64,000 bases of DNA from an uncultured Nitrospiraceae bacterium (GCA_963705105.1 CAVPIW010000005.1:160001-224000); one strand, 5' to 3'; counted from the first letter of the stretch, positions 1-64,000 are shown. Translations and numbers: made by a program. The notes: generated by a model not told the origin, from the letters alone.

Positions 1-878
1 GCGAGGACAAGGGATACGAAGGGTATATGCCCGGCGTGTATTTTCTGAGGAATTCCAACCTCGGCCTCCTCGACGAGCTCCCGAAGGGAACGAAGATCGC
101 CGTCGTCGGAGGCGGCAACGTCGCCATCGACTGTGTCAGGATGGCCTTCCGCCTGGGCTTCGATGATTCGAACATCGTATACAGGAGAACGGAAAAGGAG
201 ATGCCCGCCGACGAGATCGAGATCAGGGACGCCAAGGCCGAGGGGGTCAAATTCCACTTCCTCACGGCGCCCAAGAGGATCGTCGCAGAGGACGGGAAGG
301 TGAAGGGACTCGAGTGCTTTAAGATGGAACTGGGCGAGCCCGACAAATCGGGCAGAAGGAAGCCCGTCCCCGTCCCGGACTCCGACTTCATCATTGAAGC
401 CGACGTCATCATTCCCGCCATCGGTCAGGAGGGGGATTACTCCTGCATGTGCAACCTGCCCGGCGTGGACGTGACGAAGTGGGGAGCCCTCATCGTCAAC
501 GATTTCCTCATGTCGAGCAGAAAGGGTGTCTTTGCCGGCGGCGACTGCGTCACGGGGCCGGATGTCCTCATCAGGGCCTGTGCCCAGGGAAGGCTGACGG
601 CATTCCGGATCGACAAGTTCCTGAAAGAGGGGACACTCGATTTCTTTGACGAGGAACTGGACGAGAAACTGATCAAGAACCTGAAGATCTATGATCCCTC
701 CGAGAAGGTGGCCCTTCCTGGCGGCGTTCCGAGGATGCCCATCAAGCATGAGCCCGCGGAGGAGCGGAAGAAGGATTTCCGCGAAGTCGACAAGGGATTC
801 ACGACGGACGAGGCGAAGGCTGAGGCGTCACGGTGCCTCAGGTGTTACCGGGTAGTAACCTTTGCAAAGGGAAAATAA
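1..878 (+). CDS. FAD/NAD(P)H-dependent oxidoreductase, GltD/SudA/SfrB-like (5' partial)
   Basis: The frame is open from the window edge. Motifs: GGGNVAIDC (second Rossmann fold), VYRRT (NADPH-type), AIGQ, FAGGD and C-terminal EASRCLRC. Confidence 0.88.
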   Translation, partial: EDKGYEGYMPGVYFLRNSNLGLLDELPKGTKIAVVGGGNVAIDCVRMAFRLGFDDSNIVYRRTEKEMPADEIEIRDAKAEGVKFHFLTAPKRIVAEDGKVKGLECFKMELGEPDKSGRRKPVPVPDSDFIIEADVIIPAIGQEGDYSCMCNLPGVDVTKWGALIVNDFLMSSRKGVFAGGDCVTGPDVLIRACAQGRLTAFRIDKFLKEGTLDFFDEELDEKLIKNLKIYDPSEKVALPGGVPRMPIKHEPAEERKKDFREVDKGFTTDEAKAEASRCLRCYRVVTFAKGK

Positions 879-893
879 AACGAGGAGACGACA

Positions 894-3599
894 ATGCAAG
901 TAGTTGTCAACGGAAAAACAATAGAGGCCGCTGAGGGCGATTCGATCCTGAAGATCGCCGAGGCCAACGACATCCATATTCCGACGCTCTGTTACCTGAA
1001 GAAGCTTTCGCCGATCGGCTCCTGCAGGATGTGCGTCGTCGAGGTCGAAGGCCTTGAAAAGCCCGTCACCGCCTGTGACACCCCCGCCGTCAACGGCATG
1101 GTGATACAGACGGACACGCCGAAACTCAGGGACATGCGGAGGGAAATCCTCCGGTTCCTGCTGGTCAATCACCCGCTGGAATGTCCCTTCTGCGACAAGG
1201 CGGGGGAATGCATGCTCCAGGACCTGGTTTACGAATACCTGGACGACGTCCAGCAGTTCCTTGTGAGCATCCCCGGCAAAAAGTACAAGGAATACGCGAC
1301 TCCCGCCATCGTTTATCACCCCAACCGCTGCGTCGTCTGCAGCAGGTGCGTCAGGGCCTGCAGGGAGATCATAGGCAGAAGCGTGCTCGACCTTGTGAAC
1401 AAAGGGTATGAGACGCGGGTCGAGGCGGTGGCGCCGGAGCGCTGCATCTCCTGCGGTGAATGCCTCTCCGTCTGTCCCGTCGGCGCCCTGACCGAGCACG
1501 TGAGCGAGCGCAAAGGCAGGGTATGGTATGCGAAGAAGGTCCCGACGGTCTGCGGATATTGCGGCGTCGGCTGTGCCATCGAGTTGAACATATATGACGA
1601 TAAGGTCATTAAGGTCACCACCGATGAGGAAGCGGGACCGAACAACGGGTCTCTTTGCGTCAAGGGACGGTTCGGATACGGCTTTATCACGAGCCCCGAC
1701 CGCATCAAGACGCCCATGATCCGCAAGAACGGGAGCCTCCAGGAGGCAACCTGGGACGAAGCCCTGAATTATGCGGCGCGCACCCTGAAGAGGATCAAGG
1801 AGGACCACGGGCCCGACAGCATCGCCGGTCTCACCTCGGCGCGGTGCACCAACGAGGACAATTACGTGTTCCAGAAGTTCATGAGGGCAACGATCGGCAC
1901 GAACAACATCGATCATTGCGCCCGACTTTGACACTCGAGCACCGTGGCCGGTCTGGCCCAAACGCTCGGTTCAGGAGCAATGACGAACTCGATCGACGAC
2001 CTCGATCAGGCTGACGTAATCCTCGTGACGGGGAGCAACACCACGGAGACTCACCCGGTCATCGGCATGAGGCTCCGCCATCTGGCGCGGTATCACGGCA
2101 AGAAGATCATCGTCGTCGATCCCAGGAGGATCGACCTCGTCGAAGAGGCCGCCATGTGGCTTTCCCCGAAACCCGGTCACGACCTGGCATGGCTCAACGG
2201 GTTTGCAAACGTGATCATTGCCGAGAATCTCCAAAACCAGAAGTTCATCGACGAGCAGACCGAGGGATTCAACGATCTGAAGTCCCTCGTCGCGAAATAC
2301 ACTCCTGAACACGTTGAGGGGATTACAGGCATCCCGAAGGATGACCTCATCCGTGCAGCCCGGCTTTACGGGACCGCAAAGAACGCGGCCATCCTCTACT
2401 GCATGGGCATCACTCAGCATTCGAAGGGCACCGACAATGTGAAGGCCATCTCGAACCTCGCCCTGCTCTGCGGCCAGATCGGGAGGCCCGGAACAGGCGT
2501 CAACCCCCTGAGGGGACAGAACAACGTCCAGGGCGCCTGCGACATGGGAGGCCTGCCGAATGTCTATCCCGGATACCAGGCTGTGACGGTCCCGGAGATC
2601 AGGGAGAAATTCGAAAAGGCTTGGGGAGTGCCGCTCTCACCGAAGGCGGGGGTGACCGTCGTCGAGATGACCCACGCTGCACATGCCGGAAAGATAAAGG
2701 CGATGTATATCATGGGAGAGAACCCCATGATCACCGATCCCGATCTCACCCATGTGGAGGAGGCCTTCGACCGCCTGGAACTCCTCGTCGTCCAGGATAT
2801 CTTCCTCACCGAAACGGCGAGGAAGGCCCACGTCGTCCTGCCCGCCGCATCCTTCGCAGAGAAGGACGGGACCTTCGCCAACACGGAGCGACGCGTCCAG
2901 AAGGTGAACAAGGCGCTCCAGGAGCCGGGCATATCACGTCAGGACTGGGACATCACAGCCGACCTCAGCACGAGAATGGGATATCCCATGAAGTACGCAA
3001 AGGCTGAGGATGTCTTTGAAGAAATCCGCAAGTTTACCCCGCAGTATGCCGGCATCACCTTTGGAAGGCTCGGGACCAAAGGGATCCAGTGGCCCTGCCC
3101 CACCACCTCTCACCCGGGCACCCCGATCCTGCACAAGGAAAAGATCACCCGGGGCAAAGGGCTGTTCAAGGGCGTCGAATACCGGCCGCCTGCGGAGACG
3201 GTCGACGATGAATATCCGTTCGTCCTTACCACAGGCAGGGACTACTATCACTATCATTCATCGACTATGACGAGAAGGGTCGGCCTCCTCGTCGACTTCT
3301 GCCCCGAAAGCCTCGCGGAAATAAACCCGGCCGATGCCGAGAATCTCGGCATCACCGACGGGGACTGGATCAAGGTCCGGAGCAGGAGAGGCCAGGTTGT
3401 CGTGAAGACGAAGATAACGAAACGGGTGCCGAAGGGTGTGATTTTCAAGAAATTCCACTTTGTCGAGGCCTCGGTGAACAGGCTCACGAACCCGATCCTC
3501 GACCCTGAATCGAAGATACCCGAGTTCAAGGTCTGCGCTGTAAAGATCGAGAAGGCGAAGGAGGCGGACCTCCTGGCACAGGGTATGTGCTTCGGATAG
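894..3599 (+). CDS. fdhA: Selenocysteine-containing formate dehydrogenase alpha subunit (Mo/W-bisPGD) with N-terminal NuoG-like 2Fe-2S/4Fe-4S domains
   Basis: ORFs 894-1931 and 1944-3599 are in the same frame, joined through TGA 1929-1931 in the catalytic context DHCARL-U-HSSTVAGL. Also IPTLC, CGYCGVGC, LRGQNNVQG and a C-terminal molybdopterin dinucleotide-binding domain. Confidence 0.93.
1932..1970 (+). promoter_or_regulatory. Bacterial SECIS element
   Basis: Directly after the TGA: CGAGC-ACC-GT-GGCC-GGTCT-GGCC-CAA-AC-GCTCG, a two-part stem with a GGUCU apex like the E. coli fdhF SECIS. Confidence 0.82.
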
Positions 3600-3641
3600 A
3601 TCGCAGGCAGGCGGGGTAGACATCCCGCCTCCGAAGGTTCA

Positions 3642-3677
3642 GAGGGCTTTCATCATGTCAGGGTGAAAGCCCTTTTT
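3642..3677. terminator. Intrinsic terminator between convergent fdhA and scpA
   Basis: AGGGCTTTCATC...GGTGAAAGCCCT hairpin followed by a T-tract. Confidence 0.75.
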
Positions 3678-4419
3678 ATTCGTTTTCAACGATCCGCTTC
3701 ATAATCCAGATCGTCCCGAAAGGTCCCTCCTGGTAGGCCCGCACGAGGCCGATCCTCAGGACCTCAAGAAGAGCAAGAAAGGTGACGATGACATGGACCC
3801 TCGTGCGGTCATCGCGGAAGAGATCGTCGAACCTCAGGGACTTCTCGGCCTCGAGACGGTCGAGAATCGCTGTTATCCTGTCCTTGACCGTCAATGTCTC
3901 CCGTGAAATACTGAAGGACTCCTCCTTCTGCTCCTTCAGTATTCTGCCCAGAGCGCCGAGGAGATCGAAGAGGTTGAGATCGAAAAGAGAGAGTTCCGGT
4001 TCGGGAGGAAGTTCGCTCTTCTCCATGAGAGGCCTGTGAAAAATATCCGCCCAGAGCGCTTCCTTGTCCCTCAACTGGGCCGAGGCCTCCTTGATGCTCT
4101 GGTATTCGAGCAGTTTCTGGACAAGGTCGGTTCTCGGGTCTTCCTCGTCCGTCGCCTGCTGATCTGTTTCAATGGGCAGGAGCATGCGCGACTTAATGTA
4201 TATGAGGGTCGCCGCCATGACGATGAATTCAGAGGCGACATCGAGGTTCAGTTCCTGCATCAGTCCGATGTAATCGAGGTATTGATGAGTGATCTGGGCG
4301 ATAGGGATGTCGTAGATGTCCATCTTGTTCTCCCTGATGAGGTGGAGAAGGAGATCGAGTGGGCCTTCGAAAAGAGGGACCTTGATGGTGTAGCGTCCGC
4401 GCGGGATTATGTCTTCCAT
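3676..4419 (-). CDS. scpA: Segregation and condensation protein A
   Basis: FEGPLDLLLHLI...DIYDIPIAQIT, EFIVMAATLIYIKSRMLLP and TFLALLE kleisin motifs. Start trimmed to ATG 4419. Confidence 0.93.
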   Translation of the reverse strand: MEDIIPRGRYTIKVPLFEGPLDLLLHLIRENKMDIYDIPIAQITHQYLDYIGLMQELNLDVASEFIVMAATLIYIKSRMLLPIETDQQATDEEDPRTDLVQKLLEYQSIKEASAQLRDKEALWADIFHRPLMEKSELPPEPELSLFDLNLFDLLGALGRILKEQKEESFSISRETLTVKDRITAILDRLEAEKSLRFDDLFRDDRTRVHVIVTFLALLEVLRIGLVRAYQEGPFGTIWIMKRIVENE

Positions 4420-4459
4420 GTCCAGAGGACAGTTTATCGCAGGGCAACGCAAAAAGACA

Positions 4460-5485
4460 AACGATATTGCGAGGCCACCAGTAAGAACAGGCTGTCTCAA
4501 TGGTATGAGCGGACGGCAGTACAGCAGATTCGCCCCGTTGATCTGGGAGAGCTCACAAGCCAGAGGTATTGGGAGAAGTGGGACAGGGTGACTGAAGACG
4601 GTCTCGTTCAGATATCCAGGAGGTTCTTTAAACGGATTTGGGCTCTTGAGGCTCCCGATGCCGATTGTCTCCTGTTTGACACGACGAACTACTATACCTT
4701 CATGGCGAGCGATACGCCCTCTGCCCTTGCTAAAAGAGGCAAGAACAAGGAAGGGCGGCATAACCTGCGGCAGGTCGGCCTGGGGCTTTTAGTGACGCGC
4801 GGCTCTCGGCTGCCTTTGTACTACTGCGTCTATCCGGGCAATCTCCATGACAGCCGCCAGTTTGCTGCGGTGATGGATGAGATGTTCGGTGTTGTCTGCG
4901 GTTTTGATACGACCAAAGAGCGACTGACCGTGGTGATCGACAAGGGGATGAACTCCGAAGGCAACTTTGCATGGATCGATGAGCATTCCCGGATTCACTT
5001 CGTTACGACCTATTCGACGTACTTCGCCCAGGACTTGGCCTCTATGCATTTGGATGAGTTCGAGCCGGCTGATACCAAGAAAAACCGTCTCTTAACGGAG
5101 AAAAAAAAAAAAGACGACCAAATCCTCGTCTATCGCACGAAAGGGGAGTACTGGGGCAAGGAGCGGGCAGTGGTTGTGACGTATAATCCCATTACCGAGC
5201 GGAAACAGACCTACACGTTTGACAGCAAACTGGAAGACATCAGGCAAGAGCTTCTTGCCATGCGGTCACGGGTTCGGGACAGGGCGCCTCATTGGCGCGA
5301 TCCCGAGATGATCAAAGAGAGATACCTGAGGATCTGCGAGCATCTCCACGTCCCAAGCGATCTGTACGATATCGAGTTGTCACAGAGGGGCGGCACGTTA
5401 TCCATGAGCTTCCGCAGGAATGTGGTCCGTGTCCAGAGGAAACGGGCTATGTTCGGCAAGAACATCATCATCACCGATAAAGAGA
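4460..5485 (+). mobile_element. IS1634-family transposase remnant, truncated at both ends
   Basis: LLFDTTNYYTF, GKNKEGRHNLRQVGLGL, YPGNLHD, TVVIDKGMNS and GKNIIITD match IS1634-type DDE transposases. The N-terminus and the part after KNIIITD (third catalytic residue) are absent. Confidence 0.8.
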
Positions 5486-5636
5486 CAGTGTGTTCACAAT
5501 ATGGGGCTGTTCCGGGAAGGCAGATATGGTTCGACTCAATAACTCAATGACTTTTGCGGTGACATCTTCTCCCGCCATTTCATGTGACTGGATGATAAAT
5601 AGTGTCTGTCCACAAACTCATGACGTGCAGTATATT

Positions 5637-5718
5637 TGTCATTCCGGCTTATCCGGAATCGTTGTTTCAGAAGGATTCCCGACGCCCCCGCATCAAGTGC
5701 GGGGTTGCGGGAATGACA
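5637..5718. repeat. GTCATTCC-type palindromic (REP/dRS3-like) element
   Basis: Ends TGTCATTCC...GGAATGACA with internal hairpins. Related copies at 14348 and 14500. Confidence 0.75.
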
Positions 5719-5746
5719 GCTGAAGATTGCTTTATGGACAGACACT

Positions 5747-5968
5747 AAACCTTATCGTTGCAATACACTCCCGGGAAAGGCGGGGCTGGGGTGAATGCGC
5801 CGAAAACCTTGCTGCGGCGACACCATAACCCTCACAGAAGACAACCGTTCAAGCCAATGGCCGATCACACAAAGAGTGGAGTCCTGAAAGACAAACCTGA
5901 CGAGGCTTATCGTCGCCTTCATCAAGGCTTTGAGGCGCTTCGCCCCGCCTTTCTATGCAACTATAGAG
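5747..5968 (+). repeat. Dispersed ~220 bp hairpin repeat, family A subtype 1
   Basis: AAACCTTATCG...GAAAGGCGGGG...CCCCGCCTTTC...GCAACT. Aligns by eye with 57864-58050 and 58567-58781. Confidence 0.85.
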
Positions 5969-5988
5969 TAAATAGTGATTGTCACTGG

Positions 5989-6292
5989 TGTCCAAAATGA
6001 TCTGACACGACGATAGGGCATGATTTCTTCACATAATAAACCCTTATCACCGCAATGATATCTCAGGAAAGACGGGGCGAATGCGCCGAAAAGCATCGGT
6101 GCCGCGAAACCTTTGCCTTCCCGCACAGACCATTGCAGACAGACGTCTGAAAAAAGTGATCCTTTTACTGACACTGTCACTATTTTTCAGAGCGTGTTGC
6201 ACCGTCTTTTCGTGCAAGGCAACCGTCAATTTTGCTTCAGAAACCACACCCTATCCTCATTTTCAAGGTCTCGCTGTCAACTATTTTGGACA
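5989..6292 (-). repeat. MITE-like family B element whose core is replaced by a family A subtype 3 element
   Basis: Terminal TGTCCAAAA...TTTTGGACA. Both arms match the reverse complement of 56435-56667, while the interior 6038-6220 matches 30837-31035. Confidence 0.8.
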
Positions 6293-6317
6293 CGAGTGAG
6301 TAATGGTACAATAATAC

Positions 6318-7080
6318 ATGTCACATCGGGATAAACAGAGGCTTGACAAGGTGCTCGTCGACAGGGGCCTTGTCGCAAGCAGGGAACGGGCACGGGCGCT
6401 CATCATGGAGGGTAAGGTGTCCGTCCGCGGTGTGCCTGCCCTCAAGGCCGGCGCCCTGATCTTGCCCGGCGACGACGTGCAATTGAAAGGCGACGACATT
6501 CCCTATGTGAGCCGCGGCGGCCTGAAGCTCGAAGCAGCCCTGCACTTCTTCGGCATATCATTGTCCGGCAAGGTCGCCATGGACGTCGGGTCCTCAACAG
6601 GCGGATTCACAGACTGCATGCTCCAGGGGGGGGCAAGACGGGTCTATTGCATCGACGTCGGATATGGGCAGCTTGCATGGAAACTCCGCAATGACCCGAG
6701 GGTTATCCTCCTGGAGAGGACAAACATCCGGCTGCTCCCCCGAGAATCGATATCCCGAACCGATCGATATCGCCACCGTCGATGTTTCCTTCATCTCTCT
6801 CGGCAAAGTTATACCGACGGTGCTGGAGTTTCTCGGGTCTCCGGGAGAAATCCTCGCCCTTGTGAAGCCGCAGTTCGAGGTCGGCAAGGGTGAAGTCGGC
6901 AAGGGGGGCATCGTCCGGGATGAAGAGAAGCGTTTGGAGGCCGTGGATGCCGTCATGAAAGGGCTTGCGCTTCTGCCCCTCCGGAGCGCCGGTGTCTTCC
7001 TTTGCCCGGTGCCCGGTCAAAAGGGGAACAGGGAATACTTCATACACCTGCTGAGGGAAGTTCGGAAGCATCCCCCCTGA
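6318..7080 (+). CDS. tlyA: TlyA family rRNA methyltransferase (S4 + FtsJ), frameshifted near 6751
   Basis: RLDKVLVDRGL, YVSRGGLKL, DVGSSTGGFTDC and DVGYGQL in frame 1. DVSFISL, LVKPQFE and GNREYF continue in another frame. Removing one base restores RESIPEPID. Confidence 0.85.
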
Positions 7081-7160
7081 AGAACCTACGGATTAAACGC
7101 AATTCCGTCAGCACTTGTCATATAAGAGAGTTGTTTAGGAAAAGAGTGGTACAATATCGT

Positions 7161-8153
7161 ATGTCAACCGGCATGTCTGATATTCCTCATATATCCTGTC
7201 CTGCGCTCAGGTCGCTCCTGGCCTCGCAGGGCGGCGTCGCTTTGCTCATCGTGCTTTGGGTGCTCACGATGCTCATGGTGATCGTCCTGTCCTTCTCCTT
7301 CATGACGAGAACGGAAACCCACGCCACACTCACGTTCAGAGAAGGAATAGAAAAGAAGTTCCTTGCCGAGTCGGGTATCCAGAGGGCGATCATGGAGCTC
7401 TTCTACAGGAACACCTACAAGGGCCAGACGGTCGTTCTCGAAGGCAAGGAGGTGTGGCGTGTTGACGGAACTTCCTACGAGGGAGAGACCGGCAACGGCT
7501 CGTATACGGTGAAAATCACTGACGAGTCGGGGAAGATAGACATAAATTACGCCCCTGATGTACTATTAAAAAACTTCTTTATCCACATGGGCGTTTCCGA
7601 TCAAGTCATCGACACCCTTGTGGATTCGATCATGGACTGGAAAGACCCCGATGACCTCCACAGACTCAGCGGCGCTGAAAGTGATTATTATCAGTCATTG
7701 CCGAAGCCGTACAAGGCCAAGGACGCCAATTTCGACACCGTCGAGGAACTGCTCCTCGTGAAGGGCATGACACCCGAGATATTATACGGTGACGGGACAA
7801 AACCCGGCGCAATCGAATTCCTCACCGTCCATTCACGTTCCGCTACCATCAACGTGACATCCGCGCCGAAAGAGGTGCTGATGGCGATACCGGGCATGAC
7901 GGAGGAACTGGCCGACGGTATCATTAGCGATCGCGAAACGCAGCAGGAAGAGACTCATCAGCCGGCCATCCCGACGGAGGGCAGGCAATATGCGTCCTTC
8001 GGCGCAACGACGGCGATCTATACCATAGAATCCGTTGGAAGAAAGGGGACGGACAAAACAGGACATGCCATCAGGGCCACCGTCATGATCGACAGTGCGC
8101 AGAATACGCAGAAATACCTGTATTACAAGAGTCCCGCTATCGTTCATCCATGA
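7161..8153 (+). CDS. gspK: Type II secretion minor pseudopilin GspK
   Basis: Prepilin-like SQGGVALLIVLWVL, DESGKIDIN, DSIMDWKDPDD, GAESDYY and EELLLVKGMT. Confidence 0.9.
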   Translation: MSTGMSDIPHISCPALRSLLASQGGVALLIVLWVLTMLMVIVLSFSFMTRTETHATLTFREGIEKKFLAESGIQRAIMELFYRNTYKGQTVVLEGKEVWRVDGTSYEGETGNGSYTVKITDESGKIDINYAPDVLLKNFFIHMGVSDQVIDTLVDSIMDWKDPDDLHRLSGAESDYYQSLPKPYKAKDANFDTVEELLLVKGMTPEILYGDGTKPGAIEFLTVHSRSATINVTSAPKEVLMAIPGMTEELADGIISDRETQQEETHQPAIPTEGRQYASFGATTAIYTIESVGRKGTDKTGHAIRATVMIDSAQNTQKYLYYKSPAIVHP

Positions 8154-9697
8154 CGGCATCTGCAGCGATACAGAAATTATCGTCTTTCATCGGCGAAGGA
8201 TCGGCCCTCATGCGGAGGATCGGCAGGCCCGTCGGAAGATTCCTCACATTCAGTCCATCGGACGATCTCATCTTTCCCGGCCGTGCCCTCTGTGTTTCTC
8301 TCGAAAAGGGTGGTACGGCGACAGCCTATGGATCGAGATTCCTGTCGAGGATCAAGATCAGGGGGTTCAGACATTACGGGATCGACGAAGACCGGTACCC
8401 CACACCGGACGAGACGGCATCGGCCGTTACCCTTGCCATCAATGACCTGCGGGCCCGTAAGGGACAAATCATCCTGATGATCCCGAAGGCCTGGGTGATG
8501 ACGAAGACTGCCGAACTGCCGCTGGCTGTGAAGGAGAACCTTCAGGACGTCATTGCCTTTGAATTGGACAGGCTGACCCCGTTGAGCGCTGAAGAAGCCT
8601 ATTACGACTTCCGGATTGTCGGCGAAGACGAAGAGAAGCTCAGCCTCACCATCCTTGCCGCCCGCACCGAGGTGATCGACCCCTATATCAATGCGCTCAG
8701 GGACAAAGGTGTGACCGTCAGCGCAATCGCCGTCTCCCTTGCAGGGGTCGGCACCCTCTGCCACTTCATGGATCGGAAAACGGACACCCTCTATATCGAA
8801 ACGAATGAGAGGGGATATGACGGCACTCTCTTCAGCAAGGGGTCGATCGTTTCCTCCCTTTCGGCACAATTCTCGTCGGACGATGAGACGTCGCAGTCCC
8901 GCCAGCTCGGCGCCGACCTGATGCGCCTTGCGCATAATGATGATGACAGGGGAGAACCCAAAGTCATCCTTCACATGAAGAGAAAGTCACAGACCCTGCG
9001 GGAGCTTGTGAGGCTCGGAACGAACATGAACGTCCTTATGATCGACGAGGTCGATCTGCGCCTTGCCATGAGGGAACCGCAGTCGAATGTCCCCTATGCC
9101 GCAGTCGCCGGTGTCCTTGACACCCTGTGGCCGGCGGTCAAACAGGGAAGGCTGAACCTTATGACAAAGGGACGTCATCAAGAGGTCCGCACGCCCAGGG
9201 TGCTGACGCTGATCCTCTGCCTTGTCATCATCGCGGCTGCCGTCTATTACATGATATCGCCGATCCAGATAGAGGAGAAACGGCTGAAAGAACTGGACCG
9301 CCAGATAGCCCTCAGAAAGGGCGATGTGAAGAAGGTGGAATCCCTGAAGAAAGAGATCGAGTCGGTGAAAAAAGAAATCGCCGTCATCGAGAATTTCAAG
9401 AAGAACAGGCCGATGACGATGACGATCGTGAAGGAAATAACGTCGGTGCTGCCGAAGACGGCCTGGCTGACGAGGCTCAGGATCACCGAGACGACCGTCG
9501 AGATCGAGGGATACTCGAATTCAGCGACGGAGATCCTCTCGAAGCTCGAGGCCTCGAAACACCTGAGGAAGGCGGAATTCGCCTCGCCGACCTTCCGGGA
9601 TGTCAGGATGAATGCCGAGCGGTTCATCATCAAAATGGAACTGGAAGGAGTGAAGAAAGAGGAAGGAGAGAAGCCGAAAAGTGGTCCGAAAAAGTAA
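8150..9697 (+). CDS. gspL: Type II secretion protein GspL (C-terminal PilN domain)
   Basis: Cytoplasmic domain with ELDRLTP, one TM helix, coiled coil and PilN-like LPKTAWLTRL...EIEGYS. Lies directly after gspK. Confidence 0.75.
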   Translation: MTASAAIQKLSSFIGEGSALMRRIGRPVGRFLTFSPSDDLIFPGRALCVSLEKGGTATAYGSRFLSRIKIRGFRHYGIDEDRYPTPDETASAVTLAINDLRARKGQIILMIPKAWVMTKTAELPLAVKENLQDVIAFELDRLTPLSAEEAYYDFRIVGEDEEKLSLTILAARTEVIDPYINALRDKGVTVSAIAVSLAGVGTLCHFMDRKTDTLYIETNERGYDGTLFSKGSIVSSLSAQFSSDDETSQSRQLGADLMRLAHNDDDRGEPKVILHMKRKSQTLRELVRLGTNMNVLMIDEVDLRLAMREPQSNVPYAAVAGVLDTLWPAVKQGRLNLMTKGRHQEVRTPRVLTLILCLVIIAAAVYYMISPIQIEEKRLKELDRQIALRKGDVKKVESLKKEIESVKKEIAVIENFKKNRPMTMTIVKEITSVLPKTAWLTRLRITETTVEIEGYSNSATEILSKLEASKHLRKAEFASPTFRDVRMNAERFIIKMELEGVKKEEGEKPKSGPKK

Positions 9698-10235
9698 AAG
9701 CCTCATCCTCACAATCCCCCTGATGGCGGTTCTTGTCGGTGTCATCACATATCAATACGGATATCTGCGCGTCCAGGAGGAACTGGCCGGGATCAAAGAA
9801 GAGCAGGCGATGAAGCAGAAGACCCTCGAAAAATATATCGCCCTCATCTCCGAGAAGCCCGGTCTCGAAAAGGATCTGGCGGCGCTCAAAGAGCTGAGGA
9901 AAGCGGAAGACGCGAAGCTGATCGAAGGACAGACGCCATCCCTTGCCGCTGCGACTCTCCAGGAAAGCGTCAAGGGCATCGTGACAAGCCGGGGCGGAAC
10001 GATTTCGAGTGAGCGCGTCGGGAAACCGGAGGACTTCGATGCCTTCAAGCTCATCACCGTCAGTCTTGACGCCGTCTTTCCCGATGCGAGGGTCCTGAGC
10101 GACGTACTGTATTCCATCGAGACCCGCACGCCCTATCTGGTCGTCAAGGAGCTCGATGTGCGTGTGAGAAACCTCAGGGACCCCAGAGACCTCATGGTGA
10201 AGCTCGACAACAGTGCCCTCCTCGGAGGCAAGTAG
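9681..10235 (+). CDS. gspM: Type II secretion protein GspM
   Basis: N-terminal TM helix, coiled coil, AAATLQ and LYSIETRTPYLVV (T2SSM_b-like). Position after gspL. Confidence 0.75.
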   Translation: MVRKSKSLILTIPLMAVLVGVITYQYGYLRVQEELAGIKEEQAMKQKTLEKYIALISEKPGLEKDLAALKELRKAEDAKLIEGQTPSLAAATLQESVKGIVTSRGGTISSERVGKPEDFDAFKLITVSLDAVFPDARVLSDVLYSIETRTPYLVVKELDVRVRNLRDPRDLMVKLDNSALLGGK

Positions 10236-11021
10236 GTGCGGATTCGAAGACTCCTGTCACATCTTAACGTGCTCAATGTGGCTCTCCTGTCCGTCACGAT
10301 CCTCTTCGGGCTCTATGTCCTGATGCCCGCGCTGCAGAAAGAGGTGTCCTTTGTCCCTCCGCCGGCAAAAAAGCAGGACGATAGGGCAGAGCAGAAGGAT
10401 GAGCCTCCTCCTGCGTCTTCTCCCCTGGAATTTGCCATGATCGCGGACCAGAACCTCTTCCATCCCGAACGGAGGATTCCCCCCGAAAAAAAGGATGCCC
10501 CTCCGCCGTTGCCCAAGCCCGAGATCGTGCTCCACGGGACCCTCGTGACGGAAGAGGTGAGCGTCGCCTACATCGATGACATAAAGGCGCCCTACACGAC
10601 GCCCGGAAGGGGAAAGAGACTGAGAGCGATGAAGAAGGGTGAATCGCTGAGCGGTTTCGTCCTCAAGGAGATCGGCGAGGACAAGATCCTGCTCGTCAGG
10701 GGCGAGGAGCACATGGTCGTCACCCTGAACGACCCGTCGAAGCCCAAAGCGCGTGAAGGCGTGACGACAGCAACCCCGACACCGGCAGGAACCCAGCCCT
10801 CCGGCATAGCGACGCCTCAGCCGACGACTGCGCCGGCAACCCGCGCTTCAGGGGCGGCGACTTCAAGGTCACAGCCGCCACCGGCGACACCGGCAGGGCA
10901 GGCGACGGTGACAACGCCGCCGGCGGCGGCACCTGCTCAACCCGCACAGCCGGCGCCTCAGCCGGGTACGGGCGATGCGAGGAGGAACTTCCTCGACCTG
11001 CTAAGGAGGGGAGGAAAATAA
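10236..11021 (+). CDS. GspC/XpsN-like T2SS inner-membrane protein, copy 1, Thr/Pro-rich tail
   Basis: TM anchor, NLFHPERR, IVLHGTLV and KGESLSGFVLKEI (HR-domain-like). Position after gspM. Confidence 0.55.
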   Translation: MRIRRLLSHLNVLNVALLSVTILFGLYVLMPALQKEVSFVPPPAKKQDDRAEQKDEPPPASSPLEFAMIADQNLFHPERRIPPEKKDAPPPLPKPEIVLHGTLVTEEVSVAYIDDIKAPYTTPGRGKRLRAMKKGESLSGFVLKEIGEDKILLVRGEEHMVVTLNDPSKPKAREGVTTATPTPAGTQPSGIATPQPTTAPATRASGAATSRSQPPPATPAGQATVTTPPAAAPAQPAQPAPQPGTGDARRNFLDLLRRGGK

Positions 11022-11069
11022 AAAAGTCCCGCGCTTTTTACACGGGGCTTCGGCAAAGATCTTCCGCCG

Positions 11070-11948
11070 TTATTTCTTCGTCGGTGCGAGCAACTCCGTA
11101 TCCATAACCACACCGGCATCATCCATCGCTTTCTTGACGAACTCCTCGATTTTCGCCTTCCTCCTGTCCGCTGATATCTTTTCGCGGATCTTGTCCTTTA
11201 CCTTGTCCAAAGGCTCCAGGGTGGATTCTTTCTTTTCATCGACCTTAATGATATGGAATCCGAAGGGCGTTTCCACGACATCGCTCAGTTCCCCGGGCTT
11301 CAGCGAAAAGGCCGCCTTTTCAAACTCCGGCACCATTCTCCCTTTTGCAAAAAAGCCGAGATCTCCTCCCTTCGCCTTCGAGCCGGGATCGTCGGAGAAT
11401 TCAGCGGCGATCTTCGCGAAATCCTCGCCTCCCTTCAGCCTCTTGAGGAGACCTTCAGCCTTCTCTTTCGCCGCTTTCTTGGCCTCTTCCGGCGCTGTCT
11501 TGTCGACCTTCACGAGGATGTGCCTGGCCTTCACCATTTCGGGCGTCCTGAACTCCTCCTGGTGCGTCTTGTAATAGGCGTCGATGTCCTCGGCGGACAC
11601 ATCGATCTTTCCGATCACCTCTTTCTTGATATACTCAGTCATGAGAAAGTCATTCGTCAGCATGTCCAACTGTTCCATGACCTCAGGCCTCTTTGTGTAT
11701 CCCTGATCCCGCGCCATCTTGGAGATGACCATACCCTGCACGATCCGTTGCAGGATCGTCACTTTGAACTGGGGGTTCTGCTCGAGCATTTTCCGCCTTT
11801 CCGGATCATAGTACCCGAGCATCCGCTCAAGGTCTGCCATCGTGATTTGTTTGTCACTTACCTTGGCGAGCACCTTTTCCTCTGCCGCGTTCACGGCAGG
11901 AGCGACGGACAACGCGAGCAGGATCAACATAACAACAACCTTCTTCAT
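11070..11948 (-). CDS. PpiC/parvulin-type peptidyl-prolyl isomerase, exported, copy 1
   Basis: Signal peptide, [29 protein letters not shown] and [10 protein letters not shown]. Confidence 0.92.
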
Positions 11949-12236
11949 ACGAAAACCTCCCTGTCTGAGAATGCATCTTTAGAGTCATCGCAGCGAGGCT
12001 GCAGTATCCGGGCGGGGTTTCCCTCACACCTCGCGCCGGCAACTCAATTATTATGACACAATCGAGATGCGGGCCGCACAGTTGTCGTTGATTGACATTA
12101 TCGGCCGGAAAGCCGAGGGCGGTCGATCAATCTCAATTTCCCGTTTAAACCCGACACCCCTCAGAGACATCAAAACTGATATCAGCGCCGGATCAGGGCT
12201 TCGGGGAATGGCGTCAGCTGTTTATTATAACTGACT

Positions 12237-12262
12237 GTAGGGGCCGTTCCCCGAACGGCCCG
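12237..12262 (+). repeat. GTAG-type REP-like hairpin
   Basis: GTAG followed by GGGCCGTT-CCCCG-AACGGCCC. A similar core lies inside the larger hairpin at about 48491-48530. Confidence 0.5.
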
Positions 12263-12443
12263 ATATGATCCATGCACTCACACTCACACTGTTTTGATTA
12301 TATCCCTGACGGACTGTTAGAATGAATGAATCCTGCGGGTTTTTCAGCGGCACGCCTGACATGTCTGACGTGCCGATCATGTCAGACATGCCGAAAAACT
12401 CATGGTAAATCTCGGCAACAGTGCCCACCTCGGAGGCAAATAG

Positions 12444-13193
12444 GTGAGGATTCGAAAGCCCCTTTCGCATCTCAATATACTCAATGTGGCGCTCCTGTCC
12501 GTCGTTGTCCTTTTCGGCCTCTATGTCCTTCTGCCTGCACTGCAGAAGGAGGTGACCTTCGTCCCGCCGGCAGCCAAGAAGCAGGATGAAAAAGCGGCCG
12601 AAACGGACGAGGAGCTTCCGGCGCCGTCTCCCCTGGAATTCGCCCTGATTGCGGACCAGAACCTCTTCCATCCTGAACGGAGGATCCCCCCCGAAAAGAA
12701 GGATGCTCCTCCGCCGTTGCCCAAGCCCGAGATTGTGCTCCACGGGACCCTGGTGACGGAGGATATGAGCGTCGCGTACATCGATGACGTAAAAGCTCCT
12801 TACACGACGCCAGGGAGGGGAAAGAGGCTGAGGACTATGAAGAAGGGCGAATCGCTGAGCGGTTTCGTCCTCAAAGAGGTGGGCGAGGACAAGATCCTCC
12901 TTGTCAGGGGTGAAGAGCACATGGTCGTCACCCTGAACGACCCGTCGAAGCCCAAGGCACGCGAAGCAGCGCCGGCAGCCGCGCCCGCGCCTGCCGGCAT
13001 CCGGCCGGGAGCGGTCGGTCAGCCGCCGGCGCCGCCGTCCTCCGGGCAGAAGCCCCCGGCGGCAACGGCTCCGCAGCCGGCAGCCGCGCAGCCACCATCC
13101 GCGCAGGCCCCATCGAGGGCGCCTGCTGCCGTCGGAGGCGGAGACACGAAAAACACGTTCCTCGACGCTCTAAGAATGAGGAAACAGAGATAA
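12444..13193 (+). CDS. GspC/XpsN-like protein, copy 2, Ala/Pro-rich tail
   Basis: Near-identical to 10236-11021 over the first ~170 aa, with a divergent tail. Confidence 0.6.
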   Translation: MRIRKPLSHLNILNVALLSVVVLFGLYVLLPALQKEVTFVPPAAKKQDEKAAETDEELPAPSPLEFALIADQNLFHPERRIPPEKKDAPPPLPKPEIVLHGTLVTEDMSVAYIDDVKAPYTTPGRGKRLRTMKKGESLSGFVLKEVGEDKILLVRGEEHMVVTLNDPSKPKAREAAPAAAPAPAGIRPGAVGQPPAPPSSGQKPPAATAPQPAAAQPPSAQAPSRAPAAVGGGDTKNTFLDALRMRKQR

Positions 13194-13347
13194 AAGGACA
13201 TGAGCGTCTCCCGGAAATAGGTACACATCAACGTTGAATGGCCCACAACGAAAGGCAGGCTGAAGATGCCACCGAAAAGCCATTCGTCATTCATCGGCAA
13301 CCTGGACAGAGACCCCCTTCCACTGTCACTGTTACTGCCACTTTCTT

Positions 13348-14229
13348 TTATGGTTTTGTCGCGGGCATGAGCGGCGCCGTATTGAACTCGACCCTCGCAT
13401 CCTTCAGGGCCTTGTCCATGAAGTCCTGGATCTTGCCTTTTTTCATGTCATTGGAGACCTTTTCACGCACTTTGTCCTTGACCTTGTCATAAGGTTCGAC
13501 GACAGACTCTTTTTTATCGTCGACACGAATGATGTGAAACCCGAACGGCGTCTCGACGATGTCGCTGATCTCTCCGGCCTTGACAGAAAACGATGCATCC
13601 TCAAAGGGTTTCACCATTCTTCCCCTGGCGAAATAACCGAGATCGCCACCTTTCGCCTTCGATCCGGGATCATCGGAAACCTCTGATGCAAGCTTGGCGA
13701 AGTCTTCTCCCGCCTTGACCCTTTTCAGCACATCCGCAGCTTTGCCCCGTGCTTTTTCCTTTTCATCGGCAGTGGCGCTCTTGTCGACCTTGATGAGTAT
13801 GTGGCTCGCTTTCACCATTTCCGGTGTCCTGAACTCGTTCAGATGAGTTTTATAATACAGGTTCGTATCCTCTTCCGTTACATCTATTTTGGCGATTATC
13901 TCCCTCCTGACGTATTCCTGGGAAAGAAAATCATCGGAGAGCAGGTCCAGTTGCTCTTTCACGTCATCGATCTTTTCAAACCCCTTTCCCTTTGCAATTC
14001 TTCCGACCACCCTCCCCTGGACGATTCGGCGAAGCAGGGTTTCCCTGCGCTGGGGGCTCTCCTGAAACATCTTCCGTTGATTCTGGTCATAATAGCCGAT
14101 GATCCTGTTCAGATCGGAGAGCTTTATCTGTTCGTCACCGATCTTTGCGAGAACAGGATCGTCAGAGGCAAAAACAGGGACACAGGACAGCGCAATCACG
14201 ACAAACATAACCATTAACATCCGCTTCAT
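13348..14229 (-). CDS. PpiC/parvulin-type peptidyl-prolyl isomerase, exported, copy 2
   Basis: GGAGG RBS, signal peptide [30 protein letters not shown] and ETPFGFHII. Confidence 0.9.
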
Positions 14230-14347
14230 TTCAATCCTCCGGATATTTCTTGAAATAACACCGTGCCCGCCCTCCTGTATTGATTTCACGCAGTGGAGGG
14301 CAAACATTACTGACGACCTCGCAAAAAAGCCTTACATAGCACTATTC

Positions 14348-14560
14348 TGTCATTCCCGTGCAGACGGGGATCCAGTATTTTGAGGCAGTTCCTTATAGTC
14401 TGGATACCCGCTCCCCGCTTACTATCCGCGGGGACGGGTATGACGACTTTCTACGAATCCATACAGTATTGAACCATGCAAAACTCATGTTCTGCGCTTT
14501 GTCATTCCGGCTCGTCCGGAATCTTTCTTTGAGAAGGACTCCCGACAAGCGGGAGTGACA
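14348..14560. repeat. Two GTCATTCC-type palindromic elements (14348-14444 and 14500-14560)
   Basis: TGTCATTCCCG...CGGGTATGAC and TGTCATTCCGG...GGGAGTGACA. The second closely resembles 5637-5718. Confidence 0.75.
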
Positions 14561-14723
14561 GGAAACAGGTCATTTGTTCTGCAGAAATCATTAGCCGCAT
14601 AGGGACTTTTTGTCCTATTGCGAATGAGGAGCGGGAAAAACTTGCCGGACCGCCGACTATTCCGTCGGTCGGTCCGGCTGAATTTGAAGCGCAGTCTTAA
14701 GAAAGTTACAGCTTACCCTGGTT

Positions 14724-16661
14724 TTACCAGAAGACCTCGAAAGACGCCGGGCAGTTACCGAGTACATTGCAGTCCGCGTCACCGATGGTCAATCTCGTTC
14801 TGCTCTGAAACTGCGTCAGGGTATTCACCAACATGATGAAGTAGCAACCCTGAGGATTATCAGGCACCCCATAGATCTCGTTGAATTCAAAAGAGGCATC
14901 TCCGATCTGATAGTACAGGTCGTCACGGGCTCTCAGAGGGCTCCATGTGCCTGAGGAAGCGGTCCACCTCGAATTTCCGTTCGCCGCTATATAGTCCTTC
15001 ACGAGATTGTAATCCGCCATGACGGGGACGCCGCTCTCGCAGGCCGGTCCGGCGTATTTGATAATCATGTCGATGTTGCCGCCTTCCGTTTGAACCATAT
15101 TGGCGAGACCTATCTGCAATGCCTGCCCCTGCCCCACAGGCATGGACATATACTTAAAGGTCCGAATGCCGTTAGGTGACATGCTGAAATAATTTACGCT
15201 CATATTCGTCACCTCAGGGATGGTGGCGTCCGCACTGACGACGGTGATCGTGATCGGTATGGTCCGCGGGGTCCCGATGGCCGGAGCGATCGTAATACTG
15301 CCCGTATAGGTCCCGACCGCGAGATGGGCACTGTTAAACGTAATGGAAAGATCTCCCGTTCCCGCAGCGTTGACCGCAGGCGTCACGATCACAGCAGGCG
15401 ACACCGGCACCGAAGAGGCATCCTTTATCGGGTCGACGGCGGTCACCGTGTAGGCAATTCTTGCCTGGCAGTTGTTCTGTATCGTTAGTGCAGCAGCATT
15501 CGCATTCGTGCCGGCCGTGATGGTCTGCGCTACGCTCAGCGGGAAAATCTGTGCCGATGTGGGCTCACAGACACCGGTTATCGTCAACACCACGTCGATG
15601 CTCCTCGTAAGGGACCCCGATGAAATATTTATGGTCCCGGTGTATGTGCCCGGAGACAACGCCGACGTATTAACCGCGCCTATCGTGAGCGTCCCGAAAC
15701 CGCTGGGAGTCACACTGAGCCATGAACTCGCAGTCGATGCGCTGTACGAGACCGCATTTCCGCAATTGTCACTGACCTGAACACTCGTCGACGGGGTTTC
15801 ACCGGCGGCCGCGCTCAGCCCGACCGGAGCCGGCCAGACGCTCATAGACGTGGGAGTACAGGTAGTCGGCGGCGTCGTCCCTCCGCAGTTGCCGATTATG
15901 CAGAGATCCTTGACAGTCATTGTCACAGGCATCTGCCTCGTCGTCCCCGCCGCAGTGATCGTGATTACGCCGGAATAGGTGCCCGAAGTGCGGTGCCCGT
16001 TCAGGGTCACCTCCAGCAGTCCGGTCTGCCTGACCAGGGTCATCCATTCCGCCGATGATGTAGCGCTGAATTCAAGGGCCTTATTGCACGAATCATTTAC
16101 AGGGATTTGTATTTTTTTCGTCCCGTACCAATCGACGCTTTCGTTCAATGAGGCGGGGTTGACAACAAGTGTACAGTCCGTCGGGGTTGGAGGAGGAGGC
16201 TGCACACCGCCCTTGACGATGACCACTCTTCGCGGCTCGGCACAGTCCGCGCCGCCTGAGAGCGTTCCGTCAACACTGCCGTCCATGCAAATATTAATAT
16301 AAAAGTCACTCATGCCAAAGGTCGTTTCAAAAGCGCGCCACTGCGCGTTGACATACTGGACCATCGTTGCGGCGCCCAGCGGCACCATCGTCGCGATGTC
16401 GGTAAAAGGCACCCACCCGGTCGCATCAAGGTACCCCCTCGTCAAGGGGTCCCGGACGTCCTCAACCCACACAAACAGCTCAATAGGACTTCCCGCCAAA
16501 AACGTTCCTTCCAGAAAGATAGGGACAATCAAAGGCTCACCCTCGTTCACCGTGATATCGGCGGGGAAATCATTCAGATACACTGCCGCCTGAAGTCCCC
16601 CTGTTATGATCAGGCTGAAAACAAAGACCGTCAATACGACCCACAACCTTTTAACCCTCAT
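14724..16661 (-). CDS. Secreted protein with three BACON/Ig-like repeats
   Basis: GGAGGT RBS and signal peptide. Three repeats ending GTY(S/T)GxITI/INI, W-containing SWLSV/EWMTL strands and a Cys pair per repeat. Confidence 0.75.
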   Translation of the reverse strand: MRVKRLWVVLTVFVFSLIITGGLQAAVYLNDFPADITVNEGEPLIVPIFLEGTFLAGSPIELFVWVEDVRDPLTRGYLDATGWVPFTDIATMVPLGAATMVQYVNAQWRAFETTFGMSDFYINICMDGSVDGTLSGGADCAEPRRVVIVKGGVQPPPPTPTDCTLVVNPASLNESVDWYGTKKIQIPVNDSCNKALEFSATSSAEWMTLVRQTGLLEVTLNGHRTSGTYSGVITITAAGTTRQMPVTMTVKDLCIIGNCGGTTPPTTCTPTSMSVWPAPVGLSAAAGETPSTSVQVSDNCGNAVSYSASTASSWLSVTPSGFGTLTIGAVNTSALSPGTYTGTINISSGSLTRSIDVVLTITGVCEPTSAQIFPLSVAQTITAGTNANAAALTIQNNCQARIAYTVTAVDPIKDASSVPVSPAVIVTPAVNAAGTGDLSITFNSAHLAVGTYTGSITIAPAIGTPRTIPITITVVSADATIPEVTNMSVNYFSMSPNGIRTFKYMSMPVGQGQALQIGLANMVQTEGGNIDMIIKYAGPACESGVPVMADYNLVKDYIAANGNSRWTASSGTWSPLRARDDLYYQIGDASFEFNEIYGVPDNPQGCYFIMLVNTLTQFQSRTRLTIGDADCNVLGNCPASFEVFW

Positions 16662-16693
16662 ACGAACCTCCCTATGTTCGGTCATATATTTAT

Positions 16694-16723
16694 ATTATAG
16701 TTTTACTTGCAAAGTCTATGCAA
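16694..16723 (-). promoter_or_regulatory. Sigma70-type promoter of the BACON protein gene
   Basis: TTGCAT-N18-TATAAT on the minus strand, ~30 nt before the start. Confidence 0.6.
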
Positions 16724-16973
16724 GCTCGATTCTATCTTTCTTCATTATCGTAAATCGGCCTGTAATCTTAATCTGTCGGCCTGTGCACCGAGAAAGACCG
16801 AAAACCGGCCGATCGAATGTATGGAAACATCTTCGCCTGTGTGTTCCATTTCGGAATCAAGACCTCGCCGCGATTCCAATAGGAGTATCGATGCCGTAAC
16901 AATTACGTCCCATTGAAGGCTAATGAATGTGTCCGTGATGCCCAAAGTTCTCGTTACTGTTTGAAGTGCGCGC

Positions 16974-17007
16974 AAAAAAAGAGGTGAGGGAAGACCCTCA
17001 CCTCTTT
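16974..17007 (-). terminator. Strong intrinsic terminator after the putative S-layer gene
   Basis: 13-bp perfect stem AAAGAGGTGAGGG/CCCTCACCTCTTT with a 4-nt loop and a T-tract on the minus strand. Confidence 0.88.
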
Positions 17008-17041
17008 CCTGAGTCATGTGCGACTGCACGACGTCCTACAA

Positions 17042-18454
17042 CTAAGGAGTCGTGGGCTGCAGCAATCCGTTGATCGTGGTGGTGTACATGAGCGGGAGCA
17101 TCTGGGTCAGCGGTGAATTCAGGAAGCCCTGAAGCTCATAGCTGATCACGGGGAGTCCCGTTGTGCCAACGCTGCCGATTGTCGTCGTTCTGCCAAGGAC
17201 AGTGGTGAAGTCGATGTCGACCCTGCCGAGCTCGAAGGCTGCGGGAACGACCGGCGTGTTAGCCTGATCAAGTGTGGTGTTCATAAGCGGCGCGCCGCTT
17301 GTGCCGAGTATGAAGAGGCTGACCTCGTCACACTTCTGGACCTGCTGCTGCTGGCCCGGTGAGAATCCGACGGTGGCGCCGGGGGTGTTCTCCGCGTCGT
17401 CCCAAATGCGGACTCCGACGGTCTCGCAACGGGCTGCGGCGTTACCGATCGCGCCTGTCGTTGCGTCGATCACAGCTGCGTCATTGAACGGACCGTTTGC
17501 ATTCGGCAGAGGATCGAGCTCGATGCTCAGTCTCTTCGTCGGGAAGGTGTTGATGATGATCGTTTCGCCGTCCAGTATGTTCTCGAGGTCATAAAGGGCG
17601 AACTCGAGAGACTTGGTCAGCACGAAGTTGACTGCAACGAGACCTTCTGTCGCATCGCTCAGCCGCGGAGGATCGTCAGTGGCGAGGCCGGGGTTCACGA
17701 CGATGGTGTTGCGGAAATTGGCAAGCGCCGTTGCATTGTAGGCGTAGGCCCCAAAAGCGTCGTCATTGAGGTTGAAGATCGTGCTGGTGCCCGCAAGGAC
17801 GTTCGGCACGTCGATGCGCGCAACAGGCGTGAAGGTCGTGTCATTGGCGTTCGGAAGACCGAGCTGCTCGCCGCAAGCCTGAGGAGTCTTGACGACCTTG
17901 TTAACGCCGGGCAGAGGATCGGCCCATGCGGAGACGCCGATCATCTCGAAATAGCCTTCCTTGGTGTCGTCAGGTGTGACGGCCGTACCGCCTGCCGTGC
18001 TGAAAGGAACGGTTGCCAGTATGTTGTTCGTCACATCGTTGTCGCCCTGGGGATCGGGGAATGTGGGCGTGTCATTGTCATACCACACAATGTTCCCGAC
18101 CGCTGCAGTGCCGACCAGGTCGGTGACCCAGGCGGTCCACTGGTCGCCGGCGCTGAGGCAGATGTAGAAGTCGAGGACTTCGATGCTGTCCTCACCTTCC
18201 CTGAACCTCACCTTGACGCCGACACCCGTCTGGGTGGCGGTGTTCACGACGCGGATAAAGTTCAGGCTGCCCCTTGCATTGTAATAGCCGTAAATAAGTG
18301 CGTCGCCCAGGCCACCGGGGTTCACAAAAATGGCTGTAGGAGACGCCGGCCCGGCATTATTCGCCAGACCGTCGACCTGAGCTGCCTGTGCTGTGCCGAA
18401 AGCGAAAATGCCGATCGCAACAAGCAAGACGGTTATTAAGCTCTTCCTCAACAT
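17042..18454 (-). CDS. Putative S-layer / cell-surface protein (470 aa)
   Basis: Sec signal (AQA|A), strong AAAGGAGG RBS, A/T/G/N/D/V-rich acidic composition and its own terminator. The block VNPGGLGDALIYGYY...VVNT...VKVRFREG..S.EVLDF...LS..D.WTA is recalled from proteobacterial 'cell surface protein' families (recall, not a search result). Confidence 0.62.
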   Translation of the reverse strand: MLRKSLITVLLVAIGIFAFGTAQAAQVDGLANNAGPASPTAIFVNPGGLGDALIYGYYNARGSLNFIRVVNTATQTGVGVKVRFREGEDSIEVLDFYICLSAGDQWTAWVTDLVGTAAVGNIVWYDNDTPTFPDPQGDNDVTNNILATVPFSTAGGTAVTPDDTKEGYFEMIGVSAWADPLPGVNKVVKTPQACGEQLGLPNANDTTFTPVARIDVPNVLAGTSTIFNLNDDAFGAYAYNATALANFRNTIVVNPGLATDDPPRLSDATEGLVAVNFVLTKSLEFALYDLENILDGETIIINTFPTKRLSIELDPLPNANGPFNDAAVIDATTGAIGNAAARCETVGVRIWDDAENTPGATVGFSPGQQQQVQKCDEVSLFILGTSGAPLMNTTLDQANTPVVPAAFELGRVDIDFTTVLGRTTTIGSVGTTGLPVISYELQGFLNSPLTQMLPLMYTTTINGLLQPTTP

Positions 18455-18559
18455 TTTTCCTCCTTTTCTCTTAGTCAAAAACTTCTCGCCGGCAACGCCG
18501 GCTAATACATATATATCATCAGATCCCTTCGCTGCTCTCCGACGCCATCACCTCCTTCT

Positions 18560-19009
18560 TCATTGATTTTCCCCCCCTTTGATGGAATTCGACTGAGAGG
18601 GGACATGATACCATTTGCTATCGATCCTTGCCCAGTGATCTGTCCTGTCGATGTCGTGCGTAAACGGCGCAGCGCCAGGAGCCTTCACCGTCAGATTCAT
18701 CCTGAGCTTCACCTGGGCGGAATCGTCGCTGTCATAACTTATATTTTCGATCGTAAAGCCGTTAATCTTTACATGGGGATTCGAATTTTTCTTGATGTAA
18801 TTCACCAGAGTCATCTGCTTTTTATACAAAGGGTATTCCATCTCATACGTTTTATCCAGCTCTTCCCTCGTCTTGTGCTGCCAATATGTCTCGATTCTAC
18901 CGCGCAGTTCCTCTGCTGAGCCGATTCTTACAGCCTCTTTTGTACCACATCCCGCAAAAATAATCAAGAAAAAAATCGCCGCAATGAGTGATTTGCCGCT
19001 CTTCCACAA
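18560..19009 (-). CDS. Lipoprotein of unknown function upstream of the S-layer candidate
   Basis: Lipobox FAG|C after a hydrophobic stretch. C-terminal DHWARIDSKWYHV. TTG start inferred. Confidence 0.7.
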   Translation of the reverse strand: MWKSGKSLIAAIFFLIIFAGCGTKEAVRIGSAEELRGRIETYWQHKTREELDKTYEMEYPLYKKQMTLVNYIKKNSNPHVKINGFTIENISYDSDDSAQVKLRMNLTVKAPGAAPFTHDIDRTDHWARIDSKWYHVPSQSNSIKGGENQ

Positions 19010-19052
19010 CCCCACTGACCCTCTAAACCTGCGGCTGTCATATGTTCTAAAC

Positions 19053-19081
19053 AATATACAAGAAGCCATTCCCTATGTCAA
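19053..19081 (-). promoter_or_regulatory. Near-consensus sigma70 promoter
   Basis: TTGACA-N17-TATATT on the minus strand with an upstream A-tract. Confidence 0.8.
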
Positions 19082-19155
19082 GCCTTTTTTAAGCTATGTA
19101 CCACAATATTTTCTTATACACCGATAAATAAAAATACCAACTCCATAAGTTATTT

Positions 19156-19171
19156 AGCAATTTCGGGGCCA
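19156..19171 (-). promoter_or_regulatory. Sigma54 (-24/-12) promoter
   Basis: TGGCCC-CGAAA-TTGCT on the minus strand gives exact GG-N10-GC spacing. Confidence 0.72.
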
Positions 19172-19176
19172 TTCCA

Positions 19177-19261
19177 TAACATATTGATCTACATTATTCA
19201 TTCAATGTCCTGCCCGGCGAAAGTGTGTAGTTTTTGACATGAGGTGTGTATTTTTTACACT
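19177..19261 (-). promoter_or_regulatory. IHF-like site and two tandem enhancer (UAS)-like boxes
   Basis: gATCAAtatgTTA against the consensus WATCAANNNNTTR. Direct repeats GTGTGTAGTTTTTGACA and GTGTGTATTTTTTACAC; the second contains a GTGTA/TACAC palindrome. Confidence 0.55.
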
Positions 19262-19312
19262 CCATATTTACAGAACATCCCGGCATCCCGCGCCTGCGCA
19301 CTCCCTCTCCTG

Positions 19313-21439
19313 CTAACGGCCGCCGCTCTTTTCCATCTTCCTCTGCCGGATAAACTCGTTGATCTCGTCGTCCTTGGTCCTTCCCTGATACTTGTCTAAA
19401 TATTCCTTTGTCACTTTTGACGCCTCCATTTTCGACTTGACGACGCGCGGAGTGAGGAGGATGATAAGCTCATTCCGTATATTGCTGTCGCTTGTCGTGG
19501 AGAAGAGCGTGCCGAGAATGGGAATACTGCTCAGGAAGGGGATGCCGGACTTTGAGCGTGTCGTGTCTTCCCGGATCAGCCCGCCGATAATGATCGTTTC
19601 TCCGTCCTGAGCGACGAGGTTCGACGTTGCCTCTGTCTTGGTCACCGACGCGAAGTCCTGCCCCGCGATCTGGACGTTTTGGCCGAGCGCCGAGACTTCC
19701 TGGCTGATCTCCAGAGAGATGAGCCCGCTGTCGTTCACCTGCGGTTTCACCTTGAGGATGATGCCGATGTCCTTGTACTGGATCGTTGATGTCAGCGTAT
19801 TGCTGGCGATCGCCCCCCCGGAGACGGGCGTCGCCGTGGTCGACGTCGCAAGGGGGATCTGCTGGCCCACCTGGATCCTCGCCTCCCGGTTGTCCGACAC
19901 GAGGATATGCGGCGCCGCGAGGACCTTCGCCCTGGAGTCGTTCATGGCGGCGATGATCTTGAGCCTGAGGTTGCCCGTCGGGTCTGCGGCGAGGAAGGTG
20001 AAATTCGTCGTGCTCGAATCGAGGGCTGTTCCGGGCTGGATGCCGACGCCGCCCAATAGGTTGATGTCCTTGTTTAACTGCTTAAACTGCAGCTTCATAT
20101 CCGTAATGAACGAGTAGGCGAAGCCGAGACTGAAGTTGTCCGTCAGGTCCACGCGGACGATGAGCCCCTCGATGATCACCTGTCGCGGGACGATGTCGAT
20201 CTTCCTGATGGTATCGGCGATAAGCTCATAATCGTCGGGTGTGGCGAGGATGATGATCGCGTTCGTGATCTCGTCGGCGAAAATTCTCGTTATGTCGGAT
20301 ACGAGGGCCTCTCCTTCGCCGGCCGGCCCCCCTGCCGCGGCCCCTGCCGCCGCTGCAGGCTGCGGGGGTTGGCCCGGGGCGGCGGCCCGTGCGGGCTGAG
20401 CCGCGGGCCGCGATGCCGCAGGCGCCCTCGAACCGAGAAATATCTGCTGCATCATCGTGGCGAGGTCCTTGGCCTTCCCGTTCTGGACGGGATAAACGAA
20501 GACCTCGGGCTTGATCTTTTTCAGTTGTTCGCTGTCCAGCACATCGATAAGCTGGAGAAGGCGCCTGACGTTCGAGTCGGTGTCGATGATGGCGATGTAG
20601 TTGCTCTTCGGGATGTCGATGATAACAGCAGTCTTCGAAAGAAAGGGGGTCATGACCCTGACCACCTCCGACGAAGGCATGTAAAGAATCGGCACGATCT
20701 GGAGGACGGCCTTGCCCGTTATCTTCACATCCTCGGGGTTTCTCCCGATGCCGACGGGTGCGGGTTCCCGCGGGATTTCGCCGATCGGGACGATCCGGTA
20801 CAGGCCGGATTCTTCGACAATGCCGATGCCGTTCAGCCTGAGTATCACCTCCATAAGAGGCAGCACATCGTCCTTCGGCACCGGCGCCACAGACCGGAAC
20901 GTCACCCTTCCCTTTACATTCGGATCGACGATGTAGTTGACCCTGAGAATGTCGCCGAAAATGGTCTGGATCACCGAATAGACGTCGGCGTCATCGAAAT
21001 TGAAGCTCACCTCACCGCGTTTCACGGGGGGACGGGGGATGACGGGAAGGGGGACAGGCGGAGGCTGCTGAGCCTGGGGCGCCGGTTGCTGAACGCCCGG
21101 CGCCGCCGGTTGAGGCTGCGGTTGCTGGACACCGGGGGGCGCGACTTGTTGGGGCTGCTGTTCCTGCTGGACTGCCGGCTGAGGAGGCGGCAGCGGCTGC
21201 TCCGCGCCCCTCCTGCCCGGTGTCGTCTGCGCACCGGGGGTGAAGAAATTCATAATGCCCCGCTGGTTTTGCGCCACCGTCGTGTATTGAGACAAGACGT
21301 CGGCGCTGTTCGCGGGCCTTTGAGTTCCGCGAGGCTGTGCACATGATGAATCAGGCATACAAAAGCCGAACGATATACAGAGCAGAATAAAAACGCCGAT
21401 CCTCTTCAAATCAAAGTTCCTTTCTACCGGTTTCGCCAA
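19313..21439 (-). CDS. gspD: Type II secretion secretin GspD
   Basis: N0 domain SFNFDDADV...NYIVDPNVKGRVT, IDIVPRQVIIE, APHILVSDNREARIQVG, GIPFLSSIPILG and ELIILLTPRVV. Pro/Gln-rich N-terminal linker. Start uncertain. Confidence 0.95.
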   Translation of the reverse strand: MAKPVERNFDLKRIGVFILLCISFGFCMPDSSCAQPRGTQRPANSADVLSQYTTVAQNQRGIMNFFTPGAQTTPGRRGAEQPLPPPQPAVQQEQQPQQVAPPGVQQPQPQPAAPGVQQPAPQAQQPPPVPLPVIPRPPVKRGEVSFNFDDADVYSVIQTIFGDILRVNYIVDPNVKGRVTFRSVAPVPKDDVLPLMEVILRLNGIGIVEESGLYRIVPIGEIPREPAPVGIGRNPEDVKITGKAVLQIVPILYMPSSEVVRVMTPFLSKTAVIIDIPKSNYIAIIDTDSNVRRLLQLIDVLDSEQLKKIKPEVFVYPVQNGKAKDLATMMQQIFLGSRAPAASRPAAQPARAAAPGQPPQPAAAAGAAAGGPAGEGEALVSDITRIFADEITNAIIILATPDDYELIADTIRKIDIVPRQVIIEGLIVRVDLTDNFSLGFAYSFITDMKLQFKQLNKDINLLGGVGIQPGTALDSSTTNFTFLAADPTGNLRLKIIAAMNDSRAKVLAAPHILVSDNREARIQVGQQIPLATSTTATPVSGGAIASNTLTSTIQYKDIGIILKVKPQVNDSGLISLEISQEVSALGQNVQIAGQDFASVTKTEATSNLVAQDGETIIIGGLIREDTTRSKSGIPFLSSIPILGTLFSTTSDSNIRNELIILLTPRVVKSKMEASKVTKEYLDKYQGRTKDDEINEFIRQRKMEKSGGR

Positions 21440-21502
21440 AATATTTTCATTATACCACAGGCATTTCGCTAAAAATACATCGCCGCGATGCCGTGCGAGC
21501 CG

Positions 21503-23800
21503 TCATCGAAGGAGTTTCCTGATCTCATCGGGGAGATTTCCGAATCTCCTGAGCTCCGATAGATGATGCTGGGCTTTGTCCTGTTCGCCCCTGATGTAAT
21601 AAGCCCTGGCCTTTCCCAGGGAGACCAGGTACTCCGCCATTCCCCTGTTGACCGCCGCCTTGTAGTAAGGCTCCGCCTCGTTTTCCCTGCCAACAACGGT
21701 GAGAACGTTTCCCATGGTGAGATAGGGCTGATAGAAGGGCGTGTCCTTTGAAACGGCGCGACCGGCGAGGTCAAGCGCCCTGTCGCGTTCCGCCCGCTCG
21801 ATGACGAGCAGGTCCGCGAAATCCGACAGTGCAAGGACATTGCCGGGATCGACGGAGAGCGTCTTCTGAAAATATTCATAAGCCGCTCGTATATCTCTCT
21901 TTCCGATATACGATGAAGCCATGCCGTACAGTGCTCCGGAGAAGCGCGAATCGATGGCGAGGGCACGCTCATACGACACAAGCGCATCGTCCCACAAATT
22001 GCTTTTCCTGTAAGCGTCTCCCGTTAAGGTATAGACGATGACCGTTTCAATCCCCTGCGTCCTGTTGATAACGTCGCCGTATTCCCGCAGCGCCCCTTCG
22101 ACATCATTGGTCGACGCCTTGTAGAGACCTCTCATGATCTGGGTCTTTGACGATATCATGCTCTTTTCGTGCTGATCGATGAGCTTTTTGGCCGTTTCAA
22201 TTTTTCCGGAAAAGAGATAGAGCATCCCAAGGCTGTACACGGCCTCGTCGAAGAAAAACGGCCTCCTTTCCTTGCCGGCGATCAGGATGGCTTTCTTGAA
22301 ATACTCTTCAGCCTTCTTGAGGTCGTATTCGTTCATGTGGGTATTTCCAAGTGCCATAATCGCCCTGATGTTGCCCGGCGCCTTGTCCAGCGTATCATTC
22401 CAAAGCGTCAACGAGTCCTTCCAGACCGCGTTCCTGACGAATGTGACCGACCCGAGCGTCACGCACACAAGTATCGCTGCAATCCATATTTTCGTCCTGT
22501 CCCAGGAAAAGGGGAGCGAGACAATGGCCTGGCCTGCAGCACCCATGAAAAGTCCCGCAACGGGAAGATAATTCCTGTGCTCGAAATACAGGTCGGCGCC
22601 GATGCCGACAAAGCTCTCAAGAGATATCGCCGCCAAATACCACAAAATGCCGAAACTGAGCAGGGGAAGCCGTTTCAGGGCTGCAAGGGAAAAAACGATC
22701 AGCGCGACGATGAGAAGAGCACCGGCCACCGTCGTCGGGGGCGTCATCAGGCCGGAGGACAGAGGGAATCCCCACCAGTCGAAAACAAAAAAACCCGGCG
22801 CCGGGACAAGCAGCAAAAACAGGTAGCGGGGGAGCACCCTGAACTGAGTGAGAACGTGCTGCAGAGGTGTCCAGTACACGTCGGCGGCCATCCATCCCCT
22901 GTCCTCCATCGGCTGATCATAATGAACAACAAGTGACGCAAGGTCGGCGACGACATGAGTGAGCCGGAGCGAATAAGCAGTGACGCCGAGGACAAGGACT
23001 GCCAATACACCGATGACAGCCAGCCTTTTCTTGAATGATCTCATGTCTTTTTTTGACAGGAACACGTAATCGTACAGAAGAATGAGAGGCAGACCCATGA
23101 CCGCATTCTCCTTCGAAAAAAGGCCGAGCAGAAGGGAGGCGCCGCAGAGCATGAATAACAGTGAGGACCGTGCGGGATGCGTTGACTCAGCGGCCGCCCT
23201 GTAAAACAACAGAGCGAGGAGGACGAAAAAAGCGGCGAGAAGGGCCATCCGCTGCACGATATATGCGACGGCGGAAACATTGATCGGATGCAGGGCGAAG
23301 AGGGCGCTGCAGAGCAATGCCGCAGCAAAGGCGAGCCTGTCATGATGCCGCTGATTGAATGTCTCCCCGTCCGGCGCTGCGGCTCTGTTATTGCCGGCAG
23401 CGGGACATCCCGCAAGAAAGGACCGGACGGTCCAAAAGGTCAGTACATAAACCAGGATCGCATTGGCAAGATGAATCACGATATTGACGATCCTGAAGTT
23501 CATCGCGCTGAAAGACGCCACCCGCTGGTTCGCAAGAAAGGTGAGATAGGTGATTTTCCTGAATCCGAGGAGATCCTGAAAGTCCTGGATGCTTATGGGT
23601 CTGTTAATCACCACATCGTCCAGCGCCCACGTCCCGTTGAGCGAATTCGCATAGGCAAGCATCGCCGAAAATCCGATCAGGGCAAGCGCCAGGAGATGGC
23701 TTTTGATGGTTTCATTCTTCAAGAAACCGCTTTCCGTCTTTCTCACTTCCTGCAAGTGAACCCCATCCTGAACCTTTTCCTTTTTTGACTTATTTCCCAT
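21503..23800 (-). CDS. TMTC-like GT-C protein glycosyltransferase with C-terminal TPRs
   Basis: YANSL...LDD acidic pair after TM1, FALHPINVSAVAYIVQR, SKENAV, FEHRNYLP, RNAVWKD, then TPR repeats. Confidence 0.8.
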   Translation of the reverse strand: MGNKSKKEKVQDGVHLQEVRKTESGFLKNETIKSHLLALALIGFSAMLAYANSLNGTWALDDVVINRPISIQDFQDLLGFRKITYLTFLANQRVASFSAMNFRIVNIVIHLANAILVYVLTFWTVRSFLAGCPAAGNNRAAAPDGETFNQRHHDRLAFAAALLCSALFALHPINVSAVAYIVQRMALLAAFFVLLALLFYRAAAESTHPARSSLLFMLCGASLLLGLFSKENAVMGLPLILLYDYVFLSKKDMRSFKKRLAVIGVLAVLVLGVTAYSLRLTHVVADLASLVVHYDQPMEDRGWMAADVYWTPLQHVLTQFRVLPRYLFLLLVPAPGFFVFDWWGFPLSSGLMTPPTTVAGALLIVALIVFSLAALKRLPLLSFGILWYLAAISLESFVGIGADLYFEHRNYLPVAGLFMGAAGQAIVSLPFSWDRTKIWIAAILVCVTLGSVTFVRNAVWKDSLTLWNDTLDKAPGNIRAIMALGNTHMNEYDLKKAEEYFKKAILIAGKERRPFFFDEAVYSLGMLYLFSGKIETAKKLIDQHEKSMISSKTQIMRGLYKASTNDVEGALREYGDVINRTQGIETVIVYTLTGDAYRKSNLWDDALVSYERALAIDSRFSGALYGMASSYIGKRDIRAAYEYFQKTLSVDPGNVLALSDFADLLVIERAERDRALDLAGRAVSKDTPFYQPYLTMGNVLTVVGRENEAEPYYKAAVNRGMAEYLVSLGKARAYYIRGEQDKAQHHLSELRRFGNLPDEIRKLLR

Positions 23801-23809
23801 CTCAACGGT

Positions 23810-24841
23810 TTAAAAGAGATCGCTGTCTCCCATTGTGTAGTACAGATGCGTCTTCAGTCTCTCCGGCGCCTGATGGTCGCTGAAGATCGGTCCCGTCAAG
23901 TGGAGGTCCCGGGGCTCCCTTTCAGAAATGAAGCCGATGTCACCGATCGTCCTGTCCCACCAGGAGGGCCTCGGAGGGAACCAGCACTCGATCGCATCGA
24001 TCCCTTCCGCCAGGGGATGGTGAAGGGCATGGCCCAGCAAGGGCATGACGAAGGCTGCTGCACGGGGCTCGAACAGGGCGTCTCCCCAGATCATGCTCCG
24101 GCCCTCCCTGAAAAAGACAGACCACCCGGCAAGCCGTCCCGCCCTCCTGAGAACGAGGATGAGATACCGCCTGTCCGGTCTCCGGAGGTATCGCCAGCGC
24201 AGATAGGCGGCATCCCGGCGGATGAGATAACGGTAACGCGGCGCACACCGCTCGAATAAAGCCGTCCATTCCTCATCGACGGACGTCGTCTCCTCGACGC
24301 GGATACGTGAGACAGCGGCCGCGACCCTCTCCCTGGCACTGATCTTTATGGCGCCGACGGGCGCGTGCCTGTAATGCACCGGCTCGATGTCGGCATAACC
24401 GAGAAACAGGAGGCCGATCCGCAGGCTGTGGTGCGTGGCAAAGCCATACGCGAAAGGCGCATTGCGGGCATGGGTATTTTTGAAATGTTCAAAAGTCTTC
24501 GCGAGAAGAGACGTTTTTCCGAAGCCCACCGATCTGAAGGCCTTCCTGGTCATCTTGTCGCCGATCTGGAATGTCGTGGTTTCCTCATATCCTTTTCCGC
24601 CGGGAGGATAAAAGCGGAGGCACACCGGATACCCCGCATACTGCGAAGCAAGGACCCCTTCCGGCGACACGGCAAGGCTGATGCAGCAGGAGCCCTGCGG
24701 GTTGTCCCGATATTTCCATATCCAGTAAGGGAGTTGACGGTTCTCCCGGAACACCTCATTGAACATGTCAACGAGGCGGTCTTCGTCGCCCTGTTCATAG
24801 GACCTGAAGGCAAACCCGTCGGTCGGGGTCTTGCGATTCAC
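23810..24841 (-). CDS. GNAT family N-acetyltransferase
   Basis: WIWKYRDNP, DKMTRKAFRSVG, RRDAAYLRWRY and YYTMGDSDLF. GTG start overlaps the upstream stop. Confidence 0.72.
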   Translation of the reverse strand: MNRKTPTDGFAFRSYEQGDEDRLVDMFNEVFRENRQLPYWIWKYRDNPQGSCCISLAVSPEGVLASQYAGYPVCLRFYPPGGKGYEETTTFQIGDKMTRKAFRSVGFGKTSLLAKTFEHFKNTHARNAPFAYGFATHHSLRIGLLFLGYADIEPVHYRHAPVGAIKISARERVAAAVSRIRVEETTSVDEEWTALFERCAPRYRYLIRRDAAYLRWRYLRRPDRRYLILVLRRAGRLAGWSVFFREGRSMIWGDALFEPRAAAFVMPLLGHALHHPLAEGIDAIECWFPPRPSWWDRTIGDIGFISEREPRDLHLTGPIFSDHQAPERLKTHLYYTMGDSDLF

Positions 24842-25863
24842 GGTGTCCCCGGCACGGCGTTTTTGCTGTATGTGCACTGCCATGCCCCCTTCACAACGCG
24901 GCAGTCGCGCTCCCGGTCATGAAGGGTTTGCGGTACGGCATTATACCAGGAATTGCAGTCCGCACACAGCCCGATCAGGGAATACCTCCCTTCCTTGTGC
25001 AGGGTCCTGTACCGGTTGAACACCGCTCCGTTCCATACCTTCTCGATGGTGTTTCGGCTCACCGTCCCCACATTTCCGTCGTTGAACCAGTCTTCGCAGC
25101 AGAGTCCGACGCTTCCGTCCCAGAAGACGACGAGCATCGTGAACAGCATGTAACAGGGGATCCTCTCTATGGGAGGGGCTTCCCTGACGAGGATGTTGTC
25201 CCTCGTCCCGACGGGCCTGCAGGGTGAGACGGAGACCTCGTCGGCAAGAGGAAGCCAGAAATCGATAAAGCGGGGCACGTCTTCCCTCATCTCTTCCTGG
25301 ACGGTCATGTTCACCAGGATTTTCAGGTCCGGCCGGCTCACGCGTGCCCTTTCGATAAATGCCAGGGCGTTCCTGACCACCCGGTCATACTCCGCGCCGC
25401 AGCGGTATTTATTGAACGTTTCCCTGACCGTGCCGTCTATGCTGAAACCGATCCAGGACAGGCCGGCATCGATGAGACCCTTTGACATGTCCTCGCCGAG
25501 CAGCATCCCGTTCGTCAGAAAACCCGTGCTGAGGCGGAGATGCGCTGTTTTCCCGATGATCGCACGCAGGTCCTTGTGAAGCAGGGGCTCTCCCGCGCCG
25601 TGGAGTGCCACCCAGGGTATGCCGTGATCCCTGTTGAGGCCGTCGATTTCATGAAGGAGCCTCACGGCGAGGCCGGTGTCCATGAATCCCTTCTTCCTCG
25701 TCGGGACAACGGCGGGACTGTGAAAATTGCACATGCTGCACCTGAGATTGCAGTGATCGGTGAGTTCGAGAAAATAGCTCTGCGGAGGCGGAAGAGGGTC
25801 TTCCCGTTGCAGCACCGGCGGGGCGGGACGCAGTTTTTCCTTAATCTTTTCCAGAAGATTCAT
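24838..25863 (-). CDS. Radical SAM protein with SPASM/twitch domain
   Basis: CNLRCSMC, GEPLLH, C-terminal PC...DGSVGLCCED...CADC. Confidence 0.9.
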   Translation of the reverse strand: MNLLEKIKEKLRPAPPVLQREDPLPPPQSYFLELTDHCNLRCSMCNFHSPAVVPTRKKGFMDTGLAVRLLHEIDGLNRDHGIPWVALHGAGEPLLHKDLRAIIGKTAHLRLSTGFLTNGMLLGEDMSKGLIDAGLSWIGFSIDGTVRETFNKYRCGAEYDRVVRNALAFIERARVSRPDLKILVNMTVQEEMREDVPRFIDFWLPLADEVSVSPCRPVGTRDNILVREAPPIERIPCYMLFTMLVVFWDGSVGLCCEDWFNDGNVGTVSRNTIEKVWNGAVFNRYRTLHKEGRYSLIGLCADCNSWYNAVPQTLHDRERDCRVVKGAWQCTYSKNAVPGTP

Positions 25864-26836
25864 GGTGTTCAACCATCCGCAGCAACTTTTTCATGAGGGC
25901 GCCCTTCAGGCCCGCCCGGGCAAGGAGGACATCGGTGCGACCGATGAGTCCCCTCTCCCTCAGAAGGCCGAGCGACCGGTCCCTGAGCCCCCCCTTGTCC
26001 AGCGTCAGTGCATAGGCCCCGCAGAGCGCCCAGTATGCGTCCTCCCCGGGACAAAGGGCCGCGCATTTCTCGGCATGGTACAGGCCGTGCTCGGGCGGGG
26101 CCCCCAACAAAAGGATATTTTTCGCAAAGTGGAAATGGGCAAGCGCCGCCTGGCGTCGATCGGAATAATCGAAGGCTCCGTTACCGGTGCGTATGACCCT
26201 GAAACGAAACGTCCCCTCCCAGCAGAGCTGCACGCATGACACGTTCAAATAATGCCTCAGGGCGTTGTCATGCAGCCTTCCGTGCTTCCACACCGAGTGC
26301 AGCAGGGTGCTCAGGTAGGGCGCTTCGATGAATCCCCTTTCTTCAAAGACCAGTTCTCCGTCGACCAGGTCCACAAGCCAGCGGTGCGACGGATAGCCTG
26401 CAACAAGTTCGGTCCATTTGCGGGGCGTTTCGATATAGCCCCTCTTTCCCACCCTCATGAGCTCCCTGCAGGCCCTCTCCGGATCGGGCACATGCTCCAG
26501 CACATGGGAGCAGAAGATGAAATCGAAAGCGCCGTCCCTGAAGGGAAGCGCCTGGATGTCCGCAACAACATACCGGTCCTTCAGATCCTCCGGCACTTTC
26601 CCACCGTCCCGATGAACGCCGTCACGCATGTCGAAGTCGACGATCACGTCGGCGCGCCTGAAGGGATTGTGACCGCCTCCCACATCGAGCACGCGATCCC
26701 TGTCGTCGATGCGCAGGACCGCCCTGAGTCTGTCCTGGTCGAAGGACGGATAGATGACGCCGAAGGCGTTCACCGGCGGGGAATCGCAGTGTGACATCGT
26801 CAGATCCTCAGCACTCTTCACTGTTGACAGGCCCAT
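25841..26836 (-). CDS. Class I SAM-dependent methyltransferase with helical C-terminal extension
   Basis: VLDVGGG, ADIQALPF and SHVLEHV. Confidence 0.82.
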   Translation of the reverse strand: MGLSTVKSAEDLTMSHCDSPPVNAFGVIYPSFDQDRLRAVLRIDDRDRVLDVGGGHNPFRRADVIVDFDMRDGVHRDGGKVPEDLKDRYVVADIQALPFRDGAFDFIFCSHVLEHVPDPERACRELMRVGKRGYIETPRKWTELVAGYPSHRWLVDLVDGELVFEERGFIEAPYLSTLLHSVWKHGRLHDNALRHYLNVSCVQLCWEGTFRFRVIRTGNGAFDYSDRRQAALAHFHFAKNILLLGAPPEHGLYHAEKCAALCPGEDAYWALCGAYALTLDKGGLRDRSLGLLRERGLIGRTDVLLARAGLKGALMKKLLRMVEHHESSGKD

Positions 26837-26846
26837 CGGCCTCTGC

Positions 26847-27605
26847 TCACAGGGTCAACAGGGGGGCGGCGGATGGGACGCTGCACCGTTCGCACAGTTT
26901 CAGGCCCTTTCGCGTGCCCTCCTGAAGACGTTTCCGGATCTCCCCGAGACGTTTGCTCCCGAGGAAAATGTCGACGGCCGAAGCGTCCCTGACATTGCCG
27001 AAGCGCTCATCGTAATAAAAGTCGCAGCAGCAGAGACAGACATCTCCGTCGGGATTTATGACCATCTGGCGGAAGGGCAGGACACATCCCGCATCGTTGC
27101 TGAGCGACTGGTTCACGATGCCGGACCCGATGGACCCTCCGCGGTTGTGGAACATCGCCGTTTTGTCATACCCGTGGACGGACAATAACGCGATCCTGTC
27201 CGCGCCGAATGTCGCGACGAACTCGTTGAAAAGCGCGCTCCTCTCGGGAGAATGGACGGATATGAATATTTTGTGCAGTCCCGCCTCGAACAACCCGTGA
27301 AGTCTCTCCCTGTCCAGAAGGTCTCCGTTCGTGAAGAGATAACTCCGGGCTGACGGAAGCTCCTGCGTGATCATGCCTATGAAGGACGTCATCCTCTTGT
27401 CCATGAGCGGCTCGTTGTTGACGAAGGGACCGATCAATCCGTCATATCCGGCGGCCCTCAGGTCGGAGAGGATCTTTTCGAAGACCTCCCTGTCCATCAC
27501 CCTGGGCTCCCATTTTCTGTCGAGGCCGAACTTGCAGTACGGGCACTTCCGCGTGCAGGTATTGACCGTCTCGATATTGACTTCTTCTATACGAAGGCTG
27601 CCCAT
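26847..27605 (-). CDS. Radical SAM protein with SPASM/twitch domain
   Basis: CTRKCPYC, NNEPL, HNRGG, C..PF..MVINPDGDVCLCCCD...CERC. Confidence 0.9.
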   Translation of the reverse strand: MGSLRIEEVNIETVNTCTRKCPYCKFGLDRKWEPRVMDREVFEKILSDLRAAGYDGLIGPFVNNEPLMDKRMTSFIGMITQELPSARSYLFTNGDLLDRERLHGLFEAGLHKIFISVHSPERSALFNEFVATFGADRIALLSVHGYDKTAMFHNRGGSIGSGIVNQSLSNDAGCVLPFRQMVINPDGDVCLCCCDFYYDERFGNVRDASAVDIFLGSKRLGEIRKRLQEGTRKGLKLCERCSVPSAAPLLTL

Positions 27606-27659
27606 GTTGCACGTTACCCCTATTTCGTCCCCTTTGTCAACACGATGAAGACCTTACGG

Positions 27660-28549
27660 TCACCTCATCTCTCCCAGATAGAACCACCCGAGCCAGGACT
27701 CCGGAGAATGAGACACCACCGCCCGCAGCGCATCGGCCCAATGCTGCAGGAGAATGCCTTCGGTGTCCGCGGCGAGAGGGACGAAGGACAGGCGGTACGG
27801 CTCCGATATATCCGACAGGAAGGGGAAGACGGCGGCGACGGGGACTCTGTCTTGCTCCGGATTCTGCTGCAGCCGAGCGGCAACCAGATTTCTTCTTCAA
27901 AGAGCTTCACCTTCGCGCCTCTTTCCTGATATCCCGGCACATCGACAAGCATGAGGACCGAATATCCCTGTCGGATAAGATCGATGCATCTGCCGACCGT
28001 ATCGCCCTCGTTCGTGAAGACCATCGGGACGAGTTTCGAGAGGGCCTGAAAGCAGCCTATCCCGCTCAGCAGGTGGCGCTGGGCGCCTGCCCTTCCCGGG
28101 TCGGCCGAGACATAGGCGATTTTGACCCCCAGCCTGTGCAAGGCCCAGGGGATGATGAAATAGTAGGCCGTGTGGGCGGACAGGAGAAGGAGCGGTCCCT
28201 TTTCCCGGATCTCTCCGGCGATTCTGCGGACCGCCTCCATGTCGATAATGCCCGGCAGATAATCGGTCCTCATCCTTCCGAGCCATAGGTGCTCCAACAG
28301 GATCCGCGTTTCGACCTTAAAGAAGCCCTTTATCACCCTCCCGCTCCCTTCAGCGTTCAGACGAAGGCATCTTGCCAAAGCCCTGCGCACGGACTCCGGG
28401 TCGAAGCTGTCATAGCGAAAACAGGCGCCGTCCGGCCGTTTCCCGAGCGCTCCGGTCCTGTTGACCAGCCGGTAAGCGATCGCCGGTCTGAAGCGGCTGA
28501 TCAGGGGAGTGATCACCCGCGCGTTGAGATCAAGGAGCAGCCTGTCCAA
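27660..28549 (-). CDS. LpxL/HtrB-like acyltransferase, frameshifted near 27841
   Basis: LLLLSAH and MLVDVPG. Adding one C in a C-run gives ...SPVAAVFPF...HSPESWLGWFYLGEMR*, the family-typical P-x-x-W-x-x-W end. Confidence 0.6.
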
Positions 28550-29459
28550 AGAAACCTTCGAGGTGGATCAGTGTCAGTAATTGTTCGGGGGCGGCCCGGA
28601 TGAAGGCGTCGAAGCGGGAGGCGTAAACCTGCAGCATGCCGTCCGGATGGAGGCCATCGGGCATCTTTTCATAGCGGACGCTCCTTTTCACGGTGCCGCC
28701 GGCAACGTCGACGAGCGGAAAGGCCGTGAGTATGGGAAGTTTACGGCCGTGGAAGACCTCGATGAGCCTGCTGGGAAAGAAAGCCCGCCCCCCCAGGAAG
28801 TCCGCCTCCATCCTCCTGTCCGTAATAAAGGACCGGGGAAGGTCGATGGCGGCATAGAGGACAGTTCTTTCCCGGGCGGCGAGTATTTTTCTCAGGTGCT
28901 TCGGGAAGTCGGGCGTGTTGGCATAGAGGTACCGTCCCCCGGCAAAATGACGCTCGCTCAGTTTCATGTTCAGACCAAGGAGCCAGCGCAGCGGCCTGTC
29001 CATGGTCAAAGGATCAATGCTGAATGCGATGGGGTGCACCCGGTAACCCAGCTCCGATGTGGCTGCAATGACCTCATAGTAGCTGCCCGTGTGCGCATAG
29101 AGGACCAGTGCGGGTCCCCTTTCATAGCATTCCGACATTTCTTCCAGCCCTGAAAAGGCGTTGAACCGGTGGACCGTTCTGTCCGATAGAAAAGGATACA
29201 GAAAGCAGTCGGCCTCGCGCACAGCCGACACGACGGTGTACAAGTCGGCAAGTGTCCGGGCATCGTGACCGCTCAGGAAGTCATACCTGCCGCAGGCCCT
29301 CCCGATCGCTTCACGGTAGCTCCGCACCTTCGGCCCGACGGGACAGCATGTGACGATGTCCGCCAGCCCGGAGAAGGACATGTCCGATATCCTGCGGAGG
29401 AACAGGGGAAGCTTCAGGAAATAGTAGATCAGTTCGCCGGGAAGATGCGATGCGGTCAT
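28530..29459 (-). CDS. LpxL/HtrB-like acyltransferase
   Basis: LVLYAHTGSYYE, AAIDLP, FLGGRAFFP and FIRAAPEQ. Confidence 0.62.
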   Translation of the reverse strand: MTASHLPGELIYYFLKLPLFLRRISDMSFSGLADIVTCCPVGPKVRSYREAIGRACGRYDFLSGHDARTLADLYTVVSAVREADCFLYPFLSDRTVHRFNAFSGLEEMSECYERGPALVLYAHTGSYYEVIAATSELGYRVHPIAFSIDPLTMDRPLRWLLGLNMKLSERHFAGGRYLYANTPDFPKHLRKILAARERTVLYAAIDLPRSFITDRRMEADFLGGRAFFPSRLIEVFHGRKLPILTAFPLVDVAGGTVKRSVRYEKMPDGLHPDGMLQVYASRFDAFIRAAPEQLLTLIHLEGFFGQAAP

Positions 29460-30823
29460 TGCAGGGGATTCGCCATCTTCCGCAGCCGCTCATATATAGG
29501 CGGGATTCTTTGGTTGGCGAAAAGCTCCCTGAACCTGTCCGTTATTTCGGTGACATATGATGCCGGCAGCTCCGCCGAGTCAAGCGACGGCGAGCAGAAA
29601 TCCCACCGGTCGCCTTTCGGGATGGTGTGTATGTGATGCTCGCGGGCGAGATTCGCCAGCTCCGTCCCGGGGAGGGGCTGATAGATGAACGGGAGTGCCG
29701 CATCGGGCTCGATACGCTCGTTGATCTCCCAGGTCTTCCCGACGGTCCCCTTCGTTTCAAGGGGCATGCCGAAAATATTGAACGTGACGATCATGATGCC
29801 GTATTTTTTCAGGAGGCGCGCGCCGCTGATGATCGTTTCGTCCGTCATCCTCCTCCTCAGATACTTTACCCTGTATTCTTCGTCACCCGACTCGATGCCG
29901 AAGAAGAACAGTTTGAGCCCGGATTCGGCGAGCATCGCCACCGTCGGCTCATCAAGAAGGTCGATCCTGCTCATGATGATGTAAGGGACCGAAACCTCTT
30001 TTTTGTAACCTTTACAGAAATCCTTTATCCATCCCTTGTTCAGCGTGAAGGTCTCATCGAGGAACTCGAAATATTGAGGCTTATACTGCTCGTTGAGCCC
30101 CCTGAAATGACGGATTGCATCGGCGGGCGTGTAGCGCCTGACAAACCTCTTCACGCCCCCGTAATAGTCGATGAGGGCGCTGTTGCTGCAGTATGTGCAG
30201 CGGTACGGACATCCTCTGCCGGTGATGACGGGCAAAGCGAAAATCCCGCCCGGTGAAAGCACGCCGAGATGCTTCTCCCTGAGAGCCTCCCTGTCGCCGA
30301 AGATCCCGAAATCCATGTACGGGTATTCATCCAGCTTCTCGACGAGCCATCTGTCTTTGCCGGCAAGCCCGTCGCGGCTTTCGCCGCTGAAAATGACACC
30401 CCTGATCGGCCCGGTCAAACGCCCCCCGATCGCCTGCTCCGCCAGTTCGATGATCGGGCCTTCCCCCTCGCCGGTGCAGACGGCGTCGACGCCGGGCAAG
30501 GCGATCACTTCCCCGGGCGACAGAACGGCATGGTAGCCGCCGACGACGATCATTCCGCCGAAGTCCTTCCTCAGAAGGGGAATGACATCCCGGATCTTGT
30601 GCCAGTTGAAGGTCATAACGGAAAACGCCACAATCAGGGGATCCTTTTCCAGAATCGCCGCGACGACATCTTCAGGGGAGTCTTGGCTGTCCGCCGTTTC
30701 CCGGTATACGACCAGCCCGGCGTCGATGCCCCTCGCCTTGAGGGCAGACGAGAGAAAGCCGACACCGAAGTTGATCTCATGGTCATGCGTATGAAAACAG
30801 AAAACGACCCGCTTACGTTCCAT
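29456..30823 (-). CDS. Cobalamin-binding radical SAM protein
   Basis: N-terminal B12-binding domain (VVGGYHA, GEGE), TGRGCPYRCTYC, FLDETFT and GIESG. GGGAGG RBS. Confidence 0.9.
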   Translation of the reverse strand: MERKRVVFCFHTHDHEINFGVGFLSSALKARGIDAGLVVYRETADSQDSPEDVVAAILEKDPLIVAFSVMTFNWHKIRDVIPLLRKDFGGMIVVGGYHAVLSPGEVIALPGVDAVCTGEGEGPIIELAEQAIGGRLTGPIRGVIFSGESRDGLAGKDRWLVEKLDEYPYMDFGIFGDREALREKHLGVLSPGGIFALPVITGRGCPYRCTYCSNSALIDYYGGVKRFVRRYTPADAIRHFRGLNEQYKPQYFEFLDETFTLNKGWIKDFCKGYKKEVSVPYIIMSRIDLLDEPTVAMLAESGLKLFFFGIESGDEEYRVKYLRRRMTDETIISGARLLKKYGIMIVTFNIFGMPLETKGTVGKTWEINERIEPDAALPFIYQPLPGTELANLAREHHIHTIPKGDRWDFCSPSLDSAELPASYVTEITDRFRELFANQRIPPIYERLRKMANPLQ

Positions 30824-30836
30824 TTGCCTCCCTGTT

Positions 30837-31035
30837 AACCTTAACGCTGCAATCGGACCCCCGGAAAGGCGGGGCGTATGCGCCGACACGCATCGGTGCT
30901 GCGAACCCTTTGCCTTCCCGTACAGACCTATTCAAGCAGACGTCTGAAAAAATGAACCTTTTGCTGACACTCACACTGTCACTGACACTGCTTTTAGAGC
31001 GCTTCGCCCCGCTTTTCCGTGCACCCGGAAGATTA
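30837..31035 (+). repeat. Dispersed hairpin repeat, family A subtype 3
   Basis: Aligns with 6038-6220. GGAAAGGCGGGGCG...CGCCCCGCTTTTCC arms. Confidence 0.82.
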
Positions 31036-32244
31036 AGCCCCAATAACCCATTCGTGTTCGATGTGCGTCACGCCGAATTCCTTCCTGCCGTGCGTCACAT
31101 AGATGTTCCGCGTCCTCTGGAGGTCGAAGGGATGCAATGCAGACTCGTCGGCTGCGAAAACGCCGAGGCTGTATATGCCGGGCAGCAGGGGCAGGGATTT
31201 AATGTTCACTTTGAATTCCTGGCCGTTCCTGAAACGGATGGGGGGGAGTCCGTCGTAATGCGACATGGTCCCGAAGACCGTCACCTCATCGTTCCTTATT
31301 ATACCAAAGCCGATGTGACCGGTGATATCGTCGCTGCGGCAGAGGATCCGGAACGAGATGGTTATCGGATCGAGCGGTCGTATGGTCTCGATTTCGTTGC
31401 CGTCTTTGCCCAGGACCTTTATGTCGACGACCTGCATCGTCTTTTCGGTCGTCTCCGCCGTCGCAACGATCTCCTCTGCAGCCTTTTCCCGGACCGCCGC
31501 CGACTTGGCCCTTTCGAAATTCTGGTAGTCGATGACGACCTTCCCCGTGCTCCCCAGGTTCCTGATGAGGCCTTTATGAATCCAGGCGACCCTGCTGCAC
31601 AACTCCTGGATGTGATACATGCTGTGGCTGCAGAAAACGATGGTCTTGCCGGCGTCCTTGAAGCTCACCATGCGGTCGATGCATTTCTTCTGGAAATACT
31701 CGTCGCCGACGGAGAGCGCCTCGTCGATGATGAGGACGTCGGGGTTCACCGACGTGGCGATGGAGAAGGCCAATCGCACGTGCATGCCCGACGAGTAGGT
31801 CTTCACGGGCCTGCCGATGAAATCGTTCAGCTCCGAGAAATCGATGATCCCCTGTTTTCGCGCATCGATCTCCGGCTTTGTCAGGCCCATGAGATAGGCC
31901 GTCAGGTAGATGTTTTCCTCTCCCGTCATTTCGGGATTGAAGCCGGTGCCGAGCTCGAGAAGGGCCGCGCTCCGGCCGTTGACGACGCATTCGCCCGACG
32001 TCGGCTTCAGGGTCTTCGCGAGGATCTTGAGGAGTGTGCTCTTCCCCGCGCCGTTTTCTCCGATGATGCCGAAGGTCTCGCCCCTGGGGACCGTAAATGA
32101 GATGTCGTTCAATGCCGTGAACGAGGAGTGGAAAGGTTTCCGCAGGATGATCTCCTTGAGTCTGTCCGCCGGCCTTTTGTAAATCCTGAAGGACTTCGAC
32201 ACCTTCGACACGATGATCGCCTGGTCGTTGAACGTTGTATTCAT
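31033..32244 (-). CDS. wzt: Polysaccharide ABC transporter ATPase with C-terminal Wzt_C carbohydrate-binding domain
   Basis: GENGAGKST, YSSGMHVRLAFS, IIDEALSVGD and a C-terminal LPLLPGIYSL beta domain. True start is ATG 32244. Confidence 0.92.
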   Translation of the reverse strand: MNTTFNDQAIIVSKVSKSFRIYKRPADRLKEIILRKPFHSSFTALNDISFTVPRGETFGIIGENGAGKSTLLKILAKTLKPTSGECVVNGRSAALLELGTGFNPEMTGEENIYLTAYLMGLTKPEIDARKQGIIDFSELNDFIGRPVKTYSSGMHVRLAFSIATSVNPDVLIIDEALSVGDEYFQKKCIDRMVSFKDAGKTIVFCSHSMYHIQELCSRVAWIHKGLIRNLGSTGKVVIDYQNFERAKSAAVREKAAEEIVATAETTEKTMQVVDIKVLGKDGNEIETIRPLDPITISFRILCRSDDITGHIGFGIIRNDEVTVFGTMSHYDGLPPIRFRNGQEFKVNIKSLPLLPGIYSLGVFAADESALHPFDLQRTRNIYVTHGRKEFGVTHIEHEWVIGA

Positions 32245-33044
32245 AGCCAGTCCGCAAATTCTCCCTTCAGTTTTGCGAATACATATGCGCCTAGGGTATA
32301 CGCGAAAAACGCCCAGGCGACGGCCATCAGCATCATGGTGTGATCGCCGATTTCGCCCTTGAGGAAGAGGGACTGGTAGATATGCACGAAGGGAAAGACG
32401 GGGTTTGCGTACATCGCGCTCCGCGCCCATTCGGGCAGCATGCTGAGGGGATAGAGGATGGGCGTGACATAGACCCAGAACCCGATGACCAGGTTGAGGA
32501 TCTGGACGGTGTCGCGGACGAAAACGGTGAGGCAGGAAAATATGAAGCCGACGCCGAGGGTGAAAAGCGCCTGCGCCGCAATCACGAGGGGAAGGTAGAG
32601 CAAAATGCCATAGCTCTGCTTCGTCGCAATGACATACCCGGCAAGGATGACGATGGCGACGCCGTGGCTCGAAAAGGCGGCGACGACGGCCTTCGCCGGG
32701 AGGATCTCCGTCGGGAAATAGGATTTCTTGATGATCTCGGCGTTCTCGATGAGGCTGTTCGTCGAGCGCATGAGCCCCTCCGACAGGGCCATCCAGGGAA
32801 AAAGTCCCGACATGAGGTAAATGGAGGCGTTGTGCGTGCCTCCCTGGTCCGGCAGCCTCAGTTTGAAGATATACACGAAGACGAAAAGGAAGATGAGCAG
32901 CATGACGAGGGGGTGAATGAAATTCCAGAGGAGCCCCACCGATGATCCGGCGAAACGGCTCTTCACCTCCTTGAAGATCATATGGGCGAGCAGATGACGG
33001 AAAGTGATGAAGTTCCGTGATATTTCGGCGATTTGTCTCAGCAT
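32241..33044 (-). CDS. wzm: Polysaccharide ABC transporter permease
   Basis: KSRFAGSSVGLLWNFIHP, TPILYP, NP motif and KLKGEFAD. Six TM helices. Confidence 0.92.
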   Translation of the reverse strand: MLRQIAEISRNFITFRHLLAHMIFKEVKSRFAGSSVGLLWNFIHPLVMLLIFLFVFVYIFKLRLPDQGGTHNASIYLMSGLFPWMALSEGLMRSTNSLIENAEIIKKSYFPTEILPAKAVVAAFSSHGVAIVILAGYVIATKQSYGILLYLPLVIAAQALFTLGVGFIFSCLTVFVRDTVQILNLVIGFWVYVTPILYPLSMLPEWARSAMYANPVFPFVHIYQSLFLKGEIGDHTMMLMAVAWAFFAYTLGAYVFAKLKGEFADWL

Positions 33045-33182
33045 GAACCCGTGGTGTTTGAGAAGATCTCTTCCCTCCGACAAGCATTAACTTTTTATAT
33101 TACCAAAATGATGGCTGCAAGACGAAGGTCCGCGATCAGGAGAGGTCTGATTACTGCGCAAAATAGTAAAATAGAATCACCT

Positions 33183-35301
33183 ATGTCATTCCGTCATTCC
33201 CATCCTGTCTCTTCGTTTTCGCAACGCCCCGGGTGGCTGACAGGACCGCTCCAGACGCTCTTCCTGACGGCTGCGACTTTGCTGAAGCTCTGGCTCGTCA
33301 GCGGTCAGCACCTGACCGCGCTCGGTGACGCCGGGCATGACGACCGCCTGTTCCTGACACTCGCCGAATCGATCCTGGCCGGTCAGTGGCTCGGACCATA
33401 CAACAATCTCACCCTTGCAAAAGGGCCCCTCTACCCTCTGTGGGTCGCCGCGGTTTCATATCTGGGAATACCCCTGCTTCTTGCGCAGCACCTGCTGTAC
33501 AGCATGGCCTGCATCATCGCCGCCGTTGCGCTGAAGCCTCTCATCCCTGCATGGCTGCCCCGGTATGTGATATTCCTTTTCGTCCTCTTCAATCCGATGA
33601 GTTTTACGGGCAGTGTCATGGCTCATGTCGTTCGCGAGGGGATCTATCCCGCCCTCACCCTCCTTGTCATCGGATCAGCCGCAGGGTTCCTCCTCCGGCT
33701 GGACCGCGCGGTCACCATGGCAGCTTCCCTGGGCCGCCGTGCTCGGACTCTCCCTCGCCGCCCTCTGGCTGACCCGCGAGGAGGGGGTTTGGATCGTCCC
33801 TCCACTTCTGCTCCTCGCCCTCTTTGGAACGGTAAAGATTGTCCGCGAGGGTCGCTGCATTCCCGTGAAACTTCTTCCTTTTTTCATCCCGTTCATCATC
33901 TGTACTGCGGGCGTGACCGGCATTTGCATGCTGAACAAGGTATACTATGGCATCTACAGAACGACGGAAATGAAGTCTCCCGATTTTCTCGATGCATACG
34001 GGTCCCTTTCGCGGGTGAACCCGGCGCGCTGGGAACCCACTGTTCCCGTTCAGCGGGAAGTGCGCAACCGCGTCTATGACGTCAGCCCGGCCTTTTCGGA
34101 GCTCAGACCCCATCTCGAAGGCGGGATCGGCAGGACCTGGAGCGGCATGTTCCGGACCATCCGGGAGTTCGCGGCGAGAGACCCCGTGTTCGCGGAAAAG
34201 ATACGGCCCTATCTCTCCGTCGACCCCGAAGGCATCTGGGACAGGGCAATGGCCGACGACAGGGAAATCCACGGGGGATTTTTTTTATGGGCCCTGCGCG
34301 ATGCAGTCGCCGCGGCGGGGCATCACCGTTCCGGGCAGTCTGCCGCGGCCTTTTACAGGAGAATCGCCGACGAAGTGAACAATGCCTGCGGCGCGGGCAC
34401 CCTTGACTGCGGTCCCGGGAGGTCATCCTTTGCGCCGCCCTTCCGCCTCTGGTACCTGACGCCCGCCCTGACGACGATGGGCGAGGGCACAATGTACCTG
34501 GCGAAACTCGAGGGATTCGATGTCAACCCGGAGCCGAGCCACGGTGACGAATCCCTGTTACGGCCGTTCCGTGAAATCACCCGTGAAAGGCTTACCCCCG
34601 CGCGATACCGGATCCAGGGGAGGGTCGCCGGCCCGCCGGCCCCGATCGTCATCACATTGAGAACAGCCGGGGGTGTGCCGGTGCAATCCGTTCCTCTTCG
34701 TTCAGAAAGAACAGATAGCTCCGGTCTCCCTTCTTCCGGCGGAAGGGACCTGCCCTCTGCGCCGGTCCCCTTCGATGTGACCGGCAATCTTTTCAGTCTT
34801 TCCGGAATATTCCACGCGACGTGGCTCTTGTCCGTCGAATCGGGCGGCGCCATAATCGGGAAGATCCCGCTTGACGGTTCAGTAAAACAGTTCCGCGGCG
34901 GCGGCATCGAGGTCTTCCTTGATTCGGCTGGCCCCGTATCCGGCCCCTCAGAGGCAGACACCCTGAAACTCCGGCGGCTCGACGGCATCGCGTCATTCTA
35001 CCGGATCTTGCTTCCCATCGCGACAGTCCTGTCACTGGGACTGTATTTTTTTGCAACTTTCAGAACGGTGAAGCGGCGGCGCATGACGGCGGCATGGATC
35101 ATCTCGACCGCCCTTGTTGTGTCGATCGTGGCCCGGCTCGTCATCCTCTCCCTGGTTCACGTAACATCATTTCCTGCGGTCTCCCCCCGATACCTGTCTC
35201 CTGCCTATCCTCTCCTCCTGCTCTTCATCGTTGTCTCCCTGATCGATGGCACGGCAACGATGAGGGGAAGGGACGGCAGCGAATGGAGCCGCTGGGGATG
35301 A
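33183..35301 (+). CDS. Polytopic membrane protein, probable GT-C fold, frameshifted near 33710
   Basis: HDDRLF acidic pair after TM1, KGPLYP, REGIY, LTREE, large periplasmic loop and C-terminal RYLSP TM block. The two ORFs join by one indel. Confidence 0.55.
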
Positions 35302-36545
35302 AAGAGCTCACGATCCTCATGCCCTGCCTGAACGAAGCCGAAACGATCGGTATGTGCATCCGCCGGGCCCGGAAACTGCTGTCCGACCACGGCATCGACG
35401 GTGAGATCCTCGTATCGGACAACGGCTCTACGGACGGAAGCAGAGGGATCGCCGCCGGTCTGGGCGCCCGCGTCATCGAGTGCCCCGTCAGGGGATATGG
35501 CGCCGCCCTGCAGTGCGGCATCGAGCAGGCGGAAGGGGAGTTTATCCTCATGGGAGACAGCGATGACAGCTATCATTTCGACGATGCCTTTCCCATGATC
35601 CGGAAGCTGCGCGAGGGAGCCGACATCTGCATGGGGACCAGACTGAGGGGAACGATCGTGCCCGGCGCCATGCCTGCACTGAACCGCTATCTGGGAAATC
35701 CCCTCCTGACCGCCATCGGACGGATCTTCTTCGGGATCCGGTTGAGCGATTTTCACTGCGGCCTCCGCGCCTTCCGGAGGGAGCCCATCCTTGCCCTGAA
35801 CCTCGTCACGACGGGCATGGAGTGGGCCTCTGAAATGATCATCAAGGCAAGGCTGGCAGGCCTCTCGATGACCGAAGTCCCGATCACCCTCTTCAGGGAC
35901 GGACGAAGCCGTCCGCCGCACCTGAAGCGCTGGCGAGACGGCTGGCGCCATCTCCGGTTCATGCTCCTTCATGCGCCTACGTGGCTTTTTATTCTGCCTG
36001 GCACTTTGATGGTGGGTTTCGGGGTTCTCAGCACAATAATTCTTATGAGGGGTCCTTTTTCAATCGGTCCTGCGCAACTTGACGTTCAATCCCTTCTTGT
36101 CGCATCCTTTGTCCTCATATTGGGCATGCAGACAGTCTTTACCGGCATCTTTGCTAATATTTACGCTCATATCGTCGGTATTCTGCCGATCAATGCAATG
36201 TTCCTCCGGCTGGTAAGAAAACTTTCCCTCGAACGGTTTCTTTTTGTATCCGTCATCTTTGGGCTTGCGGGTATCGCGGGCTTCGCCTATGCAGTATGGC
36301 AATGGTATCAAGTGGCCTTTTCAGAGCTTAATGTACGAGTAACCATGAGGATCCTCGTACCTTCACTCACAATGATCGCTCTTTCAGTACAGGGTTTCTT
36401 CAATAGTTTTATGCTCTCAATCCTCTTTCTTGAGACCAAAGGGACAGAAGAAAGCCTTCTCCTTTCTATCATGAAAAGAGAGCCACGCTTACGCCCTGAG
36501 AAGGAAGATGATACACAAGAGACAGCGGGGGACGAGGACCGATGA
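35298..36545 (+). CDS. GT2 polyprenol-phosphate glycosyltransferase (DPM1-like) with C-terminal TM domain
   Basis: MPCLNE, DNGSTD, GYGAAL, MGDSDDSY, DFHCGLR and RDGWRHLRF. Confidence 0.88.
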   Translation: MKELTILMPCLNEAETIGMCIRRARKLLSDHGIDGEILVSDNGSTDGSRGIAAGLGARVIECPVRGYGAALQCGIEQAEGEFILMGDSDDSYHFDDAFPMIRKLREGADICMGTRLRGTIVPGAMPALNRYLGNPLLTAIGRIFFGIRLSDFHCGLRAFRREPILALNLVTTGMEWASEMIIKARLAGLSMTEVPITLFRDGRSRPPHLKRWRDGWRHLRFMLLHAPTWLFILPGTLMVGFGVLSTIILMRGPFSIGPAQLDVQSLLVASFVLILGMQTVFTGIFANIYAHIVGILPINAMFLRLVRKLSLERFLFVSVIFGLAGIAGFAYAVWQWYQVAFSELNVRVTMRILVPSLTMIALSVQGFFNSFMLSILFLETKGTEESLLLSIMKREPRLRPEKEDDTQETAGDEDR

Positions 36546-37117
36546 AAGCCCTCGATTATTTTCTCAGGGATTGGCGATACCGCTTAGCTGAACCATGGAT
36601 TCCCGACGGCTCGCGTGTTCTCGACATTGGAGGATATGACGGTTCACTTCTCAGACGCATAGCCCGGAGAATCGCAGTTGGCGTCTGCATTGACCCTCAC
36701 ATCAATGACGCAAAGGAGGGAAACCTTACCTTTGTCAGGTCCAATATTACCAGCGTGATCCCTTATCCAGATGCTTCGTTTAATGTCGTCACTATGCTTG
36801 CGGTTTTCGAACATCTGTCCGCCAACCGGTTCAGCATTGCCGACGAGGTCGCCCGTGTTCTGGCAGCTAAGGGAACGGTCGTCCTGACCGTCCCGAGCGA
36901 TAAGGTTGATCATATCCTGAATCTACTGAAAGCCTTTCATCTTGTCGATGGCATGTCTGCCGAAGAGCACGACCACTTCAACCCTTATGATACGGCCCCT
37001 ATATTTGAGACCCGTGGGTTTCGGTTGAAGCGGCATAAACGCTTTCAGTTTGGACTGAACAATCTTTTTGTCTTCGAAAAAACAAAAACGCAAGAAATTG
37101 ATGAAGACAAGCGATAG
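36542..37117 (+). CDS. Class I SAM-dependent methyltransferase
   Basis: VLDIGG and MLAVFEHL. Confidence 0.82.
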   Translation: MKALDYFLRDWRYRLAEPWIPDGSRVLDIGGYDGSLLRRIARRIAVGVCIDPHINDAKEGNLTFVRSNITSVIPYPDASFNVVTMLAVFEHLSANRFSIADEVARVLAAKGTVVLTVPSDKVDHILNLLKAFHLVDGMSAEEHDHFNPYDTAPIFETRGFRLKRHKRFQFGLNNLFVFEKTKTQEIDEDKR

Positions 37118-37218
37118 TCTCGCGGGGCAATTGAGGATACTCAGAATTGACTCGCCGGTTCATCTGCATGGATCCTCGATGGATTTCTGATTCTGAAATG
37201 TGCTGCTGAAATCTCTCG

Positions 37219-37449
37219 TGTCCACAATAAAATACAGCGAAACCTTGAAGACGGGGATAGGGTTTGGTTTCTGAAGCAAAATTCACGGGCAACCTTCACG
37301 GCGGCGGGAGTCGAGGCGGAAGCCGAAGCGGGAGCCGCACAGGTGGACGTGCAAGAACGTGTATCTTCATAACAAAACATGTACAAGCGCAGAGGTAGTT
37401 TATTTGCGAAGAAATCATGCCCTATCCCCGTTCCAGATTATTTTGGACA
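37219..37449 (+). repeat. MITE-like family B element
   Basis: TGTCCA...GGATAGGG and CCCTATCC...TTTTGGACA ends. Colinear with 56435-56667. Confidence 0.82.
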
Positions 37450-37490
37450 GCAATGTTCTGAAATACTATAATGAAGTCATGGAGACCGCG

Positions 37491-37818
37491 GATGCTAACG
37501 GAAACCGACAAGAAAACGATTGATGATTACAGTATCCAGTGGACACGCTTCACCGACAACTCTGGTTACTACGGATCTGTTGAGCTGCTCCAGGATATCT
37601 TCGGTCCCCTTTTATCGGTTGAGTCAGTCAAGGATCAAGAAGTTTGCGACATCGGCAGTGGCACCGGGCGAGTGGTGAATATGCTTCTCGATGCAGGTGC
37701 CCGTCAGGTGGTCGCAGTTGATCCTTCAGATGCCTTTTATATACTTGCGAACAATATAGAAAATCGAAAAGACAGGATGGAACTGGACGGTGTTGGGCCA
37801 CAAGCCTTCCCACGATGA
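37491..37818 (+). pseudogene. 3'-truncated class I methyltransferase
   Basis: DIGSGTGR and AVDPS present, then the ORF runs into unrelated sequence and stops after ~108 aa. Confidence 0.65.
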
Positions 37819-37966
37819 CCAGAGGCATAGAACGGACAGATGATCGTCTCCAGATCCGGTTCGGTCACTATTAGAGAGCACTCCGGACACAGTCTTGTGA
37901 GCCTTCGGGCATGGCTCTGTGAGAGCACGTGAAAAGATCGGGAACGAAAAAACGAGAGGAACAGGG

Positions 37967-38665
37967 ATGTCCTGGGATCTAAGCCTTCCCGAGGCCCGGT
38001 CGGTCATCGTTCTGGCTCCCCATCCCGACGATGAGGCGCTGGGCTGCGGCGGCACTCTTTCGCTCCTCAACGGCAGGGGCGTGTCGTCGTCGGTCGTCTT
38101 TCTTACCTGCGGGGAGCGTCTCCGCGGCGAGCCCGATGCGGAGATCGCGGCGCAGCGCGTCACCGAGGCCCGCGCGGTCTCATCCCTCCTCGGCTGCGCA
38201 GAGCCCCTCTTTCTCTACCTCCCCGACGGCGACGTAGCCGGCCACACTGTTGAAGCAGGGGAATCCGTGGCGGAAATCATCGGCGCTGTAAAACCGGACA
38301 TCGTCTTTGCCCCCTCGCCCGTGGACTATCACAGCGACCATCTCGCCACGGCGGCCATCGCCCTGAAATGCCTCGACCGGTTCCGGTCCTTCAGGCTCGC
38401 CTTTTATGAAGTCTATGGGACTGTCCGGTTCAACCGTCTCATCGATATCGGAGATATAGTCGAGGTGAAGAAAAGGGCGCTCATGGCATACAGAAAGAGT
38501 CTCTATGGGATACCCGGCATTTACACCCATGCGATCCTGGGTCTGAACGCCCAGCGGTCCTTCTTCGTCCAGCGACAATCATACTACGAGGCGTTCTGGA
38601 TGATCGACAGGCCGCTTACGGAAGATGAAATCTCCGACTGGCTCCTTTACAGGACGAAACGGTAG
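37967..38665 (+). CDS. PIG-L/LmbE family deacetylase
   Basis: APHPDDE, LTCGE, HSDH and YE motifs. Confidence 0.92.
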   Translation: MSWDLSLPEARSVIVLAPHPDDEALGCGGTLSLLNGRGVSSSVVFLTCGERLRGEPDAEIAAQRVTEARAVSSLLGCAEPLFLYLPDGDVAGHTVEAGESVAEIIGAVKPDIVFAPSPVDYHSDHLATAAIALKCLDRFRSFRLAFYEVYGTVRFNRLIDIGDIVEVKKRALMAYRKSLYGIPGIYTHAILGLNAQRSFFVQRQSYYEAFWMIDRPLTEDEISDWLLYRTKR

Positions 38666-38676
38666 CGCAGGGACTC

Positions 38677-38895
38677 AAACCTTCCAGTTGTATGAAAAGG
38701 CGGTACAAAGTGCCTCAAAGCCTTGCTGATAGCGAGAATGATCATTTGAAAATGGAGATTCGGGATCCCATCTCTTTGTGCGGTCAACCGTGGGCCACAA
38801 ACGATCCTCATGGGACGGCAAAGGTTTCGCAGCACCAAGGCTTTTCGGCATCTTCGCCCCGCCTTTCCGGCAATCCTATTGCAGCGAAAAGGTAA
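38677..38895 (-). repeat. Dispersed hairpin repeat, family A subtype 2, followed by a partial inverted left end (38894-38930)
   Basis: Reverse complement aligns with 50972-51188. Confidence 0.85.
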
Positions 38896-38931
38896 ACCTT
38901 ATCGTTGCATACGCTCTTGGAAAGACAGGGG

Positions 38932-39738
38932 TCATGCGCCGAAAAGATAGTGCTTTCTGTAGAACCTTGCAAGCCCGCGCAAGAACTCGATCCTCTTTCT
39001 GAAACCCAGTGATGCCGTTGTGGCGCCGTGATGATGGATCGCCCTCGCTCCCGTGCAGAGATAGATCTTCCATCGCGTGTCCCTGTAAAGCCTGAAGCAC
39101 CAGTCGACGTCATTGAAGAAGATCGGGAATCCCTCGTCCATCGGACCAACCTCTTCCCAGCATCGCCGTCTGATCGCGAGAACAGACGCCATGGGCTGCT
39201 CGACGACGCCGCCCCGGAGGTGCTCATGCTCAACGAGTTTCCATCGCCGGAACGAACCGATGCGGTCGATTCCAAAAGCCTCCAGCACGAGGGCCTGCGG
39301 TGTCGGGAACCTTCTGCACGAAACCTGCAGCCTCCCGTCCGGATAGGAGAGAAGAGGGGCTACAGCCCCTGCATCATCATGTTCATCGAGACAAGAGTTG
39401 AGTCCGGCGGCGGTCCCCTCCAGCAGTCTCACATCATTGTTCAAAAGGTAGAGAACGTCGCCCCGCGACAGCGCGGCTCCCTGATTGACCGCCGGCGCAT
39501 ACCCGCGGTTGGTGTCGTTCCCGATCCACCGCACCCCGGAGAATGAGCCTGCTATGAGACGGTCGCTGCCGTCCGTCGACCCGTTATCAACGACGATGAT
39601 CTCAAATCGACCCGCCTGCATCGTTTCATGAATCGACTTTATGCATGCATGGAGGAGGTCCTTCCGGTTCCAGTTCGGGATGATGAAAGAGATGAGAGAT
39701 CCGGTGACCAGGCCGTTGTTCCCGTTGCCGCCCGTCAT
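38932..39738 (-). CDS. GT2 glycosyltransferase (WbbL/rhamnosyltransferase-like)
   Basis: VVDNGSTD, NRGYAPAVN, LLNND and FNDVDWC. Confidence 0.88.
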   Translation of the reverse strand: MTGGNGNNGLVTGSLISFIIPNWNRKDLLHACIKSIHETMQAGRFEIIVVDNGSTDGSDRLIAGSFSGVRWIGNDTNRGYAPAVNQGAALSRGDVLYLLNNDVRLLEGTAAGLNSCLDEHDDAGAVAPLLSYPDGRLQVSCRRFPTPQALVLEAFGIDRIGSFRRWKLVEHEHLRGGVVEQPMASVLAIRRRCWEEVGPMDEGFPIFFNDVDWCFRLYRDTRWKIYLCTGARAIHHHGATTASLGFRKRIEFLRGLARFYRKHYLFGA

Positions 39739-40583
39739 CGCCATGACCGGTATCCCCGCCAGTACTGCAGGTAGGCATAGCACTTCACGAAGGGCAGCAT
39801 AAGGAGATGGCCCACGTACCCCTTTCTGAGAAAGAAGATGCCGTGCCCTGCAAGGTCCTGCAGGACATAGCTTATCTTCCCGCGGGCCGATCCGACCCTG
39901 TCCGTAACAGACAGACGGTACCTGCTTTCCATGTACCGGAACGCCCTGCCGTCCCGGTATGCCGTTGCTGCAATGCGTCTGAGGGAAAAGGGGTGACTAT
40001 GATGAACCGGGGCGTCGGGAGCATAGCGGAAGACGTATCGCTCACAGGTGAGCCGATACCACAGGTAATCCTCCCAGCTCGGGATCTCTTCGTCGAACTT
40101 CACCTCGTCCCACATCGATTTCAGAAAGGCGCAGTTCGCGTTGGAAAAGGGTACCCTCCCGTCAGGTGCCCCGTACTCAGGAAACCTCCTGAGCAGGAAG
40201 AGCTCTTCAAAGGGATTTCTACCGCTAACCGGCACCTGACGCCCATATGTGGCCTGTGCCTCCCCTGACCTGACCGGGCCCGTCAGTGCGTCAAACCACC
40301 GGTCGTGGCAGGGTGTACAGTGAGCGGAGAGGCAGCAGATGATATCGGCTGAGGTGCTTCGTATGCCGTAGTTGAGTGCATAGCCGAAGGTGAACCTCTC
40401 CGGTGGTATGGCAACAATCCTGACAGGAAAGGACCGCGCAATGTCCAGGGTCCGGTCCTTCGATCCGGAGTCGACAAGGACGACCTCGAAGGCGCCGTCG
40501 CACTTCTGGGAGAAGATACTCCCCAGGACCTCGCCGATTGATTCCTCCTCATTTTTCGCCCTGATGATGATGGAGGTGTTCAC
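39735..40583 (-). CDS. GT2 glycosyltransferase
   Basis: IIIRAKNE, VDSGSKD, FGYALN, LSAH, FSNAN and ED. Confidence 0.88.
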   Translation of the reverse strand: MNTSIIIRAKNEEESIGEVLGSIFSQKCDGAFEVVLVDSGSKDRTLDIARSFPVRIVAIPPERFTFGYALNYGIRSTSADIICCLSAHCTPCHDRWFDALTGPVRSGEAQATYGRQVPVSGRNPFEELFLLRRFPEYGAPDGRVPFSNANCAFLKSMWDEVKFDEEIPSWEDYLWYRLTCERYVFRYAPDAPVHHSHPFSLRRIAATAYRDGRAFRYMESRYRLSVTDRVGSARGKISYVLQDLAGHGIFFLRKGYVGHLLMLPFVKCYAYLQYWRGYRSWR

Positions 40584-40614
40584 GGCAGGCGGTTGGCGCA
40601 GAGTGTGATGCTTC

Positions 40615-41601
40615 TCACCGCCCTGACCGCTCCCCGTCCTTCGCGTCCCCGCCCTTCGCGCCCTCCTCCCCGAAATTGTAGCGTTCACTGACGATGAAGA
40701 GGGGTCTCCTCTTCACCTCCATGTAAATCTTTCCGATGTACTCGCCGATGAGACCGAGGAAGAAGATATTGAGCCCTCCGATGAGCAGCAGGGGGATGAC
40801 CGTCGAGGCCCAGCCCGGCATGACGTCGCCGGCCATCCAGGCAGATGAGGCCCAGACAATGAGGATGCCTGCAAACAGCGATATGAAGAAACCCGTGGCC
40901 GACGCGATTCTCAGCGGCTTTCTGCTGAATGACGTCATCCCCTCCCAGGCGAAGGAGAGCATCTTCCGCAAAGGATACTTCGTCTCACCGGCAAACCGCT
41001 CCCGCCTGTCAAAGGGAACGATCGCATGCCTGAATCCCATATAAGGGAAGATGCCCCGGAGAAAGATGTTCACCTCCGGAAATCTCCTGAACTCCTCGAC
41101 GACCTTCCGGGATATGAGGCGGTAATCTGCATGGTCGTAAATGATGTCCACGCCCATGAATTTCATGAGCCTGTAAAAAAAACGGGCCGTCCACCTCTTG
41201 AACAACGTGTCGGTGCTCCTCGTCCTCCTGACGGCATAGACGATATCGTTGCCTTCCCTGAATTTTGCTACCATCTCCCCGACCAGTTCCGGGGGGTCCT
41301 GGAGATCCGCATCGAGGCTCACGACGGCGTCGCCGGAAGAGTGAAGAATGCCGGCGGCCAGTGCCGGCTGGTGGCCGTAGTTCCTGCTGAAGGAGAGCAC
41401 CTTGACCGTTTTGGATGCTTCTGCGAGCCTTCTCAGTATGGGCATGGTGCCGTCCTTCGACCCGTCATCGATATAGACGATTTCGTATTCATCAACGGAG
41501 CCGGCCCGCACCAGCCCGTTGAGCAGGCCCGAGAGAGTCTCGTGGGTGGTCCCGATGACAGCCTCTTCGTTATAAACGGGTATGACGACGCTCAGTTTCA
41601 T
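40615..41601 (-). CDS. GtrB/YkoT-like undecaprenyl-phosphate glycosyltransferase (GT2, two C-terminal TMs)
   Basis: FSRNYGHQ, DADLQDPP, RFAGETKY and GEYIGKIYMEVKRRP. Confidence 0.9.
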   Translation of the reverse strand: MKLSVVIPVYNEEAVIGTTHETLSGLLNGLVRAGSVDEYEIVYIDDGSKDGTMPILRRLAEASKTVKVLSFSRNYGHQPALAAGILHSSGDAVVSLDADLQDPPELVGEMVAKFREGNDIVYAVRRTRSTDTLFKRWTARFFYRLMKFMGVDIIYDHADYRLISRKVVEEFRRFPEVNIFLRGIFPYMGFRHAIVPFDRRERFAGETKYPLRKMLSFAWEGMTSFSRKPLRIASATGFFISLFAGILIVWASSAWMAGDVMPGWASTVIPLLLIGGLNIFFLGLIGEYIGKIYMEVKRRPLFIVSERYNFGEEGAKGGDAKDGERSGR

Positions 41602-41698
41602 GGATTCATCAGACTGACATAAACGGTAAGTTTCTTTGTATTATAGAGATGCCTCCGCAATTACTCAAGGTGATTGACCATGGCGCAGGGGAGTGCAG

Positions 41699-43225
41699 AT
41701 GCCCGAAAAAACATCCTCGCTCAGATCTTCCATGAGCCGCAGGCGACGACACCCGGCATGGCTTATCCCTCTTCTTTTGTCTCTTTCTATCCTCGTTTGC
41801 TATGGCCCGGTCATCCTTGTGCCTTACGCTTTCTCCGATGACTACTCCTTGTTTTACAATGCTGCCGTCGACAAGAACTTCGTCGACCGGGAGCAGGTCA
41901 TCGCATCGGGACGGCCTCTCAATGCATTCTTCCTTGAACGGACCTTTACAGCACTGACGGGAATCGCAGACTTGCGATATATAAGGTTTGCGGGAGTCAT
42001 CGGCATCATTGCACTGGCCCTCCTCATTTTCAGGGTATTGTCGACCCACGGATGGAACAGGTTACAGTCAGCACTCATATCAATCGTCATCTGCACCCTT
42101 CCTCCATTTCAGGTATTTGCCGCCTGGGCGACGACGTCTTTGTTCCCATACTCCGCATTGCTGTCCGGGCTGGGGTTCATCGTCGCAGAAAAGGGTCTTT
42201 TGATAAAAGGGTCCAGCCGCTTAATCTCTTCTGCGATTGCCTTGGCGCTCCTGTCCGTATCTTTTGCCGTCTATCAGCCGACAGCTATGTTTTTCTGGTT
42301 TTTTGCCGCAGTCCTTTTCCTGCATGAGCAAGACACACCCGCCCTCACCCTCCGGCGCTTTCTCTGTTTCTTTGTAATCATGGCTTCCGCTATGATTGTT
42401 GCGTACATCATGGTCAAGGCCGGTCAGGCGCTGTTTCCCGGTGCTGTCGGGCCTGAAAGGTCTTCTATCAGCAGCGACGCCGTCGGTAAAATGCTTTGGT
42501 TCATCCGCGAACCTCTGAAAAACGCCTTTAACCTCCACAGCATCCGGCCGAGCAAGTCTGCGGCTGTCACCGCCTTTTTTTTCAGCATGTGCGGCCTTAT
42601 GCTCTTTTTGAAGGGTCCCCTGATGAATCGTGTCACTCTGACTGCTCTCCTTTTCTTCATCCTCCCCCTGAGTTTCCTGCCTAACCTCATCGCTTCCCAC
42701 AACTGGTTTGCATATCGCATGATCATGGTTGTCGAGTCCCTCGTCGTCATCTATGGACTTTGCGCAATCAGGGGCTTCCTGAGCTTCCTTTCAACAGATC
42801 GCCGGAAACTGATTCTCAACGGCCTCCTGCTTGCGGCTGCTGCAACATGTCTCGTCGTCTCATCCAAAACCGTCCGCTCGTATTTCATAGAGCCTCAGAT
42901 GACAGAGATGAAGCTGGCCCGTGAGGCAGTTTCCCTGATCGATATGTCAAGAGTCACAACCGTCTACGTCATCCCCTCGACTTGGGACGATCACCTGGCG
43001 CCTCACGTATTTTACGACGAGTTCGGATTACCGTCTTCCGTCCACACATGGTCCTCCAAAGCCATGGTCGCTCTTTTCATGAGGGAGCGGGGATATCCGG
43101 CGACAGTCAAGACGGAGTCTGCGACGGCGGATGCCGTGCCTGCTATTGGGGAGAGCCGGACAGCCGTCATAGATTTTCGGTCTATTTTGGGAAACTTCAG
43201 GGACCGGAAAAAGCCCTCAGGCTGA
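41699..43225 (+). CDS. GtrII-like GT-C glycosyltransferase
   Basis: FSDDY after TM1, GRPL, YQP and ~10 TM helices. Divergent from the GtrB-like gene. Confidence 0.68.
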   Translation: MPEKTSSLRSSMSRRRRHPAWLIPLLLSLSILVCYGPVILVPYAFSDDYSLFYNAAVDKNFVDREQVIASGRPLNAFFLERTFTALTGIADLRYIRFAGVIGIIALALLIFRVLSTHGWNRLQSALISIVICTLPPFQVFAAWATTSLFPYSALLSGLGFIVAEKGLLIKGSSRLISSAIALALLSVSFAVYQPTAMFFWFFAAVLFLHEQDTPALTLRRFLCFFVIMASAMIVAYIMVKAGQALFPGAVGPERSSISSDAVGKMLWFIREPLKNAFNLHSIRPSKSAAVTAFFFSMCGLMLFLKGPLMNRVTLTALLFFILPLSFLPNLIASHNWFAYRMIMVVESLVVIYGLCAIRGFLSFLSTDRRKLILNGLLLAAAATCLVVSSKTVRSYFIEPQMTEMKLAREAVSLIDMSRVTTVYVIPSTWDDHLAPHVFYDEFGLPSSVHTWSSKAMVALFMRERGYPATVKTESATADAVPAIGESRTAVIDFRSILGNFRDRKKPSG

Positions 43226-43333
43226 TCCTTTCGGATGTCTTCTTGCTCTTTCCGTTATGACAGGATCCTGATCTCCTGACCGTGATGACCTGCAGAGTTT
43301 CTCGTTAATTTGCCATAGCCACATTGTTCCGCT

Positions 43334-44905
43334 TCAGTTGACACGCACGACCTCGAAGCCCTTCGCGCTCGCAATCGGGGTGAATGAATAGCTCTTCCCC
43401 TTGTGATCAAACTGCAGCGACCGTCCGGCATTCGACGCACGGACGGTCTCAAGCACCTGCGACGTGGTGACGACGCGCTGACCCTTGAGATGCTCTATGT
43501 CATCCAGGTTAAAAACTTCCCGGACAGGGCCTCTCTTTGAAAGATAGTAGACCGCGCTCGGGGAGTATAGAAACAGTGTTGTAATGGGCACGCCCGGATC
43601 GAGTCTTTCCACGATCGGCGCAATCGGCGGAACGGTGTTGGTGAAATTCAATTTCTGGAGCGTTGCCAGCACCGGCACGAAGCAGAGGGCAGCGACAAGG
43701 ACAATGGAAAGCGCATTCTTCCAGTGCGGCATTCTACGGCCGATGAAGGAAACGAGCGCGCCCAGCGCAAGCACAAGGAGCAGTGCCTTGACGATGTTCG
43801 AACCCGTGCTCCGCGGAAAAACCTCACGGTTGAAGAAATATGTCACAGTGACCACAAGACCGAGGTACAGGACAAGCTTGTTCAGGTAGTCGCCGCGCTG
43901 AACGAATGCCACGAGTGCCCGGGCTGTCAGGATCGCGAGCGGGAGATAGAGAGGGAAGACATACCATGGTTGCTGTGACTGCGAACCGTTGACGACCAGG
44001 AAAGCACCGACTGCCCAGACTATAAGGCACAGGTCTATCGTCTTCCTCTCTTCGGCATAGACCCTGACCGCAAACAAGAGAGACGTCAGCGCCGCACCGT
44101 ACCAGAGCCAGTTCTCCGGCGACAGCATTGTGTCGATATAGAACATGTCCGAGTGACTGAACCCGGCCGGCCTCTCCGTGTAGCGGGCGATGAAATTCTT
44201 GAGAATGTGCTGCCGGATGAATTCGTGACCGAATGTGACGTACATGTAGACATACCAGGGAAGAACGATGAAGCACGTCATTGCAAGGCACGTCAATCCC
44301 TCTTTCAGGATGATCTCCTTTCTGCCGACCCTCTCCGCAGAGATCATCGCGGCAATCACCAGGATGGGGATGACCACAATAGGGCCTTTGCACAGAGCGG
44401 CGCCGGAAAGGCACAAAGCGGTGAAGACCACCCGACGGCTTCCGCGACGGAACAAAACCCACGAAGAAACGGCTCCCGTCAGGAAGAAAAGGGTGATGCT
44501 GTCGATATCGGCGTTCCTCAGTCCGTGATTGAAAACGAGTTGGACCGTCGTCACGACAATGAGCACCGAAAGTGCGGCCGTCCATGGTCCGAAATAACGC
44601 CTGGCCAGGAAAAAGACCTGGAGAAGCAGCCCGAATCCGATCACGGCAGATCCCAGTCGGGCCGTACCTTCGTTGACACCGAAAAGCTTGAAAGAGAGAA
44701 TCATGGGATAGAGGCTCAGAGGAGACTTGTCCCAAAACACCTGATTCTGAAACCGCAGGAACAGATAGTTGCCGTCCTCAATCGCCCGCTGCGCCATGAC
44801 GACATACCACGCCTCGTCCCAATCGACGAGATAGTGGCCGTCAAGATTATAGAAAAGCACAAACAGAGAGAAAGCAAAGACGCAGATCACGAAAAGCTTC
44901 GTCAT
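43334..44905 (-). CDS. ArnT/PMT-family (GT83/GT39-like) glycosyltransferase, copy 2
   Basis: DWDEAWY, DKSP, FGVNE..ARL, KGP, PWY and WYVFPLY. Confidence 0.85.
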   Translation of the reverse strand: MTKLFVICVFAFSLFVLFYNLDGHYLVDWDEAWYVVMAQRAIEDGNYLFLRFQNQVFWDKSPLSLYPMILSFKLFGVNEGTARLGSAVIGFGLLLQVFFLARRYFGPWTAALSVLIVVTTVQLVFNHGLRNADIDSITLFFLTGAVSSWVLFRRGSRRVVFTALCLSGAALCKGPIVVIPILVIAAMISAERVGRKEIILKEGLTCLAMTCFIVLPWYVYMYVTFGHEFIRQHILKNFIARYTERPAGFSHSDMFYIDTMLSPENWLWYGAALTSLLFAVRVYAEERKTIDLCLIVWAVGAFLVVNGSQSQQPWYVFPLYLPLAILTARALVAFVQRGDYLNKLVLYLGLVVTVTYFFNREVFPRSTGSNIVKALLLVLALGALVSFIGRRMPHWKNALSIVLVAALCFVPVLATLQKLNFTNTVPPIAPIVERLDPGVPITTLFLYSPSAVYYLSKRGPVREVFNLDDIEHLKGQRVVTTSQVLETVRASNAGRSLQFDHKGKSYSFTPIASAKGFEVVRVN

Positions 44906-44911
44906 ACCGCG

Positions 44912-45002
44912 TGGCCGCGTTCACTGATGTCTATGCCGTGATGCCGGAAAATCCCCGTCCCCGGTGGGCCTTGATGAGAGCTCCGCCGGAACAGCCGATT
45001 TC
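44912..45002 (-). pseudogene. ~90 bp remnant of a methyltransferase gene
   Basis: Matches about 47143-47233 (EIGCSGGALIKA...GIDISERA) with indels. Confidence 0.8.
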
Positions 45003-45047
45003 CCTGCGAGTCGCATACTTTTGCGTCTATCGCCGAGCGAACGGGCA

Positions 45048-46616
45048 TCATTCCACTTTTACCATGGAAAAAACATCCGCGCTGAACAGTGGGGTCACCG
45101 TATAATGCTCCCCCTGAAATGTATAAGGAAATGGACCGTCCGGGACATCCTTGTTCAGGCCCTTCAGTGCATCCTTTGTTGTGATGACGACGCGACCTCT
45201 CAGTTTCGGGAAGTCATCATAGGAGAAGAATTCCTGCAGGATACCCTTCTTCGACAGATAGTAGCTTGCGCCTGGATTGTACAGTAGAAAGGTCGCAATC
45301 GTGCTGTTCTGTTCGACCCGCTCAGCGATGGAATGAATCGGGGCATCCCTGCTCGTGTATCCTGCAAGATCGTAGGACCTGTATGCAGGGTACAAAAACA
45401 GCAGGCACACCAACAGGGTGGAGAATGCCTTTCTATATTCCGGCAGCTTTTTTTCTATCAGTGTGTCGATGCAGAACAGACCGAGGCACACGATGCATGC
45501 CCTCGCGATGTTTGGTGCGTTATGCTCCGGAAAGATCTCACGGTTGAGATAGGCGGCAAGTATGATGATTGATCCGAAGTAAAAGGCAGCGATGTTGAGA
45601 TAATTTTTTTTCCCGATGAAGTCGTCAAGTGTTTTTGCCGCCATAATCGCCAGCGGCGGGTAGAGGGGAAAGATGTACCATGCCAACTTTGTGTGGGAGA
45701 GGTTTACGATGATATAGGTGGTGAACACCCATGAAATGAGTGCAAGGTGCGCGGGATTCTTCTCTTCGGCATAGAGCTTGAAAAAATAGAAAAACCCCAG
45801 CATGCCGACGCCATACCAAAGGAAGTTCTCGGGAGAGAGGAGCACGCCGGTGAAATACATGTCACCGTATGTATGATGGTCCAGTCCAACTGTGTACCGT
45901 TCAAGAAAGTTCCGCAGAATGTGATTTTGAATGAACACTCTGCCGAAAGCAACGTACATGTATGCATACCAGGGAACGACAATGACGAGCATAGTCAGGA
46001 GAGCCGTCATGAACGATTTCAGCATCCGACCCTTCAACGGATTGCCGACCAGGAGATTCAGAGCGACCACGGCAAGCGGTATCACAATGATCGGCCCTTT
46101 ACAGAGAAAGGCTAAGCCCAGGGAGGCAAAGGTCCCGGCAACCCTGGCTGCCGGTCTCTCTATAAGGAACCAGCAACTCAGTGAGCCCGTGACGAAAAAT
46201 ATCGTGATCCCATCAATATTCGCGGTCCTGAGACCGTGGAGAAAGATAAACTGCGTTGATGTCACCGCAATGAGCACGGCGAGTGCTCCTGCGACAGGGC
46301 CGTAGAATTTCCTTGCAAGAAGAAAGATCTGGATCATCACGCCGAGGCCGAATATGGCAGAGGGCAGGCGGGCAGTCGCCTCCGTGATCCCGAAGATCTT
46401 GAATGACAGCATCATGGGATAAATTGTGAAGGGCGACTTGTCCCAGAACACCTGATTCTGAAACCGCAGGAAAAGATAGTTGCCGTCCTCAATCGCCCGC
46501 TGCGCCATCAGGACATACCATGCCTCATCCCAATCGACGAGATAGTGTCCGTCAAGATTATAGAAAAGCACAAAGGAGGAGAAAGCGAAGACGCAGGTCA
46601 CAAAGAGCTTCGTCAT
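45048..46616 (-). CDS. ArnT/PMT-family glycosyltransferase, copy 1
   Basis: Same motifs as 43334-44905. The first ~63 aa are almost identical between the copies. Confidence 0.85.
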   Translation of the reverse strand: MTKLFVTCVFAFSSFVLFYNLDGHYLVDWDEAWYVLMAQRAIEDGNYLFLRFQNQVFWDKSPFTIYPMMLSFKIFGITEATARLPSAIFGLGVMIQIFLLARKFYGPVAGALAVLIAVTSTQFIFLHGLRTANIDGITIFFVTGSLSCWFLIERPAARVAGTFASLGLAFLCKGPIIVIPLAVVALNLLVGNPLKGRMLKSFMTALLTMLVIVVPWYAYMYVAFGRVFIQNHILRNFLERYTVGLDHHTYGDMYFTGVLLSPENFLWYGVGMLGFFYFFKLYAEEKNPAHLALISWVFTTYIIVNLSHTKLAWYIFPLYPPLAIMAAKTLDDFIGKKNYLNIAAFYFGSIIILAAYLNREIFPEHNAPNIARACIVCLGLFCIDTLIEKKLPEYRKAFSTLLVCLLFLYPAYRSYDLAGYTSRDAPIHSIAERVEQNSTIATFLLYNPGASYYLSKKGILQEFFSYDDFPKLRGRVVITTKDALKGLNKDVPDGPFPYTFQGEHYTVTPLFSADVFSMVKVE

Positions 46617-47353
46617 GCCGACGGCTTCGTTGCATCAGCGAAGAGACTGACCCCGAAGGGCAGGTCGGCCGCTTCCATGATCCTGTTTTCAGACTTCACA
46701 AGCAATACAAGAAGACTGTTCACCACGGGATTGACGGGCTGCAACTGATCGCTCGATTCTCTCCCCTGCCATCTCAAAACACGCTGGGCGATACGCACCA
46801 GGGCTGCGGGAAAAAAGAGGATACAGTTCCAGAATGAAACCCTTTTCACGGAGAAGCCCGCATCCAGAAGAGCTCCTTTCAGTTGAGACCGCGAATATCT
46901 CCTGAAGTGGTGGTTAACTTCGTCATGACGGCTCCACAAAAAGGGAAAGGCAGGCACAAAGACGATCATTCTGCCTCCTTTTTTCAGCAGCCTCTTCCAT
47001 TCGCGGAGCGCCGATCCGTCATCCTTCATGTGTTCAAGGATATCCGAGGCGATGACGATGTCGAACGTCTCGTCGTCGAAATCCAGCACCGCGGCGTCCA
47101 TGACCATGACATTATCGAGACCCCGCTGCCTGCACACATCGATGGCGCGTTCACTGATGTCTATGCCGGTGATGCCGGAAAATCCCCTCTCCCGGAGGGC
47201 CTTGATGAGAGCGCCGCCGGAGCAGCCGATCTCGAGTATTTTCGCCTGCCTTTCCCCATCGGGCAGGAGTCTCGATATCATGTCACGGCGGGCGACAAAC
47301 CACCAGTGCCCCTCTTCAAGGCTATGGTACTTTGATTCGAATTCCTTTTCCAT
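46613..47353 (-). CDS. Class I SAM-dependent methyltransferase
   Basis: HWWFVARR, LEIGCSGG, DILEH and VPAFPFLWSRHDEVNHHFRRY. Confidence 0.88.
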   Translation of the reverse strand: MEKEFESKYHSLEEGHWWFVARRDMISRLLPDGERQAKILEIGCSGGALIKALRERGFSGITGIDISERAIDVCRQRGLDNVMVMDAAVLDFDDETFDIVIASDILEHMKDDGSALREWKRLLKKGGRMIVFVPAFPFLWSRHDEVNHHFRRYSRSQLKGALLDAGFSVKRVSFWNCILFFPAALVRIAQRVLRWQGRESSDQLQPVNPVVNSLLVLLVKSENRIMEAADLPFGVSLFADATKPSA

Positions 47354-47395
47354 GGCGAAGAACCCCGAACGCCTTCCCTCCCATCTGCTCTATAT

Positions 47396-48409
47396 CTACA
47401 GTCCCCTCAGCAGACGACGCATCGTGGAGACATGGTCGCGCCTTCGTTCCAAACTCGGCTCCTTGGCTGCCTCCCTCGTCAGTTCCGTCAGTTCCCGCTT
47501 GAGGTCAGTGACTGATCTCTCCAGTTCCTCTGTGATTGAACTGCGCCGACTTTCATCATCAGCCTCTTCATCGCCGAGGGCGTGCAGGAGTCTCTCTATA
47601 TGCGACAACGCCGGGAGTTTCTCGAAAACAAGCGTGCAAACACACCACTCGACGTGGTACTCATGAGTGAAGAGGCCAAAGTGCTCATACATCCTGATTA
47701 GGGCATCCGGAGAGAAGTAGTAGTACTGGCCGGACGAGTGAGGATTCCTTCTGTACCCTTCGTTCGTGTGCTCGATCCTCATCCAGGCATTCGGTACCGA
47801 GTTAACGGCATAGTGACAGGCTCCGCACCCGTGGTCTGTCAAGACTCTGGCGATTTCCTTGGTGTAGAGAAACGTGTCCTCCAGGGCAATGTGCACGAAG
47901 ACGTCATAGCTGAAAAAGAAGTCGACGCTGCTATCCGCAACGGGAAGGAAGTCTTTTCCGCTGGCGAGCACGTACTCGACATTCCCTATACCCTCTGCCT
48001 CCATGCGCTGTCGAGTCCGCCTGAGCATCTCCTCGGCAACGTCCAACACAATGAGTTTCTTGACTCTCCTTGCAAGCCGGACAGACCACTTCCCTCCGCC
48101 CGGTCCAACTTCGAGGACCGTCATTTCCGGTTTCAGGAACCGCTCTGCGTAAACCTGGAAGTAGAACTCATCACGTTTCCTGTCGCGGGTGCGGTCATCA
48201 TTCCACTCGTCCCCGAGATGGGCGTATCGATCAGAGAAACGCGTGTCCCATGTCTTGCTGTAGGCATTCCAGTCCCGGCTATAGCGGTTCTCTTCCGTGT
48301 TAGCGTCCGCGCCGGACCTTTGGTCGGCACTCACCGGCGACGTCCCTTCTTTCTCACTTCCATGCTCAGTCAGCTTCGTACTCCCTTGCAGGAAACGTTT
48401 CAACCCCAT
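47396..48409 (-). CDS. Class I methyltransferase with C-terminal coiled coil
   Basis: VLEVGPGGG, FSYDVFVH and a charged heptad tail. Confidence 0.85.
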   Translation of the reverse strand: MGLKRFLQGSTKLTEHGSEKEGTSPVSADQRSGADANTEENRYSRDWNAYSKTWDTRFSDRYAHLGDEWNDDRTRDRKRDEFYFQVYAERFLKPEMTVLEVGPGGGKWSVRLARRVKKLIVLDVAEEMLRRTRQRMEAEGIGNVEYVLASGKDFLPVADSSVDFFFSYDVFVHIALEDTFLYTKEIARVLTDHGCGACHYAVNSVPNAWMRIEHTNEGYRRNPHSSGQYYYFSPDALIRMYEHFGLFTHEYHVEWCVCTLVFEKLPALSHIERLLHALGDEEADDESRRSSITEELERSVTDLKRELTELTREAAKEPSLERRRDHVSTMRRLLRGL

Positions 48410-48568
48410 GGTTACCTCCGTATATTGTAAGATCCTTAATCAGTTGTCAGCCCACCGTTTAAGGGGAACATGCAACCACATAAAGAGTGACTGATGTCGG
48501 GGTCGGTCCCCGAAACGGCCCGACATCGGTGAAACGGTCTGCCCCACCTTTTAACGCAACGAACACGG

Positions 48569-49471
48569 TTATCCCTCCTTTTCCGCCAGCACGAACGTCG
48601 TCGAGGCGAAGACCATTGCATTGCCCCTTTCGTGGAATCGCCGGTCAAGCGGTTTCAGCACAAGACTAAGGATCTTTAGAAGCACCCGTGCCGGCACATG
48701 AACGAGGGGATGGAAATACTCCCTGAAGAACCGGGAACTGAGATCAAAGAATGCATAGATCGGACCGACGCAGGTCCCGCTGTCGACGATACGGAAACCG
48801 CATTTTTCAAACACCAGCGCATGCCCTGTGAGAGTAAAATTCTGAAAGTGGTTCGGATAGCCGTGATATGCCTGAAGAAACGGTGTTATGGAGAGCACCC
48901 TGCCCGCTCCTCTGAGGACCCTGAACATCTCGCTAACGGCCCTCTCCGGATCGGAAAGGTGCTCCAGCACGGCCTCACAGAATATCGCATCCACACTGCC
49001 CTGTGCATAGGGGAGATGGTGGGCGTCTGCAACGACATCGACATTCGGAAAGGGCCCGATGTTCAGGTTCGTGAAGACCGGATGCTGCCGGGCAGGCCCT
49101 CCGCCTATCGACAGGACCAATGACTGCCCCGTATCGAGCGAATCAAACATATTACTGAAATAGGTGTAAGTCTTCCTGTTCCGGTAATCCTTCCGGAGGA
49201 AAGTCCCGAACCGGTGCCGCGCAATCTCCCATGAGCCGAATCGCCTCTTCTCACACCCGTATTCCCCGCTCATCCTTTCCGAGGATTTCGCATACCTGTC
49301 CGCCCAGACGGGATCGAGGAGGAGGACGGGAACGACCGTGTCCCCGTTCCTGATGACGGGGAACGACTCTCCTCCCTCCGTCGCAATAAAGCGTCCGTCG
49401 GCAGAAAAAAGAGAGACGTTCGAATGTCCGCGGGCTGACGATGATTCCCTTTTCAATTTGACGGAGGACAT
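48569..49471 (-). CDS. Class I SAM-dependent methyltransferase (type 11)
   Basis: LSIGGG, ADAHHLP, AVLEHL and PFLQAYHGYP. Confidence 0.85.
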   Translation of the reverse strand: MSSVKLKRESSSARGHSNVSLFSADGRFIATEGGESFPVIRNGDTVVPVLLLDPVWADRYAKSSERMSGEYGCEKRRFGSWEIARHRFGTFLRKDYRNRKTYTYFSNMFDSLDTGQSLVLSIGGGPARQHPVFTNLNIGPFPNVDVVADAHHLPYAQGSVDAIFCEAVLEHLSDPERAVSEMFRVLRGAGRVLSITPFLQAYHGYPNHFQNFTLTGHALVFEKCGFRIVDSGTCVGPIYAFFDLSSRFFREYFHPLVHVPARVLLKILSLVLKPLDRRFHERGNAMVFASTTFVLAEKEG

Positions 49472-50938
49472 TCACAACCCCGCGCCCCCCTCTTTCTCCG
49501 TGGCCTTTGCATAGAGACCGGTCATCCTCTCCATGTGCTCATCCATGCTCACGATCTTCGTCTCCCGTGCGCCCCGGGTGATCCTGTCCAACACTGCGGG
49601 ATCATCGAGTATGATACCGATCTTTTCCGCCAGTTCCCCTTCCCGGTAAGGATCGAAAAGAAAGCCGTTCACTCCGTCCTCGATCGCCTCCGGGACTCCG
49701 CCGAGCCTTGAACCGATGACAGGCACGCCGTGCAGAAGGGTTTCCCTCACGACAAGGGGATAGTTCTCCTCCCAGAGGGAAGGGAAGACGACGAGGTGGA
49801 CCTTCGAGAGTATATCTTTCATTTCCCTGTCGCTCCGGTAGCCGCCGTGCAGGAAGACCTTTCCCCCGGGAAACTGACGGGCATACTGTTTCACTTCTTC
49901 ATAGTAGAGTTCGTTCACCGGTCTGCCGTGGATGTGCACTTCTACCCTTTCCCTCTTCCCGAGCTTCATCACCTCCCGGAGGATAACATGGGCGCCCTTG
50001 AAGGGAACAATATTTCCCAGGTAGGCGATTCGCAGCGTGCCGTCAAAAGGCATGTTTTTTACCTTGTCGACGCCGTAGAAGCCGAGCGGTACATGCAGGA
50101 TCTCCCGGTACCCTTCATCTTCATACCTCCTCTTCAAATGCCGGGACGGGCTCAGGACGACACGGGGAAATTCGAACTGGCGCTTAAAAAATGTATACCG
50201 GAAAACATGATCCCTCACGTTTTCATCATTCACCGGCTCTTCGGCCTTCACGTCGGCGACGGGCTGTTTGTACAGGATCGCTTTTATCTTCTGTATCATG
50301 GCAGGCGACAATCGTTCCTTCGGGTTCATCTTCGCCACGAGACGGGACTGGAGGATGCGCGACAGGAACCCGAACCTGGGCGTCACCGACGGATTGGGCA
50401 CCGCAACGTCATGACAGGACGCGCAGTAGACACCCCCTTTCGGTCCCGGGCAGGCGCCGAATCCCGGCCTGATGAGCTGACTGCGGAAGCAGATGTACCA
50501 GTAATCGTGGACCGTGAAGAGGCTCGGCACCCCAAGCTGATGAGCGATCTCCGGCAGGTTGCCCGAGAGGAACGGGAGGTGCTGAAAGTGAATGATATCG
50601 GGTTTTTCCCGTTCAGTTATTTCCCTGAATATGCCGTCGATGGCCTCGTCGATGAAGAAATCCCTGAACGTCCGGGTGAAGTAAAAGGAATTGACGACCT
50701 TGATGACACGGAGCCCCTCGAAGGTGGTGTGGATCACCTTGTACCTGTCGATCGACAGGTCCTGGAGTCCCGTCAGGACAACCACCTCGTGCCCCCTTCT
50801 CACGAGCTCCTGAGAGAGGTGATAAGTGTAAAACTCCGATCCCCCGACGCTTTCCGGGAGAAAACAGAGAACGACCATCATGATTTTCTGCTTCTGACAA
50901 TTAGATGCGAGAGACATGCGCTTCCTGCTTTCTGTCAC
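49472..50938 (-). CDS. GT4 glycosyltransferase
   Basis: GGSEFY, TVHDYWYIC, KG, PSLWEENYPLVVRE and GGVPE. Start uncertain. Confidence 0.9.
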   Translation of the reverse strand: MTESRKRMSLASNCQKQKIMMVVLCFLPESVGGSEFYTYHLSQELVRRGHEVVVLTGLQDLSIDRYKVIHTTFEGLRVIKVVNSFYFTRTFRDFFIDEAIDGIFREITEREKPDIIHFQHLPFLSGNLPEIAHQLGVPSLFTVHDYWYICFRSQLIRPGFGACPGPKGGVYCASCHDVAVPNPSVTPRFGFLSRILQSRLVAKMNPKERLSPAMIQKIKAILYKQPVADVKAEEPVNDENVRDHVFRYTFFKRQFEFPRVVLSPSRHLKRRYEDEGYREILHVPLGFYGVDKVKNMPFDGTLRIAYLGNIVPFKGAHVILREVMKLGKRERVEVHIHGRPVNELYYEEVKQYARQFPGGKVFLHGGYRSDREMKDILSKVHLVVFPSLWEENYPLVVRETLLHGVPVIGSRLGGVPEAIEDGVNGFLFDPYREGELAEKIGIILDDPAVLDRITRGARETKIVSMDEHMERMTGLYAKATEKEGGAGL

Positions 50939-50971
50939 CTGTTCTTTTGTCTACCGTCCACTGTTTGCTGC

Positions 50972-51188
50972 TTACCTTATCGCTGCAATAGGATGTCCGG
51001 AAAGGCGGGATAAAGATGCCGAAAAGCCTTGGTGCTGCGAAACCTTTGCCTTCCCACAAGGATCATTTCAGGCCTACGGTCGATCGCACAAAGGATGAAT
51101 CCCACATTTCCAATTTCAACTGATCATTCTCGCTATCAGCAAGGCCTTGAGGCGCTTTATCCCGCCTTTTCACACAACTGAAAGGCTT
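50972..51188 (+). repeat. Dispersed hairpin repeat, family A subtype 2
   Basis: AAAGGCGGGATAAAG...CTTTATCCCGCCTTT arms. Matches 38677-38895. Confidence 0.85.
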
Positions 51189-51202
51189 ACTGCCTGCCTG
51201 CT

Positions 51203-52036
51203 TCACCGGGCCTCCCTGCTGCCGACATAGAGCCCCAATTCCTGCGCAAGCCGGTAGACGATGATGTGAAAGAGCCACATCGGACTATACCCGTTTTCCC
51301 TGACAAACCTGAAATCCGTCCGGACGTGCCGTTTCCAGTCGACATAGACGTCTTTCAGGGTCCTGTCCGGCAGGTTCAGGCAATGCTTAAGCGAACACCG
51401 CTCCTTCCGGTATCTCCTGAAGTAGTACCACGGAGATGACGAGTGCGAATGGAATACCCGGGCACAAGGGATGTAACGGATAGAGAATCCCCGGCTCATC
51501 ACTTCCTTTGCCCAGAAAAGATCCTCGCAGGCCGGGAGCGCTTCGTCGAATCTCACCTGCTCCCACATCCATTTCCTCACGGCCGCGTTCGCGTTCGAGA
51601 ACTTGTTGCCGTCCGGCCCCACCTCAGGGAAGTGGTTCAGGATGTCCCTTGCCTGGGACGGGCAGGTCTCGGGCCAGGGGATGTCCCGTCCAAAGGTAGC
51701 TGCCACTGCGGGATCCTCGAAGGGCTCGACCATGAGGTTGAAATAATCGACTCCTTCCGGCACCGAGTGCCCGCTCAGGTGGAGCATAATATCGCCCCGG
51801 GCCTCTGCTATCCCGATGTTGAGGGCGCGACCGAATGAGAACGCCTGCGGTTTCATTTCGATGACCCGGCAGCCCGAGGAACGGGCGATCCCGACGGTTT
51901 CATCAGTCGAGCCCGAATCGACGAGGATGATCTCGACGGGTCCGCCGTACTCCTGCTCCTTCAGCCTCTGCAGCACCCTGCCGAGATAGGCCGATTCGTT
52001 CTTCGTCCTGATTATGACGGAAACAGGAGGGGTCAT
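51203..52036 (-). CDS. GT2 glycosyltransferase, paralog of 39735-40583
   Basis: VIIRTKNE, VDSGSTD, FGRALN, LSGH, FSNAN and CED. Confidence 0.88.
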   Translation of the reverse strand: MTPPVSVIIRTKNESAYLGRVLQRLKEQEYGGPVEIILVDSGSTDETVGIARSSGCRVIEMKPQAFSFGRALNIGIAEARGDIMLHLSGHSVPEGVDYFNLMVEPFEDPAVAATFGRDIPWPETCPSQARDILNHFPEVGPDGNKFSNANAAVRKWMWEQVRFDEALPACEDLFWAKEVMSRGFSIRYIPCARVFHSHSSSPWYYFRRYRKERCSLKHCLNLPDRTLKDVYVDWKRHVRTDFRFVRENGYSPMWLFHIIVYRLAQELGLYVGSREAR

Positions 52037-52725
52037 CGGGCACTCGTGTCCCGCTCCGCAAGGAAATATGCAGCCCTCCCCTGCCACTCAGACGTCGTCT
52101 CGATCACCCTGAAGCCGCATACCTTCAGTAAACCGGCGATGAAATTCGTGGTGAAGAGATACCACCATGCGGCATAGTCATCGAGAGACCATCCGCTCTC
52201 GACAGGGAGATTGATGCCGACGATCTTCGCACCCACCTCTTCGAAATAGGCGGCGACGACGCTTCTCTGCCCGTTGCTCAGCGCCGGGACGAGGAGCGCC
52301 GTGTTGTCTGCCATCGCGATCGTTCCCGCATCGTTCGAGATCGTCAGAGGAATGACGGTGCTGCCGAGTATCATGGTCTTCCTCGTGATCCTGGCGAGCT
52401 GGGAGACCGTGTAGAGGGGATTCGGGCAATGATAGACGACACCGGCACAGTGGACGACATCAAAGGATCCTACCCTTTCGGGGAAATGAGGATCATCGAC
52501 ATTTCCCTGCATGCACCGCGAGCAGACCACTCCCTGCTCTTTGCAGCGCTGATGGAACTTTGTCCACATCTCATGATCGAGAGGGGCGATATCCACCATG
52601 GCCGCCTCAGCAGCCCCCGCTTTTGCGGCGACCGTCACCCGCTCGTTGAGGGTCCCCCAAAGTCCGCCCACATCCGCAAATGTTTTCCCCCGGACGACCG
52701 CCTGTATCCACTCGTTACACGACAT
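52033..52725 (-). CDS. Class I SAM-dependent methyltransferase
   Basis: FADVGGLWG and FDVVHCAGVVYH. Confidence 0.78.
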   Translation of the reverse strand: MSCNEWIQAVVRGKTFADVGGLWGTLNERVTVAAKAGAAEAAMVDIAPLDHEMWTKFHQRCKEQGVVCSRCMQGNVDDPHFPERVGSFDVVHCAGVVYHCPNPLYTVSQLARITRKTMILGSTVIPLTISNDAGTIAMADNTALLVPALSNGQRSVVAAYFEEVGAKIVGINLPVESGWSLDDYAAWWYLFTTNFIAGLLKVCGFRVIETTSEWQGRAAYFLAERDTSAR

Positions 52726-52740
52726 GATGTCCTTCTCCTT

Positions 52741-54294
52741 TCACTTTTTAGCCGGCTCGTCCCGCGGCATGACGTAGCCGGGAACGGTCCGCAGTGCTTC
52801 CGCGTAAACTCTCCATGAATGCCTCGACTCGATAAGATCCCTCGCATGACGGGCAATCCTGCCGAGGACCTGACGGTCGGCGAAAATGCCATCCAAACGC
52901 CTCACATACCCTCCGACGTCATCGTAGGGATCGACGATAAAGCCCGTTTCGCCGTCGATGATGACCTCGGGGATCCCTCCCGTCTTCGAGGCAATGACCG
53001 GAAGACCCATGGAAATGGCCTCGAGAATCACATTTGGGATGCCGTCCCATTGAGATGTATAGAGAAACAGGTCGTACTGATCTGCGGGCAGCGAGGGGAG
53101 GCCTTCGAATCCCCCCTGATAACGGACGTTCGGCAACGTCCTCAGTGCCGTGACGAAGCGGTCCGCATCCAGGTGCGATGTGCCGTACACAGGTGTCCCG
53201 TAAACGTGAAACGTGAAGGGGAGACGGGCGGCGTCACACGCTTCGGCAATGCCGATCAGGATGTCGGGCCTCTTCTGTATATCGAGCCGGCTCGCCCAGA
53301 GGATGTCCATACGCTCCTTAACGGTCTTGCCGGGATCGTACTCCCTTGCCGAAACCGGATCAACGGGCTGGTACTGGACATGGAACTTTCCCCGGTCGAA
53401 AGCGAAGATGCCGCAGAGCTTGTCGATGATCGTGCGGTTTTCGGTCACGACGGCGGTGAGCGCATCAAAACAGTGCGGCAGGAAGCAGATGGGATACCCG
53501 ATCATCCTGCCCTCGGGCGTCACGTCCTCGCAGAACGCCGATGCATAGAGCCGCGACCGGCTGGCCAGCGCCTTCCCGTATGTGATAAACACTCTGTATC
53601 CTAAAAGCGAATTGATCGTATGGATAACGGGCGGGGCCATCTGAAGGAGCACCCTGACGAGGAGCTTTTCCTGTTCATCCTGTTTCAGGTGACCGTACCG
53701 TTTGCCGAACTCGATGAACCTCACCGCTGCAGGCAGCCTTTCGGCCCAGGGCGAGTCGTCCCGTTCCGTCGTTACGACGACAACGCCCGTCGCCAGATTC
53801 TCCGTGACGAGAGCCCTGACAAGGTTCAGGGTCACCAGTTCGGCGCCTCCCTTTTTCAGCCACGGCGTCAGGATGACGTGGCTCACGGATGCCCCAAAAA
53901 GCCGGTACAGGTCGAGATAGTGCTCACCGACCCGCGATGGTGAGATGTAGTCTGTGACAACCTCGACGGGTATGCTGAAATCGGGGAAGAGCTGCGGCTC
54001 TATGGCATGGATCTCCCTCCATTCGTCAATGAGCCACGGGGGAAACCGGTCCCTGCGGCCGTGGACGTCGCGCTGAGGCACTGTATGGTCCTGCTCCGTC
54101 ATATGTGCGGTCTCCGCACCGCTTTCCCGATGGTCCGGAGATGAATCGAAGAGCCCCTTGAAGGCCTCTTTCAATGCGACGGCAAACCGGTGCACTCTCG
54201 GATGCCTGTGGACGATCGGCCTCAGGGGGCCTTTGACGGCCCGGTATGCCGACCGACTCAGGGTATAGATGGCCTCAGCAGCCTTGTTCTTCAT
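52741..54294 (-). CDS. GT4 glycosyltransferase
   Basis: GGAE, SRLDIQKRPD, TSQWDGIPNVILEA and GGIPE. Confidence 0.88.
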   Translation of the reverse strand: MKNKAAEAIYTLSRSAYRAVKGPLRPIVHRHPRVHRFAVALKEAFKGLFDSSPDHRESGAETAHMTEQDHTVPQRDVHGRRDRFPPWLIDEWREIHAIEPQLFPDFSIPVEVVTDYISPSRVGEHYLDLYRLFGASVSHVILTPWLKKGGAELVTLNLVRALVTENLATGVVVVTTERDDSPWAERLPAAVRFIEFGKRYGHLKQDEQEKLLVRVLLQMAPPVIHTINSLLGYRVFITYGKALASRSRLYASAFCEDVTPEGRMIGYPICFLPHCFDALTAVVTENRTIIDKLCGIFAFDRGKFHVQYQPVDPVSAREYDPGKTVKERMDILWASRLDIQKRPDILIGIAEACDAARLPFTFHVYGTPVYGTSHLDADRFVTALRTLPNVRYQGGFEGLPSLPADQYDLFLYTSQWDGIPNVILEAISMGLPVIASKTGGIPEVIIDGETGFIVDPYDDVGGYVRRLDGIFADRQVLGRIARHARDLIESRHSWRVYAEALRTVPGYVMPRDEPAKK

Positions 54295-55073
54295 GACCCC
54301 GCTTCATTTCGTCCCTTCCCATCCTCCTGCAGCAAACGCGAGTATATGTCGGGATCAAACAGCCTCGAAGGCCGGATGATCCTGTTGGATTCTTTCGTAT
54401 ATGCCAGAAGAGAGCCCGATCTCTTGATTCTCAGGAAGTGGACCGTCCCGGGCACGACATCGTGGCCGATGGCGCCTGCGAGGGTCTGACAGTTCCAGTG
54501 CCAGTCTTCGTACCCGAAACCTTCACCTCCCGTCGTGCTCTCATAAGTATGGTTCAAGAAAATCTCTCTTTTCGCCATGCAGACGGCGTCCCAGTAATTG
54601 TATTCGATGATGTTGGCATACCTGAACGACCGGTCCGTCGAGGAAATCTGGCGGAAGAGAAGATGCTTCCCTTCGAAATACATCTGGTATTCGGGATGCG
54701 CCACCACCTTGCCGCCCCGCGCGAGGAGGTACTGATAGGCGTCATAAAGCCAATTGAGACAGATGAGATTGTCAGCATCGAGGACCGCGATGTATTCACC
54801 GGTCGCTCGGGCGATGCCGGCATTGCGGGTCAGTCCGAGGTCGCCGACGTCGGCCCTCGCAAGGGTGATGTCTTCACCTTCGGGGGATGAAAAGTATTTC
54901 ACAGTCGCCTCGTCCGGCCTGTCCAGGACGACGACCACCTCCACGGACAGACCTCTTTCCGTCGCATACCGGCGGGATCTATGAAGGCTGCGCATCGTGT
55001 GATGGGCCAGTCGTCCTTCATGGTGGGCCGCGATAACGACTGTTATGTCTTTACTGCCGTGACTGCTCGTCAC
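54291..55073 (-). CDS. GT2 glycosyltransferase
   Basis: AHHEG, DLGLTRNAG, LDADN and GYEDWHWN. Confidence 0.85.
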   Translation of the reverse strand: MTSSHGSKDITVVIAAHHEGRLAHHTMRSLHRSRRYATERGLSVEVVVVLDRPDEATVKYFSSPEGEDITLARADVGDLGLTRNAGIARATGEYIAVLDADNLICLNWLYDAYQYLLARGGKVVAHPEYQMYFEGKHLLFRQISSTDRSFRYANIIEYNYWDAVCMAKREIFLNHTYESTTGGEGFGYEDWHWNCQTLAGAIGHDVVPGTVHFLRIKRSGSLLAYTKESNRIIRPSRLFDPDIYSRLLQEDGKGRNEAGS

Positions 55074-56398
55074 GTCTTGCCGCCCCCCGGTTGAATCATG
55101 TCCCTCAGCTTTCTCCCCGGCCATGTCAATACCCTTCCCACGCGGAAGGAGAGAGATCCGGTGACAGCCTGAAGCTCACCGGTCAAGCTCCTGACATGAT
55201 CCGCCTCAGCCAGCAACTCTCTTTCTTTGTCGCGCAACTCACCTTCCTTGCCCTGAAGCTCTTCCGTCCTTTTCTGCAGTTCTTCATTGCAGGCGATCAG
55301 ACGCTGATTCGTCTCGTCCCACCTCTGCCAGCCCTCTTGCCCGTGCTTCCACACCTCTCCGAGCTTCGTCTCCGTTTCGATAAGCCTCCTGTTGGTGTCG
55401 TCCCACCTCTGCCAGCCCTCCTGTGCATGGCGCCACGATGCGTGGAGCCTGTTCATCCTGTCCAGGCAGAGTCGTCTGAAGGGGTTGTCCGGGTGCCTCG
55501 CGAACTCTTCGAGCAGCGCCGACCTCTTGTCGGGACGGATGATACCGAACAGGAGCAGTGTCATGATCATCCTGTCGGTGTCGTAGGTCTTGATCGAATT
55601 GTATAATTTGACGAGAGTCATGCACGGCAGTGAGCCGTTATCCGGCTCTGCGGGAAGAAGGGGCGACATGTCGTGGTTCAGGAGAAAGCTTGACAAAACG
55701 AGGCCGACATCGATGCTCACCGCAGCTTCGCTCTCCCGCAGGGTGTTGAGATCGTGCACCCGGTATTTGACGAGCGCTTCCTCGATGACGTGCACCCTGG
55801 CGCTCGAGCAGAGACGGAGAAAGAAGTCATAGTCGTGGGCATAGCGGAGGTTCGTGAAAAGGCCCACGGTCCCGAACACCTCCCGCCTGCAGAAGAGATT
55901 CGACGTGGTGATGAGGAAATTACCCGCCAGGAGATTGAGGATTATGTTTTCCTCACCCTTGAAGGAGTCTTCCGGGCTGTGATCCATCCAATACTCTTCC
56001 GGGCCCCGCGGCGATTTGACGGTATTGTCCTCATCGTCGATGAAATCGACGTAGCTGAAAACCGCCGCAAGTGAGGCTTCACCTTCGAGTTTCTCAGCGC
56101 AGATCTCGAGCCTCCGCGGATGATAGATGTCATCGGAGTTGAGAACTGCCACGAAAGTGCCCTGCGACAGATCGATGCCGCGGTTGATCGCAGCGGCGGC
56201 GCCCCTGTTCTCCTGGTAGAAATAACGGACCCTGCCGTCCTCGCAGGCCCGTACGATGTCGCCGGACCGGTCCTGCGACCCGTCGTCGATGACGATGAGC
56301 TCGAAATCTTCGCAGGTCTGTCCGAGGACGGAGTCAATGGCCCTCTTAATGTAGCGCTCGTGGTTATAGAGGGGGATGATGACGCTGACTTTCGGCAT
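55070..56398 (-). CDS. GT2 glycosyltransferase with C-terminal coiled coil
   Basis: IPLYNH, IDDGSQD, LNSDD and HDYDF. The tail has a 28-aa repeat and an SxSFRVGRVLTWP end. Confidence 0.9.
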   Translation of the reverse strand: MPKVSVIIPLYNHERYIKRAIDSVLGQTCEDFELIVIDDGSQDRSGDIVRACEDGRVRYFYQENRGAAAAINRGIDLSQGTFVAVLNSDDIYHPRRLEICAEKLEGEASLAAVFSYVDFIDDEDNTVKSPRGPEEYWMDHSPEDSFKGEENIILNLLAGNFLITTSNLFCRREVFGTVGLFTNLRYAHDYDFFLRLCSSARVHVIEEALVKYRVHDLNTLRESEAAVSIDVGLVLSSFLLNHDMSPLLPAEPDNGSLPCMTLVKLYNSIKTYDTDRMIMTLLLFGIIRPDKRSALLEEFARHPDNPFRRLCLDRMNRLHASWRHAQEGWQRWDDTNRRLIETETKLGEVWKHGQEGWQRWDETNQRLIACNEELQKRTEELQGKEGELRDKERELLAEADHVRSLTGELQAVTGSLSFRVGRVLTWPGRKLRDMIQPGGGKT

Positions 56399-56434
56399 TA
56401 TGACGATGACACCTTATTATCTCTCATGCACCCT

Positions 56435-56667
56435 TGTCCAAAACATCTTGCAGCGAGACCTTGGAAACGAGGATAGGGTGTGGTTTCTGAAGCAAAATTC
56501 ACGGGTATCGTGAACGGCGGCGGGAGTCGAAGGCGATAGCCGCAGCGGGAGCCGCGCAGTGTACCAGAGAAGGCAAAAATTTTCATAACAGGGGCATACA
56601 CATGAGGAGAGGAAGTTTATTTTGGGAAGAAAGCATGCCCTATCCTCATATAACGTTATTTTGGACA
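56435..56667 (+). repeat. MITE-like family B element
   Basis: TGTCCAAAA...GAGGATAGGG and CCCTATCCTC...TTTTGGACA inverted ends. Confidence 0.85.
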
Positions 56668-56701
56668 CCAGTGTCTCTCACGACAAAAAGGGATGAGCGC
56701 A

Positions 56702-57733
56702 TCAGCGCAGTGCCTCCAGGAGTCTGTCGCGCAGTCTGTAATAGCGGCAGAGGAGTTTCCACCCCCGTCCTCCCTGAATGATCCGGATATACTCCTCCTT
56801 TTCACGGAGCTGCCCTTCGAGCCCCTCGTTCCGGGAGCGAAGCCTGCCGATGGCATCATCTTTCTCAACGGTCATTTCGGTGAGACTGGAGATCTCGGAC
56901 TCCTTCTCCGCTATGACCCTGCCTTTCTCCTCGTTGCCCGCGGTCAGGGCATTCAGGCGGTCCCTGTAATACCGCATCACCTCGCCGGTGATCTTGTCCC
57001 TGTGCTTCAGCACGACCTTATCATACTCTATAGCCAGCGTATCCCAAAAGTCCCTGCTCTGCGCTATCTGGTGCTCCGGACTCCACTGGACGTAGCGGGC
57101 CGTCACCTTGTCGAGGTGGATCAGGGGAAACCGGGATCCGCAGCGTATAAAGAAATCCCAGTCTTCATACGCCGCAAACTCCTCATCGAATGTACCGATC
57201 ATATCTGTAACGGTCCTGCTGAAGAGGACATTGATAAGGGGGATATAGTTTTCGAGGAGGAGATCGCAGAGCGAAAAATCCCTCGACCGGAAGACGCACA
57301 CGTCCCGGTCCGTATATGTCATGGTTGTGAAGTCATACTGTCTGGTGACCATCTCGGCATCGCTGTAAGCGAATAACCGGCCGTCGTCATGCAATGCAGC
57401 GAGGAGAGACTCCACATGGTCAGGGTAGAATTCATCATCATCATCGAGAAATCCGACATATTCACCCCGGACATGACTGATTCCGATGTTTGCAGCGTGC
57501 GCCCTGCCCCTGTTGACGTCCAGCTTTTCGTAGGTAAGGGGCATCCCGCCGAGGAGGGATCTCAAATTATCGATGTCAAGGTCGACGCCGCCGTCATTGA
57601 CCAACACGACTTCGATGTTCCGGTAAGTCTGCGCGGCGATGCTGTGCAGCGCACTCTGCAGGAGTTTCGGCCTGTCCTTCGTTCTGACGATGATCGAGAC
57701 GAGGGGCGGATGAATGTCGCTTCGCTGATTCAC
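56702..57733 (-). CDS. GT2 glycosyltransferase with C-terminal coiled coil
   Basis: VRTKDR, VNDGG, FLDDDD and YEDWDF. Heptad tail ending GRGWKLL. Confidence 0.9.
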   Translation of the reverse strand: MNQRSDIHPPLVSIIVRTKDRPKLLQSALHSIAAQTYRNIEVVLVNDGGVDLDIDNLRSLLGGMPLTYEKLDVNRGRAHAANIGISHVRGEYVGFLDDDDEFYPDHVESLLAALHDDGRLFAYSDAEMVTRQYDFTTMTYTDRDVCVFRSRDFSLCDLLLENYIPLINVLFSRTVTDMIGTFDEEFAAYEDWDFFIRCGSRFPLIHLDKVTARYVQWSPEHQIAQSRDFWDTLAIEYDKVVLKHRDKITGEVMRYYRDRLNALTAGNEEKGRVIAEKESEISSLTEMTVEKDDAIGRLRSRNEGLEGQLREKEEYIRIIQGGRGWKLLCRYYRLRDRLLEALR

Positions 57734-57863
57734 GAGGGAATGTTAAACCGGAATGCCCGCGAAAGTGTCTGTTTATTTAACATGGTTCGCTATAGTTTAA
57801 CGAGATTTCCCCGTAATGGCAAGGCAAGGGCCACCGGGGTGCGGTTCGTGCCACCCGCCATCC

Positions 57864-58050
57864 GGGAAGGCGGGGCGCATGCGCCGAAAACCTTGATGCG
57901 GCGACACCTTACGCGTCACAGAAGACGACTTTTCAACTCAATGGTCGATCGCACGGAGAGTGGAAGCCTGAAAGACGAACCTGACGAGGCTTATCATCGC
58001 CTTCAGCAAGGATTTGAGGCGCTTCACCCCGCCTTTGCACGCAACTGGAG
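57864..58050 (+). repeat. Dispersed hairpin repeat, family A subtype 1
   Basis: Aligns with 5747-5968 and 58567-58781. Confidence 0.85.
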
Positions 58051-58115
58051 GAGTCCGTTTGACCCCCTATCTGCCCGTCTGGTAGAATAAACAAAATTTC
58101 ACTTGGAGGAATATC

Positions 58116-58544
58116 ATGCAATCTCAATGGCATAGAGTCAGAAACCGGAAGGGCTTCACCCTCGTTGAGCTCCTTGTTGTCATGGTGATCATCGGGCTCC
58201 TGGCCGCCCTCGTCGGTCCCCGCCTGTTCCCGAAACTCGGCAAGGGCAAGCAGGCTGCCGCAAAGGCCCAGATCGAACTCCTCGGTCAGGCCCTCGACCA
58301 ATACAGGCTCGACGTCGCGGCATACCCCACGACGGAGCAGGGCCTCAACGCCCTCACCACAAACCCGGGCGTCGAAAAATGGGAGGGCCCGTACCTGAAA
58401 AAAGGGCTGCCCGTCGACCCCTGGGGAAAACCGTATCTTTACCAGAGTCCCGGCTCGCACGGGGAGTATGACCTCTTTACCTACAGCAGGGACGGAAAGC
58501 CTGGAGGAGAGGGAGAAGACGCGGACGTGACGAACTGGGAATAG
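58116..58544 (+). CDS. gspG: Type II secretion major pseudopilin GspG
   Basis: G|FTLVELLVV, YPTTEQGL, WEGPYL, DPWG and DG..GGEGEDAD. GGAGG RBS. Confidence 0.96.
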   Translation: MQSQWHRVRNRKGFTLVELLVVMVIIGLLAALVGPRLFPKLGKGKQAAAKAQIELLGQALDQYRLDVAAYPTTEQGLNALTTNPGVEKWEGPYLKKGLPVDPWGKPYLYQSPGSHGEYDLFTYSRDGKPGGEGEDADVTNWE

Positions 58545-58566
58545 GGCGCCCACCAGCCCGTCCATG

Positions 58567-58781
58567 AACCGTGTCGTCGCATACGCCCGACAGGAAGGCG
58601 GGGTGCACGCGCCGAAAACCTTGATGCGGCGACACCTTAACCATCACACCAGACGACTTTTCAAGCCAACGGTCAATCTAACAGAGAGCGGAATCCTGAG
58701 AGACGAACCTGACAATGCTCATCGTCGCCTTCAGCAAGGGTTTGAGGCGCTTCGGCCCGCCTTTCACGCGACTGGAAGGTG
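58567..58781 (+). repeat. Dispersed hairpin repeat, family A subtype 1
   Basis: Same-orientation copy of 57864-58050. Its end overlaps the GTG start of the next gene. Confidence 0.85.
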
Positions 58782-59894
58782 AACCTTGCCTTTATCAAGA
58801 AGCGCTTCTCCTTTCACGGCGGCGCCGAAAGGTATCTCCAGACCCTCGTTGAAGCGCTGCAGCGCTCCGGCCACGGCACCCACATCTTTTCCTCCCTCTG
58901 GTCGGATGTGGTGGGAGTCACCTTCCACCGCGTTCCCGTCATCACCGCCGGATCATTCCTCTCGACATACACCTTCAATCATCGTGTCTGCAGGGAAATC
59001 CGCCGGCACAGAGAATTCGACTGTGTCGTCAGCTTCGAACGAACGACTTGCCAGGACGTCTACCGTGCCGGTGAAGGATGCCACGCCGAGTGGCTGACAA
59101 TAAGGCGGCACGTCGAGCCCTTTCACAAGAGGCTCTCCTTCAGGATCAACCCCCTTCACATCCTCCTGCTGAGCCTTGAAAGAAGGCTCTTCTCCGGAAC
59201 GAAACGCATCGTCGCCAATTCCGGCATGGTGAAAGAGCAGATCATGGGGCACTACGGCGTCCCGGCGGAGAGGATTTCGACGGTGTACAACGGCGTCGAT
59301 CTGTCACGGTTCACGCCGGAGAACAGGAAACAATGGCGCAACAGCATCCGGGCGGACCTCGCGGTTCCCGAACAGGCGAAGGTCGTACTGTTTGCGGGGT
59401 CGGGCTTCGAACGGAAAGGCCTTGATGTGCTCCTCAGAGCCGTCCCGCATGTCGGTGTCGGCGGGTTGAAGGTCATCGTGGCGGGCAAGGGAGAGTCGCG
59501 CCGATACAGCGCATTTATCAGGCGCGCGGGACTTTCGGACGATGTCCTGTTCCTCGGTCCCTGCAGCGGGATCGAAAGACTCTACGCAGCCTCGGACATC
59601 TTCGTGCTTCCTACGCTCTACGACCCCTTCAGCAATGCCACCATCGAGGCCATGGCGGCAGGGCTTCCCGTCATAACGACAAGGAACAACGGCGCCGCCG
59701 AACTCGTGAGTGATGCCGTGGAGGGCTATGTCGTCGACGCACATTGTGACCCGGTCATGCTTGCCGGCAGAATCAGACAGACGCTGGATCAACGTGAACG
59801 GATGGGAGCGGAAGCAAGATCAAAGGCTGAACAGTACCCGATTGAACGGGCAGCCGGGGAATTCCTCGCCGTCATCGAGAAGATCGTATCCTGA
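58779..59894 (+). CDS. GT4 glycosyltransferase (WabG/RfaG-like, LPS core type)
   Basis: GGAERY, DVYRAGEGCH, GSGFERKG and PTLYDPFSNATIEAMA. Confidence 0.88.
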   Translation: MNLAFIKKRFSFHGGAERYLQTLVEALQRSGHGTHIFSSLWSDVVGVTFHRVPVITAGSFLSTYTFNHRVCREIRRHREFDCVVSFERTTCQDVYRAGEGCHAEWLTIRRHVEPFHKRLSFRINPLHILLLSLERRLFSGTKRIVANSGMVKEQIMGHYGVPAERISTVYNGVDLSRFTPENRKQWRNSIRADLAVPEQAKVVLFAGSGFERKGLDVLLRAVPHVGVGGLKVIVAGKGESRRYSAFIRRAGLSDDVLFLGPCSGIERLYAASDIFVLPTLYDPFSNATIEAMAAGLPVITTRNNGAAELVSDAVEGYVVDAHCDPVMLAGRIRQTLDQRERMGAEARSKAEQYPIERAAGEFLAVIEKIVS

Positions 59895-59899
59895 GGGCG

Positions 59900-60103
59900 T
59901 CATCTCCTGTCCTCCGCCGACAGGAGTTCCTCGATCCGCGCTATCGTCTCCCTCAGTCTTCTCATATTGTCTTCGTCCCTTCTCACCTGGGCGCCGCCGA
60001 TGTGGGCCGACGTAAAGGTAAAATCGAACCTGACCATGTCCTCAAGATCTTCAAGATTGTTCCGGAGGCGTTTCAGCTCCGACTTAAGCTCAGCCCTGCT
60101 CAT
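59900..60103 (-). CDS. Small helical hypothetical protein
   Basis: 67-aa ORF with two heptad helices around SAHIGG. Confidence 0.55.
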   Translation of the reverse strand: MSRAELKSELKRLRNNLEDLEDMVRFDFTFTSAHIGGAQVRRDEDNMRRLRETIARIEELLSAEDRR

Positions 60104-60116
60104 TGCAATTCTCGCA

Positions 60117-60585
60117 CTATCTCTCACCGGCCATCTCCAATATCTCACTCATCAACCTGTCGCTGAGAAAAAAACCGGATTCCCTCATCCTCTCCAAAAT
60201 CGGCTTAACCTCCGCTAAAATTCCCTTATTTTTTGCTCTGAGTAAAACACCGGCAGTCCCCGTAATCTTAAGGCCGTTCAATTTGGCAATCCGGCGCCCC
60301 AGTGCGTCATCAATAATAAGCAAGGCTCCTTTCACCTCTCTTCGAGCGCAATCACCTCTGCTCGCCATGTCCCAAATCGGGAACCAGAAGAGACTATCCG
60401 GCAAGAACCGGGGTTTTCGTACTTATCCATGAGAACTGTTCGATGACAGGGACGTCTTCACCTGCACGCCTGTCTGCGTCACGGATCAATCGCCACTCTC
60501 CGGGGATCAATATCCCGCCATAAAGGCTCTCCCGGATGCGAGGAGTCGACCTGTTAAATAAAAAATGGCGATTATCGTCAGAGAG
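60117..60585 (-). pseudogene. Degraded DUF3368 (PIN-like) gene
   Basis: C-terminal LLIIDDALGRRIA..GLKITGTAGVLLRAK intact. The N-terminal part (SLYGGILIP, SWI) is broken across frames. Confidence 0.65.
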
Positions 60586-60596
60586 GTCTTTCACGG

Positions 60597-60867
60597 TCAT
60601 AGCAAGACCTTTCCCTTTTTCTACAATATGCTCCGTAAACTTGGAAGGAGGGCTCAAAGGAACTATGTCGAAGTGCGTACTTAGTTCTTCCTCAAGCCTC
60701 GCCGCAAGCTCATAAAGCTTCCATCCCGATACCCCGTCGCAGGCCAGATCGATGTCACGCGCTTTCGAAAGCTTCTCCGCGGCACTGCCGAAAAGGATTA
60801 ATCGCGTCGCCCCGTAAGCCTTTGCCAATGAGATTATCTTCTCAATCTTTGACTTGCCGATCGCCAT
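60597..60867 (-). CDS. Minimal nucleotidyltransferase (MNT antitoxin-like)
   Basis: LILFGS...RDIDL...FDIV. Removing one A from the A5 run gives the end EKGKVLL*, overlapping the next ATG. Confidence 0.75.
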
Positions 60868-61065
60868 TGAAACCCGCCCAACTCAACTTGCATGTACATA
60901 AAACTCTTGCCCCGTCTCTTCACGCAAGGTGACGATAGTGTCACGCAAAAAACAATACCATGAAGGGACTGGAAATGTGAAGGGAACCGCTTTCGTGCAA
61001 ATTGCCTCTATTGTTTGGCACATCGTGATGAGCTTAACTTGCTGATACACAGAGGAGGAAAAAAG

Positions 61066-61138
61066 TGGACGGTAAGGGGGTCGAACCCTCGGCCTCCAGA
61101 GTGCGATTCTGGCGCTCTCCCAACTGAGCTAACCGCCC
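61066..61138 (-). tRNA. tRNA-Ala(CGC), CCA not encoded
   Basis: GGGCGGT/ACCGTCC acceptor stem with G3:U70, CCAGA/TCTGG anticodon stem with loop ATCGCAC, and GGTTCGA T-loop. Confidence 0.95.
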
Positions 61139-61191
61139 GTGACTTTAAATGTATCATTAACGGACCGCGAATTTCAAATGCAGCCGCGCTG

Positions 61192-61944
61192 TCAGACCAT
61201 CTCGGACATGTCTCCGAGCGCCTTTCCGGCATCTTCCTGAAATAGCACGGATGCGATATGATCCCAGGGTGTTTCCGTCCTGTTGACGAAGATGAGCCTT
61301 GCCCCAGCCCTGTGAGCAAGCCGCGGATACGATGCAGCCGGCTCGACCTGAAGAGACGAGCCGATCATGATGAAGAGATCGCACTTTGACGAGTATGTAT
61401 AGGCGAGTTCCATCTCCCGCTCCGGCATAGCCTGCCCGAAGGAGACAGTCGCGGGCTTTATGATCCCTTTGCAGTCATCACATGATGGGTCGAGATTGCC
61501 CGCATCGAGCAGCCTTTGAATGTCCCCCATCGGCCACGTCTTCCCGCAGGAGAGGCAAAGGGCCTTCCTGTTCGTCCCGTGGAGCTCGATCACGTTCGAA
61601 CTGCCCGCCTCCTGGTGGAGACCGTCGATGTTCTGCGTGATGAGGCAGCTGAGTTTTCCTTTCCTTTCAAGCGCTGCAAGGGCAAGATGGGCCTTGTTGG
61701 GCCGGGCGCTCATCATCTGACGGTTTAATTCCCTCCTCATCGTCCAGGCCTCCACGCGGGCGTCATGACTGGCGACGAATTCCTGGAACATGACGATCCT
61801 GTGGCGCTCCCAGATCCCGCCGGGACTCCGGAAATCGGACAGTCCCGATTCCGTCGATATGCCAGCCCCGGTAAAGGCGACGATTCTCTGCGATGCCAAG
61901 ACGAGACGAACGGCCTTGCCGAGGCGTTCCTCATAGCTCATCAT
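61192..61944 (-). CDS. cobB: NAD-dependent protein deacylase (sirtuin)
   Basis: TGAGISTESG..DFR, TQNIDGLH, ELHG, two CxxC, GSSL and VN. Confidence 0.93.
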   Translation of the reverse strand: MMSYEERLGKAVRLVLASQRIVAFTGAGISTESGLSDFRSPGGIWERHRIVMFQEFVASHDARVEAWTMRRELNRQMMSARPNKAHLALAALERKGKLSCLITQNIDGLHQEAGSSNVIELHGTNRKALCLSCGKTWPMGDIQRLLDAGNLDPSCDDCKGIIKPATVSFGQAMPEREMELAYTYSSKCDLFIMIGSSLQVEPAASYPRLAHRAGARLIFVNRTETPWDHIASVLFQEDAGKALGDMSEMV

Positions 61945-61966
61945 TTCCACTCTCACCTCCCCGCAT

Positions 61967-62515
61967 TCAGACCACCACCCTTCTCACCTTCCTCAGCCTG
62001 GCGAATCTCGTGAACATGTTTTCGTGCTCCCTGTCCTTTTCGAACCCCATGAATTCGAACTTTTCGACCAGATTCTCCATGTCCCGCCGGTTCACTTCGA
62101 CCTTCGGTTCGTAGACGGCGACGAAGCCTCCAGGCCTGACTGCCTTCGCCATATTGAGGACCGCCCCTGTTTGATTGGTGATCTCGTGGAAGCTGTACAG
62201 AAAGATGGCCACGTCGATAGACTCTTCCTTCAATGCATACGTCGCGACATCACCGAGAATGATGTCGACCCTGTCGCCATATGCCGACATCCGTCTCCTG
62301 AGCTTCTTCACCATGCCCTGCTGCACGTCCATGGCGAGAACTTTGGACGCCCGCTGCACCAGGACCTCCGTCAGAAAGCCGTTTCCGGCGCCCGCCTCCA
62401 GGACGACCGAGGATTCATTCACCCCCGCCTCCAAGACAATCCTTGCCCTGTCGGTAAATAACTTGCGGATTGGGTTGTACAGGATGAAAGACAAATATGA
62501 CGGGCAGATGTGCAT
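61967..62515 (-). CDS. Class I SAM-dependent methyltransferase
   Basis: LEAGAGNG, AMDVQ and FHEI. Confidence 0.82.
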   Translation of the reverse strand: MHICPSYLSFILYNPIRKLFTDRARIVLEAGVNESSVVLEAGAGNGFLTEVLVQRASKVLAMDVQQGMVKKLRRRMSAYGDRVDIILGDVATYALKEESIDVAIFLYSFHEITNQTGAVLNMAKAVRPGGFVAVYEPKVEVNRRDMENLVEKFEFMGFEKDREHENMFTRFARLRKVRRVVV

Positions 62516-62629
62516 GGTCTAACCGGAGACCTCCCGGGACGGGATCGTGCTGTCAGATCGTTCCACGCTCCGCTGCATTTTGCTGTTCAATTTCCTGGTT
62601 TTTCAAGCTAATTCAAACGGATCGAGAGA

Positions 62630-63070
62630 TCACACCAGGGTCCAAGGTTTGGTGAAGTAGACTTTGCGTACTTCAGCGGCCTTATGCTCGGCCCATCTTT
62701 CCAAGCCCATCTTCTTAATCAAGCACAGATTGAACACTTTGATATTGTGGGGCAGATCGCCAGCCTTGTCAGCATATGGATGCAGGTTGTCGCAGGGAAA
62801 CTGATCGCAGTCGCCGCAAAATCTGAAACCCTTTTCGTGGGAACATTCATAGGCTGCACAATGATGCGCTTCACCGAAGACTTGTTTTTGAATTGGTATT
62901 TGGCCATTGTGGCTGCGACAACCTTTACAAAGCATTGCCTCAACCGGAATCTTGTATTCGCCGGATATTTTCTCAACTACAGCCATGGATTCCCGGTTCT
63001 CTTTGGCCAAATAGAAATGGCAATTGAAACAATCCAGGCCGCATGGAGCGGTCATTTGAAAATAGTCCAT
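62630..63070 (-). CDS. DUF3795-like Cys-rich protein (probable gene cassette)
   Basis: APCGLDCFNC, CKGCR and FCGDCDQFPC. AT-richer than the flanks. Confidence 0.78.
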   Translation of the reverse strand: MDYFQMTAPCGLDCFNCHFYLAKENRESMAVVEKISGEYKIPVEAMLCKGCRSHNGQIPIQKQVFGEAHHCAAYECSHEKGFRFCGDCDQFPCDNLHPYADKAGDLPHNIKVFNLCLIKKMGLERWAEHKAAEVRKVYFTKPWTLV

Positions 63071-63129
63071 GGACAATTTCCTCCTTCGCTAAACATTTGA
63101 AGCTTCAGACTCCTACTTGTATGTCCTGT

Positions 63130-63188
63130 TAGCAACGTTACGGCTGTGCGGTGCGCAATAGCGTGTCCGCACCGGCCGACGGTTCGGC
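63130..63188 (-). mobile_element. attC-like integron recombination site (59 bp)
   Basis: Minus strand GCCGAAC...CGGCCGGTGCGG...CCGCACAGCCG...GTTGCTA: AAC/GTT cores and an imperfect palindrome with an extrahelical base. Confidence 0.7.
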
Positions 63189-63371
63189 AGTCTTGGTTGC
63201 CACAATCATGATTTCATACTCGTCCAAGTCGAGAGTTCGTCTCCCCCAGTTGCCGGCCGTTCCGCCCCACATGTTGACGACAGACAGCCCCGCAAGGCGA
63301 AAGAGCAGCCTGAGTTCCGTTCCGACGAAACCGCGCTCCCATGCGGCCTTCTCCTTCATTGCTTTCTCCAT
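63138..63371 (-). pseudogene. Internally deleted methyltransferase cassette gene
   Basis: A short N-terminus MEKAMKEKAAWE joined to a methyltransferase-type C-terminus ERGFVGTEL...WGGTAG...EIMIVA, with no SAM-binding motif. Confidence 0.5.
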
Positions 63372-63377
63372 AGGTCT

Positions 63378-63435
63378 GACGAACGCTAAGAATCACGGGG
63401 AGCGTGGAACGCGATCCCGTGAACGAGTGTTAGCG
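63378..63435 (-). mobile_element. attC-like integron recombination site (58 bp)
   Basis: Minus strand CGCTAAC (contains the upstream TAA stop)...TCACGGG-ATC-GCGT-TCC-ACGC-TC-CCCGTGA...GTTCGTC. Confidence 0.75.
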
Positions 63436-64000
63436 TGGCTTCTTTCCTTCTCGCTCCGTCAACCATTCAACGACTGCTCGAACGATCTGTTCATCGTAGC
63501 CCAGAAAACTGTGATCTGCACCGGAGATTCTGACCTGTTTAAACGCATCTGAGATCATCGAGCGCCGGTTTTCAGCGCTCTTCAGATCGAGAGGCGTTTG
63601 GTCGGCGAAGATGTCAATTACCGATAGTCGAATGCCCGACAGGTTCTGATTCGCGTCTAATGGCTTACCTCCACCTTCCAAGAGTCCTACGCCTATGTAC
63701 CCAACAATCACCGGCGTTGGCCTTTCAACAATAAAGGAAGTGGTCATCCGTGCCCCCATACTGTAACCCATTAGATAGATCCGCTTCACACCTTTCTCCC
63801 TCGTTAGGTAATCGATGGCTGCCTGGATGGTTTTATAGGCATCCGGAAAAGTTGGGGCATAGGCTCGGAAATCCTTAACGGGAAGCACTGGCATTTGAAG
63901 CGAAAGCGTGTAGAAACCAAGCTCTTTGTTAATGGCTTTGCGCAGCAGACCGACAACCTTCCCGTCCGGTCCTTCGCCTCTCCCATGTGCAAGAACGACG
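63430..64000 (-). CDS. Alpha/beta hydrolase, DUF3530-like (5' partial, probable gene cassette)
   Basis: The frame is open to the window edge: VVLAHGRG..PD..VV..LR, TLSLQMP, nucleophile GYSMG and GADH. Confidence 0.78.
   Translation of the reverse strand, partial: VVLAHGRGEGPDGKVVGLLRKAINKELGFYTLSLQMPVLPVKDFRAYAPTFPDAYKTIQAAIDYLTREKGVKRIYLMGYSMGARMTTSFIVERPTPVIVGYIGVGLLEGGGKPLDANQNLSGIRLSVIDIFADQTPLDLKSAENRRSMISDAFKQVRISGADHSFLGYDEQIVRAVVEWLTEREGKKPR

Follow-up and report, generated by a model that had tools for sequence, protein, structure and literature searches.

The S-layer protein NpdA and the gsp1 type II secretion system (T2SS) cluster have been described in Delftia acidovorans Cs1-4 and Paracidovorax citrulli, and the family has been reported for Beta- and Gammaproteobacteria only (PMC3110197, PMC10765051). 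NpdA S-layer proteins are characterised by a paracrystalline lattice and SDS-resistant forms of high mass. On gels the native protein gives multiple bands, all of at least 150 kDa, versus about 61 kDa for the recombinant protein, which was interpreted as oligomerisation (PMC3110197), and the published table of NpdA orthologues lists Comamonas odontotermitis. In the main texts of both NpdA papers the string 'glyco' occurs 0 times and glycan genes are unmentioned. In Aeromonas salmonicida, vapA and the sps T2SS genes lie inside the wb-salmo wzm/wzt O-antigen cluster, which includes an ArnT-domain gene; wzt, rml and glycosyltransferase (GT) mutants lose O-antigen, and LPS tethers the A-layer (PMC4483657). 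The Slr4 protein, described as a separate S-layer family from NpdA, is encoded in Pseudoalteromonas tunicata beside a T2SS that has been proposed to be dedicated (PMC7821379), and in the K locus of Vibrio parahaemolyticus the polysaccharide specified by the slr4/T2SS region is a capsule that depends on an ABC transporter, rather than O-antigen (10.1101/2025.06.27.661923).

We analysed a window of 64,000 nucleotides from an uncultured Nitrospiraceae bacterium, likely an anaerobe of the Thermodesulfovibrionia (Nitrospirota). Pfam and NCBIfam profile searches bore out the gene content that a first-pass annotation had proposed for positions 7161..58544, namely T2SS genes, an exported protein, parvulins, a BACON protein and glycan genes (Table 1), and the presence of lpxC (lipid A synthesis) and dsrA in the genome agrees with its description of the host as a diderm anaerobe.

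Table 1 Features of the probable S-layer locus, in positions of the window.
Feature	Position	Strand	Evidence and remarks
gspK, T2SS minor pseudopilin	7161..8153	+	PF21687 2e-16, NF037980 2e-21
gspL, PilM/PilN-type	8150..9697	+	PilN/PilM_2 Pfam matches
gspM, XpsM type	9681..10235	+	NF040576 over cut-off
gspC-like, copy 1	10236..11021	+	NF041515 3e-5, weak, below cut-off
exported parvulin PPIase, copy 1	11070..11948	-	Rotamase Pfams; 32% to Comamonas locus PPIase
gspC-like, copy 2 (local duplication)	12444..13193	+	69% identity to copy 1; profile match weak, below cut-off
exported parvulin PPIase, copy 2 (local duplication)	13348..14307	-	58% to copy 1
exported Ser/Thr-rich BACON protein	14724..16685	-	PF19190 (BACON_2); T 11.6%, S 8.4%
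intrinsic terminator hairpin and U-tract after S-layer gene	16970..17005 (approximate ends)	-	
NpdA-family S-layer protein, 470 aa	17042..18454	-	carries a signal peptide; pI about 4; sandwich domains, all-beta by prediction
conserved lipoprotein	18560..19015	-	upstream of S-layer gene, likely co-transcribed
sigma-70 promoter-like site	19053..19081	-	11/12 matches, 17-nt spacer
gspD, secretin	19313..21439	-	TIGR02517 374 bits, over cut-off
TMTC-like GT-C transferase, C-terminal TPRs	21503..23800	-	single copy in genome; TPR Pfams, 10 TM by hydropathy
glycan-modifying block	23810..30889	-	GNAT, two radical-SAM/SPASM, methyltransferase, two acyltransferase-like, B12 radical SAM
wzt (with Wzt_C sugar-binding domain) and wzm	31033..33083	-	PF14524, PF01061; 36%/30% to Comamonas locus
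membrane GT-C-like gene (split between two reading frames) with genes for a polyprenyl-phosphate sugar synthase-like GT2, a methyltransferase and a PIG-L deacetylase	33033..38665	+	
variable glycan cassette	38650..57414	.	GT2/GT4, methyltransferases, GtrB-like GT2, 9-TM GT-C-like gene, two ArnT/PMT_2, coiled-coil GT2s
gspG, major pseudopilin	58116..58544	+	TIGR01710 over cut-off; 53% to Comamonas gspG

By profile comparison, the exported protein is a distant member of the NpdA family: its profile matched the annotated 'cell surface protein' of C. odontotermitis over most of its length (187 bits, E 4.5e-50), with a pairwise similarity of just 30% over 132 aa. The Atlas score was 0.97 to a cluster automatically named 'surface layer protein NpdA'. 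The protein has one N-terminal hydrophobic stretch, a mature mass of 47 kDa and no Pfam or NCBIfam domain match, as expected for the domain-less NpdA of about 50 kDa, and NCBIfam searches with 68 family members gave no meaningful family. Its structural model (pLDDT 92.7) is beta-rich, with short-strand beta domains whose nearest folds are beta-sandwiches; the best VIA match was T. maritima TM1070 (Z 8.7, rmsd 2.8, 108 aligned, mostly residues 41-231 being tested). A sequence search of the PDB gave 0 matches. The fold check that the first-pass annotation had called for turned up no Foldseek match at E<=1e-3 and no solved S-layer among the fold matches listed, which is not proof of a new fold. 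The confident model lacks a barrel fold, which speaks against an outer-membrane beta-barrel. Taken as a whole, the protein is very probably an S-layer protein.

Nineteen of 32 related loci extend at least 7 kb to each side, and these hold the lipoprotein gene (19), GT2/GT4 genes (18), any gsp gene (16), a parvulin (16), an orthologue of the TMTC-like gene (10), wzm/wzt within about 10 kb (9) and a BACON gene (7). In a distant clade of 80 loci, counted where long enough, the lipoprotein was present in 41/42, gspD in 27/27, a parvulin in 21/22 and wzm/wzt in 10/12. The C. odontotermitis locus, which also has methyltransferase and GT2 genes in the order seen in the window, keeps the order gspD-lipoprotein-S-layer gene-parvulin-wzm-wzt, and gene content across the loci points to a six-gene core of gspD, lipoprotein, npdA, parvulin, wzm and wzt. 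The proposed linkage of S-layer, T2SS, chaperone and glycan genes is therefore conserved in full and distant loci alike. The accompanying statement that no such combination had been described was mostly wrong, given NpdA with gsp (PMC10765051) and T2SS with an S-layer gene inside a wzm/wzt O-antigen cluster (PMC4483657).

Like the Delftia and Paracidovorax systems, the window pairs an exported protein of about 50 kDa without known domains with adjacent Xps-type gsp genes. Unlike the known NpdA loci, it comes from a likely Nitrospirota anaerobe, has its T2SS split over two contigs and adds a BACON gene, a duplicated gspC/parvulin pair, the TMTC-like GT-C and further GT-C genes. It resembles A. 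salmonicida, where a dedicated T2SS and an S-layer gene lie within an rml/wzm/wzt/GT cluster, in gene arrangement; unlike the window, the A. salmonicida ORF table, which covers ORFs other than 1-5 and 14-17, has no TMTC-like gene or parvulin (PMC4483657). Slr4 systems likewise pair an S-layer gene with a T2SS, in Vibrio also with an ABC-dependent polysaccharide. Aeromonas already provides an example of the general layout, which limits the surprise of meeting it here; new are the Nitrospirota host, the TMTC add-on, the putatively co-transcribed lipoprotein partner and the swapped glycan cassette.

The gspD, K, L, M, C and G genes lie in the window, and gspE, F, H, I and J, absent from it, are found on contig C7 of the same genome. 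Since a second, complete and separate T2SS set is present on contig C14, the reading of the split set as dedicated to the S-layer protein is favoured; this is also suggested by family linkage. The split set scored above the C14 set against Comamonas gsp proteins for 7/7 components with matches, and in the relatives G133 and G042 a contiguous gspE-C run adjoins the S-layer gene. Export of the S-layer protein by this linked T2SS is probable. A gspC-like gene follows gspM in relatives too. The two gspC-like and two parvulin genes noted initially are indeed present, but as one local duplication (85% DNA identity over 570 bp; protein identities in Table 1), and each of 23 related loci with a parvulin has one only. 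The slot after the S-layer gene is variable, holding the BACON gene here and unrelated S/T/C-rich exported proteins in relatives, and the BACON protein may be an accessory protein of the cell surface and a substrate for glycosylation.

The lipoprotein and S-layer genes probably form one short transcription unit. Promoter scores of at least 10/12 were found in 21/30 related loci versus 37/640 control windows, and the terminator region (16960-17045) folds with an MFE of -36.5 kcal/mol (z -5.3, 0/200 shuffles). The terminator scan missed the hairpin 3' of the S-layer gene, and folding recovered it. The description of the exported protein as strongly expressed-looking thus holds for the promoter, terminator and strong Shine-Dalgarno sequence, but not for codon usage (CAI rank 1572/2204, no sign of high expression), a test that is uninformative here because ribosomal genes are barely codon-biased in this genome. 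Contigs from RNA libraries span the S-layer gene in 4/4 runs from 3 studies, although their depth cannot rank genes and parts of the locus are without such cover. The lipoprotein has a Comamonas homologue (E 2e-16), and a PDB search with its profile gave chance matches only. Its predicted complex with the S-layer protein scored 0.56 versus 0.07 for the best control, with runs agreeing in at least 68% of contacts and partner pLDDT of at least 81. The complex-score mark is reached by 116/157 solved pairs versus 2/215 mismatched pairs, but as only 18/157 solved pairs and both of these mismatched ones reach it with a score at or below 0.60, the value of 0.56 is weak support; the lipoprotein is a candidate binding partner of the S-layer protein.

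GT2, GT4, methyltransferase, radical-SAM, GNAT and PIG-L genes span 23.8 to 57.7 kb, with at least four GT-C-like genes besides the TMTC-like one. The acyltransferase-like pair matches no Pfam family, its first member being frameshifted near 27850, and contig C15 carries other genes in place of the variable cassette. The annotation's remark that no O-antigen ligase or polymerase is recognisable is correct within the window, where Wzy_C/WaaL (PF04932) has no match; three matches occur in the genome, on C7 and C12 only, and a WaaL-like gene sits in the LPS core locus among heptosyltransferases. An ABC-transporter O-polysaccharide cluster needs neither polymerase nor ligase of its own. Their absence is therefore not evidence for protein glycosylation. 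The gene set is that of an ABC-dependent O-antigen: Wzm, Wzt with a C-terminal binding domain, no Wzx (none found in the genome, the one PF13440 match being MurJ) or Wzy, an initiating transferase (WbaP, on C7 beside gspE), WaaL and lipid A genes. The genome, though, has three wzm/wzt pairs (window, C9 and C12), and the ligase of the core locus may therefore serve a polymer other than the one made here. On balance we lean slightly towards this polymer ending on LPS.

The TMTC-like gene is the first of the glycan block, in the same orientation as gspD. Eukaryotic TMTC1-4 (GT105) are O-mannosyltransferases acting on Ser/Thr of beta-sandwich domains. They transfer a single mannose, donated by a lipid monophosphate, and combine a GT-C membrane domain (about 11 TM helices, against 10 predicted here) with C-terminal TPRs and a DD, KE, DW motif order (PMC7801869). 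This order is kept in the window enzyme, and M1 DD (D61, D62), M4 KE (K230, E231) and M5 DW (D341, W342) are conserved across 72 sequences; unlike in TMTC1-4, only the R of M3 is retained, the M7 segment is EHRNY, M2 is partial, no M6 match was identified and PF08409 (the DUF1736 segment) has no match. The best Foldseek match of the model (pLDDT 85) was the protein O-mannosyltransferase Pmt4 (E 5e-4), followed by other GT-Cs, with ArnT, AftA, AftB and AglB/PglB/STT3 among the fold neighbours; PDB searches by sequence returned TPR matches only, and the Atlas score to a eukaryotic DUF1736 cluster was 0.93. The predicted fold and motifs, not Pfam, therefore carry the assignment made at first pass, and on that footing the likeness appears real.

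Co-occurrence of its orthologue with the S-layer gene, a check also proposed then, holds within the order (13/20 genomes with the S-layer gene versus 7/130 without), a contrast inflated by kinship among genomes; TMTC-like genes of some kind are found in 92/151 genomes of the order. In the 7 genomes with the orthologue and no S-layer match, nearby exported proteins score E 0.006-2.7 against the S-layer profile and lipoprotein homologues lie near the orthologue in 4/7, so that divergent S-layer genes are possible. G133, 100% complete, has no TMTC match despite its S-layer gene, gsp genes and wzm/wzt, and 5/5 further genomes lack the orthologue, one having a partial match. Neither the Comamonas locus, over 41 kb, nor any of the 80 distant loci contained the gene, though the distant loci are short and its absence from them is weak evidence. 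We found no mention of a TMTC link to S-layer loci in the literature searched, and the gene may be a Nitrospirota add-on to the NpdA locus. Threonine content is about equal in S-layer proteins of the TMTC-bearing (10.0%) and distant (9.5%) clades and thus gives no compositional sign of TMTC targeting; nor were the two clades set apart by their Ser/Thr content. N-glycosylation of the S-layer protein was rejected, with no STT3 found in the genome and no D/E-x-N-x-S/T sequon. That the TMTC-like enzyme acts on these exported proteins is somewhat doubtful, if plausible.

The model we put forward, to which we give about an even chance, is an NpdA-family S-layer that the T2SS exports and that is held at the cell by a lipid A-linked O-polysaccharide exported through the ABC transporter, with the TMTC-like enzyme adding single sugars to exported Ser/Thr-rich proteins. 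The lipoprotein and S-layer genes would be expressed as a short unit from a strong promoter to a terminator, and the protein would pass through Sec by its signal peptide, fold with the aid of parvulin and lipoprotein and leave by way of the T2SS whose genes are divided between the window and C7. Following the Aeromonas precedent, WbaP would prime undecaprenyl-PP, cassette GTs would extend and cap the chain, Wzm/Wzt would flip it, the WaaL-like core-locus product would ligate it to lipid A-core, and the GtrB/ArnT-like genes would add side branches. In the weakest step, the TMTC-like GT-C would draw on a polyprenyl-phosphate donor in the periplasm to attach one sugar to Ser/Thr residues, either in the S-layer protein or in the BACON protein.

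Geobacillus and Paenibacillus slg clusters combine Wzm/Wzt, an undecaprenyl-phosphate initiating transferase and methyl-capped chains with a Wzy_C-type ligase (WsaB) inside the cluster, in monoderms with Sec-only export. The window lacks such a ligase (PF04932 on C7 and C12 only), but the Wzm/Wzt polymer could be placed en bloc on the S-layer protein by the TMTC-like enzyme before T2SS export. The position of the TMTC gene at the head of the glycan block, in the orientation of gspD, its tracking of the S-layer gene, its AglB/PglB/STT3-like fold in a genome without STT3, the availability of the C9 and C12 pairs for LPS and the large native NpdA bands (PMC3110197) would fit this, yet wzm/wzt are linked to NpdA genes even where no TMTC gene is found, known TMTCs transfer one mannose from a monophosphate donor (PMC7801869), a polyprenyl-phosphate sugar synthase-like GT2 adjoins the TMTC-like gene in 6 relatives' loci (with a 57-59% orthologue, unlinked, in this genome) and the Aeromonas precedent (PMC4483657) is LPS. 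We consider this improbable, and glycan transfer to the S-layer via TMTC, as originally suggested, is not favoured, given the WaaL-like gene and the S-layer/wzm/wzt loci without TMTC.

Somewhat less unlikely is that no protein is glycosylated, the TMTC-like GT-C decorating O-polysaccharide or lipid A, as the ArnT/Gtr-type genes of this cluster would, and an unglycosylated S-layer being tethered by LPS; the ArnT, AftA and AftB neighbours, the other GT-C-like genes, the ArnT-domain gene of A. salmonicida (PMC4483657) and the silence of the NpdA papers on glycans agree with this. The long periplasmic TPR tail, which suits a protein substrate in established TMTCs and may do so here, the best fold match to Pmt4 and the retention of the gene at 42-53% despite cassette turnover argue against it. 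The polymer might instead be capsule-like or linked to another glycolipid, independent of lipid A and S-layer, with O-antigen supplied from C9 or C12, as three wzm/wzt pairs and the Vibrio slr4 capsule would allow. The window's Pfam matches, however, include no outer-membrane export or co-polymerase gene, the sole Wzz/Wzc match being on C12. The presence of Wzt_C and of coiled-coil capping GTs is in keeping with chains of the O-antigen type, and we regard this as the least probable of the alternatives to a lipid A-linked tether. As a narrower proposal, rather unlikely in its entirety, the Thermodesulfovibrionia NpdA module may have recruited the TMTC-like enzyme for periplasmic O-glycosylation of the beta-sandwich S-layer protein, or of its BACON accessory, ahead of export by the T2SS, with the lipoprotein as S-layer partner.

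These results widen the NpdA S-layer family to at least 3974 clusters at 50% identity and carry it into what is likely an anaerobe of the Nitrospirota. They also name a six-gene core where the main NpdA texts describe only gsp and npdA. Testable roles follow for the partners: the lipoprotein may bind the S-layer, the polysaccharide may anchor it, and bacterial TMTC-like enzymes gain a substrate candidate. If true, O-glycosylation of the S-layer or BACON protein would give a first substrate to the bacterial TMTC-like proteins, a family that is widespread but uncharacterised, and would be the prokaryotic counterpart of the O-mannosylation of cadherins.

The product of the S-layer gene carries a signal peptide and has a mature mass of 47 kDa, a pI of about 4, 11.4% Thr and no His, and sequence comparison gave zero matches in Pfam, NCBIfam and the PDB. 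A word search recovered 144 homologs and a full profile search at least 3974 clusters at E ≤ 0.001. Some of these matches (P0139, P0142, P0145, P0151, P0154, P0179 and others, 830–1650 aa) contain two matched stretches each and appear to be S-layer units fused in tandem. The Atlas puts the protein next to the cluster 'surface layer protein NpdA' (0.97), a placement that we treat as a lead because the recognition score was below the tool's threshold. The AlphaFold model is of high confidence (pLDDT 92.7) and beta-rich with short strands, and its closest folds were beta-sandwiches. The gene is single-copy in the source genome (G000, with the window at C5:160001-224000; 4.2 Mb, 19 contigs, 99.4% complete). 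The source is a diderm and likely a sulfate- or sulfite-reducing anaerobe, since lpxC and dsrA both score over cut-off.

One distant match of the family led to a replicon of Comamonas odontotermitis, for which Table 2 of PMC10765051 gives an npdA ortholog. Its 'cell surface protein' matches the S-layer profile with 187 bits (E 4.5e-50, positions 23–416 of 474), within the gene order rfbBDAC, gspE-M, a gspC-like gene, gspD, a small lipoprotein, the cell-surface protein, a PPIase, wzm, wzt, methyltransferases and GT2s. The lipoprotein gene of this replicon and that of the window are homologs (E 2e-16).

Every gene named by the first-pass annotation was found in the window, where the doubled gspC and doubled parvulin genes represent one local duplication. 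Two genes, one acyltransferase-like and one encoding a membrane protein, are broken across two frames, possibly through assembly error.

Features of the window and of other loci (strand given where reported)
Feature	Location	Strand	Remark
BACON protein	14724-16685	-	
S-layer gene	17042-18454	-	
Lipoprotein	18560-19015	-	
TMTC-like gene	21503-23800	-	
Broken membrane gene	33.0-35.3 kb		
Region compared with contig C15	38457-64000		
Intergenic repeats, ~200 bp	5594-5973, 37235-37459, 38667-38895, 50972-51197, 56451-56678, 57865-58049, 58593-58776		many copies genome-wide; several flank glycan genes and gspG
DDE transposase	4036-5550		overlaps scpA on the opposite strand; 1 kb copy on contig C12
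tlyA-like gene	6318-7080		broken across two frames
Second, distant PMT_2+TPR gene	L018:12873-14990; L024:12820-14940		directly 3' of a Ser/Thr-rich accessory gene
Second T2SS	G000:C14:225000-248000 (L037)		CPBP-family sorting protease between gspD and gspE; 3005-aa exported protein upstream
Third wzm/wzt cluster	G000:C9:255000-300900 (L140-L142)		adjoins about six exported proteins of similar look, 580-715 aa
tRNA array	G000:C4:10181-12340		23 tRNA genes

The conserved linkage of S-layer homologs, on which the first-pass annotation had placed weight, was borne out in related genomes. Among 32 related loci, 19 extend at least 7 kb on both sides; the lipoprotein was present at all 19 of these full loci (30 of the 32), GT2/GT4 genes at 18 (24), any gsp gene at 16 (22), parvulin at 16 (23), gspD at 14 (19), a TMTC ortholog at 10 (10), wzm/wzt at 9 (11) and BACON at 7 (10). 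For a distant clade, 579 metagenome stretches were available; we used the best 80 and counted a gene only where the contig reaches far enough, which gave the lipoprotein in 41/42, gspD in 27/27, parvulin in 21/22, wzm/wzt in 10/12 and a TMTC gene in 0 of these 80 short stretches. In most of 27 loci examined, the slot after the S-layer gene encodes an exported protein rich in Ser/Thr/Cys, the type of which varies between loci (BACON, Ig-like or without a family).

Two loci, L013 and L014, have the lipoprotein gene downstream of the S-layer gene and lack a nearby gsp gene, and at a third (L040) it occurs in two copies near S-layer-like genes, so that it tracks the S-layer gene more than gspD. 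The predicted complex of the two proteins scored 0.56, against 0.07 for the best control, which weakly supports the lipoprotein as a candidate binding partner of the S-layer protein.

The remaining T2SS genes gspE, F, H, I and J are carried by contig C7, adjoining a GT2, rmlC and wbaP; of these, gspH and gspI resemble Xps models most. The genome also encodes a second, complete T2SS on contig C14; for all 7 components with matches, the proteins of the split set match the Comamonas gsp set better than those on C14. In two other genomes, G133 and G042, gspE-C are contiguous with the S-layer gene, and G042 has wbaP too. We infer that the split T2SS is dedicated to the S-layer protein.

The first-pass annotation had described the S-layer gene as strongly expressed-looking. 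Codon usage was uninformative in this respect, but a terminator lies 3' of the gene and a promoter-like site with 11/12 matches lies upstream of the lipoprotein; sites of at least 10/12 occur there in 21/30 related loci, compared with 37/640 control windows. Metatranscriptome contigs cover the gene in 4/4 runs compared, from 3 studies (6 RNA runs listed), in three of the runs with long pieces about 99% alike, which denotes presence in RNA libraries only, as contig depth cannot rank genes and DNA is possibly present.

The model of the TMTC-like protein matches GT-C enzymes (Pmt4, E 5e-4; more weakly AftA, AglB, ArnT and STT3), and its DD, KE and DW motifs are kept in 72 aligned sequences (465 found). 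Its Atlas neighbours are PMT_2 carriers, one of them a eukaryotic DUF1736 cluster (0.93); the PF08409 profile did not match the protein. Across 150 further genomes from the order, some TMTC-like match occurs in 91 and an ortholog in 20, defined by at least 200 bits (next score 125), a threshold set after seeing the scores. An S-layer match occurs in 20, two of these weak, and ortholog and S-layer gene coincide in 13 (Fisher p 2e-9, inflated by kinship), in genomes that overlap the 32 related loci. Ligation of a polymer onto the S-layer by this enzyme is less likely in view of G133, which has the S-layer gene and wzm/wzt and gave no TMTC match. Transfer of one sugar would fit instead, because a polyprenyl-phosphate sugar synthase-like GT2 adjoins the TMTC-like gene at six loci (L025, L026, L028, L029, L031, L054); the best NCBIfam match of this GT2 is PpgS, below cut-off, and an unlinked ortholog is present in the source genome (C12:320167-320868).

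The first-pass annotation recognised no O-antigen ligase or polymerase. ABC-type pathways do not require a polymerase, the usual place of WaaL is the core locus, and the genome has three Wzy_C proteins, all outside the window, of which one (C7:235k) lies among heptosyltransferases; no Wzx was found in this genome. Geobacillus slg clusters and WbdD-style capping provide background for comparison. Two further wzm/wzt pairs make the destination of the window's polymer less certain. One is on C12 and accompanied by Wzc; the other belongs to the C9 cluster, which contains what we take, from reading the sequences, to be sulfotransferase-like and adenylyl-sulfate-kinase-like genes. In A. salmonicida (PMC4483657), wzm and wzt flank T2SS genes and vapA, and the O-antigen, which is the polymer of that cluster, is lost on mutation of rmlB, wzt, wbbB or gtf-2. 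A Vibrio slr4 region, described with an ABC capsule (10.1101/2025.06.27.661923), also counts against certainty on this point.

The glycan genes appear exchangeable. Outward of 57414, contig C15 (28 kb) shares 98.5–99.6% identity with the window; it then carries an alternative cassette, between the gspG-side GT2 and the PIG-L gene, of 16.5 kb of different glycan genes, including a 1400-aa multi-GT2 and nucleotide-sugar genes, ending in the PIG-L 3' end at 86%. It looks like a serotype-like cassette of a second strain in the bin, and the intergenic repeats could aid such exchange.

The window thus holds a real, conserved NpdA S-layer locus, the overall design of which is already known, contrary for the most part to the earlier view that this combination had no description; the neighbourhood maps of PMC10765051 (Fig. 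S5) may already display parvulin and wzm/wzt. A literature search, mostly of papers available without subscription, returned no paper that places NpdA in Nitrospirota, reports its glycosylation or describes a bacterial TMTC that acts on an S-layer. What is new is that NpdA extends into Nitrospirota and that the locus includes a TMTC-like add-on and a candidate lipoprotein partner.
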